A DNA stretch of 64,000 nt from Verrucomicrobiota bacterium (GCA_039815375.1 JBCBZJ010000004.1:192920-256919); one strand, 5' to 3'; positions 1 to 64,000 are shown, counted from the first letter of the stretch. The notes: generated by a model from the letters alone, not told the origin. Translations and numbers: made by a program.

Positions 1-1
1 G

Positions 2-127
2 GACACCCACCGAACCAATATCATGAAGAAACTCGATCTTCACGATGTCGCCGCCCTAACCCGCTGGGCGATCGCCAACAAGTTGGTTGACCCGATGGGC
101 ACCAACATGAGTCCGGACGAAGAGTAG
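2..127 (+). CDS. 3' end of a LuxR/NarL-family HTH regulator (partial)
   Basis: Manual translation [29 protein letters not shown]...EE* matches the C-terminal LuxR HTH pattern. Confidence 0.8.
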
Positions 128-142
128 AACGCGGCGGCAGCA

Positions 143-172
143 TTGACTTCGCCTCTGGAGGCGTTGCATTCT
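143..172 (+). promoter_or_regulatory. sigma70-like promoter of aroC (probably leaderless)
   Basis: TTGACT-N18-CATTCT with TG extension, 6 nt before ATG 179; no SD. Confidence 0.5.
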
Positions 173-178
173 GATGCC

Positions 179-1273
179 ATGGGTAACTCCTTTGGCACAC
201 TTTTCAAAATTTCCACATGGGGCGAAAGCCATGGAGGCGGCATCGGCGTCGTGGTCGACGGCTGTCCGCCTCGGCTACCCATATCCGTCGCGGATATTCA
301 ATTTGAGCTGGATCGCCGTCGCCCCGGTCAGAGCGAAATCACCACGCCTCGCAAGGAAAGCGATACCGCAACCATCGTCTCAGGTGTTTACGAAGGTCTT
401 ACTCTAGGCACGCCCATTGGAATCTACGTACCGAATGGCGATCACCGTCCCTCCGCCTACTCGGAAATGAAGGACAAGTTCCGTCCTTCCCACGCTGACT
501 TCACCTATCAGACAAAATTCGGCATACGCAATCACGAGGGGGGCGGACGTTCCTCAGCTCGTGAGACCATTGGCCGAGTCGCAGCCGGAGCGATTGCAAA
601 AAAGATACTTAAGCTCTCCGGCGATATCGATATCAGTGCCTACATCACTCGGGTGCACGATATCGAAGCACCTGCCATAACCATTTTTCCCAGCCTCGAA
701 GAAGTTGAAGCCAGCCCGGTGCGTTGCCCCCATCCGGAAACCGCCGAGGCAATGGTGGAACGCATCAAAGCCATGCGCGCAGAGGGCGACTCGGTTGGTG
801 GCTTGATCGAATGCCGTGTCCGGAATCTGCCAGTGGGTCTGGGCGTGCCCGTTTTTGACAGGCTTGAGGCAGATCTCGCCAAAGCCATGCTCTCACTGCC
901 TGCCACCAAGGGTTTCGAAGTGGGCAGTGGCTTTGCCGGCACAGTTCTACGGGGCTCCGAACACAACGACGTCTTTATCAACAAGGATGGAAAAATCGGT
1001 ACCGAAACGAACCGCTCAGGCGGCGTTCAAGGTGGCATTAGCAACGGAGAAGAGCTCGTCTTCCGCGTTGCCTTTAAGCCGACTGCAACAATTATCCAAA
1101 ATCAGGAAACCGTCGACAAAGGGGGCAATGAAACCGAACTTATGGGGCGGGGACGCCACGACCCCTGCGTTGTGCCACGCGCCGTGCCGATCGTAGAGTC
1201 TATGGCCGCACTCGTGCTGGTCGATCACTGGATGCGCTACAAGGCACAGTGCACCTCGTTTGACTTTGAATAA
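179..1273 (+). CDS. aroC: chorismate synthase
   Basis: [27 protein letters not shown] motifs; ATG 179 preferred over TTG 143. Confidence 0.97.
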
Positions 1274-1366
1274 ATCGAATTCGAACACTTAAAATCGAAC
1301 TCTTCATACTAAAGTTCGAATCATTCGGTATTCGACCTTGGGGGTTCGGTGTTCACAGTTCACATC

Positions 1367-2101
1367 ATGTCGGAAGCACCTCTAGTCTATCTGATTTATG
1401 GCATCCCAGACTCGGGACGCCGCGAGATTATCTTCGATTTGATCGAAGGCGGAATCGATCCAGGCGAGCAAGTCCTCTACTTTCGCCCAAATGCTGAAAC
1501 TGTGTCTTCATACGACGAACAAATCGAAGCACTGGAAAATGTGAGTGTGGTTGGATGGGACCTGTTCGATTGCAAAGTTCGTCATGGAAAAATCACGGCA
1601 GCACCTGATAAAATCATCTTTATGGCACCCGGCACGGCCGACCCAGCAGATGTTGCCGAAGCTCTGAAAGCATGGAGCGAACACAACACATGCCAGACCG
1701 CGCGCATCATCACAATAGTGCACTGCAGTTTTCTACGAGCCAGCGAAAAGGCACTCCCCTGGTTTGATGCCTGTATCCATTTTTCGGATATGGTGTTGCT
1801 CAATCGAAGGGAGGCCGGAGACAATAAATGGACCAAGAACTTTGAAGAACGATACCACAAAGACCGCTATCCTTGCCGTTTCGAACCGTTAAAGAAAGGC
1901 CGCACGAGTAATCCGGCAGCAGTCCTCGAACCGGAAGCCAGACGCCTGTCACTCTATTTCGACGAGCTCATTCCCATAGAGGAGGACGAATTTGAGGACG
2001 AGGAACAACCCGAGGACATTCGGCCTGATCGCTACATCGAACGAAACGAAAGCGGCCAGCGCATGCAACCTGTGGTAAATATCACCCGCTTCCTCAGTTA
2101 G
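1367..2101 (+). CDS. hypothetical protein with degenerate CobW/P-loop GTPase-like fold
   Basis: VYLIYGIPDSGRR resembles Walker A; FSDMVLLNR resembles CobW ADVILLNK. Confidence 0.55.
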   Translation: MSEAPLVYLIYGIPDSGRREIIFDLIEGGIDPGEQVLYFRPNAETVSSYDEQIEALENVSVVGWDLFDCKVRHGKITAAPDKIIFMAPGTADPADVAEALKAWSEHNTCQTARIITIVHCSFLRASEKALPWFDACIHFSDMVLLNRREAGDNKWTKNFEERYHKDRYPCRFEPLKKGRTSNPAAVLEPEARRLSLYFDELIPIEEDEFEDEEQPEDIRPDRYIERNESGQRMQPVVNITRFLS

Positions 2102-2293
2102 TCCAGAACTTAAACTTATTTCTAATTTTCTTGTAATTAGATTATCTTATCATATAGCTCTATTTGCGATGCGAGAAAAACCAATTTGGTTCGGCTTGCA
2201 TTTGATAGTAGTAAATAAGAATGAACCAGTGCCGAGGTAGGCTGACTACAGGGCGCTTTCAAATCCAAATCTGAAAACAAACACAGTATCAAA

Positions 2294-5200
2294 ATGGACT
2301 TCAAAACTCAGCTCGGTCTTGATCCGCTCACCGCAGACTATGCGCACGAAGACGGTTCGCTCGTCGACTACGTAAATCTCAAGCTGACCTCAATCGGCCA
2401 ACCGACTTACGGAGAAGGCTCGGATCCAGAAGCCTTTGGACTCGGGAAAGCCTTACTTGCCAGTTATCAGGAGAAGTCGCGTCTGCTGACTGATTATTTG
2501 CCTCCGTGCGATCAACGTCTTCAGCGCTTTCTGGTAGATTACTTCGGTGAACTGGGTATGGAAGAACTGCCTAACCTGCCAAACGATACGCTGGTTCTAG
2601 ATCGCCATGGCATTGCACGGACACTCTCCCTTCCTGCAAAAGGTGACCACTTTTCGTCCGATGTACTTGATTCCTATCGAATCAAGCAAGGTGTGCTTCA
2701 CAATCCGAAGAGTGACCGACGCACCACCAAAGGCGTTTTCCATGTCGCTGAGGGCGGACTTCCAATTCCTAACGATAAAAAAGCAGTGCCCAAAATTGCT
2801 GCCGCTCGCCTTTTGAAGAAGGCCATTGAAGGGGCATCCGACGAGCTACTCACCCTTCCCTTCCTTTCCAACGAAGACATCAAGGCAAAATCCTGGGTAT
2901 CTCTCCTCCTTCGTCCAGTTGTGGTCCCGGAGGTCGACGGCTTCACCAAGGAAAAAAGGATGGAAGTCCGTTTTTTCGTTCCCGGAAACCTGGTTAGTAA
3001 TCTGGATTTCGTTGAATCAATCTTCGGTAATGCGGGCGACCCCTTCATTGCAGAAAACGATGCTGCGCTCAATCCAGAGCACTGGACCGGAACCAGCGGT
3101 TGCCTAATTCTAGCCCCCCATCTCATGGGTACGACAAAGAAAGAACTCGGCTTGCCACATATCTCCGAAGCAACCGATCGGCAGAAGCGGGACGGCATGT
3201 GCTGGGAGGAAGAAGATGAGCTCTACAACGATGGTGGAGCCTTCAAACTGACCTGTCGTGACGCCTTGGGGCGCATAGTCACGACTGTATCTGACAGTTA
3301 TTTCGGCTATTGCAAAAAAGAGGTGAAGACCCAAATCGGTTTCTCAGCGAATCTGATCGGACTTGCCGAAGAGGAACATGCCGGAGGCACACTCGCCTTC
3401 ACAGGTTATGACTTAGGTGAAGACTTTCAGCTCAACCAATACTTCCCGGATGTCGACCAAACCTTCGACGGCGTCGTCGCCCGGTATATCGATTTGATCG
3501 ATGTCCAGAAGGAGGGCTACGCGATTGATAAAAAATACAAGAACATCGTCTATTTGCCTGAAGATGCACGCATTGAGCTAAACACCCAGCGGATTTCCTG
3601 GATGAAGGATGGCATCGAGGAATCGATAAAACTCCTGCCCGAGCGCGCCTACGTGTATCCCTCTGGATACAAAGTTCAAATGATGAAGCCGGCAGAGGGC
3701 CGCCGCTGGCGTTTGGTAGGCTACACTGCGGAAAGCCGTGTCTGCCACAAGCCTTGCACCGTTTCCGGTGGCGGTAAGTCTGAAATTTCCAAGCCAATCA
3801 CGGATGCGATTATTTCCGGACCAGTCTTCGTCAGCGATTTCCACAAAGACTTCGATTTAGCCGAAGAGATCATAAAGAAGGAGTTTGGCGAACGCTTCAT
3901 TGATAAATCGCAGAATAAGGAGCACGGACGCCCGCTCCTTAGCAAAGAACGTTCGCTTGGTTCAGTCGTGCAGCTGCTGACTCCTTCCAAAAGTGAATAC
4001 ACTGAAGAATACAATACTTGGCTGAAAGACATCCCTCAGCATGTCAAAGAGCTCGTGCTTATCATTAAACGTTTTTATAAAGAGGACTGGGGCAATAACT
4101 GGCGTGAGCGTTTTACGGTCGACCTGATTAATGGCGAACCGGGCAACATCCTCCGTTATCGCGGCCAGCAGATGCTCACACAGTATCTACGGGTCGGCTA
4201 CACGGGCGATGGCTCCTGGCGAACTTTCGGCCTGCGTAAAGACTTCTTTCCAGCGCATAAGATTTCCCTGGAAGATGACATCACTGCGTCAGTCGTGGCA
4301 CCAACTAACAAGCTCAACAGCCTGCCTCCGGGTTGGAAGCAACTGTCCTCCAAATTCGTGCACAATTGCGAATACCGCTTTTTTCAGCGCCCTGACGATG
4401 CCATTATTCGCGGCTACGACAACCAGGCCGAAGCCGATCTCAGTTCCGATGGAGCCTTCCTAAGTAACTACGAGCCACTTGGCCAGGAATTCGCAAAGGA
4501 CGAAACCGAGGATGCCATTCGTTTCGGTCAATACACCCACCCAATGAAAAGCATGGTGGAAGACTTCGTGGCCAAGGGTTCGCCCGATTACTACTGCACC
4601 AACGCCTATCCTCGTATCGTGGACGGCAAGCCGACGAAGAATCCGCGCTACCTGCAGACCCGTCCTGATCTAAAAAGCCCGCGCGACATCTACCTCGCAA
4701 ATATGAGCTCACGTCTCTACCGCCGTCAGGATGCGCATTCAAAAATCCTTCGTCCGGTTACGTCCATCCTCCCTGGCCGCCGCAATAGCCCTGCAGACCC
4801 TGTCGCGGGCGTGAAGCCGCTTTGCGTGAACAACCCGATTCACTACATGGAGCTTCCTGAACTCTTCATGGAGTATATCGCAAGCATCACCGGTAAATCA
4901 CCATCCACCACCGGTGCAGGATCAGAGGGTGCACTAACAAAGGCACCATTCAACGCGCTGCCTCCGATTTACGATCTGAACAACGCACTGGTCTCCTATC
5001 TCGCGACTGAGCAGCCGGCTTTCATTACTGCCGCTGGCTACGTAGGGCCAAAGTTCCGCGTCGATCATGACATCAGTCTGCTCGTTCCGGAAATCTGGTG
5101 CCGCCTCAAGCCTGAGGAAGTGGACCCGCAATACCTTATCGAGAACGAATACCTCGAGAAGGTTGAAGACTTTGAACACAATGGAACATTCGTACCAGCC

Positions 5201-5752
5201 AGCCGTATCGGCTATCGTATTACTGCCAAATTCGTTCGTCGCTTCTTTGCCCGGGTGTTCAACAATCCAAACTCTGTGCTCAGCGAGGAAATGCTCAAGC
5301 CAGAGCTCCAGGACATAGATACCTATGTGGAAGGCATGTTGACCATCGCAGCCGCACACAAGGAAGTGGCCGAGAACTACTTCGCTGACGAATCCGTCGA
5401 GGAGGCCTGCCCACCACTCAAGGCCCTCCTTCACATCATGGCTCATGGCGAATACGAAGGCAAAGGACTCAATGATCCTGAAATCCGCAGCCTCTTCAGT
5501 CGTGAATCGATGCTCGAAAGCGATTGGTATAAAGAGCGGCTCGCCAGCCAGCAGGAATGTGATTCTGAAGCGTGGAAAGGCCATGTCGAATATCTTGAGC
5601 AGTTCCTTACCCGAGAGAGCCATGCTGTGGTCGCACAACGGCTTGGTGTGGAACAACGTCTCACCGCGGCGAAGGAAGAACTCGAAAAGGTTAGTGCACC
5701 CACTTACCTCGCTGAGCTTGTCGGGACGATCGGACGTCAGCCCATCAAGTAG
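2294..5752 (+). CDS. pyrophosphate-dependent phosphoenolpyruvate carboxykinase (PPi-PEPCK family)
   Basis: 1152 aa; GVLHNPKSDRRTTKGVFH, YFGYCKKEVKTQ, EEEHAGG, CHKPCTVSGGGKSEISK motifs typical of this family. Confidence 0.88.
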   Translation: MDFKTQLGLDPLTADYAHEDGSLVDYVNLKLTSIGQPTYGEGSDPEAFGLGKALLASYQEKSRLLTDYLPPCDQRLQRFLVDYFGELGMEELPNLPNDTLVLDRHGIARTLSLPAKGDHFSSDVLDSYRIKQGVLHNPKSDRRTTKGVFHVAEGGLPIPNDKKAVPKIAAARLLKKAIEGASDELLTLPFLSNEDIKAKSWVSLLLRPVVVPEVDGFTKEKRMEVRFFVPGNLVSNLDFVESIFGNAGDPFIAENDAALNPEHWTGTSGCLILAPHLMGTTKKELGLPHISEATDRQKRDGMCWEEEDELYNDGGAFKLTCRDALGRIVTTVSDSYFGYCKKEVKTQIGFSANLIGLAEEEHAGGTLAFTGYDLGEDFQLNQYFPDVDQTFDGVVARYIDLIDVQKEGYAIDKKYKNIVYLPEDARIELNTQRISWMKDGIEESIKLLPERAYVYPSGYKVQMMKPAEGRRWRLVGYTAESRVCHKPCTVSGGGKSEISKPITDAIISGPVFVSDFHKDFDLAEEIIKKEFGERFIDKSQNKEHGRPLLSKERSLGSVVQLLTPSKSEYTEEYNTWLKDIPQHVKELVLIIKRFYKEDWGNNWRERFTVDLINGEPGNILRYRGQQMLTQYLRVGYTGDGSWRTFGLRKDFFPAHKISLEDDITASVVAPTNKLNSLPPGWKQLSSKFVHNCEYRFFQRPDDAIIRGYDNQAEADLSSDGAFLSNYEPLGQEFAKDETEDAIRFGQYTHPMKSMVEDFVAKGSPDYYCTNAYPRIVDGKPTKNPRYLQTRPDLKSPRDIYLANMSSRLYRRQDAHSKILRPVTSILPGRRNSPADPVAGVKPLCVNNPIHYMELPELFMEYIASITGKSPSTTGAGSEGALTKAPFNALPPIYDLNNALVSYLATEQPAFITAAGYVGPKFRVDHDISLLVPEIWCRLKPEEVDPQYLIENEYLEKVEDFEHNGTFVPASRIGYRITAKFVRRFFARVFNNPNSVLSEEMLKPELQDIDTYVEGMLTIAAAHKEVAENYFADESVEEACPPLKALLHIMAHGEYEGKGLNDPEIRSLFSRESMLESDWYKERLASQQECDSEAWKGHVEYLEQFLTRESHAVVAQRLGVEQRLTAAKEELEKVSAPTYLAELVGTIGRQPIK

Positions 5753-5758
5753 GCCTCA

Positions 5759-6403
5759 TCAAGAAGGTTTCAAAACCCTGAAGAGCTCACGCAGCTTTTC
5801 GGGGTCTTTGATACCTGGTTCCGATTCGACCCCACTGGCCAAATCAACCGCATTGGCCCCCGTTTGAGCGATCGCTTCAACGACGTTGACCGCCTTCAAA
5901 CCACCAGCCAATATCCAGTTGGTTCGCGGGAATTGCTGCTTGAGTTCGGCAAAGCCGGACCAGTCGCCCGTCCTACCCGTTCCGCCGAACAGGTCTCCAT
6001 GATAGCCATCCAACAAAACGGTATCAGCAAATTCCAAAACCAAATCCGGAAACTCCTCACCTGGTGAAAGCCGCGGTGCGATCCAGAGCCGTTCTCTGCC
6101 AACCAACCCTGACCATGCAGCCAGGGAGGCCAACCCGACCTGAAGACCTGCATGAATCTGGAAATAATCAAAACCCGAATCGCGATAGCGTTCCAGTTCC
6201 TCGGTCCCGGTTTCCACATCAACCAAGACCCGCTTGCCCTCGGGCACGCGACTGGCCAACTCCAGGGCTCGATTGAAAGAAAGACCGCGCGGCGACTTGG
6301 GAAAAATGTTCAAGCCGATGTAATCGGCTCCCAGCTCAAGTGCCAGGTCGACATCCTCTTCACGAGTAAACCCGCAAATCTTTACTTCAACCGGCCGATA
6401 CAT
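5759..6403 (-). CDS. trpF: phosphoribosylanthranilate isomerase
   Basis: VKICG, SPR, GGTG, LAGGL, VDLASGVE..PGIKD. Confidence 0.95.
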   Translation of the reverse strand: MYRPVEVKICGFTREEDVDLALELGADYIGLNIFPKSPRGLSFNRALELASRVPEGKRVLVDVETGTEELERYRDSGFDYFQIHAGLQVGLASLAAWSGLVGRERLWIAPRLSPGEEFPDLVLEFADTVLLDGYHGDLFGGTGRTGDWSGFAELKQQFPRTNWILAGGLKAVNVVEAIAQTGANAVDLASGVESEPGIKDPEKLRELFRVLKPS

Positions 6404-6464
6404 TTCGGAGAGAGAACACCGGTTCAGAAAAACAGCAACTACCGTTTATAAGCTCTATCGACGG

Positions 6465-7046
6465 CTAGACAGTTTGCTGCCGAAGACGCAGATAAATCAG
6501 AAAGCTCGGGAACGCAGCAAACGCAATCAGGCAGGTTCCGAAGACAAGAAGTGAATATGGATGCTCAATTTGCAAAAGTAGAAAAGCGCAAAGGCACCAT
6601 CCTACAGTACAACAGAGCGCCGGAGGCTCACGCCGGTAAAAATATTGGACACCGTAGCCAACCGCTAAGACCAAAGCGATTATTCCAAGTAAATGCTTAA
6701 TCGTAATCCAAGCGAAAGCAAAACTGGTGAGGGCAGTAACTACAGTGATTGCAATACATACCATCCAAACCTGCCCCGAGCGAGAATAGACCTTGAATTC
6801 ACCATGCTCCCGCCGAATTAAATCCACATACACGATGCTCGCAATAGTAGCCATGAAGAGGGAAAGACTCCAGACATAGGTCACGGAATTGATCGGCACC
6901 GCATAAGCCACTACACAGTATTCAAGTATAAAGCACTTGGCGAACAAGAGGGCCCAGAAAAGCACGAGTATGTGGTGCCTCTTCCGCAGGGCCATATCAG
7001 GATAATCCGTGACGATTCTATCAATAGAGTTTGTTGGTAAATCCAT
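6465..7046 (-). CDS. hypothetical membrane protein
   Basis: About six hydrophobic segments; start uncertain. Confidence 0.65.
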   Translation of the reverse strand: MDLPTNSIDRIVTDYPDMALRKRHHILVLFWALLFAKCFILEYCVVAYAVPINSVTYVWSLSLFMATIASIVYVDLIRREHGEFKVYSRSGQVWMVCIAITVVTALTSFAFAWITIKHLLGIIALVLAVGYGVQYFYRREPPALCCTVGWCLCAFLLLQIEHPYSLLVFGTCLIAFAAFPSFLIYLRLRQQTV

Positions 7047-7238
7047 CAATTTCAGTTTACACTTGATCAGCGCGGGTATCGGAAAGAAGTCCTATAATCA
7101 AAAAGATACCATCAGCCGGCAGCAAGCAGGCAATTTCAGAATTGCAGGTATTTCGGCTCAGTCCCGAAGCGAGCTGATCCTGAATTGAGTTTCGACCCTG
7201 CTTTAACACATGGAGAAATCGCGCACCATTATTCTAGC

Positions 7239-7772
7239 TTACTCACAAATTAGAGGCAGCTCGACTCCCTCGCTACTCAGAATAGCTTGCTTGATACCTA
7301 CGCCCCAACGATAGCCACCCAAACTTCCATCAGTGCGCAAGACCCGATGACAAGGTACAAGAAATGAGACCGGATTTGAACCAATCGCGGTGCCGACTGC
7401 ACGGGACGCACGGGGTCGGCCCACTGCTGCCGCAATCTGCGCGTAGGTGCGTGTTTCTCCTCTTGGAATCGCCTGCAATGCCGACCAAACCTCGGTTTGG
7501 AAGGGGGTTCCTTGCAACAAAAGCTCTAACCTCTCTGCCGAATCTGCATTTGGATCAAAGATCCGGCCGACCCATTCTTTAGCCAACTTCGGTCGATGCA
7601 CCAGAGGGCCATAAGACCACACGGGTAAAGCCGTTTCACCCTCTGAAACCGGATGAAAACTCAGCCAGGCGACAGACCCGCAACAGAGCCCGACGACGCA
7701 ATCGCCAAAGGGCGATACATCGCAGCCATAACAAAGCGTCTTGTCCGACAAGTCATTCAGAGCTTGATGCAC
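7239..7772 (-). CDS. ogt: methylated-DNA--protein-cysteine methyltransferase
   Basis: GTPFQ..VW, RAVG, NP, VPCHRV active site, GGYRWG. Confidence 0.93.
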   Translation of the reverse strand: MHQALNDLSDKTLCYGCDVSPFGDCVVGLCCGSVAWLSFHPVSEGETALPVWSYGPLVHRPKLAKEWVGRIFDPNADSAERLELLLQGTPFQTEVWSALQAIPRGETRTYAQIAAAVGRPRASRAVGTAIGSNPVSFLVPCHRVLRTDGSLGGYRWGVGIKQAILSSEGVELPLICE

Positions 7773-7800
7773 TCGCTGGAGATCTCACTCTGAGGGGTTT

Positions 7801-7820
7801 CAGGCGAGATTTTTCGCCTG
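7801..7820. promoter_or_regulatory. inverted repeat between divergent ogt and ABC operon
   Basis: CAGGCGA-N6-TCGCCTG. Confidence 0.35.
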
Positions 7821-7861
7821 TATTTGAACAACTTTTTACAAAAGCAGACTATTTTTGAGTA

Positions 7862-8878
7862 ATGGAGGACATCCCTAGCATTCGCGTTCAGAACTTAACG
7901 CGACAATTTGGTGCCGTCAAAGCGATCGAGAATGTGAACTTCACTGTCGAGCGTGGTGAGGTCGTCGGATTTCTGGGGCCGAATGGTGCGGGCAAAAGCA
8001 CAACCATGCGTATCCTCTCCGGCATTCTCACAGCCAGCTCGGGTTCCGCTTGGGTCGGTGGTGTCTGCGTCGCGCAGCACCCGCACGAGGTGAAACGGAA
8101 AATTGGCTACATGCCCGAGAACAATCCGCTGCCGGACGACATGCGCGTGGTTGAATACCTGCGCTTCCGTGGCCGCCTCAAGGGAGTTCCAGGCTCCAAG
8201 CTTCGCGAATCTGTGCAGGAAGCCATGGAAATCTGTGATCTTGCCCGGACCGCACGGCGTAAAATCATCGGCACACTCTCCAAGGGCTTCCGCCAACGCG
8301 TCGGTATCGCCGATGCACTTCTGGGTAGACCCGAGCTCATCATCATGGATGAGCCGACCATCGGTCTCGATCCACACCAGATTCAAGGTATCCGTAAGTT
8401 GATCGACAGCCTGCGTGGTAAGCACACCGTCATCCTATCGAGCCACATTCTTCCCGAAATCGAACGCTGCTGCGACCGAGTCATCATTATTAACCGTGGC
8501 CGAATCGTTGCCGCCGGCACCAGTGTAGAGCTCCGCGACGAATTCCTCCCGGGCAATCGTTTTGAAATACAGGTCAGCGGGAGTGGAGAAGCTGTCATCC
8601 TTGCCTTGTCTGAATCAGGGATCGATGCTGCAGTTATCGATAGTGAAAAGACATCTGAAAACAGTGCCAAGCTACTCCTTCGGATCGAAGGGCAGGACGC
8701 ATTTGGCAGTCGCCTGATCCAAAGCCTAAGCAAGCAGGATTCTTTTGAACTACTCAGTTTGGCCCCTTTCGATCCAACACTCGAAGAAATTTTCCTCGCA
8801 GCCACAAAACGCTCATGGGAAGAAACGATCGAAACAAAACCACAAAAGGAAGAAGCGGTGGCTGCCGCGACAGGTTGA
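7862..8878 (+). CDS. ABC transporter ATP-binding protein (GldA-like)
   Basis: GPNGAGKST, LSKGFRQR, DEPTIGLDP, SSH. Confidence 0.93.
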   Translation: MEDIPSIRVQNLTRQFGAVKAIENVNFTVERGEVVGFLGPNGAGKSTTMRILSGILTASSGSAWVGGVCVAQHPHEVKRKIGYMPENNPLPDDMRVVEYLRFRGRLKGVPGSKLRESVQEAMEICDLARTARRKIIGTLSKGFRQRVGIADALLGRPELIIMDEPTIGLDPHQIQGIRKLIDSLRGKHTVILSSHILPEIERCCDRVIIINRGRIVAAGTSVELRDEFLPGNRFEIQVSGSGEAVILALSESGIDAAVIDSEKTSENSAKLLLRIEGQDAFGSRLIQSLSKQDSFELLSLAPFDPTLEEIFLAATKRSWEETIETKPQKEEAVAAATG

Positions 8879-8880
8879 GG

Positions 8881-9645
8881 ATGCGACATTTTCTAACTCT
8901 ACTCAAACATGAGCTACGCATGCTTATGATCAGCCCTTCCACCTATGTGGCGGGTGTATTGTTTCTCTGTCTTATGGGCTTCCTTTACTGGGCAATTCTG
9001 CGAAGCATGGTCAATGCACCCTCGGAGACCCTGCCGACCGTTCAATTTTTCAGCATCTTCTGGATACCGGTTTTCTTTGTCGTGCCACTGCTAACGATGC
9101 GCAGTATTGCAGGTGAACGAAGCATCGGGACCCTGGACACACTCATGACCACGCCCACTTCGAGAGTCGCAGTCATTTTGAGCAAATTCGCGGGCGCGTA
9201 TTTATTTTATATGCTGCTGTGGGCTCTGACACTCGGATTCCCACTTATTACCCAAGAGCTTTTCCCTCAGGCATCCGATACCGGTGCTTTGATGGACAGT
9301 GCCTCAATCCTGGGAAGCTTCCTTTTCCTCGCGACCAGCGGTATCCTTTTCATCTCGATCGGCATATTCTCCAGCAGTGTAACGCGGAGCCAGCTCGTCG
9401 CCGGCATGCTTTGTTTCACTACGCTTTTCGTCGTCATCGTTGGAGGTCAGCAACTTGGTAATTTGTCTTTCAACGCAGACGATATGGTCGGCTGGCTGGA
9501 AGCCACCGTCAGCTACCTTCAAATCTTCCAGCACCTCGATGACTTTTCACGGGGTATCGTGGATACACGCCCATTCTTCTACTACACCAGCACGGGCGCC
9601 CTCCTATTGGGCCTTTCTATTCTCGTGATTGAAGCAAAAGCATGA
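8881..9645 (+). CDS. ABC-2 type permease (GldF-like)
   Basis: PLLTMRSIAGER..GT..LMTTP, six TM segments; ATG 8881 directly after the ATPase. Confidence 0.88.
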   Translation: MRHFLTLLKHELRMLMISPSTYVAGVLFLCLMGFLYWAILRSMVNAPSETLPTVQFFSIFWIPVFFVVPLLTMRSIAGERSIGTLDTLMTTPTSRVAVILSKFAGAYLFYMLLWALTLGFPLITQELFPQASDTGALMDSASILGSFLFLATSGILFISIGIFSSSVTRSQLVAGMLCFTTLFVVIVGGQQLGNLSFNADDMVGWLEATVSYLQIFQHLDDFSRGIVDTRPFFYYTSTGALLLGLSILVIEAKA

Positions 9646-11129
9646 TGCAAGACGGTCGGTTCAGTGAGTTTCGCAATGCCCGACGCTTTAGGGCAATCAA
9701 TCGATCGGTTCAGATACTGTTGGGGCTCGGCCTGATCATTGCATTGAACTATCTCGCTGCGAAGTATTTCCAGCGCATCGACCTGACTCAGGCAGGTAGC
9801 TACACCCTTGCACCGGAATCCAAAGCTTACATACGGGAACTGCAGGAGCCGGTAGAGATCATCATCACGATTCCAAATAATCCTGATGTTCCCGAGCTCG
9901 TGCAGATTCACCAGCACTTAGCGAAACTGCTCCGCGAATATGAAGCGATGGGCATGCAGGACGGCAGGCACATGGTGAAAATTGAATTCGTCGATATCTA
10001 TCGTCAGCGAAAGCGTGCACAGGAGCTCGCCAGCACATACAAACTCACTCAAGAGAATATCATACTCGTCGCACAGGGCGCCCGGACCAAAGAGATCCGG
10101 CAGGCTGATCTCTATGAAATTGAGAATGAGGAAATAGCTGGCTTCCGTGGCGAGAAAGCCATCACCTCGGCAATCATTGATGTCGCTTCCAACGATGAGG
10201 ATAAGATCTACTTTCTGGTCGGGCACGGAGAGATGCGGCTCGACGACGTCAATCCACTTCGTGGCCTCTCTGAACTGGAGAGTTTTCTACGAGAGCGCAA
10301 CTACACGCTCGCAACACTCGATCTAGCTGTCGATGCAGTCGTACCGGAGGATGCGGATGTCGTCGTGATCCCTTCTCCGCAAGCCAGCTTGCTACCGGAG
10401 GAAGTCGAAAAGCTTCGCCGCTACATGACCGAGCAGAACGGCAAGATGATCGTGCTGCTGGATCCAGGACGCCGTCATGGTATGGAAGACTTGTTCTATG
10501 ATTGGGGTGTCTTGGTTGACGACATGGCTGTCGAGGACGATGGCCCCGACTTTCGCTCGCAGGGCGGCGACCTCATCATCCGTCGCTTTGCCGAACACCC
10601 GATCACAAAACTTTTGGTAGATTACCAGATCACTGCACTCTTCGGAAAACCAAGACCCGTTCGCACTGATCCTGCTTCACTCAATGATGAGCGATTAACC
10701 GTGACTCAGTTTGTGGGCACATCGGAAGAAAGCTGGGGCGAACGGGATTTCCGGTCCCAGGGAGAACCGGTCTACGATGCCGCCCGAGACTTGCGTGGCC
10801 CGGTCAGTATCGCTACCGCCTCAACCCGTAGTGCAGGTTCGCAATTGGGTATAAACATACCCGGCGGACGTCTGGTCGTTTTCGGTAACTCCGATTTTAT
10901 TGCCAACAACCGTCTGCGTGCCTTTGGCAACCGCACGCTTTTCTTTAACTCGGTCAATTGGGCTCTCACCAAGAATAGTTTACTTAATATAGCAACCCGA
11001 CCACTCGAAAGCTATCAAATCGTGATGAGTGAGCGTGACCTGAACCGAGCACTGGTCTACTTTGCTATCATGCCCTCCGGAACCGCGGTTTTCGGCCTTC
11101 TAATCTTCCTGGTCCGCCGCCGCCAATAA
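9642..11129 (+). CDS. GldG-family ABC auxiliary protein
   Basis: RIDLT...YTL, IYFLVGHGE, HPIT, GRLVVFGNSDF; N- and C-terminal TM. Confidence 0.88.
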   Translation: MMQDGRFSEFRNARRFRAINRSVQILLGLGLIIALNYLAAKYFQRIDLTQAGSYTLAPESKAYIRELQEPVEIIITIPNNPDVPELVQIHQHLAKLLREYEAMGMQDGRHMVKIEFVDIYRQRKRAQELASTYKLTQENIILVAQGARTKEIRQADLYEIENEEIAGFRGEKAITSAIIDVASNDEDKIYFLVGHGEMRLDDVNPLRGLSELESFLRERNYTLATLDLAVDAVVPEDADVVVIPSPQASLLPEEVEKLRRYMTEQNGKMIVLLDPGRRHGMEDLFYDWGVLVDDMAVEDDGPDFRSQGGDLIIRRFAEHPITKLLVDYQITALFGKPRPVRTDPASLNDERLTVTQFVGTSEESWGERDFRSQGEPVYDAARDLRGPVSIATASTRSAGSQLGINIPGGRLVVFGNSDFIANNRLRAFGNRTLFFNSVNWALTKNSLLNIATRPLESYQIVMSERDLNRALVYFAIMPSGTAVFGLLIFLVRRRQ

Positions 11130-11133
11130 CCTG

Positions 11134-13083
11134 ATGCGCTTCAAATTCACAATCTTTCTGGTCGTTCTGAACATCATTGTTTTTGGTCTCATCACCTACC
11201 TTAACAAGAGCGCAGAACAGCTCGACGATTCCATGGGTGGGCTTTCCGGACAAATCGGACGTGAGCTTGTTGAAGCAGACCAGATCGAGCTTCGCGGCAG
11301 TATGTCTGCTGAAAATTGGGTATTGCAAAGGGAGGGCTCGAACTGGCGTATCACTGAGCCGATACAGTGGGCGGCAAACTACTTCGCCGTAAGTCGCATC
11401 CTGAATCAGCTCCAATTTATTGAGGAACAAGCGAGCTTCACGGTCGATGAAATCGCAAAATCCGGACAAACACTTGCGGACTACGGACTGAAAGAACCAA
11501 GCCTTGAATTGATTATATCCGAGGGCGACGAATCACTCAAGCTGAGCATCGGCACAACCACTGAAATCGGAAACAACGTTTATATGCTCGGCCCGGACCA
11601 AGAGCAGATTTTCGTGGTCAGCCGCAGAGTGCGAGATGGCCTTCTCGTTAATTTGGATGATCTGAAAAACCGAGAAATTTTCGACATACCTGTATTCGAA
11701 ATTCAAGAGTTGAGCCTGCAGATCAACTCTTCGACGACTAGCAGCAATGGAGACCTCAAAGTTCGCCTCGCCAATACGGCCGGGAATTGGCGCTTTGAAA
11801 CCCCTCTTGCCGCAGAAGCCGACCCAGCTCTCGTCTCCAATACCATTAATACCCTCGCTGCCGTTAAGGTGGGGCGATTTCTGGAGCCGGATGCAGGAGA
11901 CCCGGTCACCCAAGGACTGGAGAACCCATTCATGCGTGTTACACTCCACGGTAATAAACGCCGCCAGACACTTTATATCGGAAACAAAGATCCATTTGCA
12001 TCAGAGGGGCAGGCTCAATATTTTGCACGCTTTCAAGACAACCCCGCAGTCTTTACCGTAGAAGCAACACCCTTTGAGGAGTTAATGGAGGCTCAGGAAT
12101 CGCTCCGTGAAAGAAATTTCATGGCTTTTGAGAGTGATGACTTGAACACGATTCACATTGCCGAAAACGGACGCCAGATACGTCTACAAAAAATTGAAAC
12201 CGGCGACTGGCAGGTCCTCGAAAGCACGGGAGACAGCGACGTTCAACCACGCAGAGCAGACCCAATTGTTATGCAAAAGATTATCACCGACTTGCAGGAT
12301 CTCAGAGCCAAGACTTTCGCATTGGATGCCCCAACCGGTGTTGATCTGGAGATTTATGGATTCAATCAACCCAGACGAGCTGTAACGCTCTACTTCGATA
12401 ACAAACAGCCGCTTTTACTAGAACTCGCTCATCCTGGAGACGAGAATCTAAAGCTTTATGCACGCACCGGCCAGAATGATTTCATCTATGAAGTCGAACG
12501 GCGCCCTTCGCTCCAGCTGCTACCGCTAAACGCCCTGCATTATCGCAATCGAACGATTGATAAATTACCCCAAGCTGCCGTTATTCGATCCCTGACTCTG
12601 AAAAATCTACAGACAGACGAGCAAATCTTCGAATACCAGCTGGAAGAAGGCGGCATATGGGAAGCAAAGCTTGCCGACCTCGATGCCAAGACTGCTAAAT
12701 CCATCAATACACTACTTAAAACCGTTCGCTCATTCGAGGTGGAAACGTATTTGTATAACCAATACAGCGATGCCTATCGAGTAGACTCCGAAAAAGAGTT
12801 ACCCTGGGCCTTTAGTCTCGATGCAGAGATACTTCTGCCCGGTGGCGATGATCAACAAATACGGCGCATCCAATATGTTTTCACCGAACGGCTTTCCGGC
12901 ACGGTACAAGTCGGCGGATCCAAAACTCACAATACCGTCTTCCAACTGACGCAGAAATCAATCGATGCACTCTACGACCTGACTGACACAATGAAGCTAC
13001 CTCCTGAGTCGTTAGGTGAACCCGTTCCCGACCCGGAAAGCATTGCGCCTGTTCCAGAACCTGAACCGCCATCCGACGGATAA
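11134..13083 (+). CDS. DUF4340-like periplasmic protein (repeated domains)
   Basis: N-terminal anchor; repeated W.I..P and YGL..P motifs; usual position after GldG. Confidence 0.75.
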   Translation: MRFKFTIFLVVLNIIVFGLITYLNKSAEQLDDSMGGLSGQIGRELVEADQIELRGSMSAENWVLQREGSNWRITEPIQWAANYFAVSRILNQLQFIEEQASFTVDEIAKSGQTLADYGLKEPSLELIISEGDESLKLSIGTTTEIGNNVYMLGPDQEQIFVVSRRVRDGLLVNLDDLKNREIFDIPVFEIQELSLQINSSTTSSNGDLKVRLANTAGNWRFETPLAAEADPALVSNTINTLAAVKVGRFLEPDAGDPVTQGLENPFMRVTLHGNKRRQTLYIGNKDPFASEGQAQYFARFQDNPAVFTVEATPFEELMEAQESLRERNFMAFESDDLNTIHIAENGRQIRLQKIETGDWQVLESTGDSDVQPRRADPIVMQKIITDLQDLRAKTFALDAPTGVDLEIYGFNQPRRAVTLYFDNKQPLLLELAHPGDENLKLYARTGQNDFIYEVERRPSLQLLPLNALHYRNRTIDKLPQAAVIRSLTLKNLQTDEQIFEYQLEEGGIWEAKLADLDAKTAKSINTLLKTVRSFEVETYLYNQYSDAYRVDSEKELPWAFSLDAEILLPGGDDQQIRRIQYVFTERLSGTVQVGGSKTHNTVFQLTQKSIDALYDLTDTMKLPPESLGEPVPDPESIAPVPEPEPPSDG

Positions 13084-13086
13084 GCA

Positions 13087-15780
13087 ATGCCTGCCAGCGG
13101 AAAAGCCCGGGCTCAAGTATTTGTCGAAATTTTCCTCGATGCGGCCTTGCTGGTTCTGTTTGTCGGGCAAGCGTTTCTACTTTCTTGCCTACTGCTTTTT
13201 GGCCACATTCCACTGCCAACTTCCTGGACGAGTAAAATAGTCAGTCGGCAGTTGCCTGCGGACCTTACATTGGATGCTGGCAGCTATAACCTTACATTGG
13301 ACGGCACAATTGAAATTGACAGCCTTTCCCTACACGCGAATGGCTTTAGCCAAGCCATTTTTGTTGCTGATGGCGCAATCGTAAGCCTTGGCGGCTGGTC
13401 GAATCTCAAACCAGGTCTGGAGGAGCTGGTTCTCTCCAATGGAGAGCTTAAACTGCCGGCAGTTTACTCACCCAGTGGGCAGAACGAGAGCATGCTTGAG
13501 CGCATCGCGTTTAGCCTCGGATATGAGGACGGGATGATTCAGATCGAGTCTTTTGCGGCATTGCATCAGGATATTCGGTTGCGAGGCAGCTTTGAATGGC
13601 CCTTTTCCATGGAAGGCGGTGGCAGTGGCGATATCGATGATGAATCAGAGCCATTCATCAACGGCTTCTTTGAACAAGCCGCCTTCATCATAAAGCAAAA
13701 GTCCCGTATCGAAGGCCTGAATCAACCAACCTTGCTATTTCAAATTGCAGGAAACGAAGACAACTCCTTCAAGATCCAAACCACGATCGGTAGTCGTGAG
13801 CTAAAGCTACCTGGACTCGAAGCAAGGAACATCACCCTCGATGCAGACTTGATAATGAGTGGCGCTAGTCTGGTAAACCGATCCTCGCTCCTGTTTGAAG
13901 CTGACTACATTGAGATACCCGAATACGATATTCAAGCTCAGGCGATTCAAGCTCTAATCGACAGTGAGGAATGGGAGGCACTGCTACAAGGCGATTGGCC
14001 AAATATGGAGATTGCGGCTCGCCAGTTAAGCTTCGATAAAATCGAACTCGATTCGCCCCAGATCACCGTGGCGCCACAAGCTTTCCAAGAAGTAAATTTC
14101 CGGGGAACCACCAGCGGGCTGGATGGAGTCATTGAGTTTTCCGGTGGATTGAATATAAAAACGCGAAGCGCAAGAGTGAGAGCTGCCGGCAGTGTAGATC
14201 TCTTATCCATCGCCGGTGAAAAGACAACTGCCCAACTCCCGCCGATAGAGTTGTCGAGTGCGCCCTACTATAACCTATCATTGCAATTCGGAGAGGGCTT
14301 TGCCCTGGAGTCGGCCCGATTAAAAGCGCGAATCGATGATCTAGACATAAAAGGTATTCCGTTTGGCCATATTCGAGTAGAAGGCAGTTTCTCGAATGGC
14401 GTCTATGATATCGAAAATCTATACTTACGTCGTGATTGGCAATGGCTGAATCTCGGTTTCAATTTAGATAGCTCGACCCACGACTACCGAGTACGTCTTG
14501 TCGGTTTTGCAAAACCATATGATTACAACGACATATTACCTCACTGGTGGGCCGGGATTTTTCGCGATTTCAGCTTTGAGGAAATCGAAAGCGGCCTTGG
14601 AGATTTTATTATTTATGGGAACACCCGAAAAAGAGCTGCCGACCTCTTCTTCGGGCATGCCCGGGCAACCAAGGTAAGCTACAAGGACGTGATGATCGAT
14701 GAGGGCGAACTCATCGTTAGAGGCCGAGGCCCGTATGCCGAGGTGCATCGTCTGAATGGGCGAAGTGGAAAAGGCTATGCCCGTGGTGATATACGATTCG
14801 CATCGCGTCTGGACTATATACGAGGGCCCATGTCGCTGCGCATGGACCTCGAGACCAAGCTTCCTCTCAATGACGCACAAAAACTGTTTGATGAGAACAT
14901 CGCCGGGATCATCGCAGATTTTTCAACGGACGCACTTCCGGAAACCAGATTGCAGGGAGCCATTTTCAATAAGGCCTATCAGGAATATACCGGCAAGAGC
15001 TACATTGATTTATCAGCGAGCTGCCCCTCGCCAGTCACTTACAATGGCATCCCACTCGACTCCATTCAATTTGAACTATTTGGGCGCAACCAGATTACAT
15101 ATCTTAGAAATATGAGAATCGGCTATGCCGATGGTGATGGAGTCGCACAGGTTGATATTCTAACTCCTGAGGGGAGCGATGCTCAGGCGCGCTTCAGCTT
15201 TGAGCTAAGCGGCGCCGATCAGGCAAAAACCATTCAAGCTCTCAATAGCCTGGATGACGAACCTGAAGCTAGAGAGGAGCTAGATGAGGTAAAGGACTCC
15301 GAGGGAGTCATCGCACTAAGACTCAATGCGAAAGGTCCTGTTGACGACCCTCTACAGTTCCAAGGATATGGCGAATTTAGCATTTTTAACAAAGCGCTGT
15401 CTTCTATCGATCTTTTCGGGCCGCTTTCCAGGCTGCTGAAGAACACACGGCTGGGTTTCACATCCTTTGCACTACAAGAAATGGATGGTGAATTTAATCT
15501 GCAGGAGAATATCATAGAGTTCACAAAACTCGAAATCAATGGTCCGAGGACTAAGATTGAAGCACCTGGAACCCTTCAGCTTGAAAACCTTACGCTAGCG
15601 ATGCGCGTCAGTGTCTATCTCTTTGGAAACGCAGGTAACCCGAACTCAACCATAAGAAGAATCAGTGATATGATTACAAAGCCGATTCCAAATCTACTCG
15701 AGTTTGAACTCAGCGGCACGCCCGACAGCCAAAAGTGGCGCTCACTTTACGATCCGCGCAAACTGATCCCGCAGTTTTGA
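13087..15780 (+). CDS. AsmA-like large beta-rich envelope protein
   Basis: 897 aa, N-terminal TM, beta-strand pattern, C-terminal ..LSGTPDSQKW. Confidence 0.6.
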   Translation: MPASGKARAQVFVEIFLDAALLVLFVGQAFLLSCLLLFGHIPLPTSWTSKIVSRQLPADLTLDAGSYNLTLDGTIEIDSLSLHANGFSQAIFVADGAIVSLGGWSNLKPGLEELVLSNGELKLPAVYSPSGQNESMLERIAFSLGYEDGMIQIESFAALHQDIRLRGSFEWPFSMEGGGSGDIDDESEPFINGFFEQAAFIIKQKSRIEGLNQPTLLFQIAGNEDNSFKIQTTIGSRELKLPGLEARNITLDADLIMSGASLVNRSSLLFEADYIEIPEYDIQAQAIQALIDSEEWEALLQGDWPNMEIAARQLSFDKIELDSPQITVAPQAFQEVNFRGTTSGLDGVIEFSGGLNIKTRSARVRAAGSVDLLSIAGEKTTAQLPPIELSSAPYYNLSLQFGEGFALESARLKARIDDLDIKGIPFGHIRVEGSFSNGVYDIENLYLRRDWQWLNLGFNLDSSTHDYRVRLVGFAKPYDYNDILPHWWAGIFRDFSFEEIESGLGDFIIYGNTRKRAADLFFGHARATKVSYKDVMIDEGELIVRGRGPYAEVHRLNGRSGKGYARGDIRFASRLDYIRGPMSLRMDLETKLPLNDAQKLFDENIAGIIADFSTDALPETRLQGAIFNKAYQEYTGKSYIDLSASCPSPVTYNGIPLDSIQFELFGRNQITYLRNMRIGYADGDGVAQVDILTPEGSDAQARFSFELSGADQAKTIQALNSLDDEPEAREELDEVKDSEGVIALRLNAKGPVDDPLQFQGYGEFSIFNKALSSIDLFGPLSRLLKNTRLGFTSFALQEMDGEFNLQENIIEFTKLEINGPRTKIEAPGTLQLENLTLAMRVSVYLFGNAGNPNSTIRRISDMITKPIPNLLEFELSGTPDSQKWRSLYDPRKLIPQF

Positions 15781-16739
15781 TAAACGGCCTGAGCTGCTTC
15801 GATTCCTGACAACGCGGCGCCCTCGACCCGAGCTCCCCCGAAAGCGTCACCAGCAAGTGTTAACCTCAGGGCTTGATTCGTAAATTGCTTCTCATGCCAG
15901 GGATTGAGTGGCGTGGTAAAGCCCCAGCGGTGGCAACTGTATTCAATGACTCTGGAGCCAAGATAAGATTTCGCCGCATCAAGCATGATCGGGCCCCGGA
16001 GCTCGTCCGCAGAATCCCAATGCTTTTCTGCAAAGGCTGCATCAGCGTGAATCGTAACCGCACAAACATCAGGCGAAATACCCTTGGTCTGGTTGTCTGC
16101 GACCCACGCAAGCGGGCTATCCAGAACCTTTGCGAAGCCTTTACCTTCAAGTGCACTTGGACCATCGAGTAACGCGAGGGTCGCGAGACCTTTGGCATAT
16201 CGAACGCGGCGCAATGCTGTTTCATCTTCGCCTGCATAAGTGAGACCCGTGGTGTCAAGCAAAGCCAATGCTTGAGGCAGAGGCGCGGAGACAACCAGAT
16301 AATGCGCCGTGAACAAGGCGCCACTTTCAGCAGTGGCAACCCATGTATCGATGTTGCGCGAGAGCTCGATGATCCGCTCGCCGCGCACTGTATCAAGACC
16401 TGCAGCCAAGTGTTTCGGCACGTCAGTCATGCCATTCAATCCACAATAACGCGAATAGCCATCCGGATTCGTATCTTCCGGCGAGTGGCGAAACCATTCC
16501 TTGATCACTCCGCTCGAGATCCACTCACTGACGTATGCCTGCAAACGTGAATCACGGACTGTGAAAAACTGTGCGCCATGGTCAAAACGGCCTGCCCCCA
16601 TACGGCGCGTCGCCATCCGTCCGCCGAAACCACGCCCCTTGTCGACGACACGAACGGTCAACCCCGCGCGCTGCAGTTCAGTTGCGCAAAGCAAACCTGA
16701 AATGCCGGCACCTATAATGAGAACATCAGCGTGATTCAT
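15747..16739 (-). CDS. renalase-like FAD-dependent oxidoreductase
   Basis: IIGAGISG, DKGRGFGGRMATRR, FDHGAQFFT, AGD...G.RVEGA; ATG 16739 overlaps the upstream stop. Confidence 0.88.
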   Translation of the reverse strand: MNHADVLIIGAGISGLLCATELQRAGLTVRVVDKGRGFGGRMATRRMGAGRFDHGAQFFTVRDSRLQAYVSEWISSGVIKEWFRHSPEDTNPDGYSRYCGLNGMTDVPKHLAAGLDTVRGERIIELSRNIDTWVATAESGALFTAHYLVVSAPLPQALALLDTTGLTYAGEDETALRRVRYAKGLATLALLDGPSALEGKGFAKVLDSPLAWVADNQTKGISPDVCAVTIHADAAFAEKHWDSADELRGPIMLDAAKSYLGSRVIEYSCHRWGFTTPLNPWHEKQFTNQALRLTLAGDAFGGARVEGAALSGIEAAQAVYQNCGISLRGS

Positions 16740-17626
16740 TCTTTGAGAGTGTTTCTTAATGCGCTTTCGATATCCGGAAAATTCCACTGAAAATCGAGAG
16801 CCGTGAGTTTTGCAGGAATGACCTTGAGATTGGAAAGGATGGTTTCATTGCCCATTTCTCCGAACAAAGTTTTCACTATTGCTGTGGGCAAAGGAAAGAT
16901 CGTCGGGCGCCCCAATACCTTACCAAGTGCTTTTGTGAACTCAGCATTTGTAACTGCCTCAGGGCTAACCGCATTCACTGGACCCTCGATCTCACAATCC
17001 ACAATACAGCGTTCAAAAATGCGAACAAGGTCGTCCAACCCGATCCAGCTCATAATTTGCCTGCCGCTACCAACACGGCCGCCAAGGCCGGCTTTGAAAG
17101 GCGATAGCAGTTTTTTCAAGGCGCCGCCCTCCTTACTCAATACGACTCCAGTTCGGAGAAAGACACACCTTAGACCAGCTTTTCGAAGCGGATCCGCCGC
17201 GCCTTCCCAGCCCTGAGTTACTTTCGCGAGGAATCCGCCCCCCAAAGGCATCGATTCGTCCAGTGCGTCCGGTAAATCCACTCCGTAGTAGCTGATACCT
17301 GAGGCAGAGATATAATCAATCGCTCGGTTCTGCTTGAGTATCTCACGAACCAGCAAATCCGCACTTTTGACACGACTGTCCAGAATTCTCGCCTTGGCGG
17401 ATTCAGTCCATCGCTGGTCTACAGATTCGCCCGCGAGATGCACCACCACATCGATGCCATCCAAAGACCCACTATCGATCTCGCCGGCTTCGGGATTCCA
17501 GCTGATGTCGCCGGAGGAACGGGATAGCCTGCGGACAACATGGCCATTGGCCTGCAGACAGGCACAAAGCGAACGACCAACCAGACCGGTGGCACCACTT
17601 ACCAAAACCGTTTTCTGTTCACTCAT
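16736..17626 (-). CDS. TIGR01777-family NAD-dependent epimerase-like protein
   Basis: SGATGLVG, HLAGE, RWT, SR, GLGG..GSG.Q. Confidence 0.9.
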   Translation of the reverse strand: MSEQKTVLVSGATGLVGRSLCACLQANGHVVRRLSRSSGDISWNPEAGEIDSGSLDGIDVVVHLAGESVDQRWTESAKARILDSRVKSADLLVREILKQNRAIDYISASGISYYGVDLPDALDESMPLGGGFLAKVTQGWEGAADPLRKAGLRCVFLRTGVVLSKEGGALKKLLSPFKAGLGGRVGSGRQIMSWIGLDDLVRIFERCIVDCEIEGPVNAVSPEAVTNAEFTKALGKVLGRPTIFPLPTAIVKTLFGEMGNETILSNLKVIPAKLTALDFQWNFPDIESALRNTLKE

Positions 17627-19053
17627 GATTTAAATGCTTCAAAGGCTGCAAGCGCCCGTCCACGACCTTCCTTATGTTCAACAATGGGCAATGGATAATC
17701 ATTACCCAGCTCAATACCAGCGTGTTGTAGGATTCCCGGAGGAGCCTCCCATGGCGCGTGGATGAATTTTGCCGGGAGTTTCTCCAGCTCGGGAACATAG
17801 CTTTTTACGTACGCTCCGTCTGGATCGAACTTTTGCCCCTGAATAATCGGATTAAAAACTCGAAAATACGGTGCTGCATCCGCACCGCAGCCACCACTCC
17901 ATTGCCAGCCGAGCGTATTACTCGCAAGGTCAGCATCCAGTAACGTATCCCAAAACCATGCGGCCCCATCTTTCCAACTGTGGAGCAAATGCTTCACTAG
18001 CAGCGAGGCCACAATCATGCGAACGCGATTGTGCATCCAGCCGGTTCGCCAAAGTTGCCGCATGCCGGCGTCTACAATCGGGTAACCAGTCTCACCACGT
18101 TGCCAACGTCCCAGCACCTCTTCGTTACGCTCCCAGGGGAATTCGTTAAACTCCGGCCTAAGGGGCGCATCCGCGGTGTGGGGGAAATGATAGAGCACAT
18201 TATAGGCAAACTCGCGCCAGTAAATCTCCTTAAGATAAACAAATGGACCGTCGCCGGAAAGATCGGTCCTTTCCTTCAAAGCCGCAACAATCTGCCTGGG
18301 GCCGATCAGTCCAAAGTGCAGATATGGTGATAGCGCAGAGGTCCCGTCAAAGTCCGGTCGGTCTCGGTCCACATCGTATTTTTGGACTGCACTTTCCAGG
18401 AAACGCTCAAGACCGGACAGAGCTCCTTCCTCCGAAACATCCCACATCGTTTCCATTTCGGAATGCCAGTTTACTTTCGGGAGCAAGCCAAGCGCGTCCA
18501 GCGGAACAGACTCAGGAAAGGTATCAGGGAATTTCAACTTACTGAAATCAATTTCAACCGGCTCTTTAACCGGCCGGTCTTTAACCGCTTTGAAGAAGGG
18601 CGTGTAGACCTTGTAGGGTTGACCACTACCCGTACTCACCGTGTGCGGCTCCACCAGCAAACTACTATTGAAGCTCTTCACCTCGATACCGATATCGACC
18701 AGGTCCCTTTTGATGGAGGCATCCAATTCACGCAAATGCCCCTCGTATCGACGATTCCAATACACACGCCCGGCTCCGGTTGTTTCGATCAGCTCACGCA
18801 AAACCGAAAGGGCCTCTCCATTTCTAAGGACGATTTTTCCCCTCAAATTCAGGAGCTGTCTATCGAGACTTTTTAAAGCCTGATGCAGCCACCATTTTGA
18901 GGCGCCTCCGAGCTTCCACTCCCCATAACTCTCGTCGTCGTTGATGTAGATCGGGACTATGGGCTCTCCTACATGGATCGCCTCAGCCAGAGCCGCGTTA
19001 TCGGAAAGGCGCAAATCGTTTCGGAACCAAAGAATCGTAGGTTTTACAGACAC
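17623..19053 (-). CDS. phrB: deoxyribodipyrimidine photolyase
   Basis: WFRNDLRLSDN, LSPYLHFG, WREF, GETGYPIVDAGMRQL, WMHNRVRM; GTG start 19053 inferred. Confidence 0.93.
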   Translation of the reverse strand: MSVKPTILWFRNDLRLSDNAALAEAIHVGEPIVPIYINDDESYGEWKLGGASKWWLHQALKSLDRQLLNLRGKIVLRNGEALSVLRELIETTGAGRVYWNRRYEGHLRELDASIKRDLVDIGIEVKSFNSSLLVEPHTVSTGSGQPYKVYTPFFKAVKDRPVKEPVEIDFSKLKFPDTFPESVPLDALGLLPKVNWHSEMETMWDVSEEGALSGLERFLESAVQKYDVDRDRPDFDGTSALSPYLHFGLIGPRQIVAALKERTDLSGDGPFVYLKEIYWREFAYNVLYHFPHTADAPLRPEFNEFPWERNEEVLGRWQRGETGYPIVDAGMRQLWRTGWMHNRVRMIVASLLVKHLLHSWKDGAAWFWDTLLDADLASNTLGWQWSGGCGADAAPYFRVFNPIIQGQKFDPDGAYVKSYVPELEKLPAKFIHAPWEAPPGILQHAGIELGNDYPLPIVEHKEGRGRALAAFEAFKS

Positions 19054-19135
19054 GTAGAATAATGAAGTTTGGAGGGCTAAACTTACAGCTCGAGACACTC
19101 TTGCTTTAGTGAAAATTCCAGTCATTTTGAAAGAC

Positions 19136-19744
19136 ATGGATACTCTATCAGCCATACGTGAGCGGCGCTCTGTCAAGCGCTACGATCCTACGCACGAAAT
19201 GTCGGAAGCCGAGATCAACGGCCTCCTTGAGCTAGCGCTCCTCTCTCCTACTTCCTTCAACATGCAAAACTGGCGCTTCGTCGTTGTGACCGATCAGGAA
19301 AAAAAGGAGGCGATCTGCACTGCTTCCTGGAACCAGGTGCAGGTCAAAGAGGCTTCAATCACCATTTTGCTCTGCGCAGACCTTGATGCACATGACGATG
19401 CGGACCGCTACTGGGTCAATGCGCCGCAACCGGTCCAGGACATGATCGTCCCCATGATTCCGAAATTCTACGAGGGTAACGCCGGTCTGCAACGAGACGA
19501 AGCCATGCGTTCGATTGGGATAGCAGGACAAACCTTGATGCTTGCGGCAAAGGCCATGGGCTATGACAGCTGCCCTATGATCGGCTTCGATCCGGCCAAG
19601 GTAGCCGAAATAATTGAGCTGCCTGAGAACCATCTGGTCGGGATGATGCTGACGGTCGGAAAAGCAATCAAAGATGCCAACGTCCGCGGTGGTCAGCTCC
19701 CTTACGAGGAAGTGGTCTTCCGTGACAGCTTTCCCGCTTCATAG
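19136..19744 (+). CDS. nitroreductase family protein
   Basis: [28 protein letters not shown]. Confidence 0.9.
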
Positions 19745-19791
19745 ATAAGAAAAGTTTTGCTTCTGCCAACGAGCCCGACTTCACTCGCCGG

Positions 19792-20130
19792 ATGTATGAA
19801 TTAAGCGGAAAAGTTAAGGAAATTTTCGAAGAGCAAACCTTCGGCAGCGGCTTTAACAAGCGAGAGTTTGTTGTCACCACTGATGCGGACAAATACCCTC
19901 AGGACATCAAGTTTGAGTGCGTCAAAGACAAAGTCGAGATGGTCAACAAGCTCAAGAAGGGCGACAAGGTAAAGGTTAGTTTCGATCTGCGCGGACGCGA
20001 ATGGCAGGGCAAATATTTCGTTAATCTCAACGCCTGGAAGATCGACTACGGTGCAGCCGACCAAGCCAGCGACGCGCCTCCGCCTTTCGACCCGGCCGAC
20101 GAAATTCTCGACGAAGAGCCTCCATTCTAG
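19792..20130 (+). CDS. DUF3127-family OB-fold protein
   Basis: [27 protein letters not shown]; acidic SSB-like tail EEPPF. Confidence 0.85.
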
Positions 20131-20184
20131 AATCTGTAAAGAGCGTTGCCAGAAGGGCTTTCGTTCTATCTGATCCATTCCGAA

Positions 20185-20622
20185 ATGAAGCGTATCGTTA
20201 TTATCAACGGTCCAAATCTGGACCGGCTCGGTCTGCGTGAGCCGGAAATCTACGGTGACCAAACTCTGACCGACCTGGAGAACCTACTCGTTGAGGAGGC
20301 TGCTTCGTTAGGCGTGGACGTTCAGTTCTACCAAAGTAACCACGAGGGCTTCATCATTGATGAAATCAATAATCAGTATGCCGACGGTGAAGTCTTTGGA
20401 CTGATCATCAATCCGGGTGCGCTTACACATACCAGCCTCGCTTTGCGGGATGCACTGGCCGGCAGCGACCTTCCGGCTATTGAGGTGCACATCAGTAACA
20501 TTTATAAGCGCGAAAAAATACGGCAGCATTCCATGACTGCGGAGGCCTGCCTGGGTGTTATCTCCGGTATCGGCTTCGATGGTTACCTAGCTGCCTTACG
20601 CTACCTTGCAAAGCTGGACTAG
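20185..20622 (+). CDS. aroQ: type II 3-dehydroquinate dehydratase
   Basis: NGPNL.RLGLREPEIYG, QSNHEG, INPGALTHTS, EVHISN. Confidence 0.95.
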   Translation: MKRIVIINGPNLDRLGLREPEIYGDQTLTDLENLLVEEAASLGVDVQFYQSNHEGFIIDEINNQYADGEVFGLIINPGALTHTSLALRDALAGSDLPAIEVHISNIYKREKIRQHSMTAEACLGVISGIGFDGYLAALRYLAKLD

Positions 20623-23150
20623 TCGCTCGGTAACAACTGAGCGAGCTCCTCAAGATCGCCAAAGTGCTCGCTCATTTCTTTCGCGCTACCCATGTGACCC
20701 AGGGTATTCTCAAAAAGTTCACGTTTCTCCTTTTTGAGCTGCTGGATTCGCTGCTCGATGGTCCCTTCGGTAATCATACGGTAAACAAAAACACGGCGAT
20801 CCTGGCCGATTCGATGCACGCGGTCGACAGCCTGATTTTCGACGGCAGGGTTCCACCAGGGGTCGAGTAGGAAAACATAATCGGCAGCATGTAGCGTAAT
20901 GCCAGTTCCACCCGCGCGAAGACTCACGAGAATCACCGCTGCCCCGCCTTCGTTCTGGAAACGTTCTACCGGTTTGGACCGGTCCTTTGTTTCTCCGGTA
21001 AGCTCATGAAGGGCGATATTGGGGAAGTTTGTTCTTAGAATCGGCTTAAGTCGCTTAAGCAATTGGACAAACTGGCTGAAGATAACGATCTTACGCTTAC
21101 CGTCTCCTTCGAGTGCCTCACCGAGCCGCGTCAGCAACATCTGCACCTTCCCACTTTGACTCACGTCCGCATCCACATCCGGAATCAACCCGGGATCACA
21201 GCATGCCTGGCGCAGTCGGGTTAACAGAGAAAAGAAATGCATCGCATTGGCTTGCATCGCGACCTGTAGATTCTCACCAAGCTCGTCGCGACCGCGCGCA
21301 AGTAGATTCTCGTAGGTCTGGCGCTGCAGTCCAGTGATCGGACAAATCAAATCCATCTCAACCTTAGGCGGGAGGTCGGTCCCAACCTTATCCTTTTGGC
21401 GGCGAAGAATAAACGGTGCAATCTGCTGGCGCAGCCGCTTTTCAAAGGTTTGCCTTAATTCAAGGTTGGGCGCATTGGCGTTGTCTTCGAAACGGCGACG
21501 ACTACCCAGCAAACCAGGCATAAGAAAGCGAAAGAGTGTCCAAAGATCGAGCAGTCGATTCTCGATCGGGGTACCGGTCAAAGCGAGCCGGAATTCGGCA
21601 CGGATTGCGCAGCAGGCCTGCGTTACTTTAGCCTCGGGATTCTTGATTTGCTGCGCCTCATCCAGCACCGCATAACCGAAATCAACTCGTTCTAACAGAT
21701 GCTTGTGGCGGCGAAGCTGAGTATAACTTGCAATCCAAAGAGTCGTTTCTCCAATCTGATTTCGAGAAAAGTCTTCTCCGGTCCGAAGCACTGCCGTTCG
21801 CATATTGGGATACCAACGACGGACCTCGTTTTCCCAAACCGGCACGACACTGGCAGGACAAACAATCAGGCTGTCCTTTTTCTCAAAAGGATGGGAATTC
21901 AAAAGAGTAAGAACCTGAAGCGTTTTCCCCAGACCCATTTCATCAGCGAGAAGGCCGTGACAAGCCTGAGCGCGAAGGTTAGCCATCCAACGCACCCCAG
22001 CTTCCTGATAGTCCCGCAAAAATGAAGGCAGTGATGGGCTCATCTCTCTCTCCACATCTCCGAGCAGCGCCGCCCGCCAGGATTCAACCTCCTCTTCCAG
22101 ATCAAGCTCAGCCCCACGCTCGCCGAAAAGGGACAAGACCATATAGCGCGGCCAGGTTTGCGGTTGGTCCGATCCGGTAGACGCTGCGACGCGCCATTCC
22201 GCAAGCGCCTGAGATTGGTCGTCCGCAATGCGCACCAGGCCCAGTCCCTTCACAATGTGTGTGCCTCTACCTGCACGCGCGAGGCGCTCCGCATCTTCCG
22301 GATCGAGCCACTGACGCCCGAGCTTAAGCCGCCAATCCACTTGCATGCCATCTTCACCGACAGATTCAACCCGGCCAACGATTTTGACATCGCGCACACC
22401 CTCAGCCATATACTGTGCTTCCAAGTCAAGATCAATGTAGCTAAACACTTCTTCCCAGCGAGGCGTTGTGTGCGAGAAAAAAGGTCCAACCTGCTCGGGA
22501 TCGTTTAGAAGAAAGTCATTTGCTTCCGATCGATACCGGAAACCTGCATCCTTTGCCAAGCCTGTCAGTCGAACCAGTGCTTCACGCTCGGAACTGACCA
22601 ACGGTTTTTCATCACTTCGAAAGGCAGGTTCCTTGGAAAAGTCGGGATTGGTCCAGTAGGCCGTAAGACGCAGACCCGAACGCACACCCTCCACTTTCGG
22701 CGTCAGACGCCGAGCTGGCCGCTCTGCACGTTCAACAACAAATCTCTCGGCACGCCGACTTTCTCCAGCATGTTCGGAACGCTTATTCGCCTTCTTCACT
22801 TCATGAGGAACCGGTGCAATTTCATCCGCTACCAGCTCCTCAATCTCGTAAAGCCCGGCTACCGCCACTGCGCGTCCAAGCGCAAGGTCTTCAGTCGAAC
22901 TACGGACTTTCGGTCCCTCCTTAGTCCATTCGATCACAGCGTAACAAGTATCCTTCCGCGAAAAGGCACAATTCACGATCGCTTCGCCATCTGCGAGCTC
23001 GACACCGGAAATCAGACCTTCGCGGTAAATCTCCCGGCCACGTAACAACGATTCCTGATCAAAACTGCCTTCCCATTCGAATCCAACATTACCGAACCAC
23101 ACTTCAAGTGCGGCCTCATTGTAGACACGACTGGAGGCACGGGGCAGCAT
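20619..23150 (-). CDS. SNF2-family DEAD/DEAH helicase
   Basis: LADEMGLGKT, DEAQ, LTGTPIEN, SLRAGGTG, DPWWNPAVENQAVDRVHRIGQ. Confidence 0.93.
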   Translation of the reverse strand: MLPRASSRVYNEAALEVWFGNVGFEWEGSFDQESLLRGREIYREGLISGVELADGEAIVNCAFSRKDTCYAVIEWTKEGPKVRSSTEDLALGRAVAVAGLYEIEELVADEIAPVPHEVKKANKRSEHAGESRRAERFVVERAERPARRLTPKVEGVRSGLRLTAYWTNPDFSKEPAFRSDEKPLVSSEREALVRLTGLAKDAGFRYRSEANDFLLNDPEQVGPFFSHTTPRWEEVFSYIDLDLEAQYMAEGVRDVKIVGRVESVGEDGMQVDWRLKLGRQWLDPEDAERLARAGRGTHIVKGLGLVRIADDQSQALAEWRVAASTGSDQPQTWPRYMVLSLFGERGAELDLEEEVESWRAALLGDVEREMSPSLPSFLRDYQEAGVRWMANLRAQACHGLLADEMGLGKTLQVLTLLNSHPFEKKDSLIVCPASVVPVWENEVRRWYPNMRTAVLRTGEDFSRNQIGETTLWIASYTQLRRHKHLLERVDFGYAVLDEAQQIKNPEAKVTQACCAIRAEFRLALTGTPIENRLLDLWTLFRFLMPGLLGSRRRFEDNANAPNLELRQTFEKRLRQQIAPFILRRQKDKVGTDLPPKVEMDLICPITGLQRQTYENLLARGRDELGENLQVAMQANAMHFFSLLTRLRQACCDPGLIPDVDADVSQSGKVQMLLTRLGEALEGDGKRKIVIFSQFVQLLKRLKPILRTNFPNIALHELTGETKDRSKPVERFQNEGGAAVILVSLRAGGTGITLHAADYVFLLDPWWNPAVENQAVDRVHRIGQDRRVFVYRMITEGTIEQRIQQLKKEKRELFENTLGHMGSAKEMSEHFGDLEELAQLLPSD

Positions 23151-23201
23151 AAGGATATAATGAACCCCATACCGTAGCTTTCTAAACCGAGTCGCCGCAA
23201 G

Positions 23202-24977
23202 TTATTTTGCAATCGATTCAGCACCTGTTTCCAAGTCAATCCGGCGACCAATCAAACGTAGCAACACAAATGCCAGGATTGGGAAAAGAAAATAGAATAC
23301 AATCGGGGGCAGCCCAAAGAAGGCAATCAAGGTGTATCCGCTCACACTGGCTAATAACATAGTGCTTAGCGCATAGGGTAACTGCGTCGCCACATGGTGC
23401 AAATGGTCGCAACCTGTCGCCAATGAAGAAAGGACCGTTGTATCTGAGATTGGACTACAGTGGTCTCCAAAAATCGCACCATCCAAAACCGCAGCAGCAG
23501 TCAGCACAAAGATCATCATACGGGTAGGATCGTCCGCACCTAAAAGCCAAACGAAAGGCAGCATAATAGGAATCATCACACCCATCGTGCCCCAGCTCGT
23601 GCCCATGGCAAAGGCCATGCCTGCAGCCAGCACAAAGGTCAATAAGGGGACAGCCGCCAAGGGCAGGGCTTCTCCCACCATCGAAAGTAGATAATAGCTC
23701 GTGCCGAGCTCTTCACATATCGTTTTCATCGCCCAGGCCATCGGCAAAATGAATAGAGTCACGCCAAGTGTCGGCAAGGAGCCGGCATAGGCGCCGACAG
23801 CCTCGACAGGCTTGAGCAACCGCTGAAAAACAGGCATTAGAATTGCCACGATACCTCCCGCGACTGCAGCCCAGAAAAGCACTAACGGCACACCTGGACC
23901 ACCGTCGGGAAGACTTGGATCGTAGACCGTGATCCCGAAGATCTCACGGAGTCCGATCAAGGTGAAAAACTCGGGGCTCGAGCCATCACGCATCAAACGG
24001 CTAGAGCCCACATATAGAATGCCACCCAGCACACCAAACAAGACCGTCGCCAGAGGCACACCGGCATTCCACCAGCGAAAGGGAGTTCCTGCCGGTGGCT
24101 CGAGCCGCTCAGGATTTTCTCGAAGCAATGGCCTTGCATCCGGCGCAACCACTTGTCCTGTCTCTCGGGCTCTGCGCTCGGCTTTAAGCATCGGGCCGAA
24201 ATCGCGTCGCGTCATGATGTTAATGATTAGGAAGATCAAGGTGCCCCAACAGTAAAAACGCACCGGAAGCATTTGCACAAAAACAGCGTAGCCTCCCGTC
24301 TCCATTCCCAAGGACTGTACCGTCGAGCCCAAGAGCCAGACCTCGTAAGCGATCCAACTGGAAATCACGGCAAGACCGGCAATCGGCGCCGTCGTTGAAT
24401 CAACGATGTAGGCCAACTTCTCCCGAGAAATTTTGAAGCGGTCCGTCAAGCTCCGCATGGTTTGCCCAACCACAATAGTGTTCGAATAGTCGTCGAAGAA
24501 AATCATCAACCCAGCCCCGAATGTGGCAATCTTCGCAGAGCGGGCACTCCGCGCGATCCTGCTGAAGACAACGACCAATCCTTGAATGCCGCCGCTCTTG
24601 TAAAGCACATGGACCATACCGACGAGAGCGAAGAGGAAACCGAAAATATAAAGAGAGAACTGGCCCGTCACATTAGCCCAAAGAAAGTCCCTCACCGAAC
24701 TAGGCACAAAAACCAGCGGGTTGAAACCGAAATTCAAAACCGCCCCGGTAAGAAAGGCGCAACTCAAGGCAGCCACCAGTGAACGGAATGAGATCGCCAG
24801 AACCACGGCAACCAAAGGTGGCATAAGCGATGACCAATGCCCCTGGTCGCCACCGGCTGACTCCGGCAAGGGGCCCGTCGGCAAAAATTCCAGAATGAGA
24901 CAAATCAGCGCCAATGAAGTAAGGCATGCGATCCAGCGCACGGGTTGTCTCCAAAGGTTAGTTCTCGAATTTGCCAT
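23202..24977 (-). CDS. NhaC-family transporter
   Basis: FFDDYSN, SREKLAYIVDST, GTSWGT, FGDHCSPISDTT. Confidence 0.9.
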   Translation of the reverse strand: MANSRTNLWRQPVRWIACLTSLALICLILEFLPTGPLPESAGGDQGHWSSLMPPLVAVVLAISFRSLVAALSCAFLTGAVLNFGFNPLVFVPSSVRDFLWANVTGQFSLYIFGFLFALVGMVHVLYKSGGIQGLVVVFSRIARSARSAKIATFGAGLMIFFDDYSNTIVVGQTMRSLTDRFKISREKLAYIVDSTTAPIAGLAVISSWIAYEVWLLGSTVQSLGMETGGYAVFVQMLPVRFYCWGTLIFLIINIMTRRDFGPMLKAERRARETGQVVAPDARPLLRENPERLEPPAGTPFRWWNAGVPLATVLFGVLGGILYVGSSRLMRDGSSPEFFTLIGLREIFGITVYDPSLPDGGPGVPLVLFWAAVAGGIVAILMPVFQRLLKPVEAVGAYAGSLPTLGVTLFILPMAWAMKTICEELGTSYYLLSMVGEALPLAAVPLLTFVLAAGMAFAMGTSWGTMGVMIPIMLPFVWLLGADDPTRMMIFVLTAAAVLDGAIFGDHCSPISDTTVLSSLATGCDHLHHVATQLPYALSTMLLASVSGYTLIAFFGLPPIVFYFLFPILAFVLLRLIGRRIDLETGAESIAK

Positions 24978-24979
24978 CT

Positions 24980-25516
24980 TTACAACTTTCCCTCAACCGG
25001 CACTTCACGAGTGCGACAAATAACGGCATCCTTGAACTCTGGATAGTCCGAGCAGAGCGTCTCGCGTTCCCCGAGCTCGAAGTCAGACCACTCGAAACCA
25101 GGGACCATCATACAACTCCCGAAGAAGAATCCAGCCTCACCAGCCACCAGCTTGGTGCCCTGCCAACTGCCCATCGGCGTGGTCAGTTGCAACTTCTCAC
25201 CGGCCTCAAGATTGGATCCGATCCTGAGCAGCTCGCCACGACCATTCTCATGCAGAAGTAGCATCTCGGCAGAATCGCCAAGGTGATGGAACCAATGCTC
25301 CGCTGTCGGAAGGCGATGCATCGCTGAAAATGAATCTGCTGTCAGCAGGAAGTAGATCAATGTGCCCATAGGATGGTCACCTTTTTCGGGATAGCGCGAA
25401 CACAGCTCGCTATTCCGGACTCTTAAACCACTCCGCCATACCTGACGGAAGTAGCCACCTTCCTGATCGAGCGGTTCCAAGCCGTAGTGCTCGATAATGG
25501 CCTCTGCTGTCAGCAT
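24980..25516 (-). CDS. DUF985 (cupin_5) protein
   Basis: L.P..EGGYFR, IYFLL, HRL..AE.W.H..G, WQ, VPGFEW.DFE. Confidence 0.88.
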   Translation of the reverse strand: MLTAEAIIEHYGLEPLDQEGGYFRQVWRSGLRVRNSELCSRYPEKGDHPMGTLIYFLLTADSFSAMHRLPTAEHWFHHLGDSAEMLLLHENGRGELLRIGSNLEAGEKLQLTTPMGSWQGTKLVAGEAGFFFGSCMMVPGFEWSDFELGERETLCSDYPEFKDAVICRTREVPVEGKL

Positions 25517-25523
25517 ACGGGCA

Positions 25524-26516
25524 CTATTCAGCCATCAGCTCATCGAGCAAGGCAAAGAGCACAGCAGCCCCGCCGCGGGACGCCTTCACATCATAGATAT
25601 TCTCATCATTCTTACCTTCCTGGCCACCTGCCAAATCACTCACCGCACGAATAATCACCCAGTCGATGTCGTTGATGTGACAGACCTGCCCGATTGCGGC
25701 CGATTCCATCTCTGTAACCTCTGCATTGAACACGTCACGTATCCATTTCCGGTATTCGCGGTTATCCACGAAAACTGATCCGGTCACACCATTACCTCCC
25801 ACCGTGATCGCAGCCATCCGCCCTGGTAGAACCTCGATCTCAGGCATGGATTGAATCGCTGCAGCAGTCGCTTCGAGCAAGCGAGGCGTAGCAGAAAAGT
25901 AAGCAGTCTCTTTGGGCTCAGTCATGCCCTCTTTGATAATCAGCACGTCATCCGGGTGGATCATCCCAAAGGGTTTGTAATTGGGAATGTTGGGATCTTT
26001 TGCTCGGCGTGCGTCCTTTCGACTGAGAAAGCCCTCGTAATAATCCGGCTCGATAAATTCACCCGTTTCATTCGGGTCGGGATTCACATAGACGCTCTCA
26101 TCGTGATAATACCATCGGGCCGGCACAGTCACGTCGCCCGGCTGCAGTTGTGGATTCACCGCGCCCGCGATTCCCATATAGATCACTTCTTTGATCGGAA
26201 AATAGTCGAAGGCCATCTGCATACTCATCGCAGCATTCGCGATACTCATGCCGGTAGCAAAAACGATCACCGGCTCACCCTGATAGGTGCCGATTCGATA
26301 ACGAACTCCCTTGATCGCGAAAACCTCACCCATCTCCGCATTTGGGTTCGCATCGATTGCTTCGACCAGAGCGATCATCTCCGGCTCGTAGGCCACCACA
26401 ATCGCAGTCAAAGGTTCGGCATCAAAGGTCCGGGGACCGTAGGCTGTTTCCGTTGTAGCACATCCAGAAAACCAGACGACGGTAACAGTTATCAGAAGTG
26501 AAATAGTCTTATGCAT
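25524..26516 (-). CDS. MTA/SAH-nucleosidase-fold lipoprotein
   Basis: Lipobox FSG-C; GIAG, PGDV, EMESAA, IRAVSD. Confidence 0.85.
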   Translation of the reverse strand: MHKTISLLITVTVVWFSGCATTETAYGPRTFDAEPLTAIVVAYEPEMIALVEAIDANPNAEMGEVFAIKGVRYRIGTYQGEPVIVFATGMSIANAAMSMQMAFDYFPIKEVIYMGIAGAVNPQLQPGDVTVPARWYYHDESVYVNPDPNETGEFIEPDYYEGFLSRKDARRAKDPNIPNYKPFGMIHPDDVLIIKEGMTEPKETAYFSATPRLLEATAAAIQSMPEIEVLPGRMAAITVGGNGVTGSVFVDNREYRKWIRDVFNAEVTEMESAAIGQVCHINDIDWVIIRAVSDLAGGQEGKNDENIYDVKASRGGAAVLFALLDELMAE

Positions 26517-26521
26517 TTTTC

Positions 26522-27841
26522 TTATTTTTTAATTCGTATGCCCATACGCAGAGTCTTCGAGTCGACCTCGCCCGGGTAAGCGTAATTCTCCATCTCGGGA
26601 GGACTGGTTATCTCGTAATCGTATCCAGAAAGCAAATACCCAAGAATCAAAGGCATCTGGATGCGAACCAAGTTCATCCCGATGCAGGTATGCGACCCAC
26701 CACCAAAAGTGCCGTGTGCATTTCTCGGGTAGTTGTGATCCAACCAGCGGCCAGGATTAAAAACAAAAGGTTCCTCATAGATCGAATTGTCGAAGTGCAT
26801 CAGACTCGCCAGATGCAGGCAGTTTGTTCCTGCGCCTATCGGATAGCCGAGAAATTCAATGTCCTGGGCAGGCACTCGCGGTAGAACCGGAGCCGCCGGA
26901 AACATGCGCTCCGTTTCAAGCAAGGTCGCTTTAAGCAGCGGGAAATGCTTCATTCCTTCGGCCAGCCTATGAGCATCAAAGTCACCAATTTCTTCGCGCA
27001 GCCTGGCAGTCCACTCGGGATTGAGGCTAAGCGCATGCAAGAGATAGCTTGTCAGCTTCGAAGTATTGCCAGTGCCGGCAATCAGCAGCAAATACGTATC
27101 ATAGATCAGCTCTTCTTCGCTCAGTGGATCGATCGCAGAACTGGTTTTTTGCTGAATGACTTCGTCGAGTAAATCCTCAGGATCGTCACGTTCCAGTCGC
27201 GCTTTGACGATTTCGTGCAGCTGAGTCAGGACAACGTTTTTCACGTCCAGATAGGAAGCGCGGTTGTAAATCAACTCACGCTCATGCCTCTTCATAAAGA
27301 GTGCACCGATGAAACCTTCTTCAAAATCCACCATCCGCTCGATTTCCTCTTCGGAAAAAACAGCTTTTACTGAGCTGCGTGCCTGCGCCCGTGTCAGCAT
27401 TTTCATGAGCTCATGGTGCGATTCCACTTCCTTCCCTTCGATCGCGGCGAGTCCCTCTTGTATCGTCTCTGCGGTAGCGGCTATACTGGACATGACAGAA
27501 GAATTCTTGAAGCCCTTGTTGAGAAGGCGGCGCTTTCGGCGGTGCGGCTCGCGGTCCAGCTGAGTAAGATGCAGTTCGCTCAACTCCTCGCGAAAAACAG
27601 CAACGGCTTGACCATAGCTCCAGTTGTCCGGCGTGCGCCAAGCCACCTCATTGGCATCGAGTCCGGAAAGGATCACAAAAGTCTCACCGTTCACTTCGGT
27701 GGTAAAAACCGAGCCTGCTTCACGATAAGCCTCGAGAAAAGACTCAGCCGTATACCCACGAAACTGGATCGGCGTTTTCGAGCTCTCTTTACTGTGACGG
27801 ACAAGTTTATCACCCGGAAAGTATGCAACTTCTTTGACCAT
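26522..27841 (-). CDS. cytochrome P450 with atypical I helix
   Basis: FGGGSHTCIG heme loop, ETER (ExxR), FNPGRW; I helix AGTGNT. Confidence 0.92.
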   Translation of the reverse strand: MVKEVAYFPGDKLVRHSKESSKTPIQFRGYTAESFLEAYREAGSVFTTEVNGETFVILSGLDANEVAWRTPDNWSYGQAVAVFREELSELHLTQLDREPHRRKRRLLNKGFKNSSVMSSIAATAETIQEGLAAIEGKEVESHHELMKMLTRAQARSSVKAVFSEEEIERMVDFEEGFIGALFMKRHERELIYNRASYLDVKNVVLTQLHEIVKARLERDDPEDLLDEVIQQKTSSAIDPLSEEELIYDTYLLLIAGTGNTSKLTSYLLHALSLNPEWTARLREEIGDFDAHRLAEGMKHFPLLKATLLETERMFPAAPVLPRVPAQDIEFLGYPIGAGTNCLHLASLMHFDNSIYEEPFVFNPGRWLDHNYPRNAHGTFGGGSHTCIGMNLVRIQMPLILGYLLSGYDYEITSPPEMENYAYPGEVDSKTLRMGIRIKK

Positions 27842-27842
27842 T

Positions 27843-29189
27843 CTATATGCCCTCCTCGTGAACCAACTCAGCGGGTTCGCCCTTTCTTAAATATACCAGA
27901 TTCATAATGACTGCAGTTAGGCCGCCAGTCGCCACAGACGAGCTCAAGACGCCGCGCAAGAGCGGCGGCAGGCTCTCCACCAAGGCATCTTGACTGGGTA
28001 TCCCGAAGGCCATGCCGAGACTGATAGCGAGAACCAATACTTCCTTACTGCCGATTGGCACCTGATTAATCATACGAAGACCAGCTCCAGCGATCAGGCC
28101 AAAGAGCAGCAGAGTGACGCCGCCCAACACCGGTTTGGGGATCATCGAAAAGAACACTCCCGTCTGCGGCAGAAGTGCACAGAGAATGAGAATGCCCGCG
28201 ACGTAAAAACCCACTTGTCGACTGCCAACACCTGTCAGTTGAATAACACCATTGTTCTGAGAGAACGTTGAGGTCGGAAAGGCGGAAATCAGCGCCGCCA
28301 AGGTCGAAGCAATCGCATCCGAAAAAATACCGCCGCGTAGGCGTTTCCAGAAACGCTCACCTGTGGTCTCCATTCCCGAAAGACTCGCCGTCGCACTCAG
28401 GTCGCCGATCGATTCGATCGAGGAAACCAAATAGATAATGGCAAAGGGCAAAAGGAGCTCCCACTTGAAGGCGAGTCCGGCTTTCAGTGGCTCGGGCACG
28501 ATCAACCAGTTGCCCTCTCCAACATCAGGCCACTGCAGCAATCCGAAAAGCGATGCAATGGCGTAACCAATCGCAATCGCCAGCACAGGACCACAAATGC
28601 GAAGCATGGGCTTACCTAAAATCTGAGTCAGCAAAAGAATCCCGACAACGACGCCTGCGAGCAGGCAATTCTGGCTCCAGATGATTTCTCCTTCAGCACT
28701 TGGTGACGCGATGTAGTAACCTGCGACCGGGATCAGTGTCAGACCAATCAAAAGGACGACGATCCCGGCAACCATGGGGGAAAAGAGTCGACGCATACCA
28801 GGCAAAAAGAAAGCGAGTGTAAACTGGAGCGGAACGGCCGCGAGCGTCATGCCACAGGCCAAAGCGATTCCGCCCTCACTGCCTGACCGAAGGAGCAAAT
28901 CGAGGTAGGCAAAACTGGTTCCGTTAACCGAAAGAAGCCCGGACCCAATCGGTCCGAGGCGAGCTGCCTGCAGTAAGGTGCCAACGCCAGCCGTGAGGAG
29001 CGACATACTGATCAGATAACGCTGCATCTCCGGCGCAAGCTCGACCACGGAAATGAAAATCAAAGCTGGCGTAATACAGCCAATAAACATGGCCACGACC
29101 TGCTGCAAAGCCGCCAGTAAGGCTTTGGGTGCAGGCATAACACTATCGTGTGGATAGAGGAGTTCTGTCTTCGGAGAGGAAGCCTGCAC
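27843..29189 (-). CDS. NCS2/NAT xanthine-uric acid family permease
   Basis: NAT signature FSQNNGVIQLTG, ESIGD, PVLGG. Confidence 0.92.
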   Translation of the reverse strand: MQASSPKTELLYPHDSVMPAPKALLAALQQVVAMFIGCITPALIFISVVELAPEMQRYLISMSLLTAGVGTLLQAARLGPIGSGLLSVNGTSFAYLDLLLRSGSEGGIALACGMTLAAVPLQFTLAFFLPGMRRLFSPMVAGIVVLLIGLTLIPVAGYYIASPSAEGEIIWSQNCLLAGVVVGILLLTQILGKPMLRICGPVLAIAIGYAIASLFGLLQWPDVGEGNWLIVPEPLKAGLAFKWELLLPFAIIYLVSSIESIGDLSATASLSGMETTGERFWKRLRGGIFSDAIASTLAALISAFPTSTFSQNNGVIQLTGVGSRQVGFYVAGILILCALLPQTGVFFSMIPKPVLGGVTLLLFGLIAGAGLRMINQVPIGSKEVLVLAISLGMAFGIPSQDALVESLPPLLRGVLSSSVATGGLTAVIMNLVYLRKGEPAELVHEEGI

Positions 29190-29199
29190 AAGCCACTCT

Positions 29200-29216
29200 T
29201 AGCAGGTTCTTTACCA
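29200..29216 (-). promoter_or_regulatory. sigma54-type -24/-12 promoter of the permease-P450 operon
   Basis: Minus strand TGGTAAAGAACCTGCTA, GG-N10-GC, about 12 nt before the start codon. Confidence 0.6.
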
Positions 29217-29246
29217 GCTTAGCAGAAGAACTCTACCAACATCAAA

Positions 29247-29262
29247 TGGCATGAAAACTGTT
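29247..29262 (+). promoter_or_regulatory. sigma54-like promoter of the nucleosidase-permease-hpt operon
   Basis: TGGCATGAAAACTGTT (GG-N10-GT variant), about 12 nt before ATG 29273. Confidence 0.45.
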
Positions 29263-29272
29263 GTGTGCAGCT

Positions 29273-30043
29273 ATGCCCAAAAAAGCAAAGCGCCCCCTCA
29301 TTCTCGTGCTCAGTGCGATGCCTTCGGAAATCAAAATCATTCAAGAAGCGCTGGTTTCGAGCAAAGCAGGCACTGTTTCCATTTTCCCCTACCTTGGTGG
29401 CACACTGGGTGACTTTGACGTGATCAGCACTGTGACCGGAGTCGGCGTAACCAACGGCGCGATGTGTACTGCTCTCTTTCTTGAAGCGTTCAAGCCTGCT
29501 GCAGTCCTCGTCTCTGGCACGGGATCCCGCTTCAACCCAGAGGTCGATTGCGGCGATGTGATTCTCTCCAAACAGACCATCCATCACGCAGCGGGGAGCC
29601 TGACCGATGACGGAATGGTCTACCGCAAGGTGCGAGGGCCACTACCGGGCATGATGACGAACTACGCCTACAGGCCGGATCCTCATCTATTTAAGGAAGC
29701 CAAACGCATTGCCAAAGATTACACCGCTGAACACGTCACCGTGGATGGCGAACGCTACCGTCCCAAGGTCTATCCGGGCATTGTCACGGCAAGCGATCTT
29801 TTCGGCATCAACCAAGCCAAGATCAATGACATGCGCACCAAACTGAAGCCTGACCTGATGGAGATGGAGAGTGCTGCAATTGCTCAGGTCTGCGACCACC
29901 TGGGCTACCCACACCAGATCTTCCGTGCGGGCAGCAACCGAACGCAACCCGACCCTGGCAACGACTACCGTAAATATGGTCAGAAAGCGGCAGCTTCGGC
30001 AGCACGTTGGACTGTGCACTACTTGAAGGAGCTGAAACTTTAG
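29273..30043 (+). CDS. MTA/SAH-nucleosidase-fold enzyme, Asn variant
   Basis: SAMPSE, TGVG..N, GDV, EMESAA, RAGSN. Confidence 0.85.
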   Translation: MPKKAKRPLILVLSAMPSEIKIIQEALVSSKAGTVSIFPYLGGTLGDFDVISTVTGVGVTNGAMCTALFLEAFKPAAVLVSGTGSRFNPEVDCGDVILSKQTIHHAAGSLTDDGMVYRKVRGPLPGMMTNYAYRPDPHLFKEAKRIAKDYTAEHVTVDGERYRPKVYPGIVTASDLFGINQAKINDMRTKLKPDLMEMESAAIAQVCDHLGYPHQIFRAGSNRTQPDPGNDYRKYGQKAAASAARWTVHYLKELKL

Positions 30044-30046
30044 CCG

Positions 30047-31684
30047 ATGTTGGGCCTCAACATACGACGCGGTGATTGGGACGGATTTATCGCCGCTTTT
30101 ATCAATAATCTGGTTCAGTTGCTGATCGTCGCACCGCTCTGCCTCGGAGTCCTCGGCTTTTCCGCCGAGCTCGTCATCGGTCGAATCCTTCCCGGTATGG
30201 CGGTTTCCTTTTTAGTCGGAAATCTGTACTACGCCTACCTCACCAAGAAGCTGCAGCGAGAAAACGGACGAAATGACATCTGTGCCCTGCCCTACGGGAT
30301 CAGCACGCCGGCTGTGTTTGCCAACATCTTCCTCATCATGCTCCCAGCGAAGCTTATCGCTGAAGCCAACAATCTCCCGGATCCTGAGCTTACTGCCTGG
30401 CGTGCCGGGCTACTCGCTTGCTTCCTTGGTGGCTTGATCGAATGCGCGGGTGCCTTTTGCGCGGCTGGACTACGCAAACTCGTGCCGAGGGTCGCCTTAA
30501 TCAGCACGCTCGGCGGGGTGGGCCTCGGTTTTCTGGGTATGGCATTTCTCTTTCAACTCATGGAAGCGCCGCTAGCGGGCATACCGGTCTTCTTTCTGGG
30601 CATGGCGCTCCTAATCCGACCCTTCAAATTACCCATCTGGCTACCCGCAACAGCCATCATCCTTGTTGCGGGGACTACACTCGGCTGGCTCACTCAAGCG
30701 GCCCCGGTATCGACCTTGGGCCTCGCCCCGCTCTCGCAGATAAATCTACATTTACCGCTACCAAACCCGAGCGACTTAATTGCTTCGTTTCAGGGCACAG
30801 AGCTGGCAACGACCCTCAGCGTGGTGCTTCCGATTTCGCTGCTGGGCGTGATCGCCTCACTCCAAAATATTGAATCTGCAGCGGCTGCCGGAGATGCGTT
30901 TCCCGAGCGCCCGTGCCTCATCGTGAATGGGCTCGGGACGCTTGCAGCCTCCTTCTTCGGATCACCTTTCCCAACGTCGATTTACATCGGCCATCCGGCC
31001 TGGAAGAAAATGGGGGCAGGTTACCACTACTCCGTCCTCAACGGATTGGCTATCGCATTCGTCTGCCTGAGCGGGCTGCTCGCCACGATCGTCTGGGCGG
31101 TGCCAGTTGAAGCAGGTATCACCATCATTTTCTGGATCGGCCTGATCATCGTCGGCCAAGCCTTCGAAACGGCCGAGCCCGTGCACTATCCTGCTGCAAT
31201 CGTCGGCATGATGCCGGGTTTGGCTGCCTGGGTCATTGTCGTGGTGAATTCTCTTGTGGCGGGACTGGTTACAACCACGGACGGGCTAAAAGGTTTGCAG
31301 CCCGAGTATCTCAACCAGCAAGCCATATTCGGCAACTTCATCGCAGGTGGCATTTCATTGCAGCAGGGCTTCCTCCTAACGGCGATGATCTGGGCCACCA
31401 TTACCGTTTTCCTGATCGAACGGGATTTCTTAAAAGCAATCGGTTTTGCCCTCCTCGCCGCTTTCCTGTCAGCAGTCGGACTGATGCACGGCTACCGCCT
31501 GGAAAGCGGTGCGGCACTGGTTGAAATCCCTTTGCTCAACAAACTCAGCGGCATTCCTGACGGCAGGTGGATCGGTGCGCCTGCGGAATGCACCGGATAT
31601 CTGATTGCAGCAGCAATTTTCGGATTATTTTATGCTCTGAATCGCATAAAAGATGGACAAGCACAGCCCTCTTCTCAGGGATAG
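30047..31684 (+). CDS. NCS2/AzgA-related nucleobase permease
   Basis: GDWDGF, ALPYGIS, LQNIESA..AGD, YIGHP.WK..GA; many TM segments. Confidence 0.75.
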   Translation: MLGLNIRRGDWDGFIAAFINNLVQLLIVAPLCLGVLGFSAELVIGRILPGMAVSFLVGNLYYAYLTKKLQRENGRNDICALPYGISTPAVFANIFLIMLPAKLIAEANNLPDPELTAWRAGLLACFLGGLIECAGAFCAAGLRKLVPRVALISTLGGVGLGFLGMAFLFQLMEAPLAGIPVFFLGMALLIRPFKLPIWLPATAIILVAGTTLGWLTQAAPVSTLGLAPLSQINLHLPLPNPSDLIASFQGTELATTLSVVLPISLLGVIASLQNIESAAAAGDAFPERPCLIVNGLGTLAASFFGSPFPTSIYIGHPAWKKMGAGYHYSVLNGLAIAFVCLSGLLATIVWAVPVEAGITIIFWIGLIIVGQAFETAEPVHYPAAIVGMMPGLAAWVIVVVNSLVAGLVTTTDGLKGLQPEYLNQQAIFGNFIAGGISLQQGFLLTAMIWATITVFLIERDFLKAIGFALLAAFLSAVGLMHGYRLESGAALVEIPLLNKLSGIPDGRWIGAPAECTGYLIAAAIFGLFYALNRIKDGQAQPSSQG

Positions 31685-31692
31685 TGTTTGTT

Positions 31693-32295
31693 ATGATGAT
31701 TCGAAAAATACCCGATAATTTTAAGCGCGTTTACTCCAAAGAAGACATTGCCTACAGGGTATATAAGATGGCCGGGAACATCCGCCACTGGGTGACCGAG
31801 ACCGAGCAAGAAGATGGGCAGCAAATCCTCGCGATCTGCGTCCTTCGAGGCGGAGTTTTCTTTTTCGCGGACCTCCTCAAAGAGATCCCCTACACTGTCG
31901 AGCCATCCTTCTGCCGCGCGATGAGCTACTCTTCCGAAGACAACACACAGGGCAATGAATTTCGACTCGTGGTCGAACCTGCGGAAATGAAGGGTCGACG
32001 CGTTCTTTTGGTCGACGATATTTGCGACAGCGGCAAGACGCTCCGCAACCTCCACAACTACGCCCTCAAAAATGGTGCCAAAGAAGTCCGCACTGCGGTC
32101 TTGATCCATCGCCTTCACGAAGACTCCGTCTATACGCCAAATTACCTCGGCTTTGAGTATGAGGGGTCCGAGTGGTTCGCTGGCTATGGCATGGAGGACA
32201 AGAACCACAACTCCAATTTTCCCGAAGTCTACATCATCGAGGGTGAATCGGTCGATACCCCCGGCAAACCAACTGCAGCCACCACGGGTGCTTAG
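31693..32295 (+). CDS. hpt: hypoxanthine/purine phosphoribosyltransferase
   Basis: VLRGG..F..DL, SY loop, VLLVDDICDSGKTL, GYGME. Confidence 0.82.
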   Translation: MMIRKIPDNFKRVYSKEDIAYRVYKMAGNIRHWVTETEQEDGQQILAICVLRGGVFFFADLLKEIPYTVEPSFCRAMSYSSEDNTQGNEFRLVVEPAEMKGRRVLLVDDICDSGKTLRNLHNYALKNGAKEVRTAVLIHRLHEDSVYTPNYLGFEYEGSEWFAGYGMEDKNHNSNFPEVYIIEGESVDTPGKPTAATTGA

Positions 32296-32552
32296 GAGAC
32301 TGATAAGCTGGCCCGAAGCCAGCCTCTTCGTCATATTGCAGGACAGGCATTGTCCCATCAGCGGCTCAACAGTGAACTTATCCGTCAAAATACCGGAGTC
32401 ATAGAGCACATCGTTTAGAAAGGTTCTACCGACAATGGCAATCTTCGCTTTCGGCGGCTCAGTGACCAAAACAACGAGTGACGCACATCGCGAAGCAATC
32501 GATCGCCGCGTGACAAATCAGGCGGCAGAAGAGAAACCGAATCAAAAGGAAT

Positions 32553-32569
32553 CGGCACCCATTCTGCTT
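32553..32569 (+). promoter_or_regulatory. sigma54-type promoter of the LOG-dioxygenase operon
   Basis: CGGCACCCATTCTGCTT, GG-N10-GC. Confidence 0.65.
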
Positions 32570-32621
32570 AAGTGAAAGTCTCTCTCTTAAGCCACCCGTA
32601 TCCGTATTTTTTATCTCTGGT

Positions 32622-33206
32622 ATGATTGAATCACTCTGCGTCTATTGCGGGTCGAGCAGGGGCACAAATCCTGAGCTCGAAATGCAAGCTGCCGCCTTCG
32701 GCAAGCTTCTCGCCGAAAAGCAGATACGTATGATCTACGGTGGAGGCAATGTCGGCTTAATGGGGGCCGTGGCAAACGGGGCACTCGAAGAAGGTGGCGA
32801 GGTCATCGGCATTATCACAGAACAACTTAATGAAATGGAAGTCGGACACCTTGATCTGGCGCAGCTTGAAGTCGTCAAGACGATGCACGATCGAAAGAAG
32901 CGAATGGCAAGTCTAGCCGATGGCTTTGTCGCGCTGCCCGGAGGAATCGGCACACTCGAAGAGATTTTTGAAGTCCTGACCTGGACGCAGCTCGGCATTC
33001 ATCCAAAGCCCTGTAGCCTCTACAACATTTCGGGATTTTACGATCCACTGCTGGACTTCATCGATCACCTCGTCGCAACCGGTTTCGTGAAGCAAGCGCA
33101 TGCAGACAAACTAATCGTGGAAAGCGATTCCAAGTGCCTCATTACACGCCTGCAAAATTACCGGCATCAAACTATCAGCAAGCTCACTGGCGCGGTGATC
33201 GAGTAA
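32622..33206 (+). CDS. LOG-family nucleotide phosphoribohydrolase (TIGR00730)
   Basis: VYCGS, YGGG..GLMG, MHDRK, PGGIGTLEE. Confidence 0.93.
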   Translation: MIESLCVYCGSSRGTNPELEMQAAAFGKLLAEKQIRMIYGGGNVGLMGAVANGALEEGGEVIGIITEQLNEMEVGHLDLAQLEVVKTMHDRKKRMASLADGFVALPGGIGTLEEIFEVLTWTQLGIHPKPCSLYNISGFYDPLLDFIDHLVATGFVKQAHADKLIVESDSKCLITRLQNYRHQTISKLTGAVIE

Positions 33207-33213
33207 ACGCATC

Positions 33214-34131
33214 ATGAATGAATCAAAAGCTATTCCAATCGTCGACATGGGCCCTTATCTCGAGGGCACATCCGGAGGCCGCGAACAAGTCGCCCGGGAA
33301 ATCTACAATGCCGCGCACAATGTCGGTTTCACCTACCTGAAGAACTTCGGTATGTCGGAAGATATGCTCGAAGCTGGCTTCGCGGTGGCCCATTCACTTT
33401 TCAACAGCGACGAGAAATTGAAGGTGCCCTTCAATCCTGAGATCAATCACGGCTACACTGGCATGAAAGGCGAAGCACTCGACCCGAGCAAGCCTGCCGA
33501 CCTCAAGGAAACCTTCACCTGCCGTGACTTGAGTCGCAAACCAAGCGGAGCAGACTACTGGCCCAACCCACAGTTTGAAGCCTTCATGCGCGTCTTCTAC
33601 GGACGCGTTGTTAAAATCGCATCCGACGTTATGGGTGCCTTTGAGCTCGCACTCGGCTTGCCCTCAGGCTACTTCGACGAACGTCATACCGGCCTGACTC
33701 AGACCCTCCGGCTGCTTCACTATCCGCCAGCCGAAGAAGTCGTCGAAGGTCAACTTGGCGCAGGTGCTCATACAGACTACGGCACAATTACCGTCCTCTT
33801 TCAGGATCAAGCCGGTGGCCTTCAAGTGCAAGGCCTCAACGGCGAGTGGATCGATGCGCCACCTGTACCCGGCACGGTTGTGATCAATACCGGCGACCTT
33901 ATCTCCCGCTGGAGCAATGATTTCTTTAAGTCTACACCACACCGTGTCGTCCCGCGCCCCGCAGCGATGAGAAAGGGACGCCAGTCGATTGCTTTCTTCA
34001 GCGACCCAGACCCGGAAGTCATGATCGAGACCTTCCCGAGCTGCATTACCGAAGAAGCACCTGCTAAATACAAGCCAATCAGCGCTGGCGAATATATCCG
34101 TGAGCGCATCATGGCCTCACAGGCAAAGTAG
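33214..34131 (+). CDS. isopenicillin-N-synthase-like 2OG-Fe(II) dioxygenase
   Basis: LRLLHYP, HTD...H facial triad, NTGD, STPHRV, RQS. Confidence 0.92.
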   Translation: MNESKAIPIVDMGPYLEGTSGGREQVAREIYNAAHNVGFTYLKNFGMSEDMLEAGFAVAHSLFNSDEKLKVPFNPEINHGYTGMKGEALDPSKPADLKETFTCRDLSRKPSGADYWPNPQFEAFMRVFYGRVVKIASDVMGAFELALGLPSGYFDERHTGLTQTLRLLHYPPAEEVVEGQLGAGAHTDYGTITVLFQDQAGGLQVQGLNGEWIDAPPVPGTVVINTGDLISRWSNDFFKSTPHRVVPRPAAMRKGRQSIAFFSDPDPEVMIETFPSCITEEAPAKYKPISAGEYIRERIMASQAK

Positions 34132-34239
34132 TCTAGCCTTTCAAGAGAGTCATTTCATGAAGTAAAGCATCCGAGTTTTGTATTGTTTTCAAACTAACGA
34201 GTAGTTAGCTCGGTATTTTGAATACTTAAATCTAAACGT

Positions 34240-35496
34240 ATGTGGACTCTTACCAGTATCTCCTATGGGAGCTGTGCCGTTGATCGCTTTTATAACTGCG
34301 ACGGTAAGCCGCTCTTTAACTACACGCGCGGCGGCCTAAATAGCCCCAAAAGTCGGATCATGATTTCCGGATTCGGTTATATCGATATCCTCGACAACGT
34401 TACTCTGAACGAAACAAAATCAGAATACGAGGGCTTGATGATAGTTGTTAACGGTCTGAGCATTTGCTACGAGGTTGAGGCTTCCATCAGCTTTGTAGTC
34501 AATGAGGACGGAAGCTTCGCATTGACCGTAAACGACAGCCCTTATTCGGGCTCTGTCCACCGGCTTCCGAAATTAGAGGGCAAAACAGTCAATGCCTTCG
34601 ATCAAATGATAAGCAAAGGGATTGTCCCCTACCTTGATCCACCTCCACCCTGTGTTCAAAAGACAACCAAAGAGCTTCAGGCGCTTGCAGCGGCGAATTT
34701 TCCCAGCGACCCCTTAGGCTTTCAGAAAGCAATGTCGCTTTATGACTGGACCTCAGCCAGCTTCATCCGGCAGGATTTATTCAATCAACTTCAGTATACA
34801 AGCTTGGACGGCCATCCCCTCGACCTGAAGACAATGGCGCGCGTCATCTGGGGCTGTAACTACCCTGGCTACACTCATGAAGACGCCAATTTCATGAACA
34901 TGTTTGGCCTGACGCCACCAAGCAACGAAGCATCACTCTACCAAAGCCTTCAACGAATCTGGCCCGACCTGAAACCGCTGGCGATCGCTGAAATGTTGAT
35001 CTATACACAAGCCATACTGGATCTGCCATGGCCAACCGTTAAGGAATACCCGAAACTCTATCGCGGTGCGATGTCGATGTCGGGTGGCTACAACACCAGC
35101 GATTTCTCGCCGAGCATGTTCGAGTTCCCCGGCAATGCAGGCCCGATTGATCAACCCCTCGTGCAGAGCCTTGACGATGCTTTAAAGGGAATCCTGGCGC
35201 CAGGCTCGATCATCACCACCAAAGGCCCATGGAGCTTTTCCAACGATAAAGCCGGCGCTGAGGTTTGGCAGAATGGCATTCTTGTTACCTTGAATCCACC
35301 CCAAGGTGCAACTCACTGGCCGGGCTGCGCGGATATCACAACTTTCTCTATCAATCCCGGCACCTTTGAAATCGATATGCCACCGCCCTGCCGTTATCAT
35401 GTCGACTCTTACGAGTGGATCACCATCAAGGAAAAACCAGTCTGCCATATCACAATGACTCTACTCGGTTATTGCGCCGAACCTATGATTGACTAA
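34240..35496 (+). CDS. putative ADP-ribosyltransferase-fold protein (R-S-E clade)
   Basis: LYRG (R275), KGPWSFS (S332), FEIDMPP (E377) in canonical order with ART-like flanks. Confidence 0.65.
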   Translation: MWTLTSISYGSCAVDRFYNCDGKPLFNYTRGGLNSPKSRIMISGFGYIDILDNVTLNETKSEYEGLMIVVNGLSICYEVEASISFVVNEDGSFALTVNDSPYSGSVHRLPKLEGKTVNAFDQMISKGIVPYLDPPPPCVQKTTKELQALAAANFPSDPLGFQKAMSLYDWTSASFIRQDLFNQLQYTSLDGHPLDLKTMARVIWGCNYPGYTHEDANFMNMFGLTPPSNEASLYQSLQRIWPDLKPLAIAEMLIYTQAILDLPWPTVKEYPKLYRGAMSMSGGYNTSDFSPSMFEFPGNAGPIDQPLVQSLDDALKGILAPGSIITTKGPWSFSNDKAGAEVWQNGILVTLNPPQGATHWPGCADITTFSINPGTFEIDMPPPCRYHVDSYEWITIKEKPVCHITMTLLGYCAEPMID

Positions 35497-35543
35497 ACGG
35501 AAACTCGCAAAACGTTAGGTGACATGCGCCGCTCGGTGCGACT

Positions 35544-36656
35544 ATGGAAACCAACATAAAGATCCTTGTGACTGATGACGAACCGGAGAACCTGCGAATC
35601 GTCGGACAGACCTTAAAGCGGGACGGCTTGCAGTTTATCTTTGCAACGAATGGGAAAGATGCGATCGAAGCTGCAATAAATGAACAGCCCAGCCTCATCC
35701 TGCTAGACATCATGATGCCTGCAATGGACGGCATCGAAACCTGCCGTCGGCTAAAGAGCCAACAGAAGACTTCAGATATTCCGGTTATTTTCCTAAGTGC
35801 GAAATCGCAGAACCAAGATATCCTCGAAGGCTTCGGTGCCGGTGGAGTTGACTATATTACTAAACCATTTTTCCGGGAAGAGCTTCTCTCGAGAATTCAC
35901 ACCCACCTGAAGCTCTACAATGCCAACCAGCAACTCAATGCCTTGATTGAGCAGAAGCGAGAACTCCTTGCAATGCTTGCTCACGATGTAAAGAACCCAT
36001 CCGGTGCAATTACGAAACTTGCAGAAGCACTTATTGAGGACATTGAAAACAAGCAATTTGATGCAGATGAATTCGAGTCCTGCCTCTCGATCATAAAGTC
36101 AGCTTCCGAAGACTTGACTCTGCTGGTCAGCGAAATCCTCGACGAAGAAGCAAACGAAGACGACGGCATACCATTGGATCCGGACATCTCGGTCGATGTG
36201 GTCGACATTATTCGGCACATTGTTGATCTGAATAGCGTTTATGCTGCTGAGAAGTCGATTCGCATTCAAATAGAGGGACCGAGCAAACTCCCGACAAAAG
36301 CCAGCCGACGTATTCTTACAGAAATCTTCGATAATTTGATCAATAATGCGGTCAAATACTCGCCTCCTAATTCGGATGTCACAGTTCGACTAACGAAATC
36401 AAATCAACGCGCCATCGGCTTTCGCTTCGAAGTGGATGACTCGGCAGACCTGATACCGGCAGCTAAACGTGAGGCGCTTTTTGGTCGATTCGTTTCTGAA
36501 AATCAGGATACCCAAAAAGATCTCGTCTGTTCCCATGGCTTAGGTCTATCGATCGTCAAACGCCTAGTTCAAATTGTAGATGGAGCCGTCGGAATTGATA
36601 CGCGTGCAAATGGCTTAGGAAATCAATTCTACGTTGAAATACCACTTGCAAACTGA
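35544..36656 (+). CDS. hybrid receiver-histidine kinase
   Basis: REC (DDE, LLDIMMP, KPF), H box AHDVKNP, N box NLINNAVKY, GLGL; G1 box degenerate. Confidence 0.9.
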   Translation: METNIKILVTDDEPENLRIVGQTLKRDGLQFIFATNGKDAIEAAINEQPSLILLDIMMPAMDGIETCRRLKSQQKTSDIPVIFLSAKSQNQDILEGFGAGGVDYITKPFFREELLSRIHTHLKLYNANQQLNALIEQKRELLAMLAHDVKNPSGAITKLAEALIEDIENKQFDADEFESCLSIIKSASEDLTLLVSEILDEEANEDDGIPLDPDISVDVVDIIRHIVDLNSVYAAEKSIRIQIEGPSKLPTKASRRILTEIFDNLINNAVKYSPPNSDVTVRLTKSNQRAIGFRFEVDDSADLIPAAKREALFGRFVSENQDTQKDLVCSHGLGLSIVKRLVQIVDGAVGIDTRANGLGNQFYVEIPLAN

Positions 36657-36693
36657 TTGATGCGGAGCTCACCAAGTCTCATTCTCTGAACCA

Positions 36694-39600
36694 GTGATGC
36701 ACCTTCGAGTTTTCGCCAGCACAATTGCTTTCTCGGTAGTCGCGTCTCCAGCGGCGGCGACCGTGCAAAAAGAGGATGATATCCGGCCACTCAGCGACTA
36801 CATCGTCCAGACGCTCACCACAGAAGATGGACTCCCTCTAAACCAGTTGAATTATCTTACGGTCTCGCAAGAAGGTTTTGTCTGGATCGCTTCCTTCGAA
36901 GGTTTGCTCCGCTACGACGGTAACGCCTTCAAGCAAATATCTCATACGACCTACCCAGAACTGAAAGGGGGCGCTTTTGATCTGAAGGTAGACCATGAGA
37001 ATATCATATGGGGATTCGATACCAACTATCGGAAGCTCTATGCCTATAAAGATGGTGCGTTGGAAACATGGGAAACAAGCAACTACACGAGTGTCGTTGA
37101 CTACACGCTCTTTGAAGCATGGGACGGTAAGATTGTCTTTCTGGGCAAGGACAGTTTTTACCACATCAAGAATGGCGCGATTGAGAAATACAACGTCTCA
37201 GGCATTGAAGATCTCCAGATATACGATGCGCTGTTTGCAAAAAACGGACTTCTCTGGATCGCCGATTATCGAGGGGGCCTCTATCGAATCAATTCAGACG
37301 GCACGCGCGAATTGATTGATTTAACGCAGTATGGATCTGGCTCACGTCGCGTTTCGCGACTCGCAGAGGGCCCAAATTCAGAAGTTTGGGCAGTCACAGT
37401 CGATAACGAAGTTGCCCACATGTCAGCGGGGACTTGGACCGTTTATACGAATTCAATGCTCAGCCGCAGTGGGCAGACCCGCGGCATCTTTGGTGAAGAA
37501 AGCGGCGCACTCTGGATGGGCACTGAAGCGGGTATTTACCGCCTTTCCGGTGGTCGATTCGACCAGGTCGTCGAGATCGGCCAAGTCGCACCAGACCACG
37601 TCTTTTCAATCGCAAAAACCCCGGAAGGCGCACTCGTCTATTCGACCATGAACAATGGTCTCAAGCTATTACACCAGGGCTCTTTCGAGACCTACTCACC
37701 TCGCAATGGCCTTAAACCTGGAATTGCTCGCTGTGTCGTAGCAGATCCTTCCGGCGGCCAGCTGGTGGGAACAACTGTCGGATTGAACTTCATACTGAAT
37801 GGTCAGGTAATCGATAAATTTCCCATGCTTGATGGACTCGATATCACCGATGTCGCACCAGCTGATGAAGATGAGTATTTCTTCTCCACCTATGGCCAGG
37901 GTCTCTACCACCTTAAAGACGGGGCGCTACAGCAATTCCGCCAAGAAGCGGGCCTTCCTTCAGATACAATCTACCGCCTGCACCTAGAAAAATCCGGCAG
38001 GCTCTGGTTAGCCACTTACAGCGGTATCGCCTACTATGAAGACGGGGTTTTCACAAAAGTCCCACTGACCGGGGAACTGGATGCGCCTGTGATCATTTCG
38101 ATGTTCAATGATTCGAAAGATACGCTTTGGTTTTCGGTCGCTTCGGGTGGACTCTTTTCACTCCGCAATGGAAAACTAGTCAGCCATGTTGAAGGAACCA
38201 CGCTCGAAAACACCACGGTATTCCACTTAAGTGAAGACGAACAGGGAAAGATCTGGGGCGGTTACAGCGGCGGCATACTAAAAGTCGATAATGGAGAAAT
38301 TACCAGTTACAGCGTCGATGGTATTCTCCCGAGCGTAAATATTTTCCATGTCTGGAACGACAACAGCGGGTCAATCTGGCTAACTACGAACATGGGCATT
38401 TACCAAATCGATATCGACGAGTTCAGCGGTGAGATGCTGTCACCGGACTTCAGCTACCGCCAATACCTCGAGAACGATGGACTACCGGGGAACAATGCAA
38501 CCGCGCTATCGCGGATTCTTGTTTCTTCCGAAGCCGTGTGGATCACCTTCAGTCGAGGTATCGCCGTGCTACACTACGACTCTTTTCAGCCCAACAACTA
38601 CCTACCCCAGGTCTTCATTAGTCAGATTATTGGAAGCAGTAACCTGATTTCAGATACACCGCTTGAATACGACGCGGGCACAATCTTCGAACCCGGACTA
38701 AAGCAACTACGGATTCGCTACACAGCGCCGCGCTTTCAAGCGAATCGGCGTCTACAGTTCCGCACTCGCTTGCTGGGCTTTGATGACTGGGAAATGACTA
38801 GCCGCCGAGAGGCAATCTACACCAATCTTTCGCCGGGAGACTATACCTTCGAGGTCGAGATGCTTGGTATCCAAAACGGCGAGCCGGGAGAGAGTCGGGC
38901 GAGTTTCAGCTTTTCGGTGAAACCTTATTTCTACCAGACCGTCTATTTCTACATTCTTGCTGCGCTCGGCTTTCTCCTGATCGGCTATTTAACAAACTTC
39001 CTACGCCTTCGTGCACTTCGAAGGCAGCGTGAAAAACTTGAGGAAAAAGTCGCTGACCGAACGGTTAAAATTCAGCGCCAGAGCCTCGAGCTCTCTAAAG
39101 CAAAAGATCAGGCCGAGGCTGCTAATCGAGCAAAAAGCGAGTTTATCGCCAACATTAGCCACGAGATTCGAACACCCATGAACTCGATTCTGGGTTTTAC
39201 TGAAATCCTCTCGGACGAAGTCAAAGACGAGGAGTTGAAGAGCTACATTGAAATCATCTCCACGTCAGGAAATACCCTGCTCACACTGATTAACGACCTC
39301 CTTGATATCTCAAAAATCGAGGCTAATAAATTGGTGCTCAACGCCCAGCCAACAAATCTGGTCGAGCTCTGCCAAAAGGCATTGAAGCTTTTTCAGCCCG
39401 CGCTGAACAACAAAGGGATCTTCATAGAATTTAAAACAATCGGGAGTATTCCTGAATACGTATTAATTGATCAGGCGCGGTTCAGACAGGTGCTTATCAA
39501 CCTTGTCGGCAACGCAATCAAGTTCACCGAAGCGGGTGGCATTCGCGTTGAGCTCGAAGCCGGGCTGCAAAATACAACATCGGTCCATATAGACCTGAGA

Positions 39601-40194
39601 GTTGCAGATTCGGGAATCGGCATACCAGAGGAAAGTCTCGACCGTATATTTGAGGCCTTCGAGCAAGCGCATCGCATGAACCCGAAGTCAGGAGTCGGAA
39701 GCGGTCTTGGGCTTTCCATCGTTAAGCGGCTGACAGAGCTAATGGGAGGTAAGATCGCAGTGGAGAGCAAGGTTGATCAGGGCACGACCTTTACGGTCTC
39801 CCTTCCGACGCTACCAATTGCACAGCCACCCACGGAGAAACCGGACGCGAAAAATACCTTGGACACATCCCCGATTACAGCAGCGCCTGCTAGAGCAACG
39901 CAGCTTAACGCCAACCAGCTGTTCGGGATATTGACCGACAAAGGAGTCGAGGCACAAACACGCAACGAGCTTTACAGCATCTTTGAAGATCAACTGGTAC
40001 CCAGTTTGAAGCTCATGGATATAGAGAAACTCAAGCTTGCAACGAATAGAATTCGTAAAATCAATCGAGAGATTAAGGCGGATCTCCTCGACAAGTTGGT
40101 CATAGAGGTCAGGGACTGCATCAAAGAACTATCCATCGAAAGAAATCGACAACTGCGTGACCGCCTGGTCGACGCTGTCGACAGGTTGAAGTAG
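36694..40194 (+). CDS. beta-propeller/Y_Y_Y membrane sensor histidine kinase
   Basis: Signal peptide, repeated D..G.LW and GLP motifs, [33 protein letters not shown]. Confidence 0.92.
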
Positions 40195-40198
40195 GAGC

Positions 40199-41158
40199 CT
40201 ATTCAGCGGGCAGTTCTTTAACCAGCCACTCTGCTGCGTAAGGCATCGGTTGAAAGGTGCTCAAATCAAAAACCGCTCCGTGGTCGCCGTCTGCCAGAGA
40301 GTGGAACTCATGTGGAATGGATAGCTCCTCGAGCTTACTGGCTAAAGCAACGGATTGCTCGACACTGATAACGTCGTCATCCGCACAATGGATGACGAGC
40401 ATGGGCGGATCTGATTCATCTAAGTGATAAACCGGAGAGGCCTGCATGAACGCCTTATAGACTTGGTGACCCGGCGGCTGGTAACTGATGACCTGACCGA
40501 CATATCCAGAGAGCATAGTTGTTATACTTGGGCGCTCTTTCATTGCTGACAACAAATCATGCACACCTGAAACAGGCACCACAGCCTGAAAACGGCTACT
40601 CTCACGATCCACTCGGTCGATCGAATATGGATCCATAACATCATCGAGCGCGGCAGCTAAAGCGACAAGGCTGCCACCGGAAGAATGTCCCATACCTGCA
40701 ATCCAATCCGAAGAAACACCATAGGCAGCTGAATTAGATCGAATGAACTGAACCGCTCGCTGCACATCACGAACTTGGTCCTGCCAGTGATTCTTTGGTG
40801 CAAGGCGATGGTTAATTGAGAAGACTGTGAACCCGGCTTCAACCGCAGGCGCGAAAATCTGACGCTTTTCGCCCATTAGATTCTCAAACACTCCATTCTT
40901 CAACAACCATCGATCCAACTCTTTGAGCGGCAGGTCGTCATAACCACCATACGCCGTAAACCCAGTGCCCATGACAAAGACCAAAGCATAGCCGTTTGGC
41001 TCTTTCGGTTCGTAAATATCCATCAGAAGCGCAGTGCCGTGATCCATCCCGTAGATGACATTCACTTCATTAGGTTTAAGAAAATCCAGCTCTTTGGCCG
41101 GGGCACTGAGTGAGGAAAAGAGAAGGGTGAAAACTAAAATATAATATCGGCCAGACAT
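40199..41158 (-). CDS. secreted alpha/beta hydrolase (BD-FAE/esterase-like)
   Basis: Signal peptide, GHSSGG, H..DD.V, GDHG; start uncertain. Confidence 0.85.
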   Translation of the reverse strand: MSGRYYILVFTLLFSSLSAPAKELDFLKPNEVNVIYGMDHGTALLMDIYEPKEPNGYALVFVMGTGFTAYGGYDDLPLKELDRWLLKNGVFENLMGEKRQIFAPAVEAGFTVFSINHRLAPKNHWQDQVRDVQRAVQFIRSNSAAYGVSSDWIAGMGHSSGGSLVALAAALDDVMDPYSIDRVDRESSRFQAVVPVSGVHDLLSAMKERPSITTMLSGYVGQVISYQPPGHQVYKAFMQASPVYHLDESDPPMLVIHCADDDVISVEQSVALASKLEELSIPHEFHSLADGDHGAVFDLSTFQPMPYAAEWLVKELPAE

Positions 41159-41185
41159 GCTTTGACCAAGCACTTGGAATGCCAA

Positions 41186-42538
41186 ATGCTCCCGCGCATC
41201 ATGGACGTCTGGAAGGAGAACAAGGTCACGCTGAAGCTAGCTTTCCCTATAATTACGGGACAGGTCAGTCAGATGCTGATGGGCCTGATAGACACGCTCA
41301 TGATCGGCCATATTGGCACCACGGAGCTTGCCGCTGCGGCCATGACAAATGTCCTGTTTAACTTTCCCTTCGTTCTCGGCATCGGTCTCTTTATTGCTGT
41401 TTCAGTAATGGTCTCTCATGCCCACGGTGCCGACAATGACGAGGAGGCGGGCGAGGCCTTTCGAAACGGATACCTCATGGCACTTGTGCTAGGCGTTGTG
41501 CTCGCGGCCGGTCTCCTCGGCACGCTCCCCTTTCTGGACCTCCTCCATCAACCCGAGGATGTGGTCGCGGCGATTCCGGACTATCTCATCTGGATGGCAC
41601 TGTCGCTGATCCCAAGCATACCTATGTTCACGATCAAAAACTTTGCCGAGGCAAAAAATCGTCCGTGGACAGTGCTTTGGATCATGATGGGCGGCGTGGC
41701 ACTAAACATCGTGCTCAATTACCTGCTGATCTTCGGCAAGTTCGGCTTGCCTGAGCTTGGACTTGCCGGTGCAGGTATCGCGACATTTCTTGCTCGACTC
41801 TCAACCTGGTGGGCGCTCTGGACATACCAGAAAAAGTCCCGGGCCCTCGCATCAGCCAGGCCAAAACGCTGGCTCAAACCACTCGATCAAAAGATCTGCC
41901 TGCAAACAGCCAAGATCGCTCTACCTGCAACAGGACAACTAACGATGGAGTTCGGCTCATTCGCAGCAGCGGCAATTCTTATCGGACAATTCGGGAGCGT
42001 ATCGCTTGCCGCTCACCAGATCACACTTTCCTGCGCTGCCTTCACTTTTATGATTCCACTCGGCCTGGCACTCGCAGTAACGATTCGGGTCGGCCACACT
42101 GTCGGCGCCGGAGAAAATGAACGCTGTAACCGTATCGTCATCGGCGCACACATCACCGCCTTCTGTATGATGGGGCTGACTGCGGCCGCATTCCTACTCG
42201 CGGGCGAACCGATTGCCGGAATGTTCAGCCAAGACAGTGAAGTCATTGCAGTGACGGCCTCACTATTTGTCTATGCCGCAGCCTTTCAAATCTTTGACGG
42301 TGCACAAGTCATTAGCATGGGCGCACTGCGCGGCTTAAAAGACGTCAATATCCCAACCGCCATAATCTTCGTCAGCTTCTGGATTATTGGTATACCACTG
42401 GGAGCGGCTCTCGCTTTCTCCAGCGACATGGAGGCGCGTGGGCTCTGGATAGGGCTTGCCATGGGTCTCGCAGTTGCATCGGTCGTCCTCGGCATCCGCC
42501 TGAAGCAGAAGCTCTCTAAACTTCATCGTTCAGAATAG
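41186..42538 (+). CDS. MATE-family efflux transporter
   Basis: KLAFP, DTLMIG, LIFGKFGLPELG..GA.IAT, GALRG; start uncertain. Confidence 0.92.
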   Translation: MLPRIMDVWKENKVTLKLAFPIITGQVSQMLMGLIDTLMIGHIGTTELAAAAMTNVLFNFPFVLGIGLFIAVSVMVSHAHGADNDEEAGEAFRNGYLMALVLGVVLAAGLLGTLPFLDLLHQPEDVVAAIPDYLIWMALSLIPSIPMFTIKNFAEAKNRPWTVLWIMMGGVALNIVLNYLLIFGKFGLPELGLAGAGIATFLARLSTWWALWTYQKKSRALASARPKRWLKPLDQKICLQTAKIALPATGQLTMEFGSFAAAAILIGQFGSVSLAAHQITLSCAAFTFMIPLGLALAVTIRVGHTVGAGENERCNRIVIGAHITAFCMMGLTAAAFLLAGEPIAGMFSQDSEVIAVTASLFVYAAAFQIFDGAQVISMGALRGLKDVNIPTAIIFVSFWIIGIPLGAALAFSSDMEARGLWIGLAMGLAVASVVLGIRLKQKLSKLHRSE

Positions 42539-42555
42539 TGGCCCTTTAACTGCTT
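42539..42555 (+). promoter_or_regulatory. sigma54-type promoter of the deaminase gene
   Basis: TGGCCCTTTAACTGCTT, GG-N10-GC, 12 nt before ATG 42566. Confidence 0.6.
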
Positions 42556-42565
42556 ATTGGTAGGC

Positions 42566-43513
42566 ATGTATACTCCCAATTCTGAGCTTCGCGACTTCGT
42601 CCAGAACCTCCCAAAGACTGAAACCCATCTTCACCTCGAAGGCGCCTGCCCTTTCGAACTGATTCAGAAAGCGGAGCCGGGACGATTTAGCGAAGCACCA
42701 CCAATGTGGGACGACGCCTTCCGCTACCACAGCTTTGATCAATTCATGGAGATGTATGACGAGTTTTGTGGCTCCGTCTTCAACACAGCCGAAGCCTATT
42801 ACGAGTGCGCTAAAATAGTTCTGCAAAAATGCGCCGATCAGAACGTGCGCTACGTCGAAACAAGTTTCCACATTGGCTCACTCTACGGCAGTAGTATGTC
42901 GGGCCCTGAGGTTGTCCGTGCCGTCCTCGAAGCGGCCCCTCAGGACCTTGAAGTGCGCGTCTTCATGGGCATGTGCCACAACGACTACACTGGGCCCGGC
43001 AAAGAAATTATCGACAGCTGCATTGGCTGGGACGAACTCAGCGGCATCGACCTCCACGGCCCCGAATACTGGCCACTCGAACCTTGGACCGCCCAAATTT
43101 GGAAAGCTGCCGGTGAAGCCGGTAAAACGCTCAAAGCCCACGCCGGAGAATTCATGCCCGCCAGTTTCGTGAAACGCTGTATTGAAGAGCTTGGGGTGCG
43201 CCGTATCCAACATGGCGTCCGCTGTATTGAAGATCCTGAAGTCGTCGCTTTGATAAAGGACCTGGACGTCACTCTGGACGTCTGCCCGATCAGTAACTTA
43301 AAACTTCAGGTCGAAGGCATCCCAACCATGGCTGCGCATCCAATTAGAAAGCTTTTCGACGCCGGCGTCCGCTGCACCGTTAACTCCGACGATCCCTTCA
43401 TGTTCGGTAATACCCTGAGCGAGGAATACTATGCCCTTGCAACTGATCTCGGATTCACAAACGAGGAACTCACACAGATCGCAGGAAATGGCTTCAGCAT
43501 TAAGATCCCTTAA
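42566..43513 (+). CDS. add: adenosine/adenine deaminase family protein
   Basis: LPKTETHLHLEG, HAGE, RIQHG, CPISN, NSDDP; exact substrate not determinable. Confidence 0.85.
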   Translation: MYTPNSELRDFVQNLPKTETHLHLEGACPFELIQKAEPGRFSEAPPMWDDAFRYHSFDQFMEMYDEFCGSVFNTAEAYYECAKIVLQKCADQNVRYVETSFHIGSLYGSSMSGPEVVRAVLEAAPQDLEVRVFMGMCHNDYTGPGKEIIDSCIGWDELSGIDLHGPEYWPLEPWTAQIWKAAGEAGKTLKAHAGEFMPASFVKRCIEELGVRRIQHGVRCIEDPEVVALIKDLDVTLDVCPISNLKLQVEGIPTMAAHPIRKLFDAGVRCTVNSDDPFMFGNTLSEEYYALATDLGFTNEELTQIAGNGFSIKIP

Positions 43514-43565
43514 CTTAACGAAACAGCCGTTCGACAAAAGCAGGCTTCTGCATTTCTCCTTTCGT

Positions 43566-44621
43566 ATGAAATACACCCTCCTGATTCTTCTCCCGATTTT
43601 TTTTATCGCAGTGATGCATGGGGAAACGCGTCACGAGGGCAAAATCGATGAGGCCTTCTACATTGTCGATGTTCCGGATGAACCAAATGGTAATGTCATG
43701 TTCATTGCCCGCGGTTTTCGCCCGAGCTTTTTTCCTCTCTCTGCGGTCTATGAGGTCGACACTGATTTCTATCAAACACTGCTCGCGGAAGGCTGGATCA
43801 TAGCATCGACCAGTTTCCGGACCAACGGCTGGGTCGTTGAAAAAGGCGGACTCGACATTATCGCCCTGAGGGACCACATCGCAAAAAGCATCCATCCCAT
43901 CGATTTTTCGGTTGTCTATGGCGAGACCATGGGAGGGGGCGTTGCAATCTGGCTGGGCGAGAATCATCCCGAGTTTTTCCAAGGCATCCTGGGACTAGGG
44001 GCTCACCTTTTTCCGGAACCGGGCAATGGCGAAATGGAAAGCGATACGCTGGCCCCCGTCTTTAATAAAGACCCTAAGATTCCGGTTCTTTTCTTGGCGA
44101 ACGCAGGCGAGATCGCGAGTTCTTCGGCTTACGCCAGCTCGGTAAACGATGGTGATTTGAAGCCGGTCACCTGGTCGGTCGACCGGCCTGGTCACGTCAA
44201 TGTCAACAGCGCGGAGCGATTGGCTGCATTTCGTGCTCTAATCGCCTGGACTGAAGGCGAGGTGCCGGATTCGACAGCTGAAGCAAAGATTGATCGATCA
44301 CCCGAATCAATAGCCGCATCCTCAAGCAAAGTCGCCGCAGGTAACATTCGCCGGATTCGGCCACTCTACGGAAACCTCTACTCGAATCTTGTCGCCAAAG
44401 ACCTCAAAAAGCTCGGCATCTCACTGGGTGACAAATTTACATTTATCCACGGAAGCGAAAGCTACGATATCGAATACGCCAAAGCCTATAGTGATGTCGA
44501 AATTGGCGCCTGGGTCGCCTTCATTGATCCCGAAGGTTACGTCCAAATTTCACGCAACTATGCGAATGCCGGAGAGACTCTCGGTGCCACAAAAGGTGAC
44601 CCGATTTTGATTAAGAAATAG
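43566..44621 (+). CDS. secreted alpha/beta-hydrolase-fold protein fused to a SAM hydroxide adenosyltransferase C-terminal domain
   Basis: Signal peptide; GETMGG elbow; RPGH; C-terminal YGNLYSN...YSDV..G...FIDPEGYVQISRN..NA...LG...GD. Confidence 0.7.
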   Translation: MKYTLLILLPIFFIAVMHGETRHEGKIDEAFYIVDVPDEPNGNVMFIARGFRPSFFPLSAVYEVDTDFYQTLLAEGWIIASTSFRTNGWVVEKGGLDIIALRDHIAKSIHPIDFSVVYGETMGGGVAIWLGENHPEFFQGILGLGAHLFPEPGNGEMESDTLAPVFNKDPKIPVLFLANAGEIASSSAYASSVNDGDLKPVTWSVDRPGHVNVNSAERLAAFRALIAWTEGEVPDSTAEAKIDRSPESIAASSSKVAAGNIRRIRPLYGNLYSNLVAKDLKKLGISLGDKFTFIHGSESYDIEYAKAYSDVEIGAWVAFIDPEGYVQISRNYANAGETLGATKGDPILIKK

Positions 44622-44691
44622 CTAAATCTTCCCTTCGAGACTTAGGCCATTTTTACTCTATTATATAATCGTTACTTAAAAACCTTGGAGC

Positions 44692-45459
44692 ATGCATTCC
44701 AGAACCTTGAACAAATTCAGTTCTAGCTTTTTTGCGCTTTTCCTAATCTTGATCGCCGGTTGCACGACCGAAGAGATCGCCGCTCCATCGCACTACATTG
44801 ACGCAACGGCACTCGGAATTGTGGGTAATGCAGCGAACATAAGTCTTATCCCGGCAAGTTTTGAGCAGGGCATATTCCCCTCTTATGCCGATCTCTACAA
44901 AAGGATCGACTCCGCCATCGTAAATTTTTTCCAGATTCAAGGGTTGGAAATTGACTACGTTGATGAAGTGCTACCGAACACAGCCTGGTTGGCAGAAAAA
45001 ACTGCTCGCTCACGAGCCGGTGGGATTAGCTATACGATAAAGTATACTCCAACTCCGGAGACATTCAGAAAGATTGATCTTAATGGCTATGAATATTCTC
45101 TCACCACTTGGATCACGATTACAGACGTTAAATTGAAGGCTCCCTATTCTTCACACACTTGGGCAGGTGTTCGGCGTAGAGTCCTACATGACGGCCCGGG
45201 TCAGGCAGGCTGGGGTTCGAACAACACAATGACACTGTTCGTTAGCATGCAAGCAGTAGAGACCGGCAAAGAGGTTTACTCCTCCAGAGCCGGCCTCACC
45301 CTTGCGATGAAATCATCTATAAAAACAAGGAGTCTCGACGTCACCGCTACGATAGATCCGATTGAAAGTCAGGACGTCAAGGATTCCGAAATTCAAGAAG
45401 CCGTTCAGATCGCACTTCAACCACTAGTCAATGTGTTGATCGATTCGCCCTTGAATTGA
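44692..45459 (+). CDS. hypothetical lipoprotein
   Basis: Lipobox IAG-C; GGAG SD. Confidence 0.7.
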   Translation: MHSRTLNKFSSSFFALFLILIAGCTTEEIAAPSHYIDATALGIVGNAANISLIPASFEQGIFPSYADLYKRIDSAIVNFFQIQGLEIDYVDEVLPNTAWLAEKTARSRAGGISYTIKYTPTPETFRKIDLNGYEYSLTTWITITDVKLKAPYSSHTWAGVRRRVLHDGPGQAGWGSNNTMTLFVSMQAVETGKEVYSSRAGLTLAMKSSIKTRSLDVTATIDPIESQDVKDSEIQEAVQIALQPLVNVLIDSPLN

Positions 45460-45477
45460 TCGTGCTGTAAAAACGAA

Positions 45478-46014
45478 CTAGCTTTGCTCTTCTGTTTCCT
45501 CATTTCCGGAAAAGGTCTTGATTGCCCAGTTCTCGATCAACTCGAGCTCAAAACTAAATGAGTTCGTTTGGCGGTAGCCGCGGAGGCTATTCTTGGTTGA
45601 GAGTCCGATGTCGGAAAGATTCACCTCACCCATCGCGATGGAAGTGCCTTCAGCATTTTTTAGGGCATAAGTAAACTCAAGTCGCGGCGGAAATGTGCTT
45701 TTTATAATACGAATCGAGTTCGAAGGGAAGCGTCCGACGAAAGGGTCAATATAGCCAGCCATATCAATGTCGGTAAAGTTGAGCTCAAGAGTTCGGCCCT
45801 CACCTCCAATCAATTGAAGAACACGGTTCCTTTTGATCTCACGATCAAAGATTCGCTGAGTGGATTTTTTCGTGATGCTCGTCACCTTGAAGTCGGTAAA
45901 CTTCTCCGGGCTCTGATAATTCGTAACGATTTCGGCGGTCAAAAATGGGCTTGCGAAAAAGCCCATGCTGGTGAGCAGCAAGAGCTGTCTCGTCGCGTGG
46001 ATGATTGTTTTCAT
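45478..46014 (-). CDS. DUF3016-like exported protein
   Basis: PEKFTD, FTDIDMAG, IRIIK..FPPR.EF.Y. Confidence 0.75.
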   Translation of the reverse strand: MKTIIHATRQLLLLTSMGFFASPFLTAEIVTNYQSPEKFTDFKVTSITKKSTQRIFDREIKRNRVLQLIGGEGRTLELNFTDIDMAGYIDPFVGRFPSNSIRIIKSTFPPRLEFTYALKNAEGTSIAMGEVNLSDIGLSTKNSLRGYRQTNSFSFELELIENWAIKTFSGNEETEEQS

Positions 46015-46078
46015 GATATGAGTGGTATTTGGATCGATAAGAACCTCAAACAGCAGGCTCTATTTCGTTGAATTTGAA

Positions 46079-47059
46079 TTAATCTTCATTGGCCCATTTT
46101 CCGGATAGGATCCCAGCCAAGATGAGTTGCAAAGGATGATAACACATCAATGGAATCAACACTGCAGCCGCATCGACCACACCGGGTGCTGCAGCCAGCA
46201 CAGAAGTCGCCAGTGGCAAACCCGTTGCAAGTGACTTTTGGCTGCCGCAAAAAAAAGCGGAGATTCGCTGGTCACGTGTCGGTTTTACCCAAACCGAGCT
46301 TTTCCAAACAAGGGCACTCACAACCAGCAAGGTAACCACGGTGCTTGCAATCACACCGATCACGGCAAGCAGTCCCAAGCCATCAAGAAACCCAGAGCTC
46401 ACACTATTGGCAAAGGCAGCATGCACGATAAAGAGAATGATCCAGTTACCTGTTTTCTTGGTTCGTCTGGAAACCGCTGCGGCTTTTTCCGGAAGGATTT
46501 TTCGGATAATCTGCCCGATGATCAAAGGCAACACAATGAGGATAAAGAGCTTGGTAAAAAGAGGTGCCAAAGGAATATCAGCCTTGGTTTCAACCGCGAG
46601 ATAAGCCACCGCAACTGTTGGCACCAGAACCACCGCCAACAAGTTGGAGAAGACAGTCGAGAAAATCGCATTCGAGGTATTACCACCCGAGACCGTGCTA
46701 AAGGTCACAGCCGAAGTAATTGTCGTCGGTAGTATAGCAAGTAGCCAAAAACCGAGCCGTAACTCTGGCTCCAAAATGAACGCGAGCGGAATCAACAGAA
46801 TCCCAACAACGAACGGGAAGATGAGGTAGTTCCATGAAAGCACGAAGGCGTGCAAACGCTTGGGTTTGATGCCGGCGGCCAGTTCACTTGTCGGCAGAGA
46901 CAGTCCCTGAAGAAAGAAGATAATCCAGACGCCAACCTTCGTTGTAATCTCGGTCTGAAGGAAGCCACCCTTTGTCGCAGGGCCAGGAAAGAGAATAGCC
47001 AGTCCGACCACAGCCAACAGCCAAAGCGTAAAGGAATGCTTCTTTAGAAACTTTTGCAT
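46079..47059 (-). CDS. bile acid:sodium symporter family (SBF-like) transporter
   Basis: IFFLQGL, LPTT..S, GGN, FCGSQKSLA.G. Confidence 0.88.
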   Translation of the reverse strand: MQKFLKKHSFTLWLLAVVGLAILFPGPATKGGFLQTEITTKVGVWIIFFLQGLSLPTSELAAGIKPKRLHAFVLSWNYLIFPFVVGILLIPLAFILEPELRLGFWLLAILPTTITSAVTFSTVSGGNTSNAIFSTVFSNLLAVVLVPTVAVAYLAVETKADIPLAPLFTKLFILIVLPLIIGQIIRKILPEKAAAVSRRTKKTGNWIILFIVHAAFANSVSSGFLDGLGLLAVIGVIASTVVTLLVVSALVWKSSVWVKPTRDQRISAFFCGSQKSLATGLPLATSVLAAAPGVVDAAAVLIPLMCYHPLQLILAGILSGKWANED

Positions 47060-48291
47060 TGCTCAAGTAGCGCCAGAGGAACTTCCGGCGAGGTGTCTTT
47101 AAAAATAAACTGCATACCAACACTTCGGTGCCCATCCAACCACACAGGAATAGTCAGCGCAGGCTTTTGTGCAATACTCGCCGGTGTGGTTAGCCGTAGA
47201 GTATTTTCACGCAGCTCGGGAGTAGCCTCACTGAGCGGGATCGACGGGCCGGGCGAAACCGGCATCGCCAGAAAATCATAAGACTCAAAGTAACGGTTAA
47301 ACCATACCCGAACTGTGTCCCAAGTAGCCAGCGCCCGCTCGACTTCTTCTTCCTTCCATATCTTCGCACGTTCAATTCGGTCTTTTACCACCGGATCGTA
47401 AAGGCTGCCGTGCGCATCAAGCCAGTCTTGATGGATGATGTAGGCCTCTCTACTCTGAAGAATGTTAAAAGCCTTCTGGCAAGCTGGCAGTATCGACTTC
47501 AGCTCCGCAGCAAGCTCGCTTTCCGGAATTCCCCATCGCTTCGCGGCGTTCTTTAGGGCTGCGTAGGTGTCCGCTGCAACCATATCCTCGGGTAGAAAAA
47601 AAGTTCCGTGCACACCGCTCGGCTGATCGAAAGATTCGCCGTCAAACCATGAGAGTATGACTTGCGCCATTTCCTCGGCAGTGCGGGTAAACCAACCCAT
47701 AGTATCAAAACTTGGAGCCAGCGGAAAGCCACCCTCCATGAAATAGTTCGGAGCCCAGCGGATTCCATAAACGCCGCACCAGGCTGCAGGCAAACGAATC
47801 GAGCCACCCGTATCCGTGCCGAAGGCCAGCGGCAAGTAACCTGCTGCGACCAGATGGGCGGAACCACTACTCGAGCCACCGCTTAAGCAGTTCTCCAAGT
47901 ATGGGTGCGGGCAATTTCCATAGTGAGGGTTTTCGCCGGAAAGACCATAAGCAAACTCATTCATCTGCGCCTTCGCGGCGCAACTAGCGCCGAGCTGGTC
48001 TAGGCGCTGGACAAGTTCCGAGTCGCACTCGGCAAGCTCGGATTTTAAAAACGGTAAAACAGAAGAACTGTGTGTGGGCACACCATGAATTTTGAAAAGA
48101 TCTTTCAGCCCGAAGGGCACACCACCGAGCGGCCCATCCAAAGGCATTAAGCCGGAACTCAAATCTGAACTCACTACAGACGTATCCGTTTTTTCGATAC
48201 ACTTATCAAGATTCAGCCGAACTAAGCGACTCCATTCGACCGGATTCTCCAACGCCAAGCTTTGCCATTCATCTATCGAGAGTATTTTCAT
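47044..48291 (-). CDS. amidase signature enzyme (AtzE/HpxY-like)
   Basis: KDLF, GGSSSGS, GTDTGGSIRLPA. Confidence 0.88.
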   Translation of the reverse strand: MKILSIDEWQSLALENPVEWSRLVRLNLDKCIEKTDTSVVSSDLSSGLMPLDGPLGGVPFGLKDLFKIHGVPTHSSSVLPFLKSELAECDSELVQRLDQLGASCAAKAQMNEFAYGLSGENPHYGNCPHPYLENCLSGGSSSGSAHLVAAGYLPLAFGTDTGGSIRLPAAWCGVYGIRWAPNYFMEGGFPLAPSFDTMGWFTRTAEEMAQVILSWFDGESFDQPSGVHGTFFLPEDMVAADTYAALKNAAKRWGIPESELAAELKSILPACQKAFNILQSREAYIIHQDWLDAHGSLYDPVVKDRIERAKIWKEEEVERALATWDTVRVWFNRYFESYDFLAMPVSPGPSIPLSEATPELRENTLRLTTPASIAQKPALTIPVWLDGHRSVGMQFIFKDTSPEVPLALLEQCKSF

Positions 48292-49637
48292 TTTTTGAAT
48301 GCCTGACCTGCAATGAAACGACCGCGCGGCAGACCAACAACCCTGCCATCCACAATTACCGGACTACCTCGCAACCAAGTTTGACGAATCGCCAACTCCA
48401 GATCGAAACCGAGGTAAACAGAGATCGGGTGCCGATAGAGCAGCTCGGCAGATTTCACCGCGTGTTGCGTATCGAGTGCCTCGACAAGAAAGAAGTCGGC
48501 ATCGGAACCGAGCGAAAGACGCCCCTTATTCGCAAGTCCAATCAAGTCAGCTGGCGTGGTTGCGAATGCATCCTGCAAAGACTGGAGCCGTTCGGAATCA
48601 CCCAGACTGAAAAGATCGATTAAAAACGGAAGTCCGTGCTGAATCCCTGAAATCCCACCCCAAGCATCGTAGAAACTTTTACCGTCTTTCAGATCAGGCG
48701 AACTGGGCGAATGGTCCGATCCAATGGTGTCGATCCCGTGACTGACCAGCATGTCGAGCATGGCTTCAACCGTTGCAGGTGGCCTCAAAGGCGGCGCGCA
48801 TTTAGCATTTGGACCGACGGATTCGGCTTCTTCGGAAGAAAGGAGCAAATAGTGCGGACAGGTTTCGCAGACCAGATCGACCCCTTTCTCCTGCGCATCG
48901 TGAATCACTTCCAAAACCTCAGGCGCGCTAACGTGGACAATCGTGATCGGGCAGCCCGTTTCAATAGAAAGCTCAATAGCCATGCTAACCGCGGAGATTT
49001 CCGATTGAACCGGTCTCGAAGCCAGCCAATCCACTGCGCTCTCCCGACTCGGCAGCGCAGCAGCAGCGGCATCCAGCACATCAGGGTCCTCCGCATGCAA
49101 AGCTAGCCGCAGTCCAGTCGGAGCGATCCGCTGCATCGCATCGCGCAAGGTCTGCTGGTCGGAATTATCGAAGGCATTGTTGCCACTGGGCGACATGAAA
49201 GCCTTGAACCCCATCACACCTGCCTCAGCCAGCGGCACAAGATGCTCGGCATTTCCTGGCACCACACCGCCCCAAAGCCCGAAATCAACATAGGTTTTTT
49301 TCGAGACTGCCGCGAGTTTTTCCTCTAGCGCCGCGACATTGACGGTGGATGGAAGATTATTCAACGGCATGTCAGCAACATAGGTGACCCCCCCGGCTGC
49401 AGCGGAAGAGCTCCCGGTTTCGAAGCCTTCCCAATCCGTCCGGCCCGGCTCATTGAAATGAACATGCAGATCGACTGCTCCAGAGAAACAATAAGCGCCC
49501 GCACCATCGATTTCCGTTTTCGCACTTAGGCCAACAGCCTCACGACCAACAATCTTTCCGCCTTCAATGACAAGATCCGACTCCTGCCAAAGGCCCATCT
49601 CCAATAATTTGATATCCCTGACAATCGCTTCGACCAT
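48288..49637 (-). CDS. allB: allantoinase
   Basis: DLHVHFNEPGRTDWEGF, GFKAF, HAED, ETCPHYL, KCAPPLR, SDHSP. Confidence 0.93.
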   Translation of the reverse strand: MVEAIVRDIKLLEMGLWQESDLVIEGGKIVGREAVGLSAKTEIDGAGAYCFSGAVDLHVHFNEPGRTDWEGFETGSSSAAAGGVTYVADMPLNNLPSTVNVAALEEKLAAVSKKTYVDFGLWGGVVPGNAEHLVPLAEAGVMGFKAFMSPSGNNAFDNSDQQTLRDAMQRIAPTGLRLALHAEDPDVLDAAAAALPSRESAVDWLASRPVQSEISAVSMAIELSIETGCPITIVHVSAPEVLEVIHDAQEKGVDLVCETCPHYLLLSSEEAESVGPNAKCAPPLRPPATVEAMLDMLVSHGIDTIGSDHSPSSPDLKDGKSFYDAWGGISGIQHGLPFLIDLFSLGDSERLQSLQDAFATTPADLIGLANKGRLSLGSDADFFLVEALDTQHAVKSAELLYRHPISVYLGFDLELAIRQTWLRGSPVIVDGRVVGLPRGRFIAGQAFKK

Positions 49638-49644
49638 AATTACG

Positions 49645-50901
49645 TTACAAGGTTTGGTCCAAATCAAGCACCGCGTCGACCATCGTTCGAAGCGCGAGCA
49701 TACAATCCTCATCGCTGGCAGATTCATCAGGATGATGGCTCAAGCCATCGCGACAGCGCACGGCAAGCACACCGACCGGACAAACCTGCGCGATCTTCAT
49801 ACTATCATGCCCGGCTCCGCTAAAAAGTTCGATCGCAGCCTCTTGATACTTTTCGCTGTGACGGCATAGAAGCGCGGACAAATCAGGATCGCAGCCTACA
49901 TCGATCGCTTCATGCACAACCCGGTAGCGGTATTCCAACCCACTACGCCTAGCGATCGCCTCAAGAGAGTCCACCAAGGCCTTGTGCGAGAGTTCGAGTC
50001 CCCGCTGATGCGGACGCCGCAAGTCAATCGTGAAGCTCACCCGTTCCGGAATCACGTTGGTCGCGTTGGGCTTAACATTGAGTTGCCCCACCGTGGCGCG
50101 GATCCGGTCGTCACTTTTACAAAGTTCATTCACGACCTGAACCATTTCGCAGGCGAAAGGAAGCGGATCTTTACGCAAACGAGCAGGCGTCGTTCCTGCA
50201 TGGCCCGCCTTGCCAATCAAATCGACTTCGGCACGCAGTTGCGCTGCAATACGGCTGAAAACTCCGAGCCCCCGGCCCGTGGAGTCAAGAACCGGCCCCT
50301 GCTCGATATGCGCTTCCAGGAAACGGTCTTGCGGTCGGATCAAAGGTTCGGCGTTGAGTAGCTCGTCGACGTCTTCCGCACGGTCCACCAGCCACTCGCC
50401 AAGGGTCTTGCCATATTCATCAGGCATATGCAGCCAATCCGGCTCGAACTGTCCGCTAACATAGGCGCTCCCCAGAAAGGTGCTCTGAAAGCGCACACCC
50501 TCCTCATCGCAAAAGGCATGCGCTGCAAGATCATGCTGCATCTGCGTGCCCGACGATTCGATGGTCTCGACCACCGCCAGCGCGAGCAGCACCCCAAGCA
50601 CCCCATCATAAGCGCCAGCGTTGATCACGGTATCATAATGAGAACCCAGATGAATGATCGGCGCCTCCGAATTACTATCCGCTGCCCGCAAAAAGCCCGA
50701 AACATTAGTTAGCGCATCTTCACGCACCTGCATACCGGCAGTCTGCATCCAACCTCGAATCCGATAAGCAGCCTCCTCGGCAGCAGGCGAAAACAGGGTG
50801 CGCTCCAGCCATTCATCGGTTTCCGAAATCCCCCGAAGAAAGCGCAAACGCCCGAGCATTCGGGTCCCTGCTTCCAGCACTGCCTGCTCTAGCTCCATCA
50901 A
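49645..50901 (-). CDS. allC: allantoate amidohydrolase
   Basis: GSHYD, YDG.LG, EEGVRF, EAHIEQGP, HAGT, SGAGHD; operon context. Confidence 0.88.
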   Translation of the reverse strand: MMELEQAVLEAGTRMLGRLRFLRGISETDEWLERTLFSPAAEEAAYRIRGWMQTAGMQVREDALTNVSGFLRAADSNSEAPIIHLGSHYDTVINAGAYDGVLGVLLALAVVETIESSGTQMQHDLAAHAFCDEEGVRFQSTFLGSAYVSGQFEPDWLHMPDEYGKTLGEWLVDRAEDVDELLNAEPLIRPQDRFLEAHIEQGPVLDSTGRGLGVFSRIAAQLRAEVDLIGKAGHAGTTPARLRKDPLPFACEMVQVVNELCKSDDRIRATVGQLNVKPNATNVIPERVSFTIDLRRPHQRGLELSHKALVDSLEAIARRSGLEYRYRVVHEAIDVGCDPDLSALLCRHSEKYQEAAIELFSGAGHDSMKIAQVCPVGVLAVRCRDGLSHHPDESASDEDCMLALRTMVDAVLDLDQTL

Positions 50902-51254
50902 CTTCCGCGGTAGGTCGAGTAGCTCCAGGGCGAGGTTAGAAGCGGCACATGATAGCTCTCTCCAGCAATTAGACTGACCTGTAGCACAACTTCATCAAGA
51001 AAGGCCGGCTCTGGCAGCTCCACGCCAAGTCCGCCGAAATAAGCGCCCACGTTAAAGGTGATCCGGTAGCTCCCGGTTTTCAGAGACTCACCGGTCAGTA
51101 GAGGTGAGTCCGTACGACCGTCTTTGTTGGTTACCCCGCTGCCGAGCCTTGTCCAGCCTTCGGCACCGGCTGCAAACTGAAGAGTCCATTCGACCCCGCA
51201 GGCCGGACACCCGTGATAGGTGTCGAGAACATGTGTGCTAAGTTTTCCACTCAT
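50898..51254 (-). CDS. uraH: 5-hydroxyisourate hydrolase
   Basis: LSTHVLD, DGR, YHVPLL, C-terminal YRGS. Confidence 0.96.
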   Translation of the reverse strand: MSGKLSTHVLDTYHGCPACGVEWTLQFAAGAEGWTRLGSGVTNKDGRTDSPLLTGESLKTGSYRITFNVGAYFGGLGVELPEPAFLDEVVLQVSLIAGESYHVPLLTSPWSYSTYRGS

Positions 51255-51274
51255 AGAATTGATCTCCTACAGGT

Positions 51275-51787
51275 TCAGGCCTCGCGAACGAGCCCATTGA
51301 TTCGATACCAGCCGATCCGCGCGATCTGGTAGAGGCAGGCGAGCCGCTCGGCATCTGCGGTCGATTGACAACGCAACTCCAACAGCGGCAGGACATCCTC
51401 TGCCGGGTGCTCCGTCACACAAAGGATAAAAGGGTGCCCGAATCGCTCGCGGTATACTGCCAATGCCACACGCATCCGCTCCAACACCTCAGGTGCTAGT
51501 GCCGCAAAGCCCGCCCGCCTTTGCTCAGCCTGCGAGAAATCCGTCAACTTCGGCAGCTGGTCCAACTTCGCAGCAAGGTCCGGGTGTGCTTTGATCAATT
51601 CCATCTGAATCTCCGGATCTGCACCATAGAGTGCCGATTCACAGGCCGCCTGCAACACCTTCAGGTTGGCGAAGGGCCTTGCCCCGGCAACCGCTTCCAC
51701 CACCCAGGGTGAATGCTCATAGACCTGCTCAAGCGTAGAGACAAATTCAGACGCCGACAAAGTATCCAGTTTTTCGAGGGTAATCAC
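51275..51787 (-). CDS. uraD: OHCU decarboxylase
   Basis: YEHSPWV, AHPDLA, S..EQ..AG, Y.ERFG.PFI; GTG start inferred. Confidence 0.93.
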   Translation of the reverse strand: MITLEKLDTLSASEFVSTLEQVYEHSPWVVEAVAGARPFANLKVLQAACESALYGADPEIQMELIKAHPDLAAKLDQLPKLTDFSQAEQRRAGFAALAPEVLERMRVALAVYRERFGHPFILCVTEHPAEDVLPLLELRCQSTADAERLACLYQIARIGWYRINGLVREA

Positions 51788-51794
51788 TTCAATT

Positions 51795-52736
51795 TCAAAT
51801 TTCAACCAGGCTATTCCCGTCGCTCGGATGCAGGCGGTCGGCAAAATTATAAGCAATTATCCCGCCTAAAACCAAGACCACACCCACAACCTTTAGCAGG
51901 TTCAAAGATTCGCCCAGCAGGAGAGCCGAGCTGAAGACTGCGATCGGCAGCTCGACCGAGGCCAGCACCCCACCTAAACTCCCTCCCGTAATCGGTAGAC
52001 CCTTCATCAGGGTGACTACAGGAAGCGTTTGGCCAATCACCCCAAGCAAGATCGCGAACAGAGCAAATTTCATCCCATTATCTCCCAGCTCAAACCAGAG
52101 CCCAGGGTTGATCGCCAGAATCACCAAACAGCCAAGCAAGCCAATTCCCGAGACCGTAAAGGACCGAAAGTATAGAGTCGTGTAACCAGCAACCCTCGGT
52201 GTGAGGATAAACACCATCGCATACGAGGCAGCAGCCCCGACCGCAGCGCCTGCAGCGGCCAAAATCCCCGGCTCCCGAAAGGTTGACAGAAGCTCCGTCG
52301 TAAACACCGCACCCAACAGAATCAAAGCGATTGCACTGAGCTTGGTTAGGCTAAAGCTTTGATGCCCCATCGCGACCGAAACCCCATAAACCACTGGCAG
52401 ATAGAGAAACATCAGCGTCGCAGCGATAGCTACCGGGCCCAGACTGAAGGAAAGAAAGAGAAAGCTCCCCACCCCGATCGTCGCACCACCGATAGCCGAA
52501 AGCTGCAGCCACTCTCCCATCGTGCGTGGGCGCACCGGATCGAAGAAACGCTTTGCAAAAAACAGGAAGAAGACCGTTGCAAATAACACCTCCACCAGGA
52601 AGACCTGAATAAACGAAGCTCCTAACCCGAAGGCATATTTAATCAGGATGCCGTGAAAGCCCCAACAGGACCCACTCGTCAGCACGAGGCCGATCCCCCG
52701 CCAACGCTGGGCTTGCGGTTGCGTTCCCTCCATCAA
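51795..52736 (-). CDS. EamA/DMT-family transporter
   Basis: About ten TM segments, WG motif, LLGE.L. Confidence 0.85.
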   Translation of the reverse strand: MMEGTQPQAQRWRGIGLVLTSGSCWGFHGILIKYAFGLGASFIQVFLVEVLFATVFFLFFAKRFFDPVRPRTMGEWLQLSAIGGATIGVGSFLFLSFSLGPVAIAATLMFLYLPVVYGVSVAMGHQSFSLTKLSAIALILLGAVFTTELLSTFREPGILAAAGAAVGAAASYAMVFILTPRVAGYTTLYFRSFTVSGIGLLGCLVILAINPGLWFELGDNGMKFALFAILLGVIGQTLPVVTLMKGLPITGGSLGGVLASVELPIAVFSSALLLGESLNLLKVVGVVLVLGGIIAYNFADRLHPSDGNSLVEI

Positions 52737-52752
52737 AACGTATCGGCTCCAG

Positions 52753-53115
52753 CTAATTCTCGAAGACCTGATCCTCGAATTTCCAGGGTGGTGAGCAAGT
52801 TACGATCATGACCAGATCTGCATCCTTCGGATTATGGATCGTGTGCCACTGCCCCGGATGAATCGCCACCGCCTGCCCCGGCTCAATCGGCTCGTCCACC
52901 CCATCAAGGTGCATGATCCCCGACCCTGCCACGATATGATACGTCTCTTCACTCTCTAAATGATAGTGCTTCTTCACAGTGACACCTGCCGGAATCCGAA
53001 TCTCTGCAATGCTCAGGTTTTTCAAACCCGCCATATGCGGCCCCATAAACTCTTTCGCAATTGCGCGGTCCTCCGCCACGTAGTCCTCACAATCCTTGAT
53101 CGTAACAATTTCCAT
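52753..53115 (-). CDS. monocupin protein
   Basis: HYH...EE.Y...G.G and IHPGQWH metal motifs. Confidence 0.88.
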   Translation of the reverse strand: MEIVTIKDCEDYVAEDRAIAKEFMGPHMAGLKNLSIAEIRIPAGVTVKKHYHLESEETYHIVAGSGIMHLDGVDEPIEPGQAVAIHPGQWHTIHNPKDADLVMIVTCSPPWKFEDQVFEN

Positions 53116-53126
53116 GTGACCAGCCC

Positions 53127-53143
53127 TAGCAGGTTTCCAGCCT
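53127..53143 (-). promoter_or_regulatory. sigma54-type promoter of the cupin-uraDH-allCB operon
   Basis: Minus strand AGGCTGGAAACCTGCTA, GG-N10-GC, 13 nt before ATG. Confidence 0.55.
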
Positions 53144-53287
53144 AAAGCGAGGCACGATACAGCTCAGGACGGGAACCCAAAAGCCATCCTCAGCACAATC
53201 AACGAAACGCACAGATATCTCACACAATCACTTACGCCAGCCAATCGTTGCATTTCTTTTTATCCCTAGATTGCCGAACAACTGCAG

Positions 53288-54358
53288 TTGGTTTATGTCT
53301 ATGATTCGTTGAGTGCAAAAAACTCTATGAGCCTGAGAAAGAATATCGAACCAAATATTGCCACTACAAGTGCAAGCATTGTCTATATGATAGTAACTTT
53401 TGCGCTTGGTCGTGGGATGACCTGCACTGAACTCATGGAAATCACGGGCTTTTCGAAACTTGTATTAACGAATCCCGAAAACCGCGTACCAGATAAAATT
53501 ATCCACAATTTGTGGAAAAAGCTTGGAGAACTTGAGCCCGAAAAGCCTCTTCCGCTCAAGTTGGCGAGCGAAGCTCCATTCGACCAGCTTAGCCACGCTT
53601 TTAAACATGCTAGAAATCTGAAAGAGGCGATTCTATTCTTTTGCCGACACGGAAAGATCGCCTCAGATCGCCTTACTCTGGAGTTTAGAGAAGGCTCCGA
53701 TTCCGGTCTTTTGTCAGTGAAACATCCTCTGGATAATTTGGATCAAGGTCGTATGGCCATCTTTTCTTTGGCACATTTCAAGCATATCGTCGACGATATT
53801 GCCTTCAATCCGATTAAACTCAATGAGTTCCGTTGTGCTTATCCTGCGCCCAGCCCACCTGAAGACTACCAGCAATACTTTGGTTGCCCTACCTATTTTG
53901 ACTCAAGTGAAACTGCGCTGATTTTTCCGCGCCAATCGCTGGAAGAGCCTTTGCGTTTTGCGAACACCGAAATCTATAACTTCTACAATGGGCACTTTGG
54001 TCAAATTCTTAAGACTTTTGGTCCCTCAACTCATTTAAACGAATTCGAGAGACTACAGGCAGCCATTGATGAAAATGCTCGAATTGGAGTTTTTGACTCC
54101 TCTTCAGCAGCTCTTGCTGCTCACATGAGCCATAGGAACGCGCAGCGGATTGCTGCTAAACACAACACATCCGTGAAAGACCTGATAAGGGAAATTCGGG
54201 TTTCAATGGCAAAAGAAATGGTTCGAAATCACAGCTTTGATTTTGAAGACATTGCAGAGTTTTTAGGTTATGCAGACGAGAGTAGTTTCCGACGGGCATT
54301 TAAAACTTGGACTGCAAAAACACCACCAGCTTTCCGACGTGGTTCGCATCAGAGTTGA
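53288..54358 (+). CDS. AraC-family transcriptional regulator
   Basis: IAEFLGYADESSFRRAFKTWT..TP; Y..YFGCP..F ligand domain; true start may be 53327. Confidence 0.9.
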   Translation: MVYVYDSLSAKNSMSLRKNIEPNIATTSASIVYMIVTFALGRGMTCTELMEITGFSKLVLTNPENRVPDKIIHNLWKKLGELEPEKPLPLKLASEAPFDQLSHAFKHARNLKEAILFFCRHGKIASDRLTLEFREGSDSGLLSVKHPLDNLDQGRMAIFSLAHFKHIVDDIAFNPIKLNEFRCAYPAPSPPEDYQQYFGCPTYFDSSETALIFPRQSLEEPLRFANTEIYNFYNGHFGQILKTFGPSTHLNEFERLQAAIDENARIGVFDSSSAALAAHMSHRNAQRIAAKHNTSVKDLIREIRVSMAKEMVRNHSFDFEDIAEFLGYADESSFRRAFKTWTAKTPPAFRRGSHQS

Positions 54359-54619
54359 AGAATAGGAGCCATAGTACAAAATACTCAGATTCTATTCAAC
54401 CTAGCTTCGGTAAAGAAACCAAACTGAAGTGTCTTTCATGGTTTGGATGGTAGCTGCAATTTTCACATACACCCTAAGAGGGTATTCAAGAAAATCTGAT
54501 TATGGTTACTCTCCAAGGAGAGGTGGACTAAATCCAAATCGAAGTAGCAATCAACTTGGACATGGATTTTGCGACGCAGAGAAGCAAAGTAACGCTTTCA
54601 GTAATTGATCAGACACACT

Positions 54620-55381
54620 CTAAAGGTTGCGAAAAAGAAAAACCGGTAAGATTGACCAGACAACCAAAACTACAAAATAAACACTCTCCGGGAATATTCC
54701 AAGCGAACCTGAAGCAATCATTCCGACGATCATGACCACATGACCGAGCAGCCCCCAGATCAGGCTCGCCGCGACCTCACGAGGCTTGCAGGAACCTGAA
54801 CGGAGCGACCAAATGTAAGCACTCAAACCAAGGGGAATGAAAAGCAGCACGGTGGTAAGCAGGCCCGGATTGTAGCCAAGTGTAAGAATTGCAGCTCCTA
54901 GGTGGCTAACCGCGTTGACAACGACAATCGAAGCGAGACATAGCGCGGGAAAGGCATGTCCCGGCGCTCGCCAGATAGCGAGAGCTGCCACCAGCCAGAC
55001 GAGCGATGTATTGATAACAAATACACCAGCATCCGAGAGCGGCCCTCCTGTTTCGTTTTCAAAACCAAACCGTTCAGTGAGTAAGCTATTCAGATAAGGC
55101 CTGAATGCATAGTGGTTCCCAAAGAGATCAACCCAATGCTCCTCGAACTGGTGAACAATATAGGCTATGAACAGAATCAGCGAAAAAATCGAGAGATCGA
55201 TCCGAGATTCTTTTGAAGAATTTGTCCTGCTTGCGCTTGCAGTAAGAGCGAGAAATGGAGCCATGAACAGGCCGACTTTCATCCAGTGCTGGATCAAAAA
55301 ATCATGCTGACCAAGGGGAAGCCATAGCATCCCAAATGCGATCAAAATACAGACTAATGGTGTTTTCGATGAATTTTTCAT
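54620..55381 (-). CDS. HXXEE-domain membrane protein
   Basis: HQFEEH, NAVSH, YNPGL. Confidence 0.85.
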   Translation of the reverse strand: MKNSSKTPLVCILIAFGMLWLPLGQHDFLIQHWMKVGLFMAPFLALTASASRTNSSKESRIDLSIFSLILFIAYIVHQFEEHWVDLFGNHYAFRPYLNSLLTERFGFENETGGPLSDAGVFVINTSLVWLVAALAIWRAPGHAFPALCLASIVVVNAVSHLGAAILTLGYNPGLLTTVLLFIPLGLSAYIWSLRSGSCKPREVAASLIWGLLGHVVMIVGMIASGSLGIFPESVYFVVLVVWSILPVFLFRNL

Positions 55382-55464
55382 TACGACAAGAGAAGCATTT
55401 CATTTGAATAGTTAGGTTCATGAGTTTGTTCTGCGAATTGCGTATTTCACCGATCACTACCCCA

Positions 55465-56328
55465 CTAAATGAACTTCTCGATATGAGAATCCAAAAGCTC
55501 TTTTAGCTGAGATTGAAGTTCCTTGTCCAATACGATGGAGGGAACGTCTTTTCGCTTTCCTTCTGATATGAAAATTCCTGAAGCGTTTTCACTTACACCA
55601 GTATCAACAGCAGAAACCAATTTCTTTGCCTGAGCTTCAGGAGATTTGAATAATATTGGGCGCAAGAGACTGATAATCCAAGGCATTCCGTCTCCACTAC
55701 CTGTCATCGAAGTTTTTGTCGGCCCTGGGTCGATGGAGTGAATCAGTATATTCTCATCAAGTAATTCTTTATGTAGAAATTCACCTGCTATTGTGATGGC
55801 TAGTTTGGATTTTGCATAGGCTCCCATGAGCCCTCCTATTTCATCCGGGTCTACGAGTTTCGAAACATCCAGTTTCTTCACTGAATTGATTGCTGAAGTA
55901 GAAATATTTACGACTACAGATCTTTGACTGGAACTTGCTCCAGCACTTAGCTGTTTACGAAGGCCTTGCGTAATCAGGTAAGGCGCAACCGTATTAACGG
56001 CAAAATGACCTTCAAGCTCTTGTGTGCTCTTCAAACGCTTATCAGTTAGTATGCCTGCAATGTTGTATAAGGCCAAGATCTCCGGATGCTGTCCACCGAT
56101 TTCTCTAACGACCTTACCAAATTCGGACAAATCCATCATATCCGCTGTATAGGAAAAAAAAGTTTGATCCGGGAAGGTCTCTATCAATTTGTTTATCTGT
56201 TGTTCAGCCTTTTCTTTGGATCGGTTTAAAAGAATCAGATTCCACCCGTTCGCGGCTAGAATATCTGAAACCTCTAAACCTATGCCACCTGTTGATCCGG
56301 TTACCAGTGCTGTTTTTGTAGTCTTCAT
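55465..56328 (-). CDS. short-chain dehydrogenase/reductase
   Basis: TGSTGGIG, NIAG, YAKSK, PG. Confidence 0.9.
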   Translation of the reverse strand: MKTTKTALVTGSTGGIGLEVSDILAANGWNLILLNRSKEKAEQQINKLIETFPDQTFFSYTADMMDLSEFGKVVREIGGQHPEILALYNIAGILTDKRLKSTQELEGHFAVNTVAPYLITQGLRKQLSAGASSSQRSVVVNISTSAINSVKKLDVSKLVDPDEIGGLMGAYAKSKLAITIAGEFLHKELLDENILIHSIDPGPTKTSMTGSGDGMPWIISLLRPILFKSPEAQAKKLVSAVDTGVSENASGIFISEGKRKDVPSIVLDKELQSQLKELLDSHIEKFI

Positions 56329-56384
56329 AATGGATTATTTTATTTCGCAGAAATTAGCGTATTCTTTCTATGATAAGTTCAGAG

Positions 56385-57725
56385 TTAATTTTCAGATTTT
56401 TTGTAACGTGTTTCAAAGGATAATGGTTTTTTGATGCTAAAGTCGGCTTTCCCGGTGATTAGTCGGGAGCCTCTCGTTCCAAACAGGTAAGTCGATAGCC
56501 AGCTAAGGCAAACGAAGAGTCTATTGCGAAAACTGACCAGAAAAAACACATGAATGACAGCCCAGGCCAACCAAGCCAAAAACCCGGAAATCCTTAATCC
56601 AAAAGCATCTGCAACAGCTCTATTTTTCCCAATGGTAGCCATGTTGCCTTTGTCGAAATAGGTGAATGGCTTGCGCTCAGGAGAGGGATTTCCATTTCGT
56701 TTTGCACAAATCTCACGATGGATCAGTTTTCCAACATACGCGCCCCCCTGCATCGCTCCCTGGGCGACGCCAGGAACTGGTTTTTTGGATTTGGAACATT
56801 TGGCAGCAGCCTGATCTCCGATAACAAAGATATTCGGGTGCCCGGGAATGGTCAGATCCTCCTGAACAATAAGGCGCCCGGAACGGTCTAGCTCAGTTTC
56901 AAGAGATTCACCAATCGGTGCGCCTTTGACACCCGCTGCCCAGAGGACACATCGAGCTGGAATGAACTCCTCCCCGCATTTCACACCCTCGTCATTGACT
57001 TCAGAAACCCGCTGGTTGAGACGGACTTCAACTCCAAGAGACTCCAGTTGCTTTAGTGCCGAGGCCGATGAATCCTCCGACATGCCGGGTAGCACCCGAC
57101 CGCTACTCTGAATCAGAATGATTCGAGCTGTCTTTGTATCAACGGTGCGAAAGTCGCTCGGAATCGTTTTTCTGGCAGTCTCTGCCATCGCACCGGCCAA
57201 CTCACAACCCGTGGGCCCGCCACCCACGACAACGAAAGTAAGAGCAGCCCTTCGAGCAGCCGGATCGGTTTCAACCTCGGCAGCCTCGAAGGCCTGTAGG
57301 AAGCGCCGACGAATGTCAGTTGCATCATCGATTGTCTTAAGTCCGGGAGCTTTGCTCTGCCAACTTTCATTGCCGAAGTAGGAATGCGTCGCACCCGCAG
57401 CAAGCACTAGATAATCAAAGGGAATGTATGTTTCATTCACCTGCACGCTTTGCTCGACAAGATCGACACTTCTAGCAGTGCCCATGCCGACAACAATGTT
57501 CTTCTGTCTGCGAAATATCTTCCGGATTGGCGACGCAATATCGGATGGATCGAGCGCTGCGGTTGCAACCTGATACAGCAATGGCTGAAAGAGATGGTAA
57601 TTCTGCCGATCAATCAATCCAACGTCAGCATGAGTCGATTTGAGTTGCCGAGCGGCAGCAACGCCACCGAACCCTCCCCCCACAATAAGGATTCTCGGTC
57701 GACGGGAATTTGCCTGATGTTCCAT
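56385..57725 (-). CDS. ndh: type II NADH dehydrogenase
   Basis: GGGFGG, FQPLLYQVAT, GGGPTG.E.AG, WAAGV, DKGNMATIG. Confidence 0.88.
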   Translation of the reverse strand: MEHQANSRRPRILIVGGGFGGVAAARQLKSTHADVGLIDRQNYHLFQPLLYQVATAALDPSDIASPIRKIFRRQKNIVVGMGTARSVDLVEQSVQVNETYIPFDYLVLAAGATHSYFGNESWQSKAPGLKTIDDATDIRRRFLQAFEAAEVETDPAARRAALTFVVVGGGPTGCELAGAMAETARKTIPSDFRTVDTKTARIILIQSSGRVLPGMSEDSSASALKQLESLGVEVRLNQRVSEVNDEGVKCGEEFIPARCVLWAAGVKGAPIGESLETELDRSGRLIVQEDLTIPGHPNIFVIGDQAAAKCSKSKKPVPGVAQGAMQGGAYVGKLIHREICAKRNGNPSPERKPFTYFDKGNMATIGKNRAVADAFGLRISGFLAWLAWAVIHVFFLVSFRNRLFVCLSWLSTYLFGTRGSRLITGKADFSIKKPLSFETRYKKSEN

Positions 57726-57796
57726 GAGTCTAGCAATTCTCTATTGCATCTATCATTTCCTGAAATCCAAAACTGACGTCGATCCAGTATATTTGC

Positions 57797-57949
57797 CTAA
57801 TACTCTCCACCCTGAGCGACAGACATACAATCAGCTACAGCTAATATTCCGCTCAAAATAAAAGCATTACACCTCATCCAGAGACGCGGGATAAGGAATA
57901 CTACAACGACAATTTCAGGAATGCTGGTGGCAAAGATTAATCCTGTCAT
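57797..57949 (-). CDS. small hydrophobic ORF (50 aa), possibly a gene remnant
   Basis: MTGLIFATSIPEIVVVVFLIPRLW...; GAGG before ATG; below the ORF-track cutoff. Confidence 0.3.
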   Translation of the reverse strand: MTGLIFATSIPEIVVVVFLIPRLWMRCNAFILSGILAVADCMSVAQGGEY

Positions 57950-57971
57950 TGTGCCTCAAACAGTTGGAGGG

Positions 57972-58002
57972 AAAAAAGGAACCCAAAAGCTGTTTGGGTT
58001 CC
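57972..58002 (-). terminator. intrinsic terminator
   Basis: GGAACCCAAA-N5-TTTGGGTTCC followed by T6 on the minus strand. Confidence 0.75.
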
Positions 58003-58149
58003 TCTCCGGAATATGAGAGTTTCGACGACTGCTCGCGGCAGTGCGAAGACTCTATCATGCCAATACTTCCAAAATTTGTTCATTCTTTCATGAGTTACGA
58101 TGGAAATTTGGAGAAGAACAAATAGTGCTTGGCGATAAACTCAGGGCTC

Positions 58150-59265
58150 CTAATCAACAATTAGCTTTGGAGGTCGTTCCCCTTCAATGAAGTCCCGGAT
58201 TGCTTCAGAGACCTCATGGGCTGCCTCGGTCGCAGAGAAGTGATTTGCCTCAACAAACTGAACATGACCATCCGGCACGAAATCCGGGCTCCTCGCATAT
58301 TCTTCTTCTCTTTGCGCTGGATCTTCGGTGGCTTGCAGAAAGAGAATCGGCATAGTCATGTGCTGGATCAGATGCTTCATCCGATACTCAAGCTCAATGT
58401 CGAAGCTTGTATCATAAGTTTGAGCTACTGCTTCGGGTAATCCCTCAGTTCCAAATTCCTTATAGATCCGGTCCATGTGCTGAGGAGAAAAGTCCATGGA
58501 AACCCACGCAGAATTATAAGTCGCTGTAATCATAATTCCATCCTTGTAGTTCTTGGCATCAGCCAAATTTTCGTGTGATGGCCTCGGAAGTCCATGAGGC
58601 TCATTGAATGACTGTTGCATCCGTATCCAATTCTTCACCCGCTCGCTTACTCCGGGAACGGCCATCATGTTGTCTGCAATACAGCTTCCCCGATCATGAG
58701 ACACCAAGTCGAATTTATCAATCTTCATCGTGTCCATCAGGGCTACAATACTTTTGGCCACGCCCTGGTGAGTAAGATCCTGCTTTAGACTCTTGTCTGA
58801 TTGGCCGTAACCGAGCTGATCGACAGAAATAACGTAGTAGTCTTTAGCCAAGTCAACCATTTGATCTTTAAATCCCCACCACGACTCAGGAAATCCATGA
58901 ATCATGAGGATCGGCGACTTATGAGGATAACCTGCAGTCACGACATGCCAAACAGAACCTTCTATCTCAATAAACCAATGAATTCCAAAAACATTCTTAC
59001 CAAGGAATTCAAGCTCTCCGTGAAGGTTAAAGCTACCTTTCGGCGGTGTTGCTGCCGGATAGCGGTCCATATGTTTTGTGAATTTTGCTAATTCATACGG
59101 TTCATAGTCGATCGGAATACCGGTTCCTACGTTCCTGAGCTCTTTCGGCATTGTTGCCAGAAGGTCACCCTGATCACTTTCGTCTGAATAACCTTCTGTA
59201 GTGGTGAGTGCCAGCGCGAGAAACAAGCCGGATGCTAGGCTTGCGAGGTGGGTCGATAGTTTCAT
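58150..59265 (-). CDS. exported alpha/beta hydrolase, epoxide hydrolase/dehalogenase-like
   Basis: Signal peptide, HGFPE, DQLGYGQSDK, SHDRG, ANHF. Confidence 0.87.
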   Translation of the reverse strand: MKLSTHLASLASGLFLALALTTTEGYSDESDQGDLLATMPKELRNVGTGIPIDYEPYELAKFTKHMDRYPAATPPKGSFNLHGELEFLGKNVFGIHWFIEIEGSVWHVVTAGYPHKSPILMIHGFPESWWGFKDQMVDLAKDYYVISVDQLGYGQSDKSLKQDLTHQGVAKSIVALMDTMKIDKFDLVSHDRGSCIADNMMAVPGVSERVKNWIRMQQSFNEPHGLPRPSHENLADAKNYKDGIMITATYNSAWVSMDFSPQHMDRIYKEFGTEGLPEAVAQTYDTSFDIELEYRMKHLIQHMTMPILFLQATEDPAQREEEYARSPDFVPDGHVQFVEANHFSATEAAHEVSEAIRDFIEGERPPKLIVD

Positions 59266-59516
59266 GGCGATTATGTTTATACTTTGTTATGTGTTACTTT
59301 TAGGAAAATTCTTGAGTGAGCAGGAAATTTTGAAGTATCAGGCCGAATTTTCGCATCGAAGAACTCTTGGATCTTCCGGCCAGAATTTCATATAGCGTCA
59401 TCACTTGCCAAGCAGACAGAGCATTCCCGAAAAGCATTGCTGCGTTGTTCCGCTCAATATGTCCCATCCAGATATTCGGTTTCATCAACAAGGACAGGTT
59501 TCGCAGGTTCTTTGCC

Positions 59517-60890
59517 TCAAAATTGCAGATTGAATTCGATGGCAGTAGTTACGCGGTCAGAAAATCTCGGATCTTCCCCCCAAAAATAACCGGCAAGCCC
59601 TGTGACTAAAAGATTTTCCCGTAATGGAATCGTCAAATCTATGTTGGCTTCACGGCCGAGGAGAATCTCGCCTTCATCACTGATAAAGTAGTGGTAATTC
59701 ATCGATGCGAAACTTTTCCCCGGAAGGTAGGGCAATTCGACATTGATAAAGAAGTCCTGCAAGCCGTCATCAGGCGTTGTCAAAAATTTATCGGCAATCC
59801 GGTGCAGTCTCTGACCTGTACTCAACGAGTATTGAAAAGCATCGTTGCCTCCATCCGAAGAAGACATTTCGTAGCCAATCGAGAATCTCCCGATCGACGG
59901 GAATGAGAGACCCACTTCGGTATAAATCGAAAATACGTCGAAATTTCCAGGGTTTGAACCATACTCCTTTTGATAAGCGAATCCGAGGTAGTAGAGGATA
60001 TCAATTCTATCCTGCGAAACCGGTGGCTTTGCGATGCTTATTCCATAGGTCTGATTAGATAGCGACGGCGCATCATCTTCCAAATCCAGAAGAACTCCAA
60101 ACAGAGAAATCGTGCCCAGCTCGTCACTGACATAGGCAAGTCTTGCAGCATGCGAATCACTCTCGTAGTCAAGACTGTCTTCATCAAAAAGGCGTAGGAC
60201 CTTATCGAGGTACCCATATTCGAAAGTCCAACGGGCATTTTCTCCGAAGCGCATCGCAAGCGCCACTGAATCATAAGTTTGCTCACCTTGCCGACTCCCC
60301 GAATTCCCGACAAATCGCTCTTCAATAGCTGCCGATGCCTGCCGCCCGGCTCGGACATTCATCTCCACGTAGTCGAACTCGCGTGAGTATTGCAGCCAGA
60401 ACTGATTCAATTCAAACTGTTCCGTGTCAGCGACGAGTGTGCGATCAACCTCGCCGTTAACGCCATCAAAGTAATCGGAGAGGAAAGATTCCACATAATT
60501 TAATTCGGCGAATGCCTGAAAGCCCTGATACCGCTGCGTAAGATAACCGGCCCGGAAACCCACGGTATTGGCAAGGGATGAGCGTAAATCGCTATCTTCC
60601 GCATACCAGAACCTGAGCTTCGACCGTAGTGTGAACCGGCCGGATGTAATCGCATCAATTGCATCTTCAGGGGGACTCCCATCACTCAAGTCGAATTTTT
60701 CTCCCAGAGATGTTAGCTCCGAAATGGTCGAAACGTCTCCTAAAGAGCGCGACGGTGTGGATTCCGCATTCGACCTTTCTGCAAAAAAGAAAAGGAGCCC
60801 AAGTATGCTACAAACTCGACCGATGATTAAAAAACCATCATTATAAACCTGAATACCATGATTCAATTGGATCTCTTTCGTATTAAGCAA
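59517..60890 (-). CDS. outer-membrane beta-barrel protein (alginate-export-like)
   Basis: Amphipathic strands, ELNQ, GRQ, ADKFLTTP..GL.D, C-terminal Phe; start uncertain. Confidence 0.7.
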   Translation of the reverse strand: MLNTKEIQLNHGIQVYNDGFLIIGRVCSILGLLFFFAERSNAESTPSRSLGDVSTISELTSLGEKFDLSDGSPPEDAIDAITSGRFTLRSKLRFWYAEDSDLRSSLANTVGFRAGYLTQRYQGFQAFAELNYVESFLSDYFDGVNGEVDRTLVADTEQFELNQFWLQYSREFDYVEMNVRAGRQASAAIEERFVGNSGSRQGEQTYDSVALAMRFGENARWTFEYGYLDKVLRLFDEDSLDYESDSHAARLAYVSDELGTISLFGVLLDLEDDAPSLSNQTYGISIAKPPVSQDRIDILYYLGFAYQKEYGSNPGNFDVFSIYTEVGLSFPSIGRFSIGYEMSSSDGGNDAFQYSLSTGQRLHRIADKFLTTPDDGLQDFFINVELPYLPGKSFASMNYHYFISDEGEILLGREANIDLTIPLRENLLVTGLAGYFWGEDPRFSDRVTTAIEFNLQF

Positions 60891-61346
60891 AAGTGCGATA
60901 TTAAGATTTCAGACTTCGCTAATATTTAAGCATAAAAAAAATAGCATCGCTATGCCAATAAGCGACAAAATTAGCACAATTCGCGACATCTATTTGACTT
61001 TCTTATATTTTATGCGCCGAGCTCCAATTTTGTGCCAATGCTTTTATTAATGTAATCACAATTAGATGTAGAATACCCAGGATCGGTAAGACTCGATGAT
61101 ACACAAAGGGTTAACCAATCTTCGAAAAACAGACAACCCATGTAACTCCTACGCTGTAGAGAATTTGGTAGTAGGAAATTGCACTCGAAAGCGCTGGGCC
61201 CCAAAAAGGGAATTTCAAAAAATAGTTTTTTGCTCGAGCACTATCTTTGAGTCCAAACTATACCTCATTCGTTCTATTATAGCTTGTTTCGCAACGAACT
61301 GATATTGGCATTTGGCTTTAAAAGACTAATTCTCTCTAGATAAAAA

Positions 61347-62324
61347 ATGATGAAAAGCGTAACCCTTATTTTTGCTTTAGCTCTATTCGCGTCCGGCACC
61401 AGCACGGCAAAAATGAAAGCCTTAATTCTTGATGGGCAGAACAATCATGTAATTTGGCCGAAGTCGACGATGATGATGAAGCAGTATCTAGAAGAGACCG
61501 GATTATTTGAGGTCGACATCAATCGCATGCGCTACACGTGGAGAGGGGAAAAGCGTGAGAGTTCATGGTTGCCGAAAGCCGGTTTGAAAATGGAAACCAG
61601 CGATCTACCGAATCCCAAAGAAGATCCGGATTTTACGCCAGCATTTGATCAATACGATGTAGTAGTTTCGAACCTGGGCTTCAAGACAGCAAATTGGCCC
61701 GAGGCCACACAGCGCACCTTTGAGGACTATGTGAAGAACGGCGGTGGCTTTATCTCAGTGCATGCAGCGAACAACGCTTGGGCTAACTGGAAAGAGTTTA
61801 ACCTGATGACTGGCATCGGTGGCTGGGGAGGCCGTAAAGGGAATACGCCCGGCCAGATTTACATCTATTACAATGATGCAGGTGAGCTCGTGCGCGATGC
61901 CAAGCCAGGTCGAAAAGTCGGGGCGCATGGCCCCTCTCACGAGTTCCCTGTCACCGTTCGCGTGGCAGACCACCCGATCACCAAGGGCATGCCCGAAGTC
62001 TGGCTGCATTCGAAAGACGAGTGCTGGGCATTGCTCAGAGGTCCTGCCGAAAACATGACGGTGCTGGCAACTGCCAAGGATCAAACAGACAAGGCACCAA
62101 CTGATCGCCACGAGCCGGTCTTGATGGTTGTCGACTATGGCAAAGGACGCGTTGTAAACACCGTACTTGGCCATGATACTGAGGCCTTCGAAGGTGTCGG
62201 CTTCATCACCATTCTGGTCCGCAGCGCAGAGTGGGCGGCTACCGGCAAGGTGACGACTCCGATTCCCACCGACTTCCCAACTAAAGAGAAATCATCCGGC
62301 CGGAGATTTGAGCTGAAGAATTAG
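61347..62324 (+). CDS. ThuA-domain protein
   Basis: Signal peptide, DGQNNH, GGG...VHAA, HPI..G.P, DE, YGKGRV...LGH. Confidence 0.88.
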   Translation: MMKSVTLIFALALFASGTSTAKMKALILDGQNNHVIWPKSTMMMKQYLEETGLFEVDINRMRYTWRGEKRESSWLPKAGLKMETSDLPNPKEDPDFTPAFDQYDVVVSNLGFKTANWPEATQRTFEDYVKNGGGFISVHAANNAWANWKEFNLMTGIGGWGGRKGNTPGQIYIYYNDAGELVRDAKPGRKVGAHGPSHEFPVTVRVADHPITKGMPEVWLHSKDECWALLRGPAENMTVLATAKDQTDKAPTDRHEPVLMVVDYGKGRVVNTVLGHDTEAFEGVGFITILVRSAEWAATGKVTTPIPTDFPTKEKSSGRRFELKN

Positions 62325-62472
62325 ATCCGTTCTATCCTCAAAAGCCGAAAGTGTCCTGCAACGCCCCGTAGCGCTCGTCAGCAAAACAATACCCAGTTAA
62401 TGTTTAGCATTAGTCTCTGAGTAGAGTATGCAATTCTCCAGTCGTTGACGGGTTCCAACAGCGCCGCCATCT

Positions 62473-62500
62473 TTGACAAAAAGTATTCGGAAAGTAAGTT
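62473..62500 (+). promoter_or_regulatory. sigma70-like promoter (probably leaderless)
   Basis: TTGACA-N16-TAAGTT, 6 nt before GTG 62507. Confidence 0.45.
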
Positions 62501-62506
62501 AATCCT

Positions 62507-62911
62507 GTGAGTAACGAAAAACGGGCCATACTTTTTTATGATGGTGACTGCGGCCTATGCAGCCGATCAGTTCGTTTTTTGATGGATCGGGATAAGCAGG
62601 CATACCTTTTTTACGCGCCGATCCAAGGAACACTCGCCGCAGAGCTACTTGAGCCTGAACTGCGTGAATCACTCTCCACCGCCATCTATAGAAACACAGA
62701 TGGCCTCGTTCGACTACGCTCTGATGCCGTTCTTCATGCATTGATCGATATCCACAGCAGCTTACATGTACTGGCGCGCCCTGCTCTGCTCATCCCTCGC
62801 AATTGGCGGGATGCAGTCTACAACTGGATTGCAACACGTCGGCACAAATGGTTTCTAAAAGAGAACTGTCCTTTACCAACACCAGAAGACAGTCGCCAAC
62901 TGCTGACTTGA
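62507..62911 (+). CDS. DCC1/DUF393 thiol-disulfide oxidoreductase family
   Basis: YDGDCGLC, RSDA, RDAVYNWIA.RRH.WF...CP. Confidence 0.9.
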   Translation: MSNEKRAILFYDGDCGLCSRSVRFLMDRDKQAYLFYAPIQGTLAAELLEPELRESLSTAIYRNTDGLVRLRSDAVLHALIDIHSSLHVLARPALLIPRNWRDAVYNWIATRRHKWFLKENCPLPTPEDSRQLLT

Positions 62912-63135
62912 TGCCTAGCTTCAGACGATGCCTTCGAACCGCACTCCTTTTTCTTTTTACTGAGCAGTGCCCAGCAGTAGCGAACTGCCCGTCAGTTCCT
63001 GATAAATTGAAAGAATCGAGATATCAGGGGCCGCGTTCAAGAACCTGCTGACTATCTTAAATGCCGGCTCTGTTGTTACAGCTTTATTGCCATTTGCTGG
63101 ATTCTGGCCCTGGCAATTAAGCTTTGCTAAAAGTC

Positions 63136-63693
63136 ATGCGCCCAATACTGACAGAAAAAATATCAGTTAGAGAATTCGAGGACTGGTATTGGAAAAAGGA
63201 AGAACTCGTAGCCTTCTGCAAAACTCAGTCCATTCCATACGTTGGTTTAAAACCAGAGCTGGAAAAACGCATAAAGGCATTTTTAAGTGGAAACCCACTT
63301 CCGAAACCTAAAAAACGGAAGGCAACAAAGAAGATTCCAGATAATCTTAGCTTAAGCACACTTATTGAAGAGGGCTGGAGCTGTAATCCGAAATTAGGGG
63401 CTTTTTTTAAAAAACACTGTGGAAGCTCGTTTCGATTTAATCATGCGATGAGACAGTTTATTCACACTCAGGCTGGAAAGAGTCTGGGTGAAGCTGTTGA
63501 GTGTTATCACAAGAGTCTAACCGAGCAGCAACCGTCTTTACCGCAAAACGAACTGGCTGCTTTTATGAAAGACTACTCCCAATCAAACCCGGGCAGCACA
63601 AGAACAGAAATCATGGTTGAATGGGAGCGACTAAAGCGAAGAAGGCGATCAAAGCGGAAACAAAGCACACAAGCCTGCGACGGCAAAAGCTAA
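63136..63693 (+). CDS. SAP-like/DUF6434-like protein
   Basis: YW.K.EL..FC....I...G.K.EL..RI; AFFK..CG..F.FN. Confidence 0.7.
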   Translation: MRPILTEKISVREFEDWYWKKEELVAFCKTQSIPYVGLKPELEKRIKAFLSGNPLPKPKKRKATKKIPDNLSLSTLIEEGWSCNPKLGAFFKKHCGSSFRFNHAMRQFIHTQAGKSLGEAVECYHKSLTEQQPSLPQNELAAFMKDYSQSNPGSTRTEIMVEWERLKRRRRSKRKQSTQACDGKS

Positions 63694-63870
63694 CGTCTTT
63701 CCGCATCTTTATGTTAGACTAATCAGAACCTAGGAACGGGCTTCGGTTAAACCCGAACTATGCAAACGGATTTTTCGAACAAAAGGTTTGTCTTTGTAAG
63801 TGCCTTTGAATCAGGCACATTTCTAATACATCGCATTAAAATGTGCTCACCAGAATGGTGTTTTCGAATT

Positions 63871-63919
63871 GTTCCGGTTCCGGCCTCGGCCGGACCGGTC
63901 TTGTCGCTTCGCTCGGAAC
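63871..63919. repeat. GC-rich REP-like palindrome
   Basis: CCGGTTCCGGCC/GGCCGGACCGG stem within GTTCC...GGAAC, plus CGCTTCGCTC. Confidence 0.4.
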
Positions 63920-64000
63920 TTAGGCGACCAAGCCACATGGCTGCCAATCCGGCCAGCAGTCACGTATGTTTATACGCTCCTTCCGCCTTCAGTTGCCGAG

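What the first reader, a model, noticed from the sequence alone, without database searches (positions are those of the whole stretch)
23202..53143. Purine/nucleoside scavenging system whose oxidative steps lack any known enzyme in the window
Seen: five transcription units encode uptake (two NCS2-type permeases), base release (two nucleosidases, LOG), deamination, salvage (Hpt) and the lower pathway UraH-UraD-AllB-AllC. Established: UraH and UraD act on the product of urate oxidation, which needs Uox, HpxO/HpyO or PuuD, and urate normally comes from xanthine dehydrogenase or HpxDE. None of these is in the 64 kb. The only oxygenases in these operons are a P450 and a 2OG-Fe(II) dioxygenase. Inference: they form an undescribed route for oxidising (hypo)xanthine or urate, or for dealkylating modified purines to use as a nitrogen source.
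Basis: partly seen in the sequence, partly recalled or inferred. Interest (0 to 1): 0.85.

Follow-up and report, generated by a model that had tools for sequence, protein, structure and literature searches.

The report
Purine scavenging with unstudied P450 family
This bacterium's purine-breakdown genes are not missing their oxidation steps, because genes for the standard xanthine dehydrogenase and membrane urate oxidase sit elsewhere in the genome, but the cluster also carries an unstudied cytochrome P450 and a thymine-hydroxylase-like dioxygenase that stay beside purine genes in many relatives and likely strip methyl groups from modified purine bases so they can be used as nitrogen.

Summary
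The genes listed are present. The main inference fails. Contig C27 of the same genome carries an intact guaD-xdhC-xdhA-xdhB-puuD-pucG-8-oxoguanine-deaminase operon, with molybdenum-cofactor genes on C14. In relatives the two oxygenases accompany XdhB and PuuD rather than replace them.

The second idea survives. The P450 belongs to an uncharacterised, mainly verrucomicrobial family (about 20% identity to solved P450s; Gly-Asn replaces the acid-Thr pair). It lies within 3 kb of nucleobase genes in 41 of 50 loci, against a 4.6% background. In 9 of 50, all one clade, it directly follows an orthologue of the dioxygenase, and adenine deaminase follows it. The dioxygenase's nearest solved relative is fungal thymine 7-hydroxylase. 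A sigma-54-like motif 27 bases before start codons marks these modules and nitrogen-scavenging genes.

Best reading (0.55, substrate untested): accessory demethylases feeding modified purines into an ordinary pathway. The scan had flagged this cassette before, plus a sister Rieske module and leaderless sigma-54 promoters on other DNA.

The parts
23202..24977 (-). NhaC-family transporter, last gene of the P450 cassette
   Evidence: PF03553; follows the cassette in 5 of 10 orthologous loci
24980..25516 (-). DUF985 cupin
   Evidence: PF06172; present near the cassette in 8 of 10 orthologous loci
25524..26516 (-). MTA/SAH-nucleosidase-like enzyme with lipoprotein-type signal (likely periplasmic base release)
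   Evidence: PF01048; PDB hits all MTA/SAH nucleosidases; directly after the P450 in 10 of 10 orthologous loci
26522..27841 (-). Cytochrome P450 of an uncharacterised, mainly verrucomicrobial family; heme Cys386 and ExxR kept, I-helix Gly258-Asn259; predicted purine dealkylase
27843..29189 (-). NCS2/NAT permease with the xanthine-urate-type QNNG motif
   Evidence: PF00860; best PDB hit is the uric acid-xanthine permease, 123 bits, motif aligned; directly before the P450 in 10 of 10 orthologous loci
29201..29216 (-). sigma-54-like -24/-12 motif 27 bases before the NCS2 start codon (predicted leaderless promoter of the P450 cassette)
   Evidence: same position in 14 of 14 NCS2 loci, the window included
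29261..30043 (+). cytoplasmic MTA/SAH-nucleosidase-like enzyme (likely start ATG 29273)
   Evidence: PF01048; upstream alignment
30047..31684 (+). multi-helix permease, AzgA/NCS2-like by atlas names only
   Evidence: hydropathy; no HMM or PDB hit
31693..32295 (+). Hpt-type purine phosphoribosyltransferase
   Evidence: PF00156
32260..32472 (-). truncated remnant of a PNP-family gene that is intact and divergent to LOG in relatives
   Evidence: tblastn 44-50% over 42-68 aa; intact in L078 and L079
32553..32568 (+). sigma-54-like motif upstream of LOG-dioxygenase
   Evidence: similar site in L078 and L079
32622..33206 (+). LOG-family nucleotide monophosphate phosphoribohydrolase
   Evidence: TIGR00730 192 bits, over cut-off
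33214..34131 (+). 2OG-Fe(II) dioxygenase (DIOX_N/IPNS fold) closest to fungal thymine 7-hydroxylase; predicted nucleobase methyl oxidase
41162..42538 (+). MATE transporter (likely start 41201; sigma-54-like site 41175-41190)
   Evidence: beside the P450 cassette in 5 of 10 orthologous loci
42557..43513 (+). adenine/adenosine-deaminase-family enzyme; usual neighbour of both oxygenases in relatives
   Evidence: PF00962; best PDB hit 3ou8, 125 bits
43431..44621 (+). alpha/beta-hydrolase fused to a SAM hydroxide adenosyltransferase C-domain, function unknown
47044..48291 (-). AtzE-type amidase (likely oxalurate step)
   Evidence: PF01425; TIGR02715 below cut-off
48288..49727 (-). allantoinase AllB
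   Evidence: TIGR03178 464 bits, over cut-off
49645..50901 (-). allantoate amidohydrolase AllC-like
   Evidence: PRK09290 395 bits, below cut-off; TIGR01879 over cut-off
50898..51254 (-). HIU hydrolase UraH
   Evidence: TIGR02962 over cut-off
51275..51856 (-). OHCU decarboxylase UraD
   Evidence: TIGR03164 over cut-off
51795..52736 (-). EamA transporter; a homologue leads the EamA-(2OG)-P450-deaminase operon of other Opitutales
52753..53115 (-). small cupin, first gene of the lower-pathway operon; sigma-54-like site 53128-53143

Best explanation
The window holds the uptake, base-release, salvage and lower-pathway genes of an ordinary aerobic purine-degradation system whose xanthine dehydrogenase and PuuD genes lie on contig C27, and its P450 and 2OG dioxygenase are likely accessory enzymes that oxidatively remove methyl or other alkyl groups from modified purine bases so these can enter that pathway as a likely nitrogen source. 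Shown by sequence: nucleosidases and LOG are present, two permeases, deaminases, intact guaD-xdhCAB-puuD-pucG, uraH-uraD-allB-allC and an amidase. Inferred from established pathways: adenine/guanine go to (hypo)xanthine, then XDH gives urate, PuuD gives HIU, UraH/UraD give allantoin, AllB/AllC give ureidoglycine, PucG gives oxalurate, and the amidase releases ammonia. Inferred and untested: methylated bases from RNA/DNA turnover (for example 1- or 7-methylxanthine from m1G/m7G, 1-methylhypoxanthine, N6-alkyladenines) are hydroxylated on the alkyl group and lose it as an aldehyde. The P450 is paired here with a xanthine-type permease, which suggests a methylxanthine-like base. The dioxygenase is paired with adenine deaminase, which suggests an adenine-type base. 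A shared sigma-54-like promoter likely switches the set on under nitrogen shortage.
For: Trunk. PuuD: Urate_ox_N 281 bits plus cytochrome c with CxxCH at 332. XdhB: TIGR02965 791 bits, the best-scoring family, intact frame. MoaA/C/E and MoeA on C14. C27 matches the genome in composition.
Profile over 151 genomes. 9 of 11 P450 orthologues have XdhB and 9 of 11 have PuuD; the two misses are 91% and 66% complete. 13 of 14 dioxygenase orthologues have UraD. No orthologue of either lies outside the 21 of 151 genomes with a pathway marker. Five genomes have XdhB+PuuD without either oxygenase, so the oxygenases are accessory.
Fifteen further P450-bearing genomes: 13 have canonical-score XdhB. Six of family f18 have XdhB but no UraD, PuuD or uricase found, which places the P450 upstream of XDH.
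Linkage. NCS2-P450-nucleosidase in 10 of 10 orthologous loci. A nucleobase gene lies within 3 kb in 41 of 50 family loci, versus 229 of 5000 random positions. Partners differ among the supported clades. The dioxygenase lies directly upstream of the P450 in 9 of 50 loci and in 3 metagenome loci. Dioxygenase relatives have purine genes within 3 kb in 11 of 20 genome loci and 45 of 80 metagenome loci, often 8-oxoguanine deaminase, adenine deaminase and, in some, xdhAB itself.
Chemistry. The dioxygenase is closest to thymine 7-hydroxylase, a nucleobase methyl oxidase (186 bits; TM 0.86). It keeps N87, E122, R190, Y217 and F292 of the base pocket described in PMC4787775 (passages). The P450 family has family-specific polar and aromatic conserved residues (W68, W74, Y76, H91, T93, Q94, E174, Y250, N259, H343). 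The genome also has an NdmA-like Rieske oxygenase beside a deaminase paralogue (157 bits).
Regulation. The motif peaks at 27 bases before start codons, and 18 of 39 such genes are purine-module genes, against 59 of 2584 genome-wide. Others include a reductive pyrimidine operon and NMT1_2-family (nitrate-type) ABC binding proteins.
Against: No substrate, activity or expression was tested. Solved P450s are only 15-23% identical and give no substrate clue. The T7H pocket residues other than N87 are partly shared by the next PDB hits, so they are weak evidence, and T7H acts on a pyrimidine. The P450 lacks the acid-Thr pair (Gly-Asn), and no ferredoxin or reductase gene is in the cassette, so normal monooxygenase turnover is not assured. 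Nine of 50 P450 loci have no purine gene within 3 kb, including a whole clade of five that mostly sits beside EF-G. Nine of 20 dioxygenase loci have none, six of them only 4 kb long. The 9 adjacent dioxygenase-P450 loci are one clade, so one event. Related genomes are not independent. G143 (97% complete), G431 (96%), G028 (91%), G043 (81%) and G087 (66%) have UraD with no PuuD or uricase found. Some motif-bearing genes are unrelated to nitrogen (dnaK, clpB). The offset window and score threshold were chosen after seeing the data.
Confidence: 0.55

Rival explanations
1. The oxygenases act on other modified N-heterocycles or on the sugar or side chain: 7-deazapurines/queuine, pterins, N6-isopentenyladenine, or 2'-O-methyl or 5'-modified nucleosides. 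They still serve scavenging but are not ring N-demethylases.
For: Neighbours in relatives include Vut_1 transporters, NUP proteins, SAM hydroxide adenosyltransferase, DUF1152, an aldo-keto reductase and LOG paralogues. The nucleosidases are MTA/SAH-like. The P450 fold neighbours bind hydrophobic substrates.
Against: The most constant partners are base-level: a xanthine-type NCS2, an AzgA-like permease and adenine deaminases. The conserved P450 residues are polar.
Confidence: 0.18
2. The dioxygenase is a true thymine 7-hydroxylase (thymine or 5-methylcytosine methyl oxidation), and the P450 has a separate role.
For: T7H is the top sequence and structure match; 9 of 10 checked active-site residues are identical, with N294 changed to D.
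Against: Its neighbours are purine genes. No Amidohydro_2 gene (the isoorotate decarboxylase family, recalled) lies in the window; the two strong genome hits are on C27 and C12. A reductive pyrimidine-type operon exists on C62. Identity to T7H is only 36%.
Confidence: 0.12
3. One reading: one oxygenase is a parallel, molybdenum-independent (hypo)xanthine hydroxylase or urate oxidase kept beside XDH and PuuD, as Aspergillus keeps XanA beside its XDH (recalled).
For: G143 has the dioxygenase orthologue (69%) next to a deaminase and has UraD, but no canonical XdhB, PuuD, uricase or HpxO over cut-off. In G043 xdhB is followed directly by pucG with no puuD.
Against: G000 has the full canonical set. 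G431 has the same gap as G143 without the dioxygenase orthologue. Six f18 genomes carry the P450 without UraD. Distant dioxygenase relatives sit directly beside xdhAB. The enzyme is DIOX_N-type, not the TauD-type of XanA (family recalled).
Confidence: 0.1
4. The cluster is biosynthetic: LOG plus P450 make or tailor a modified purine signal (cytokinin-like) that is exported.
For: LOG, a P450 and MATE/EamA exporters co-occur.
Against: No prenyl- or methyltransferase lies in the units. Importers, deaminases and the catabolic trunk dominate, under a shared promoter.
Confidence: 0.05

Closest known systems
XDH-PuuD-UraH-UraD purine catabolism (PuuD: PMC4562309, abstract and passages; the SAR11 pathway legend in bioRxiv 10.1101/2024.02.09.579562, passages)
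   Same: guaD, xdhCAB, puuD, uraH and uraD are all present; PuuD has the full DUF989 domain plus C-terminal cytochrome c with CxxCH.
   Different: Split over two loci; the lower part uses AllB, AllC, PucG and an amidase; surrounded by many extra nucleosidases, deaminases and three classes of oxygenase.
Neurospora thymine 7-hydroxylase (PDB 5c3p; PMC4787775, passages)
   Same: Same fold (TM 0.86), metal and 2OG ligands, and most base-pocket residues.
   Different: 36% identity, N294 changed to D, bacterial, purine gene context, no linked isoorotate decarboxylase.
Methylxanthine N-demethylases NdmA/NdmB (PDB 6icp, 6icl; function as named in PDB, pathway recalled)
   Same: Proposed reaction and logic: oxidative N-demethylation to xanthine ahead of XDH; an NdmA-like Rieske gene lies on C37 of this genome.
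   Different: Those are Rieske non-heme enzymes; the window enzymes are a P450 and a 2OG dioxygenase, unrelated to them.
CYP120A1, CYP90B1, CYP51, CYP204A3 (nearest solved P450s)
   Same: P450 fold, heme Cys, ExxR.
   Different: 18-22% identity, acid-Thr pair replaced by Gly-Asn, no known nucleobase substrate; Z-scores tied, so no functional neighbour.
2OG oxygenase beside 8-oxoguanine and adenine deaminases in proteobacteria-like contigs (P. aeruginosa PA0142-PA0148 locus, recalled)
   Same: Same subfamily at 35-45% identity with the same purine linkage; BMP ABC and OmpK neighbours on plasmids.
   Different: No P450; PA0147 had 0 occurrences in the 15 papers listed, so no function can be borrowed.

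Membership tests
PuuD urate oxidase (C27 gene) | full-length DUF989/Urate_ox_N domain | tested here: met
   281 bits, profile 3-291 of 295
PuuD urate oxidase (C27 gene) | C-terminal cytochrome c with CxxCH and a downstream Met | tested here: met
   PF00034; CxxCH at 332 and Met389 in the sequence printed
PuuD urate oxidase (C27 gene) | eight transmembrane helices | tested here: inconclusive
   a crude strict hydropathy scan found 4
PuuD urate oxidase (C27 gene) | urate oxidation activity | not testable with these tools
   needs deletion or assay
Xanthine dehydrogenase XdhAB (C27 genes) | 2Fe-2S+FAD subunit, Moco subunit, XdhC chaperone and Moco synthesis genes | tested here: met
Xanthine dehydrogenase XdhAB (C27 genes) | score over the TIGR02965/TIGR02963 equivalog cut-offs | tested here: inconclusive
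   791.5 vs 849.5 and 341 vs 467: best-matching families but under cut-off; most Opitutales orthologues score 750-800
Xanthine dehydrogenase XdhAB (C27 genes) | active-site motifs (GGGFGGKE Glu, AxRGFG, GEPP Glu; roles recalled) | tested here: met
   present in the sequence printed
Cytochrome P450 | heme-ligating Cys motif, ExxR, P450 fold | tested here: met
   135 of 135 family members; pLDDT 92, Z 33.4 with rmsd 3.5 over 410 aligned
Typical P450 monooxygenase | I-helix acid-alcohol pair | tested here: not met
   Gly in 105 and Asn in 119 of 135 family members; D/E in 21 and T in 22 of 25 outgroup P450s
Typical P450 monooxygenase | linked ferredoxin or reductase | tested here: inconclusive
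   none in the cassette; three unlinked diflavin reductase homologues in the genome; one distant paralogue has one next door (L053)
Thymine 7-hydroxylase | HxD..H, R286, R190, Y217, F292 | tested here: met
   partly shared with other PDB hits
Thymine 7-hydroxylase | N87, E122, N294 | tested here: inconclusive
   N87 and E122 kept, N294 is D; N294A is neutral in PMC4787775
Thymine 7-hydroxylase | thymine oxidation with a partner isoorotate decarboxylase | not testable with these tools
   no Amidohydro_2 gene in the window; activity untested; not filed as a member
Uricase Uox (genome) | PF01014 match | tested here: not met
   0 in G000, 99.89% complete
HpxO/HpyO (genome) | NF033623 over cut-off; strong PF13454 match | tested here: not met
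   best 22 bits vs 500; PF13454 23.7 bits, marginal
HpxD/NdmA-type Rieske oxygenase (C37 gene) | Rieske plus VanA_C domains, similarity to NdmA | tested here: met
   HpxD versus NdmA function not resolved
sigma-54 promoter | GG-N10-GC spacing, conserved position, RpoN in genome | tested here: met
   (14 of 14 NCS2 loci; 0 of 27 control starts); consensus recalled
sigma-54 promoter | mapped transcription start and activator dependence | not testable with these tools
   needs 5'-end mapping and an rpoN mutant

The most novel reading that the evidence does not exclude
Opitutales carry a sigma-54-controlled, largely leaderless regulon for mining modified nucleobases as nitrogen. In it a previously undescribed P450 family with a Gly-Asn I-helix acts as a purine N-demethylase, possibly peroxide-driven since no redox partner is linked. 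A T7H-like dioxygenase and an NdmA-like Rieske enzyme work beside it, each removing methyl groups at different ring positions. This would be a bacterial P450 dedicated to nucleobase catabolism, a type I found no report of in the searches run, and would assign a function to the widespread dioxygenase found beside 8-oxoguanine and adenine deaminases.
Probability: 0.4. Interest if true: 0.75.

Novelty: new variant of a known kind. Interest (0 to 1): 0.5.

Why it matters
How microbes return modified nucleosides and bases to metabolism is poorly known (stated in PMC11898903, passages). The finding names two directly assayable enzymes, a defined panel of likely substrates and a promoter motif that outlines the whole regulon. 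If right, it adds a P450 route to purine demethylation and a route by which aquatic Verrucomicrobia recycle methylated purine nitrogen.

Tried and rejected
Uricase and HpxO/HpyO in G000: not found. The second Moco enzyme on C32 is a distant aldehyde-oxidoreductase type (79 bits) and was not counted as XDH. Complementary distribution of the oxygenases and XdhB/PuuD: not seen. G099 and G136 lack PuuD but have uricase beside uraD. A weak HpxO-like FAD protein in G143 sits among unrelated genes, and the ORF between uraD and uraH in G431 is a glutaminase; both were rejected as urate oxidases. Protein P0015 (P450 plus deaminase tail) occurs once and looks like a read-through or chimera, so it was not used. 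The Amidohydro_2 neighbour in L124 has no PDB hit to isoorotate decarboxylase. Rfam: 0 hits in the window, L005 and L055. The sigma-70 scan was at chance level, 7 found vs 7.8 expected. No RNA holder was listed for 26000-34500. Structure searches of the P450 gave only generic P450s, and a profile search of the AzgA-like permease gave no PDB hit. Three split P450 rows (L143-L145) were dropped from the tree, which is the quick IQ-TREE version with some long branches. Paper searches that found nothing on these enzymes (listings only). The library lacks most subscription journals and no supplements were read, so absence from print is not shown. No complex prediction was run because no binding is claimed.

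Full report
Observation. None matches uricase, PuuD, XDH, a Rieske oxygenase or an FAD urate hydroxylase. The window is G000:C40:192920-256919 of a 3.56-Mb genome rated 99.89% complete. Named best hits are Verrucomicrobia and Opitutales proteins.

The oxidative steps are elsewhere in the genome. A Moco-enzyme subunit and a PuuD-type protein map side by side on contig C27. The locus reads guanine deaminase-like, xdhC, xdhA, xdhB, puuD, class V aminotransferase (PucG-like by family and context) and 8-oxoguanine deaminase-like. All seven frames are intact. PuuD has the full Urate_ox_N domain (281 bits) and a cytochrome c with CxxCH, the architecture described in PMC4562309 (abstract and passages). 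XdhB scores 791.5 on TIGR02965, under the 849.5 cut-off but like most Opitutales orthologues. Moco genes lie on C14. C27 matches the genome in GC and tetranucleotide profile (0.981; median of 39 contigs 0.976). Uricase and HpxO were not found. The two loci need each other: C27 makes HIU and holds PucG, while the window holds UraH, UraD, AllB and AllC (pathway order from established knowledge).

Profiling shows company, not replacement. Among 151 genomes (tally), 11 have a P450 orthologue (54% or more); 9 of these have XdhB, 9 PuuD and 10 UraD. The two without XdhB and PuuD are 91% and 66% complete. Fourteen have a dioxygenase orthologue (53% or more); 11 have XdhB, 10 PuuD or uricase, and 13 UraD. 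Uricase was tested only in selected genomes. Five genomes have XdhB and PuuD with neither oxygenase. In 15 P450-bearing genomes from the order-wide search (two also in the first set), 13 have canonical-score XdhB (some split or partial), 5 PuuD, 1 uricase and 8 UraD. All six of family f18 have XdhB and none has UraD, PuuD or uricase. The P450 thus tracks XDH, not the HIU branch. Against this: UraD without a found urate oxidase occurs in G028, G043, G087, G143, G431 and G521. G043 has xdhB directly followed by pucG. G143 and G431 are 96-97% complete. G143 has the dioxygenase orthologue and G431 does not. Kin are not independent, so these are descriptive counts.

Linkage is strong. All 10 other P450 orthologue loci keep NCS2-P450-nucleosidase. 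A genome-wide scan gave 50 family loci (overlapping the first set), nearly all labelled Verrucomicrobia. 41 of 50 have a nucleobase or nucleoside gene within 3 kb, versus 229 of 5000 random positions in G000. On a quick tree of 56 family rows plus 4 outgroups, supported clades have different partners: NCS2+nucleosidase; deaminase+NCS2+nucleosidase; NUP or AzgA-like; EamA+deaminase; deaminase+NMT1 ABC+DUF1152. One clade of five has none and mostly sits beside EF-G. In one clade (9 loci) the order is (EamA-)dioxygenase-P450-deaminase, usually with a convergent AzgA-like permease; three metagenome contigs show the same. G000 has a second family member on C63 beside a deaminase and an NMT1 ABC system. 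Dioxygenase orthologues have purine genes within 3 kb in 11 of 20 genome loci, six of the misses being 4-kb loci. The wider subfamily does so in 45 of 80 metagenome loci (38 of 57 loci of 6 kb or more), typically 8-oxoguanine deaminase, adenine deaminase or xdhAB.

The enzymes. The dioxygenase's best solved relative by sequence (186 bits; next family 143) and by fold (TM 0.86, 36% identity) is Neurospora thymine 7-hydroxylase. Nine of ten active-site residues named in PMC4787775 (passages) are identical, N294 being D. Only N87 sets it apart from all of the next three PDB hits. The P450 folds confidently (pLDDT 92) but has no solved relative above about 23%. A profile search shows a block of full-length family clusters above about 285 bits, while other full-length P450s start near 220. 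Across 135 members, Cys386 and ExxR are invariant. The usual acid-Thr pair is Gly (105) and Asn (119), against D/E (21) and T (22) in 25 outgroup P450s, and W68, W74, Y76, H91, T93, Q94, E174, Y250 and H343 are family-specific. That these line a polar pocket is inference. No redox partner is linked; three diflavin reductase homologues lie elsewhere. The upstream permease keeps the QNNG motif of the uric acid-xanthine permease.

Regulation. Prompted by note e1-9967497, I scanned for a sigma-54-like GG-N10-GC motif (consensus recalled; RpoN present). A matrix trained on 25 sites from relatives ranks the guaD-xdh-puuD operon 2nd, the P450 cassette 24th and LOG 117th of 3041 ORFs, and glutamine synthetase 14th; many other top hits are unrelated. 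Sites peak 27 bases before start codons (18 at offset 27, 9 at 28, 0-8 at other offsets). Of 39 genes with a site at 25-29, 18 are purine-module genes, against 59 of 2584 genome-wide (window and threshold chosen after inspection). The site is present in 14 of 14 NCS2 loci, 18 of 43 P450 loci, 9 of 35 dioxygenase loci (the window's own dioxygenase has none; its unit's site is before LOG) and 0 of 27 control starts. Other members include a reductive pyrimidine-type operon, nitrate-type ABC binding proteins and a transglutaminase of the ATP-grasp system, but also dnaK and clpB. The spacing implies near-leaderless transcripts, as note e1-982194 reported for flagellar genes in another verrucomicrobial genome.

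Mechanism. Shown: a complete canonical gene set, and conserved linkage and shared promoter motifs of both oxygenases with purine uptake and deamination genes. Inferred: the oxygenases act before XDH on bases that XDH and the deaminases cannot finish. Methylated purines from RNA and DNA turnover are the obvious class, and oxidative dealkylation is the chemistry common to T7H-like dioxygenases, P450s and NdmA (established knowledge; PMC11898903 passages, note both the knowledge gap and P450 N-dealkylation). I give this 0.55; other modified heterocycles or sugar chemistry 0.18; true T7H 0.12; a parallel xanthine or urate oxidation 0.10; biosynthesis 0.05.

Novelty. The trunk is known. The P450 family and its purine link were not found in seven paper searches (listings only), which does not prove absence from print. 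bioRxiv 10.1101/2024.02.09.579562 (passages) supports purine cross-feeding in seawater but does not mention these oxygenases. Verdict: headline refuted, secondary idea strengthened and directly testable; new variant of a known kind; interest 0.5.

Noticed in passing
G000 genome-wide; window 29201-29216, 41175-41190, 53128-53143: A sigma-54-like motif sits 26-29 bases before the start codons of many individual nucleobase-scavenging genes, implying a largely leaderless regulon; dnaK and clpB also carry it.
   Followed up: partly
G143:C92 (L091) and G431:C31 (L284): Family f22 genomes (96-97% complete) have uraD-uraH-allC-allB and pucG with no PuuD, uricase or canonical XdhB found; a conserved metallophosphoesterase lies between allC and allB. 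A real unknown urate oxidase could exist in this lineage.
   Followed up: partly
G043:C337 (L249): xdhB is followed directly by pucG; puuD is absent from its usual place.
   Followed up: partly
G140, G444, G458, G471, G483, G493: Family f18 genomes have XdhB and the P450 but no UraD, PuuD or uricase found; the fate of urate there is unexplained.
   Followed up: no
window 43431-44621: Alpha/beta-hydrolase fused to a SAM hydroxide adenosyltransferase C-domain; mainly verrucomicrobial and recurring beside nucleoside genes (L037, L148, L149, L244).
   Followed up: partly
window 32260-32472 (-): Truncated remnant of a PNP-family gene that is intact and divergent to LOG in relatives.
   Followed up: yes
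G000:C63:46200-54045 (L055): Second P450 of the family (31%) with a deaminase, NMT1-type ABC transporter, DUF1152 and aldo-keto reductase; the module recurs in L037, L050, L052, L054, L148 and L149.
   Followed up: partly
G000:C10:2272-12322 (L245): Cupin, TonB receptor, long LOG paralogue, FAA hydrolase, AzgA-like permease, NUP, Vut_1 and a dCMP-type deaminase: another nucleoside module, possibly for 7-deazapurines.
   Followed up: no
window 35544-40194: A response-regulator/Y_Y_Y sensor pair lies between the dioxygenase and the deaminase here and in L078 and L079, whereas other relatives have the two enzymes adjacent.
   Followed up: no
window 34240-35496 and 44692-45459: ORFs of 418 and 255 aa with no Pfam or NCBIfam match.
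   Followed up: no
L146: A P450 family member directly after an NMT1 binding protein and beside a VanA-type Rieske oxygenase and a TonB receptor.
   Followed up: no
metagenome loci L168-L216: A widespread 35-45% dioxygenase subfamily (His at the N87 position, Glu at N294) sits with 8-oxoguanine deaminase, adenine deaminase or xdhAB; no function was found in the papers searched.
   Followed up: partly
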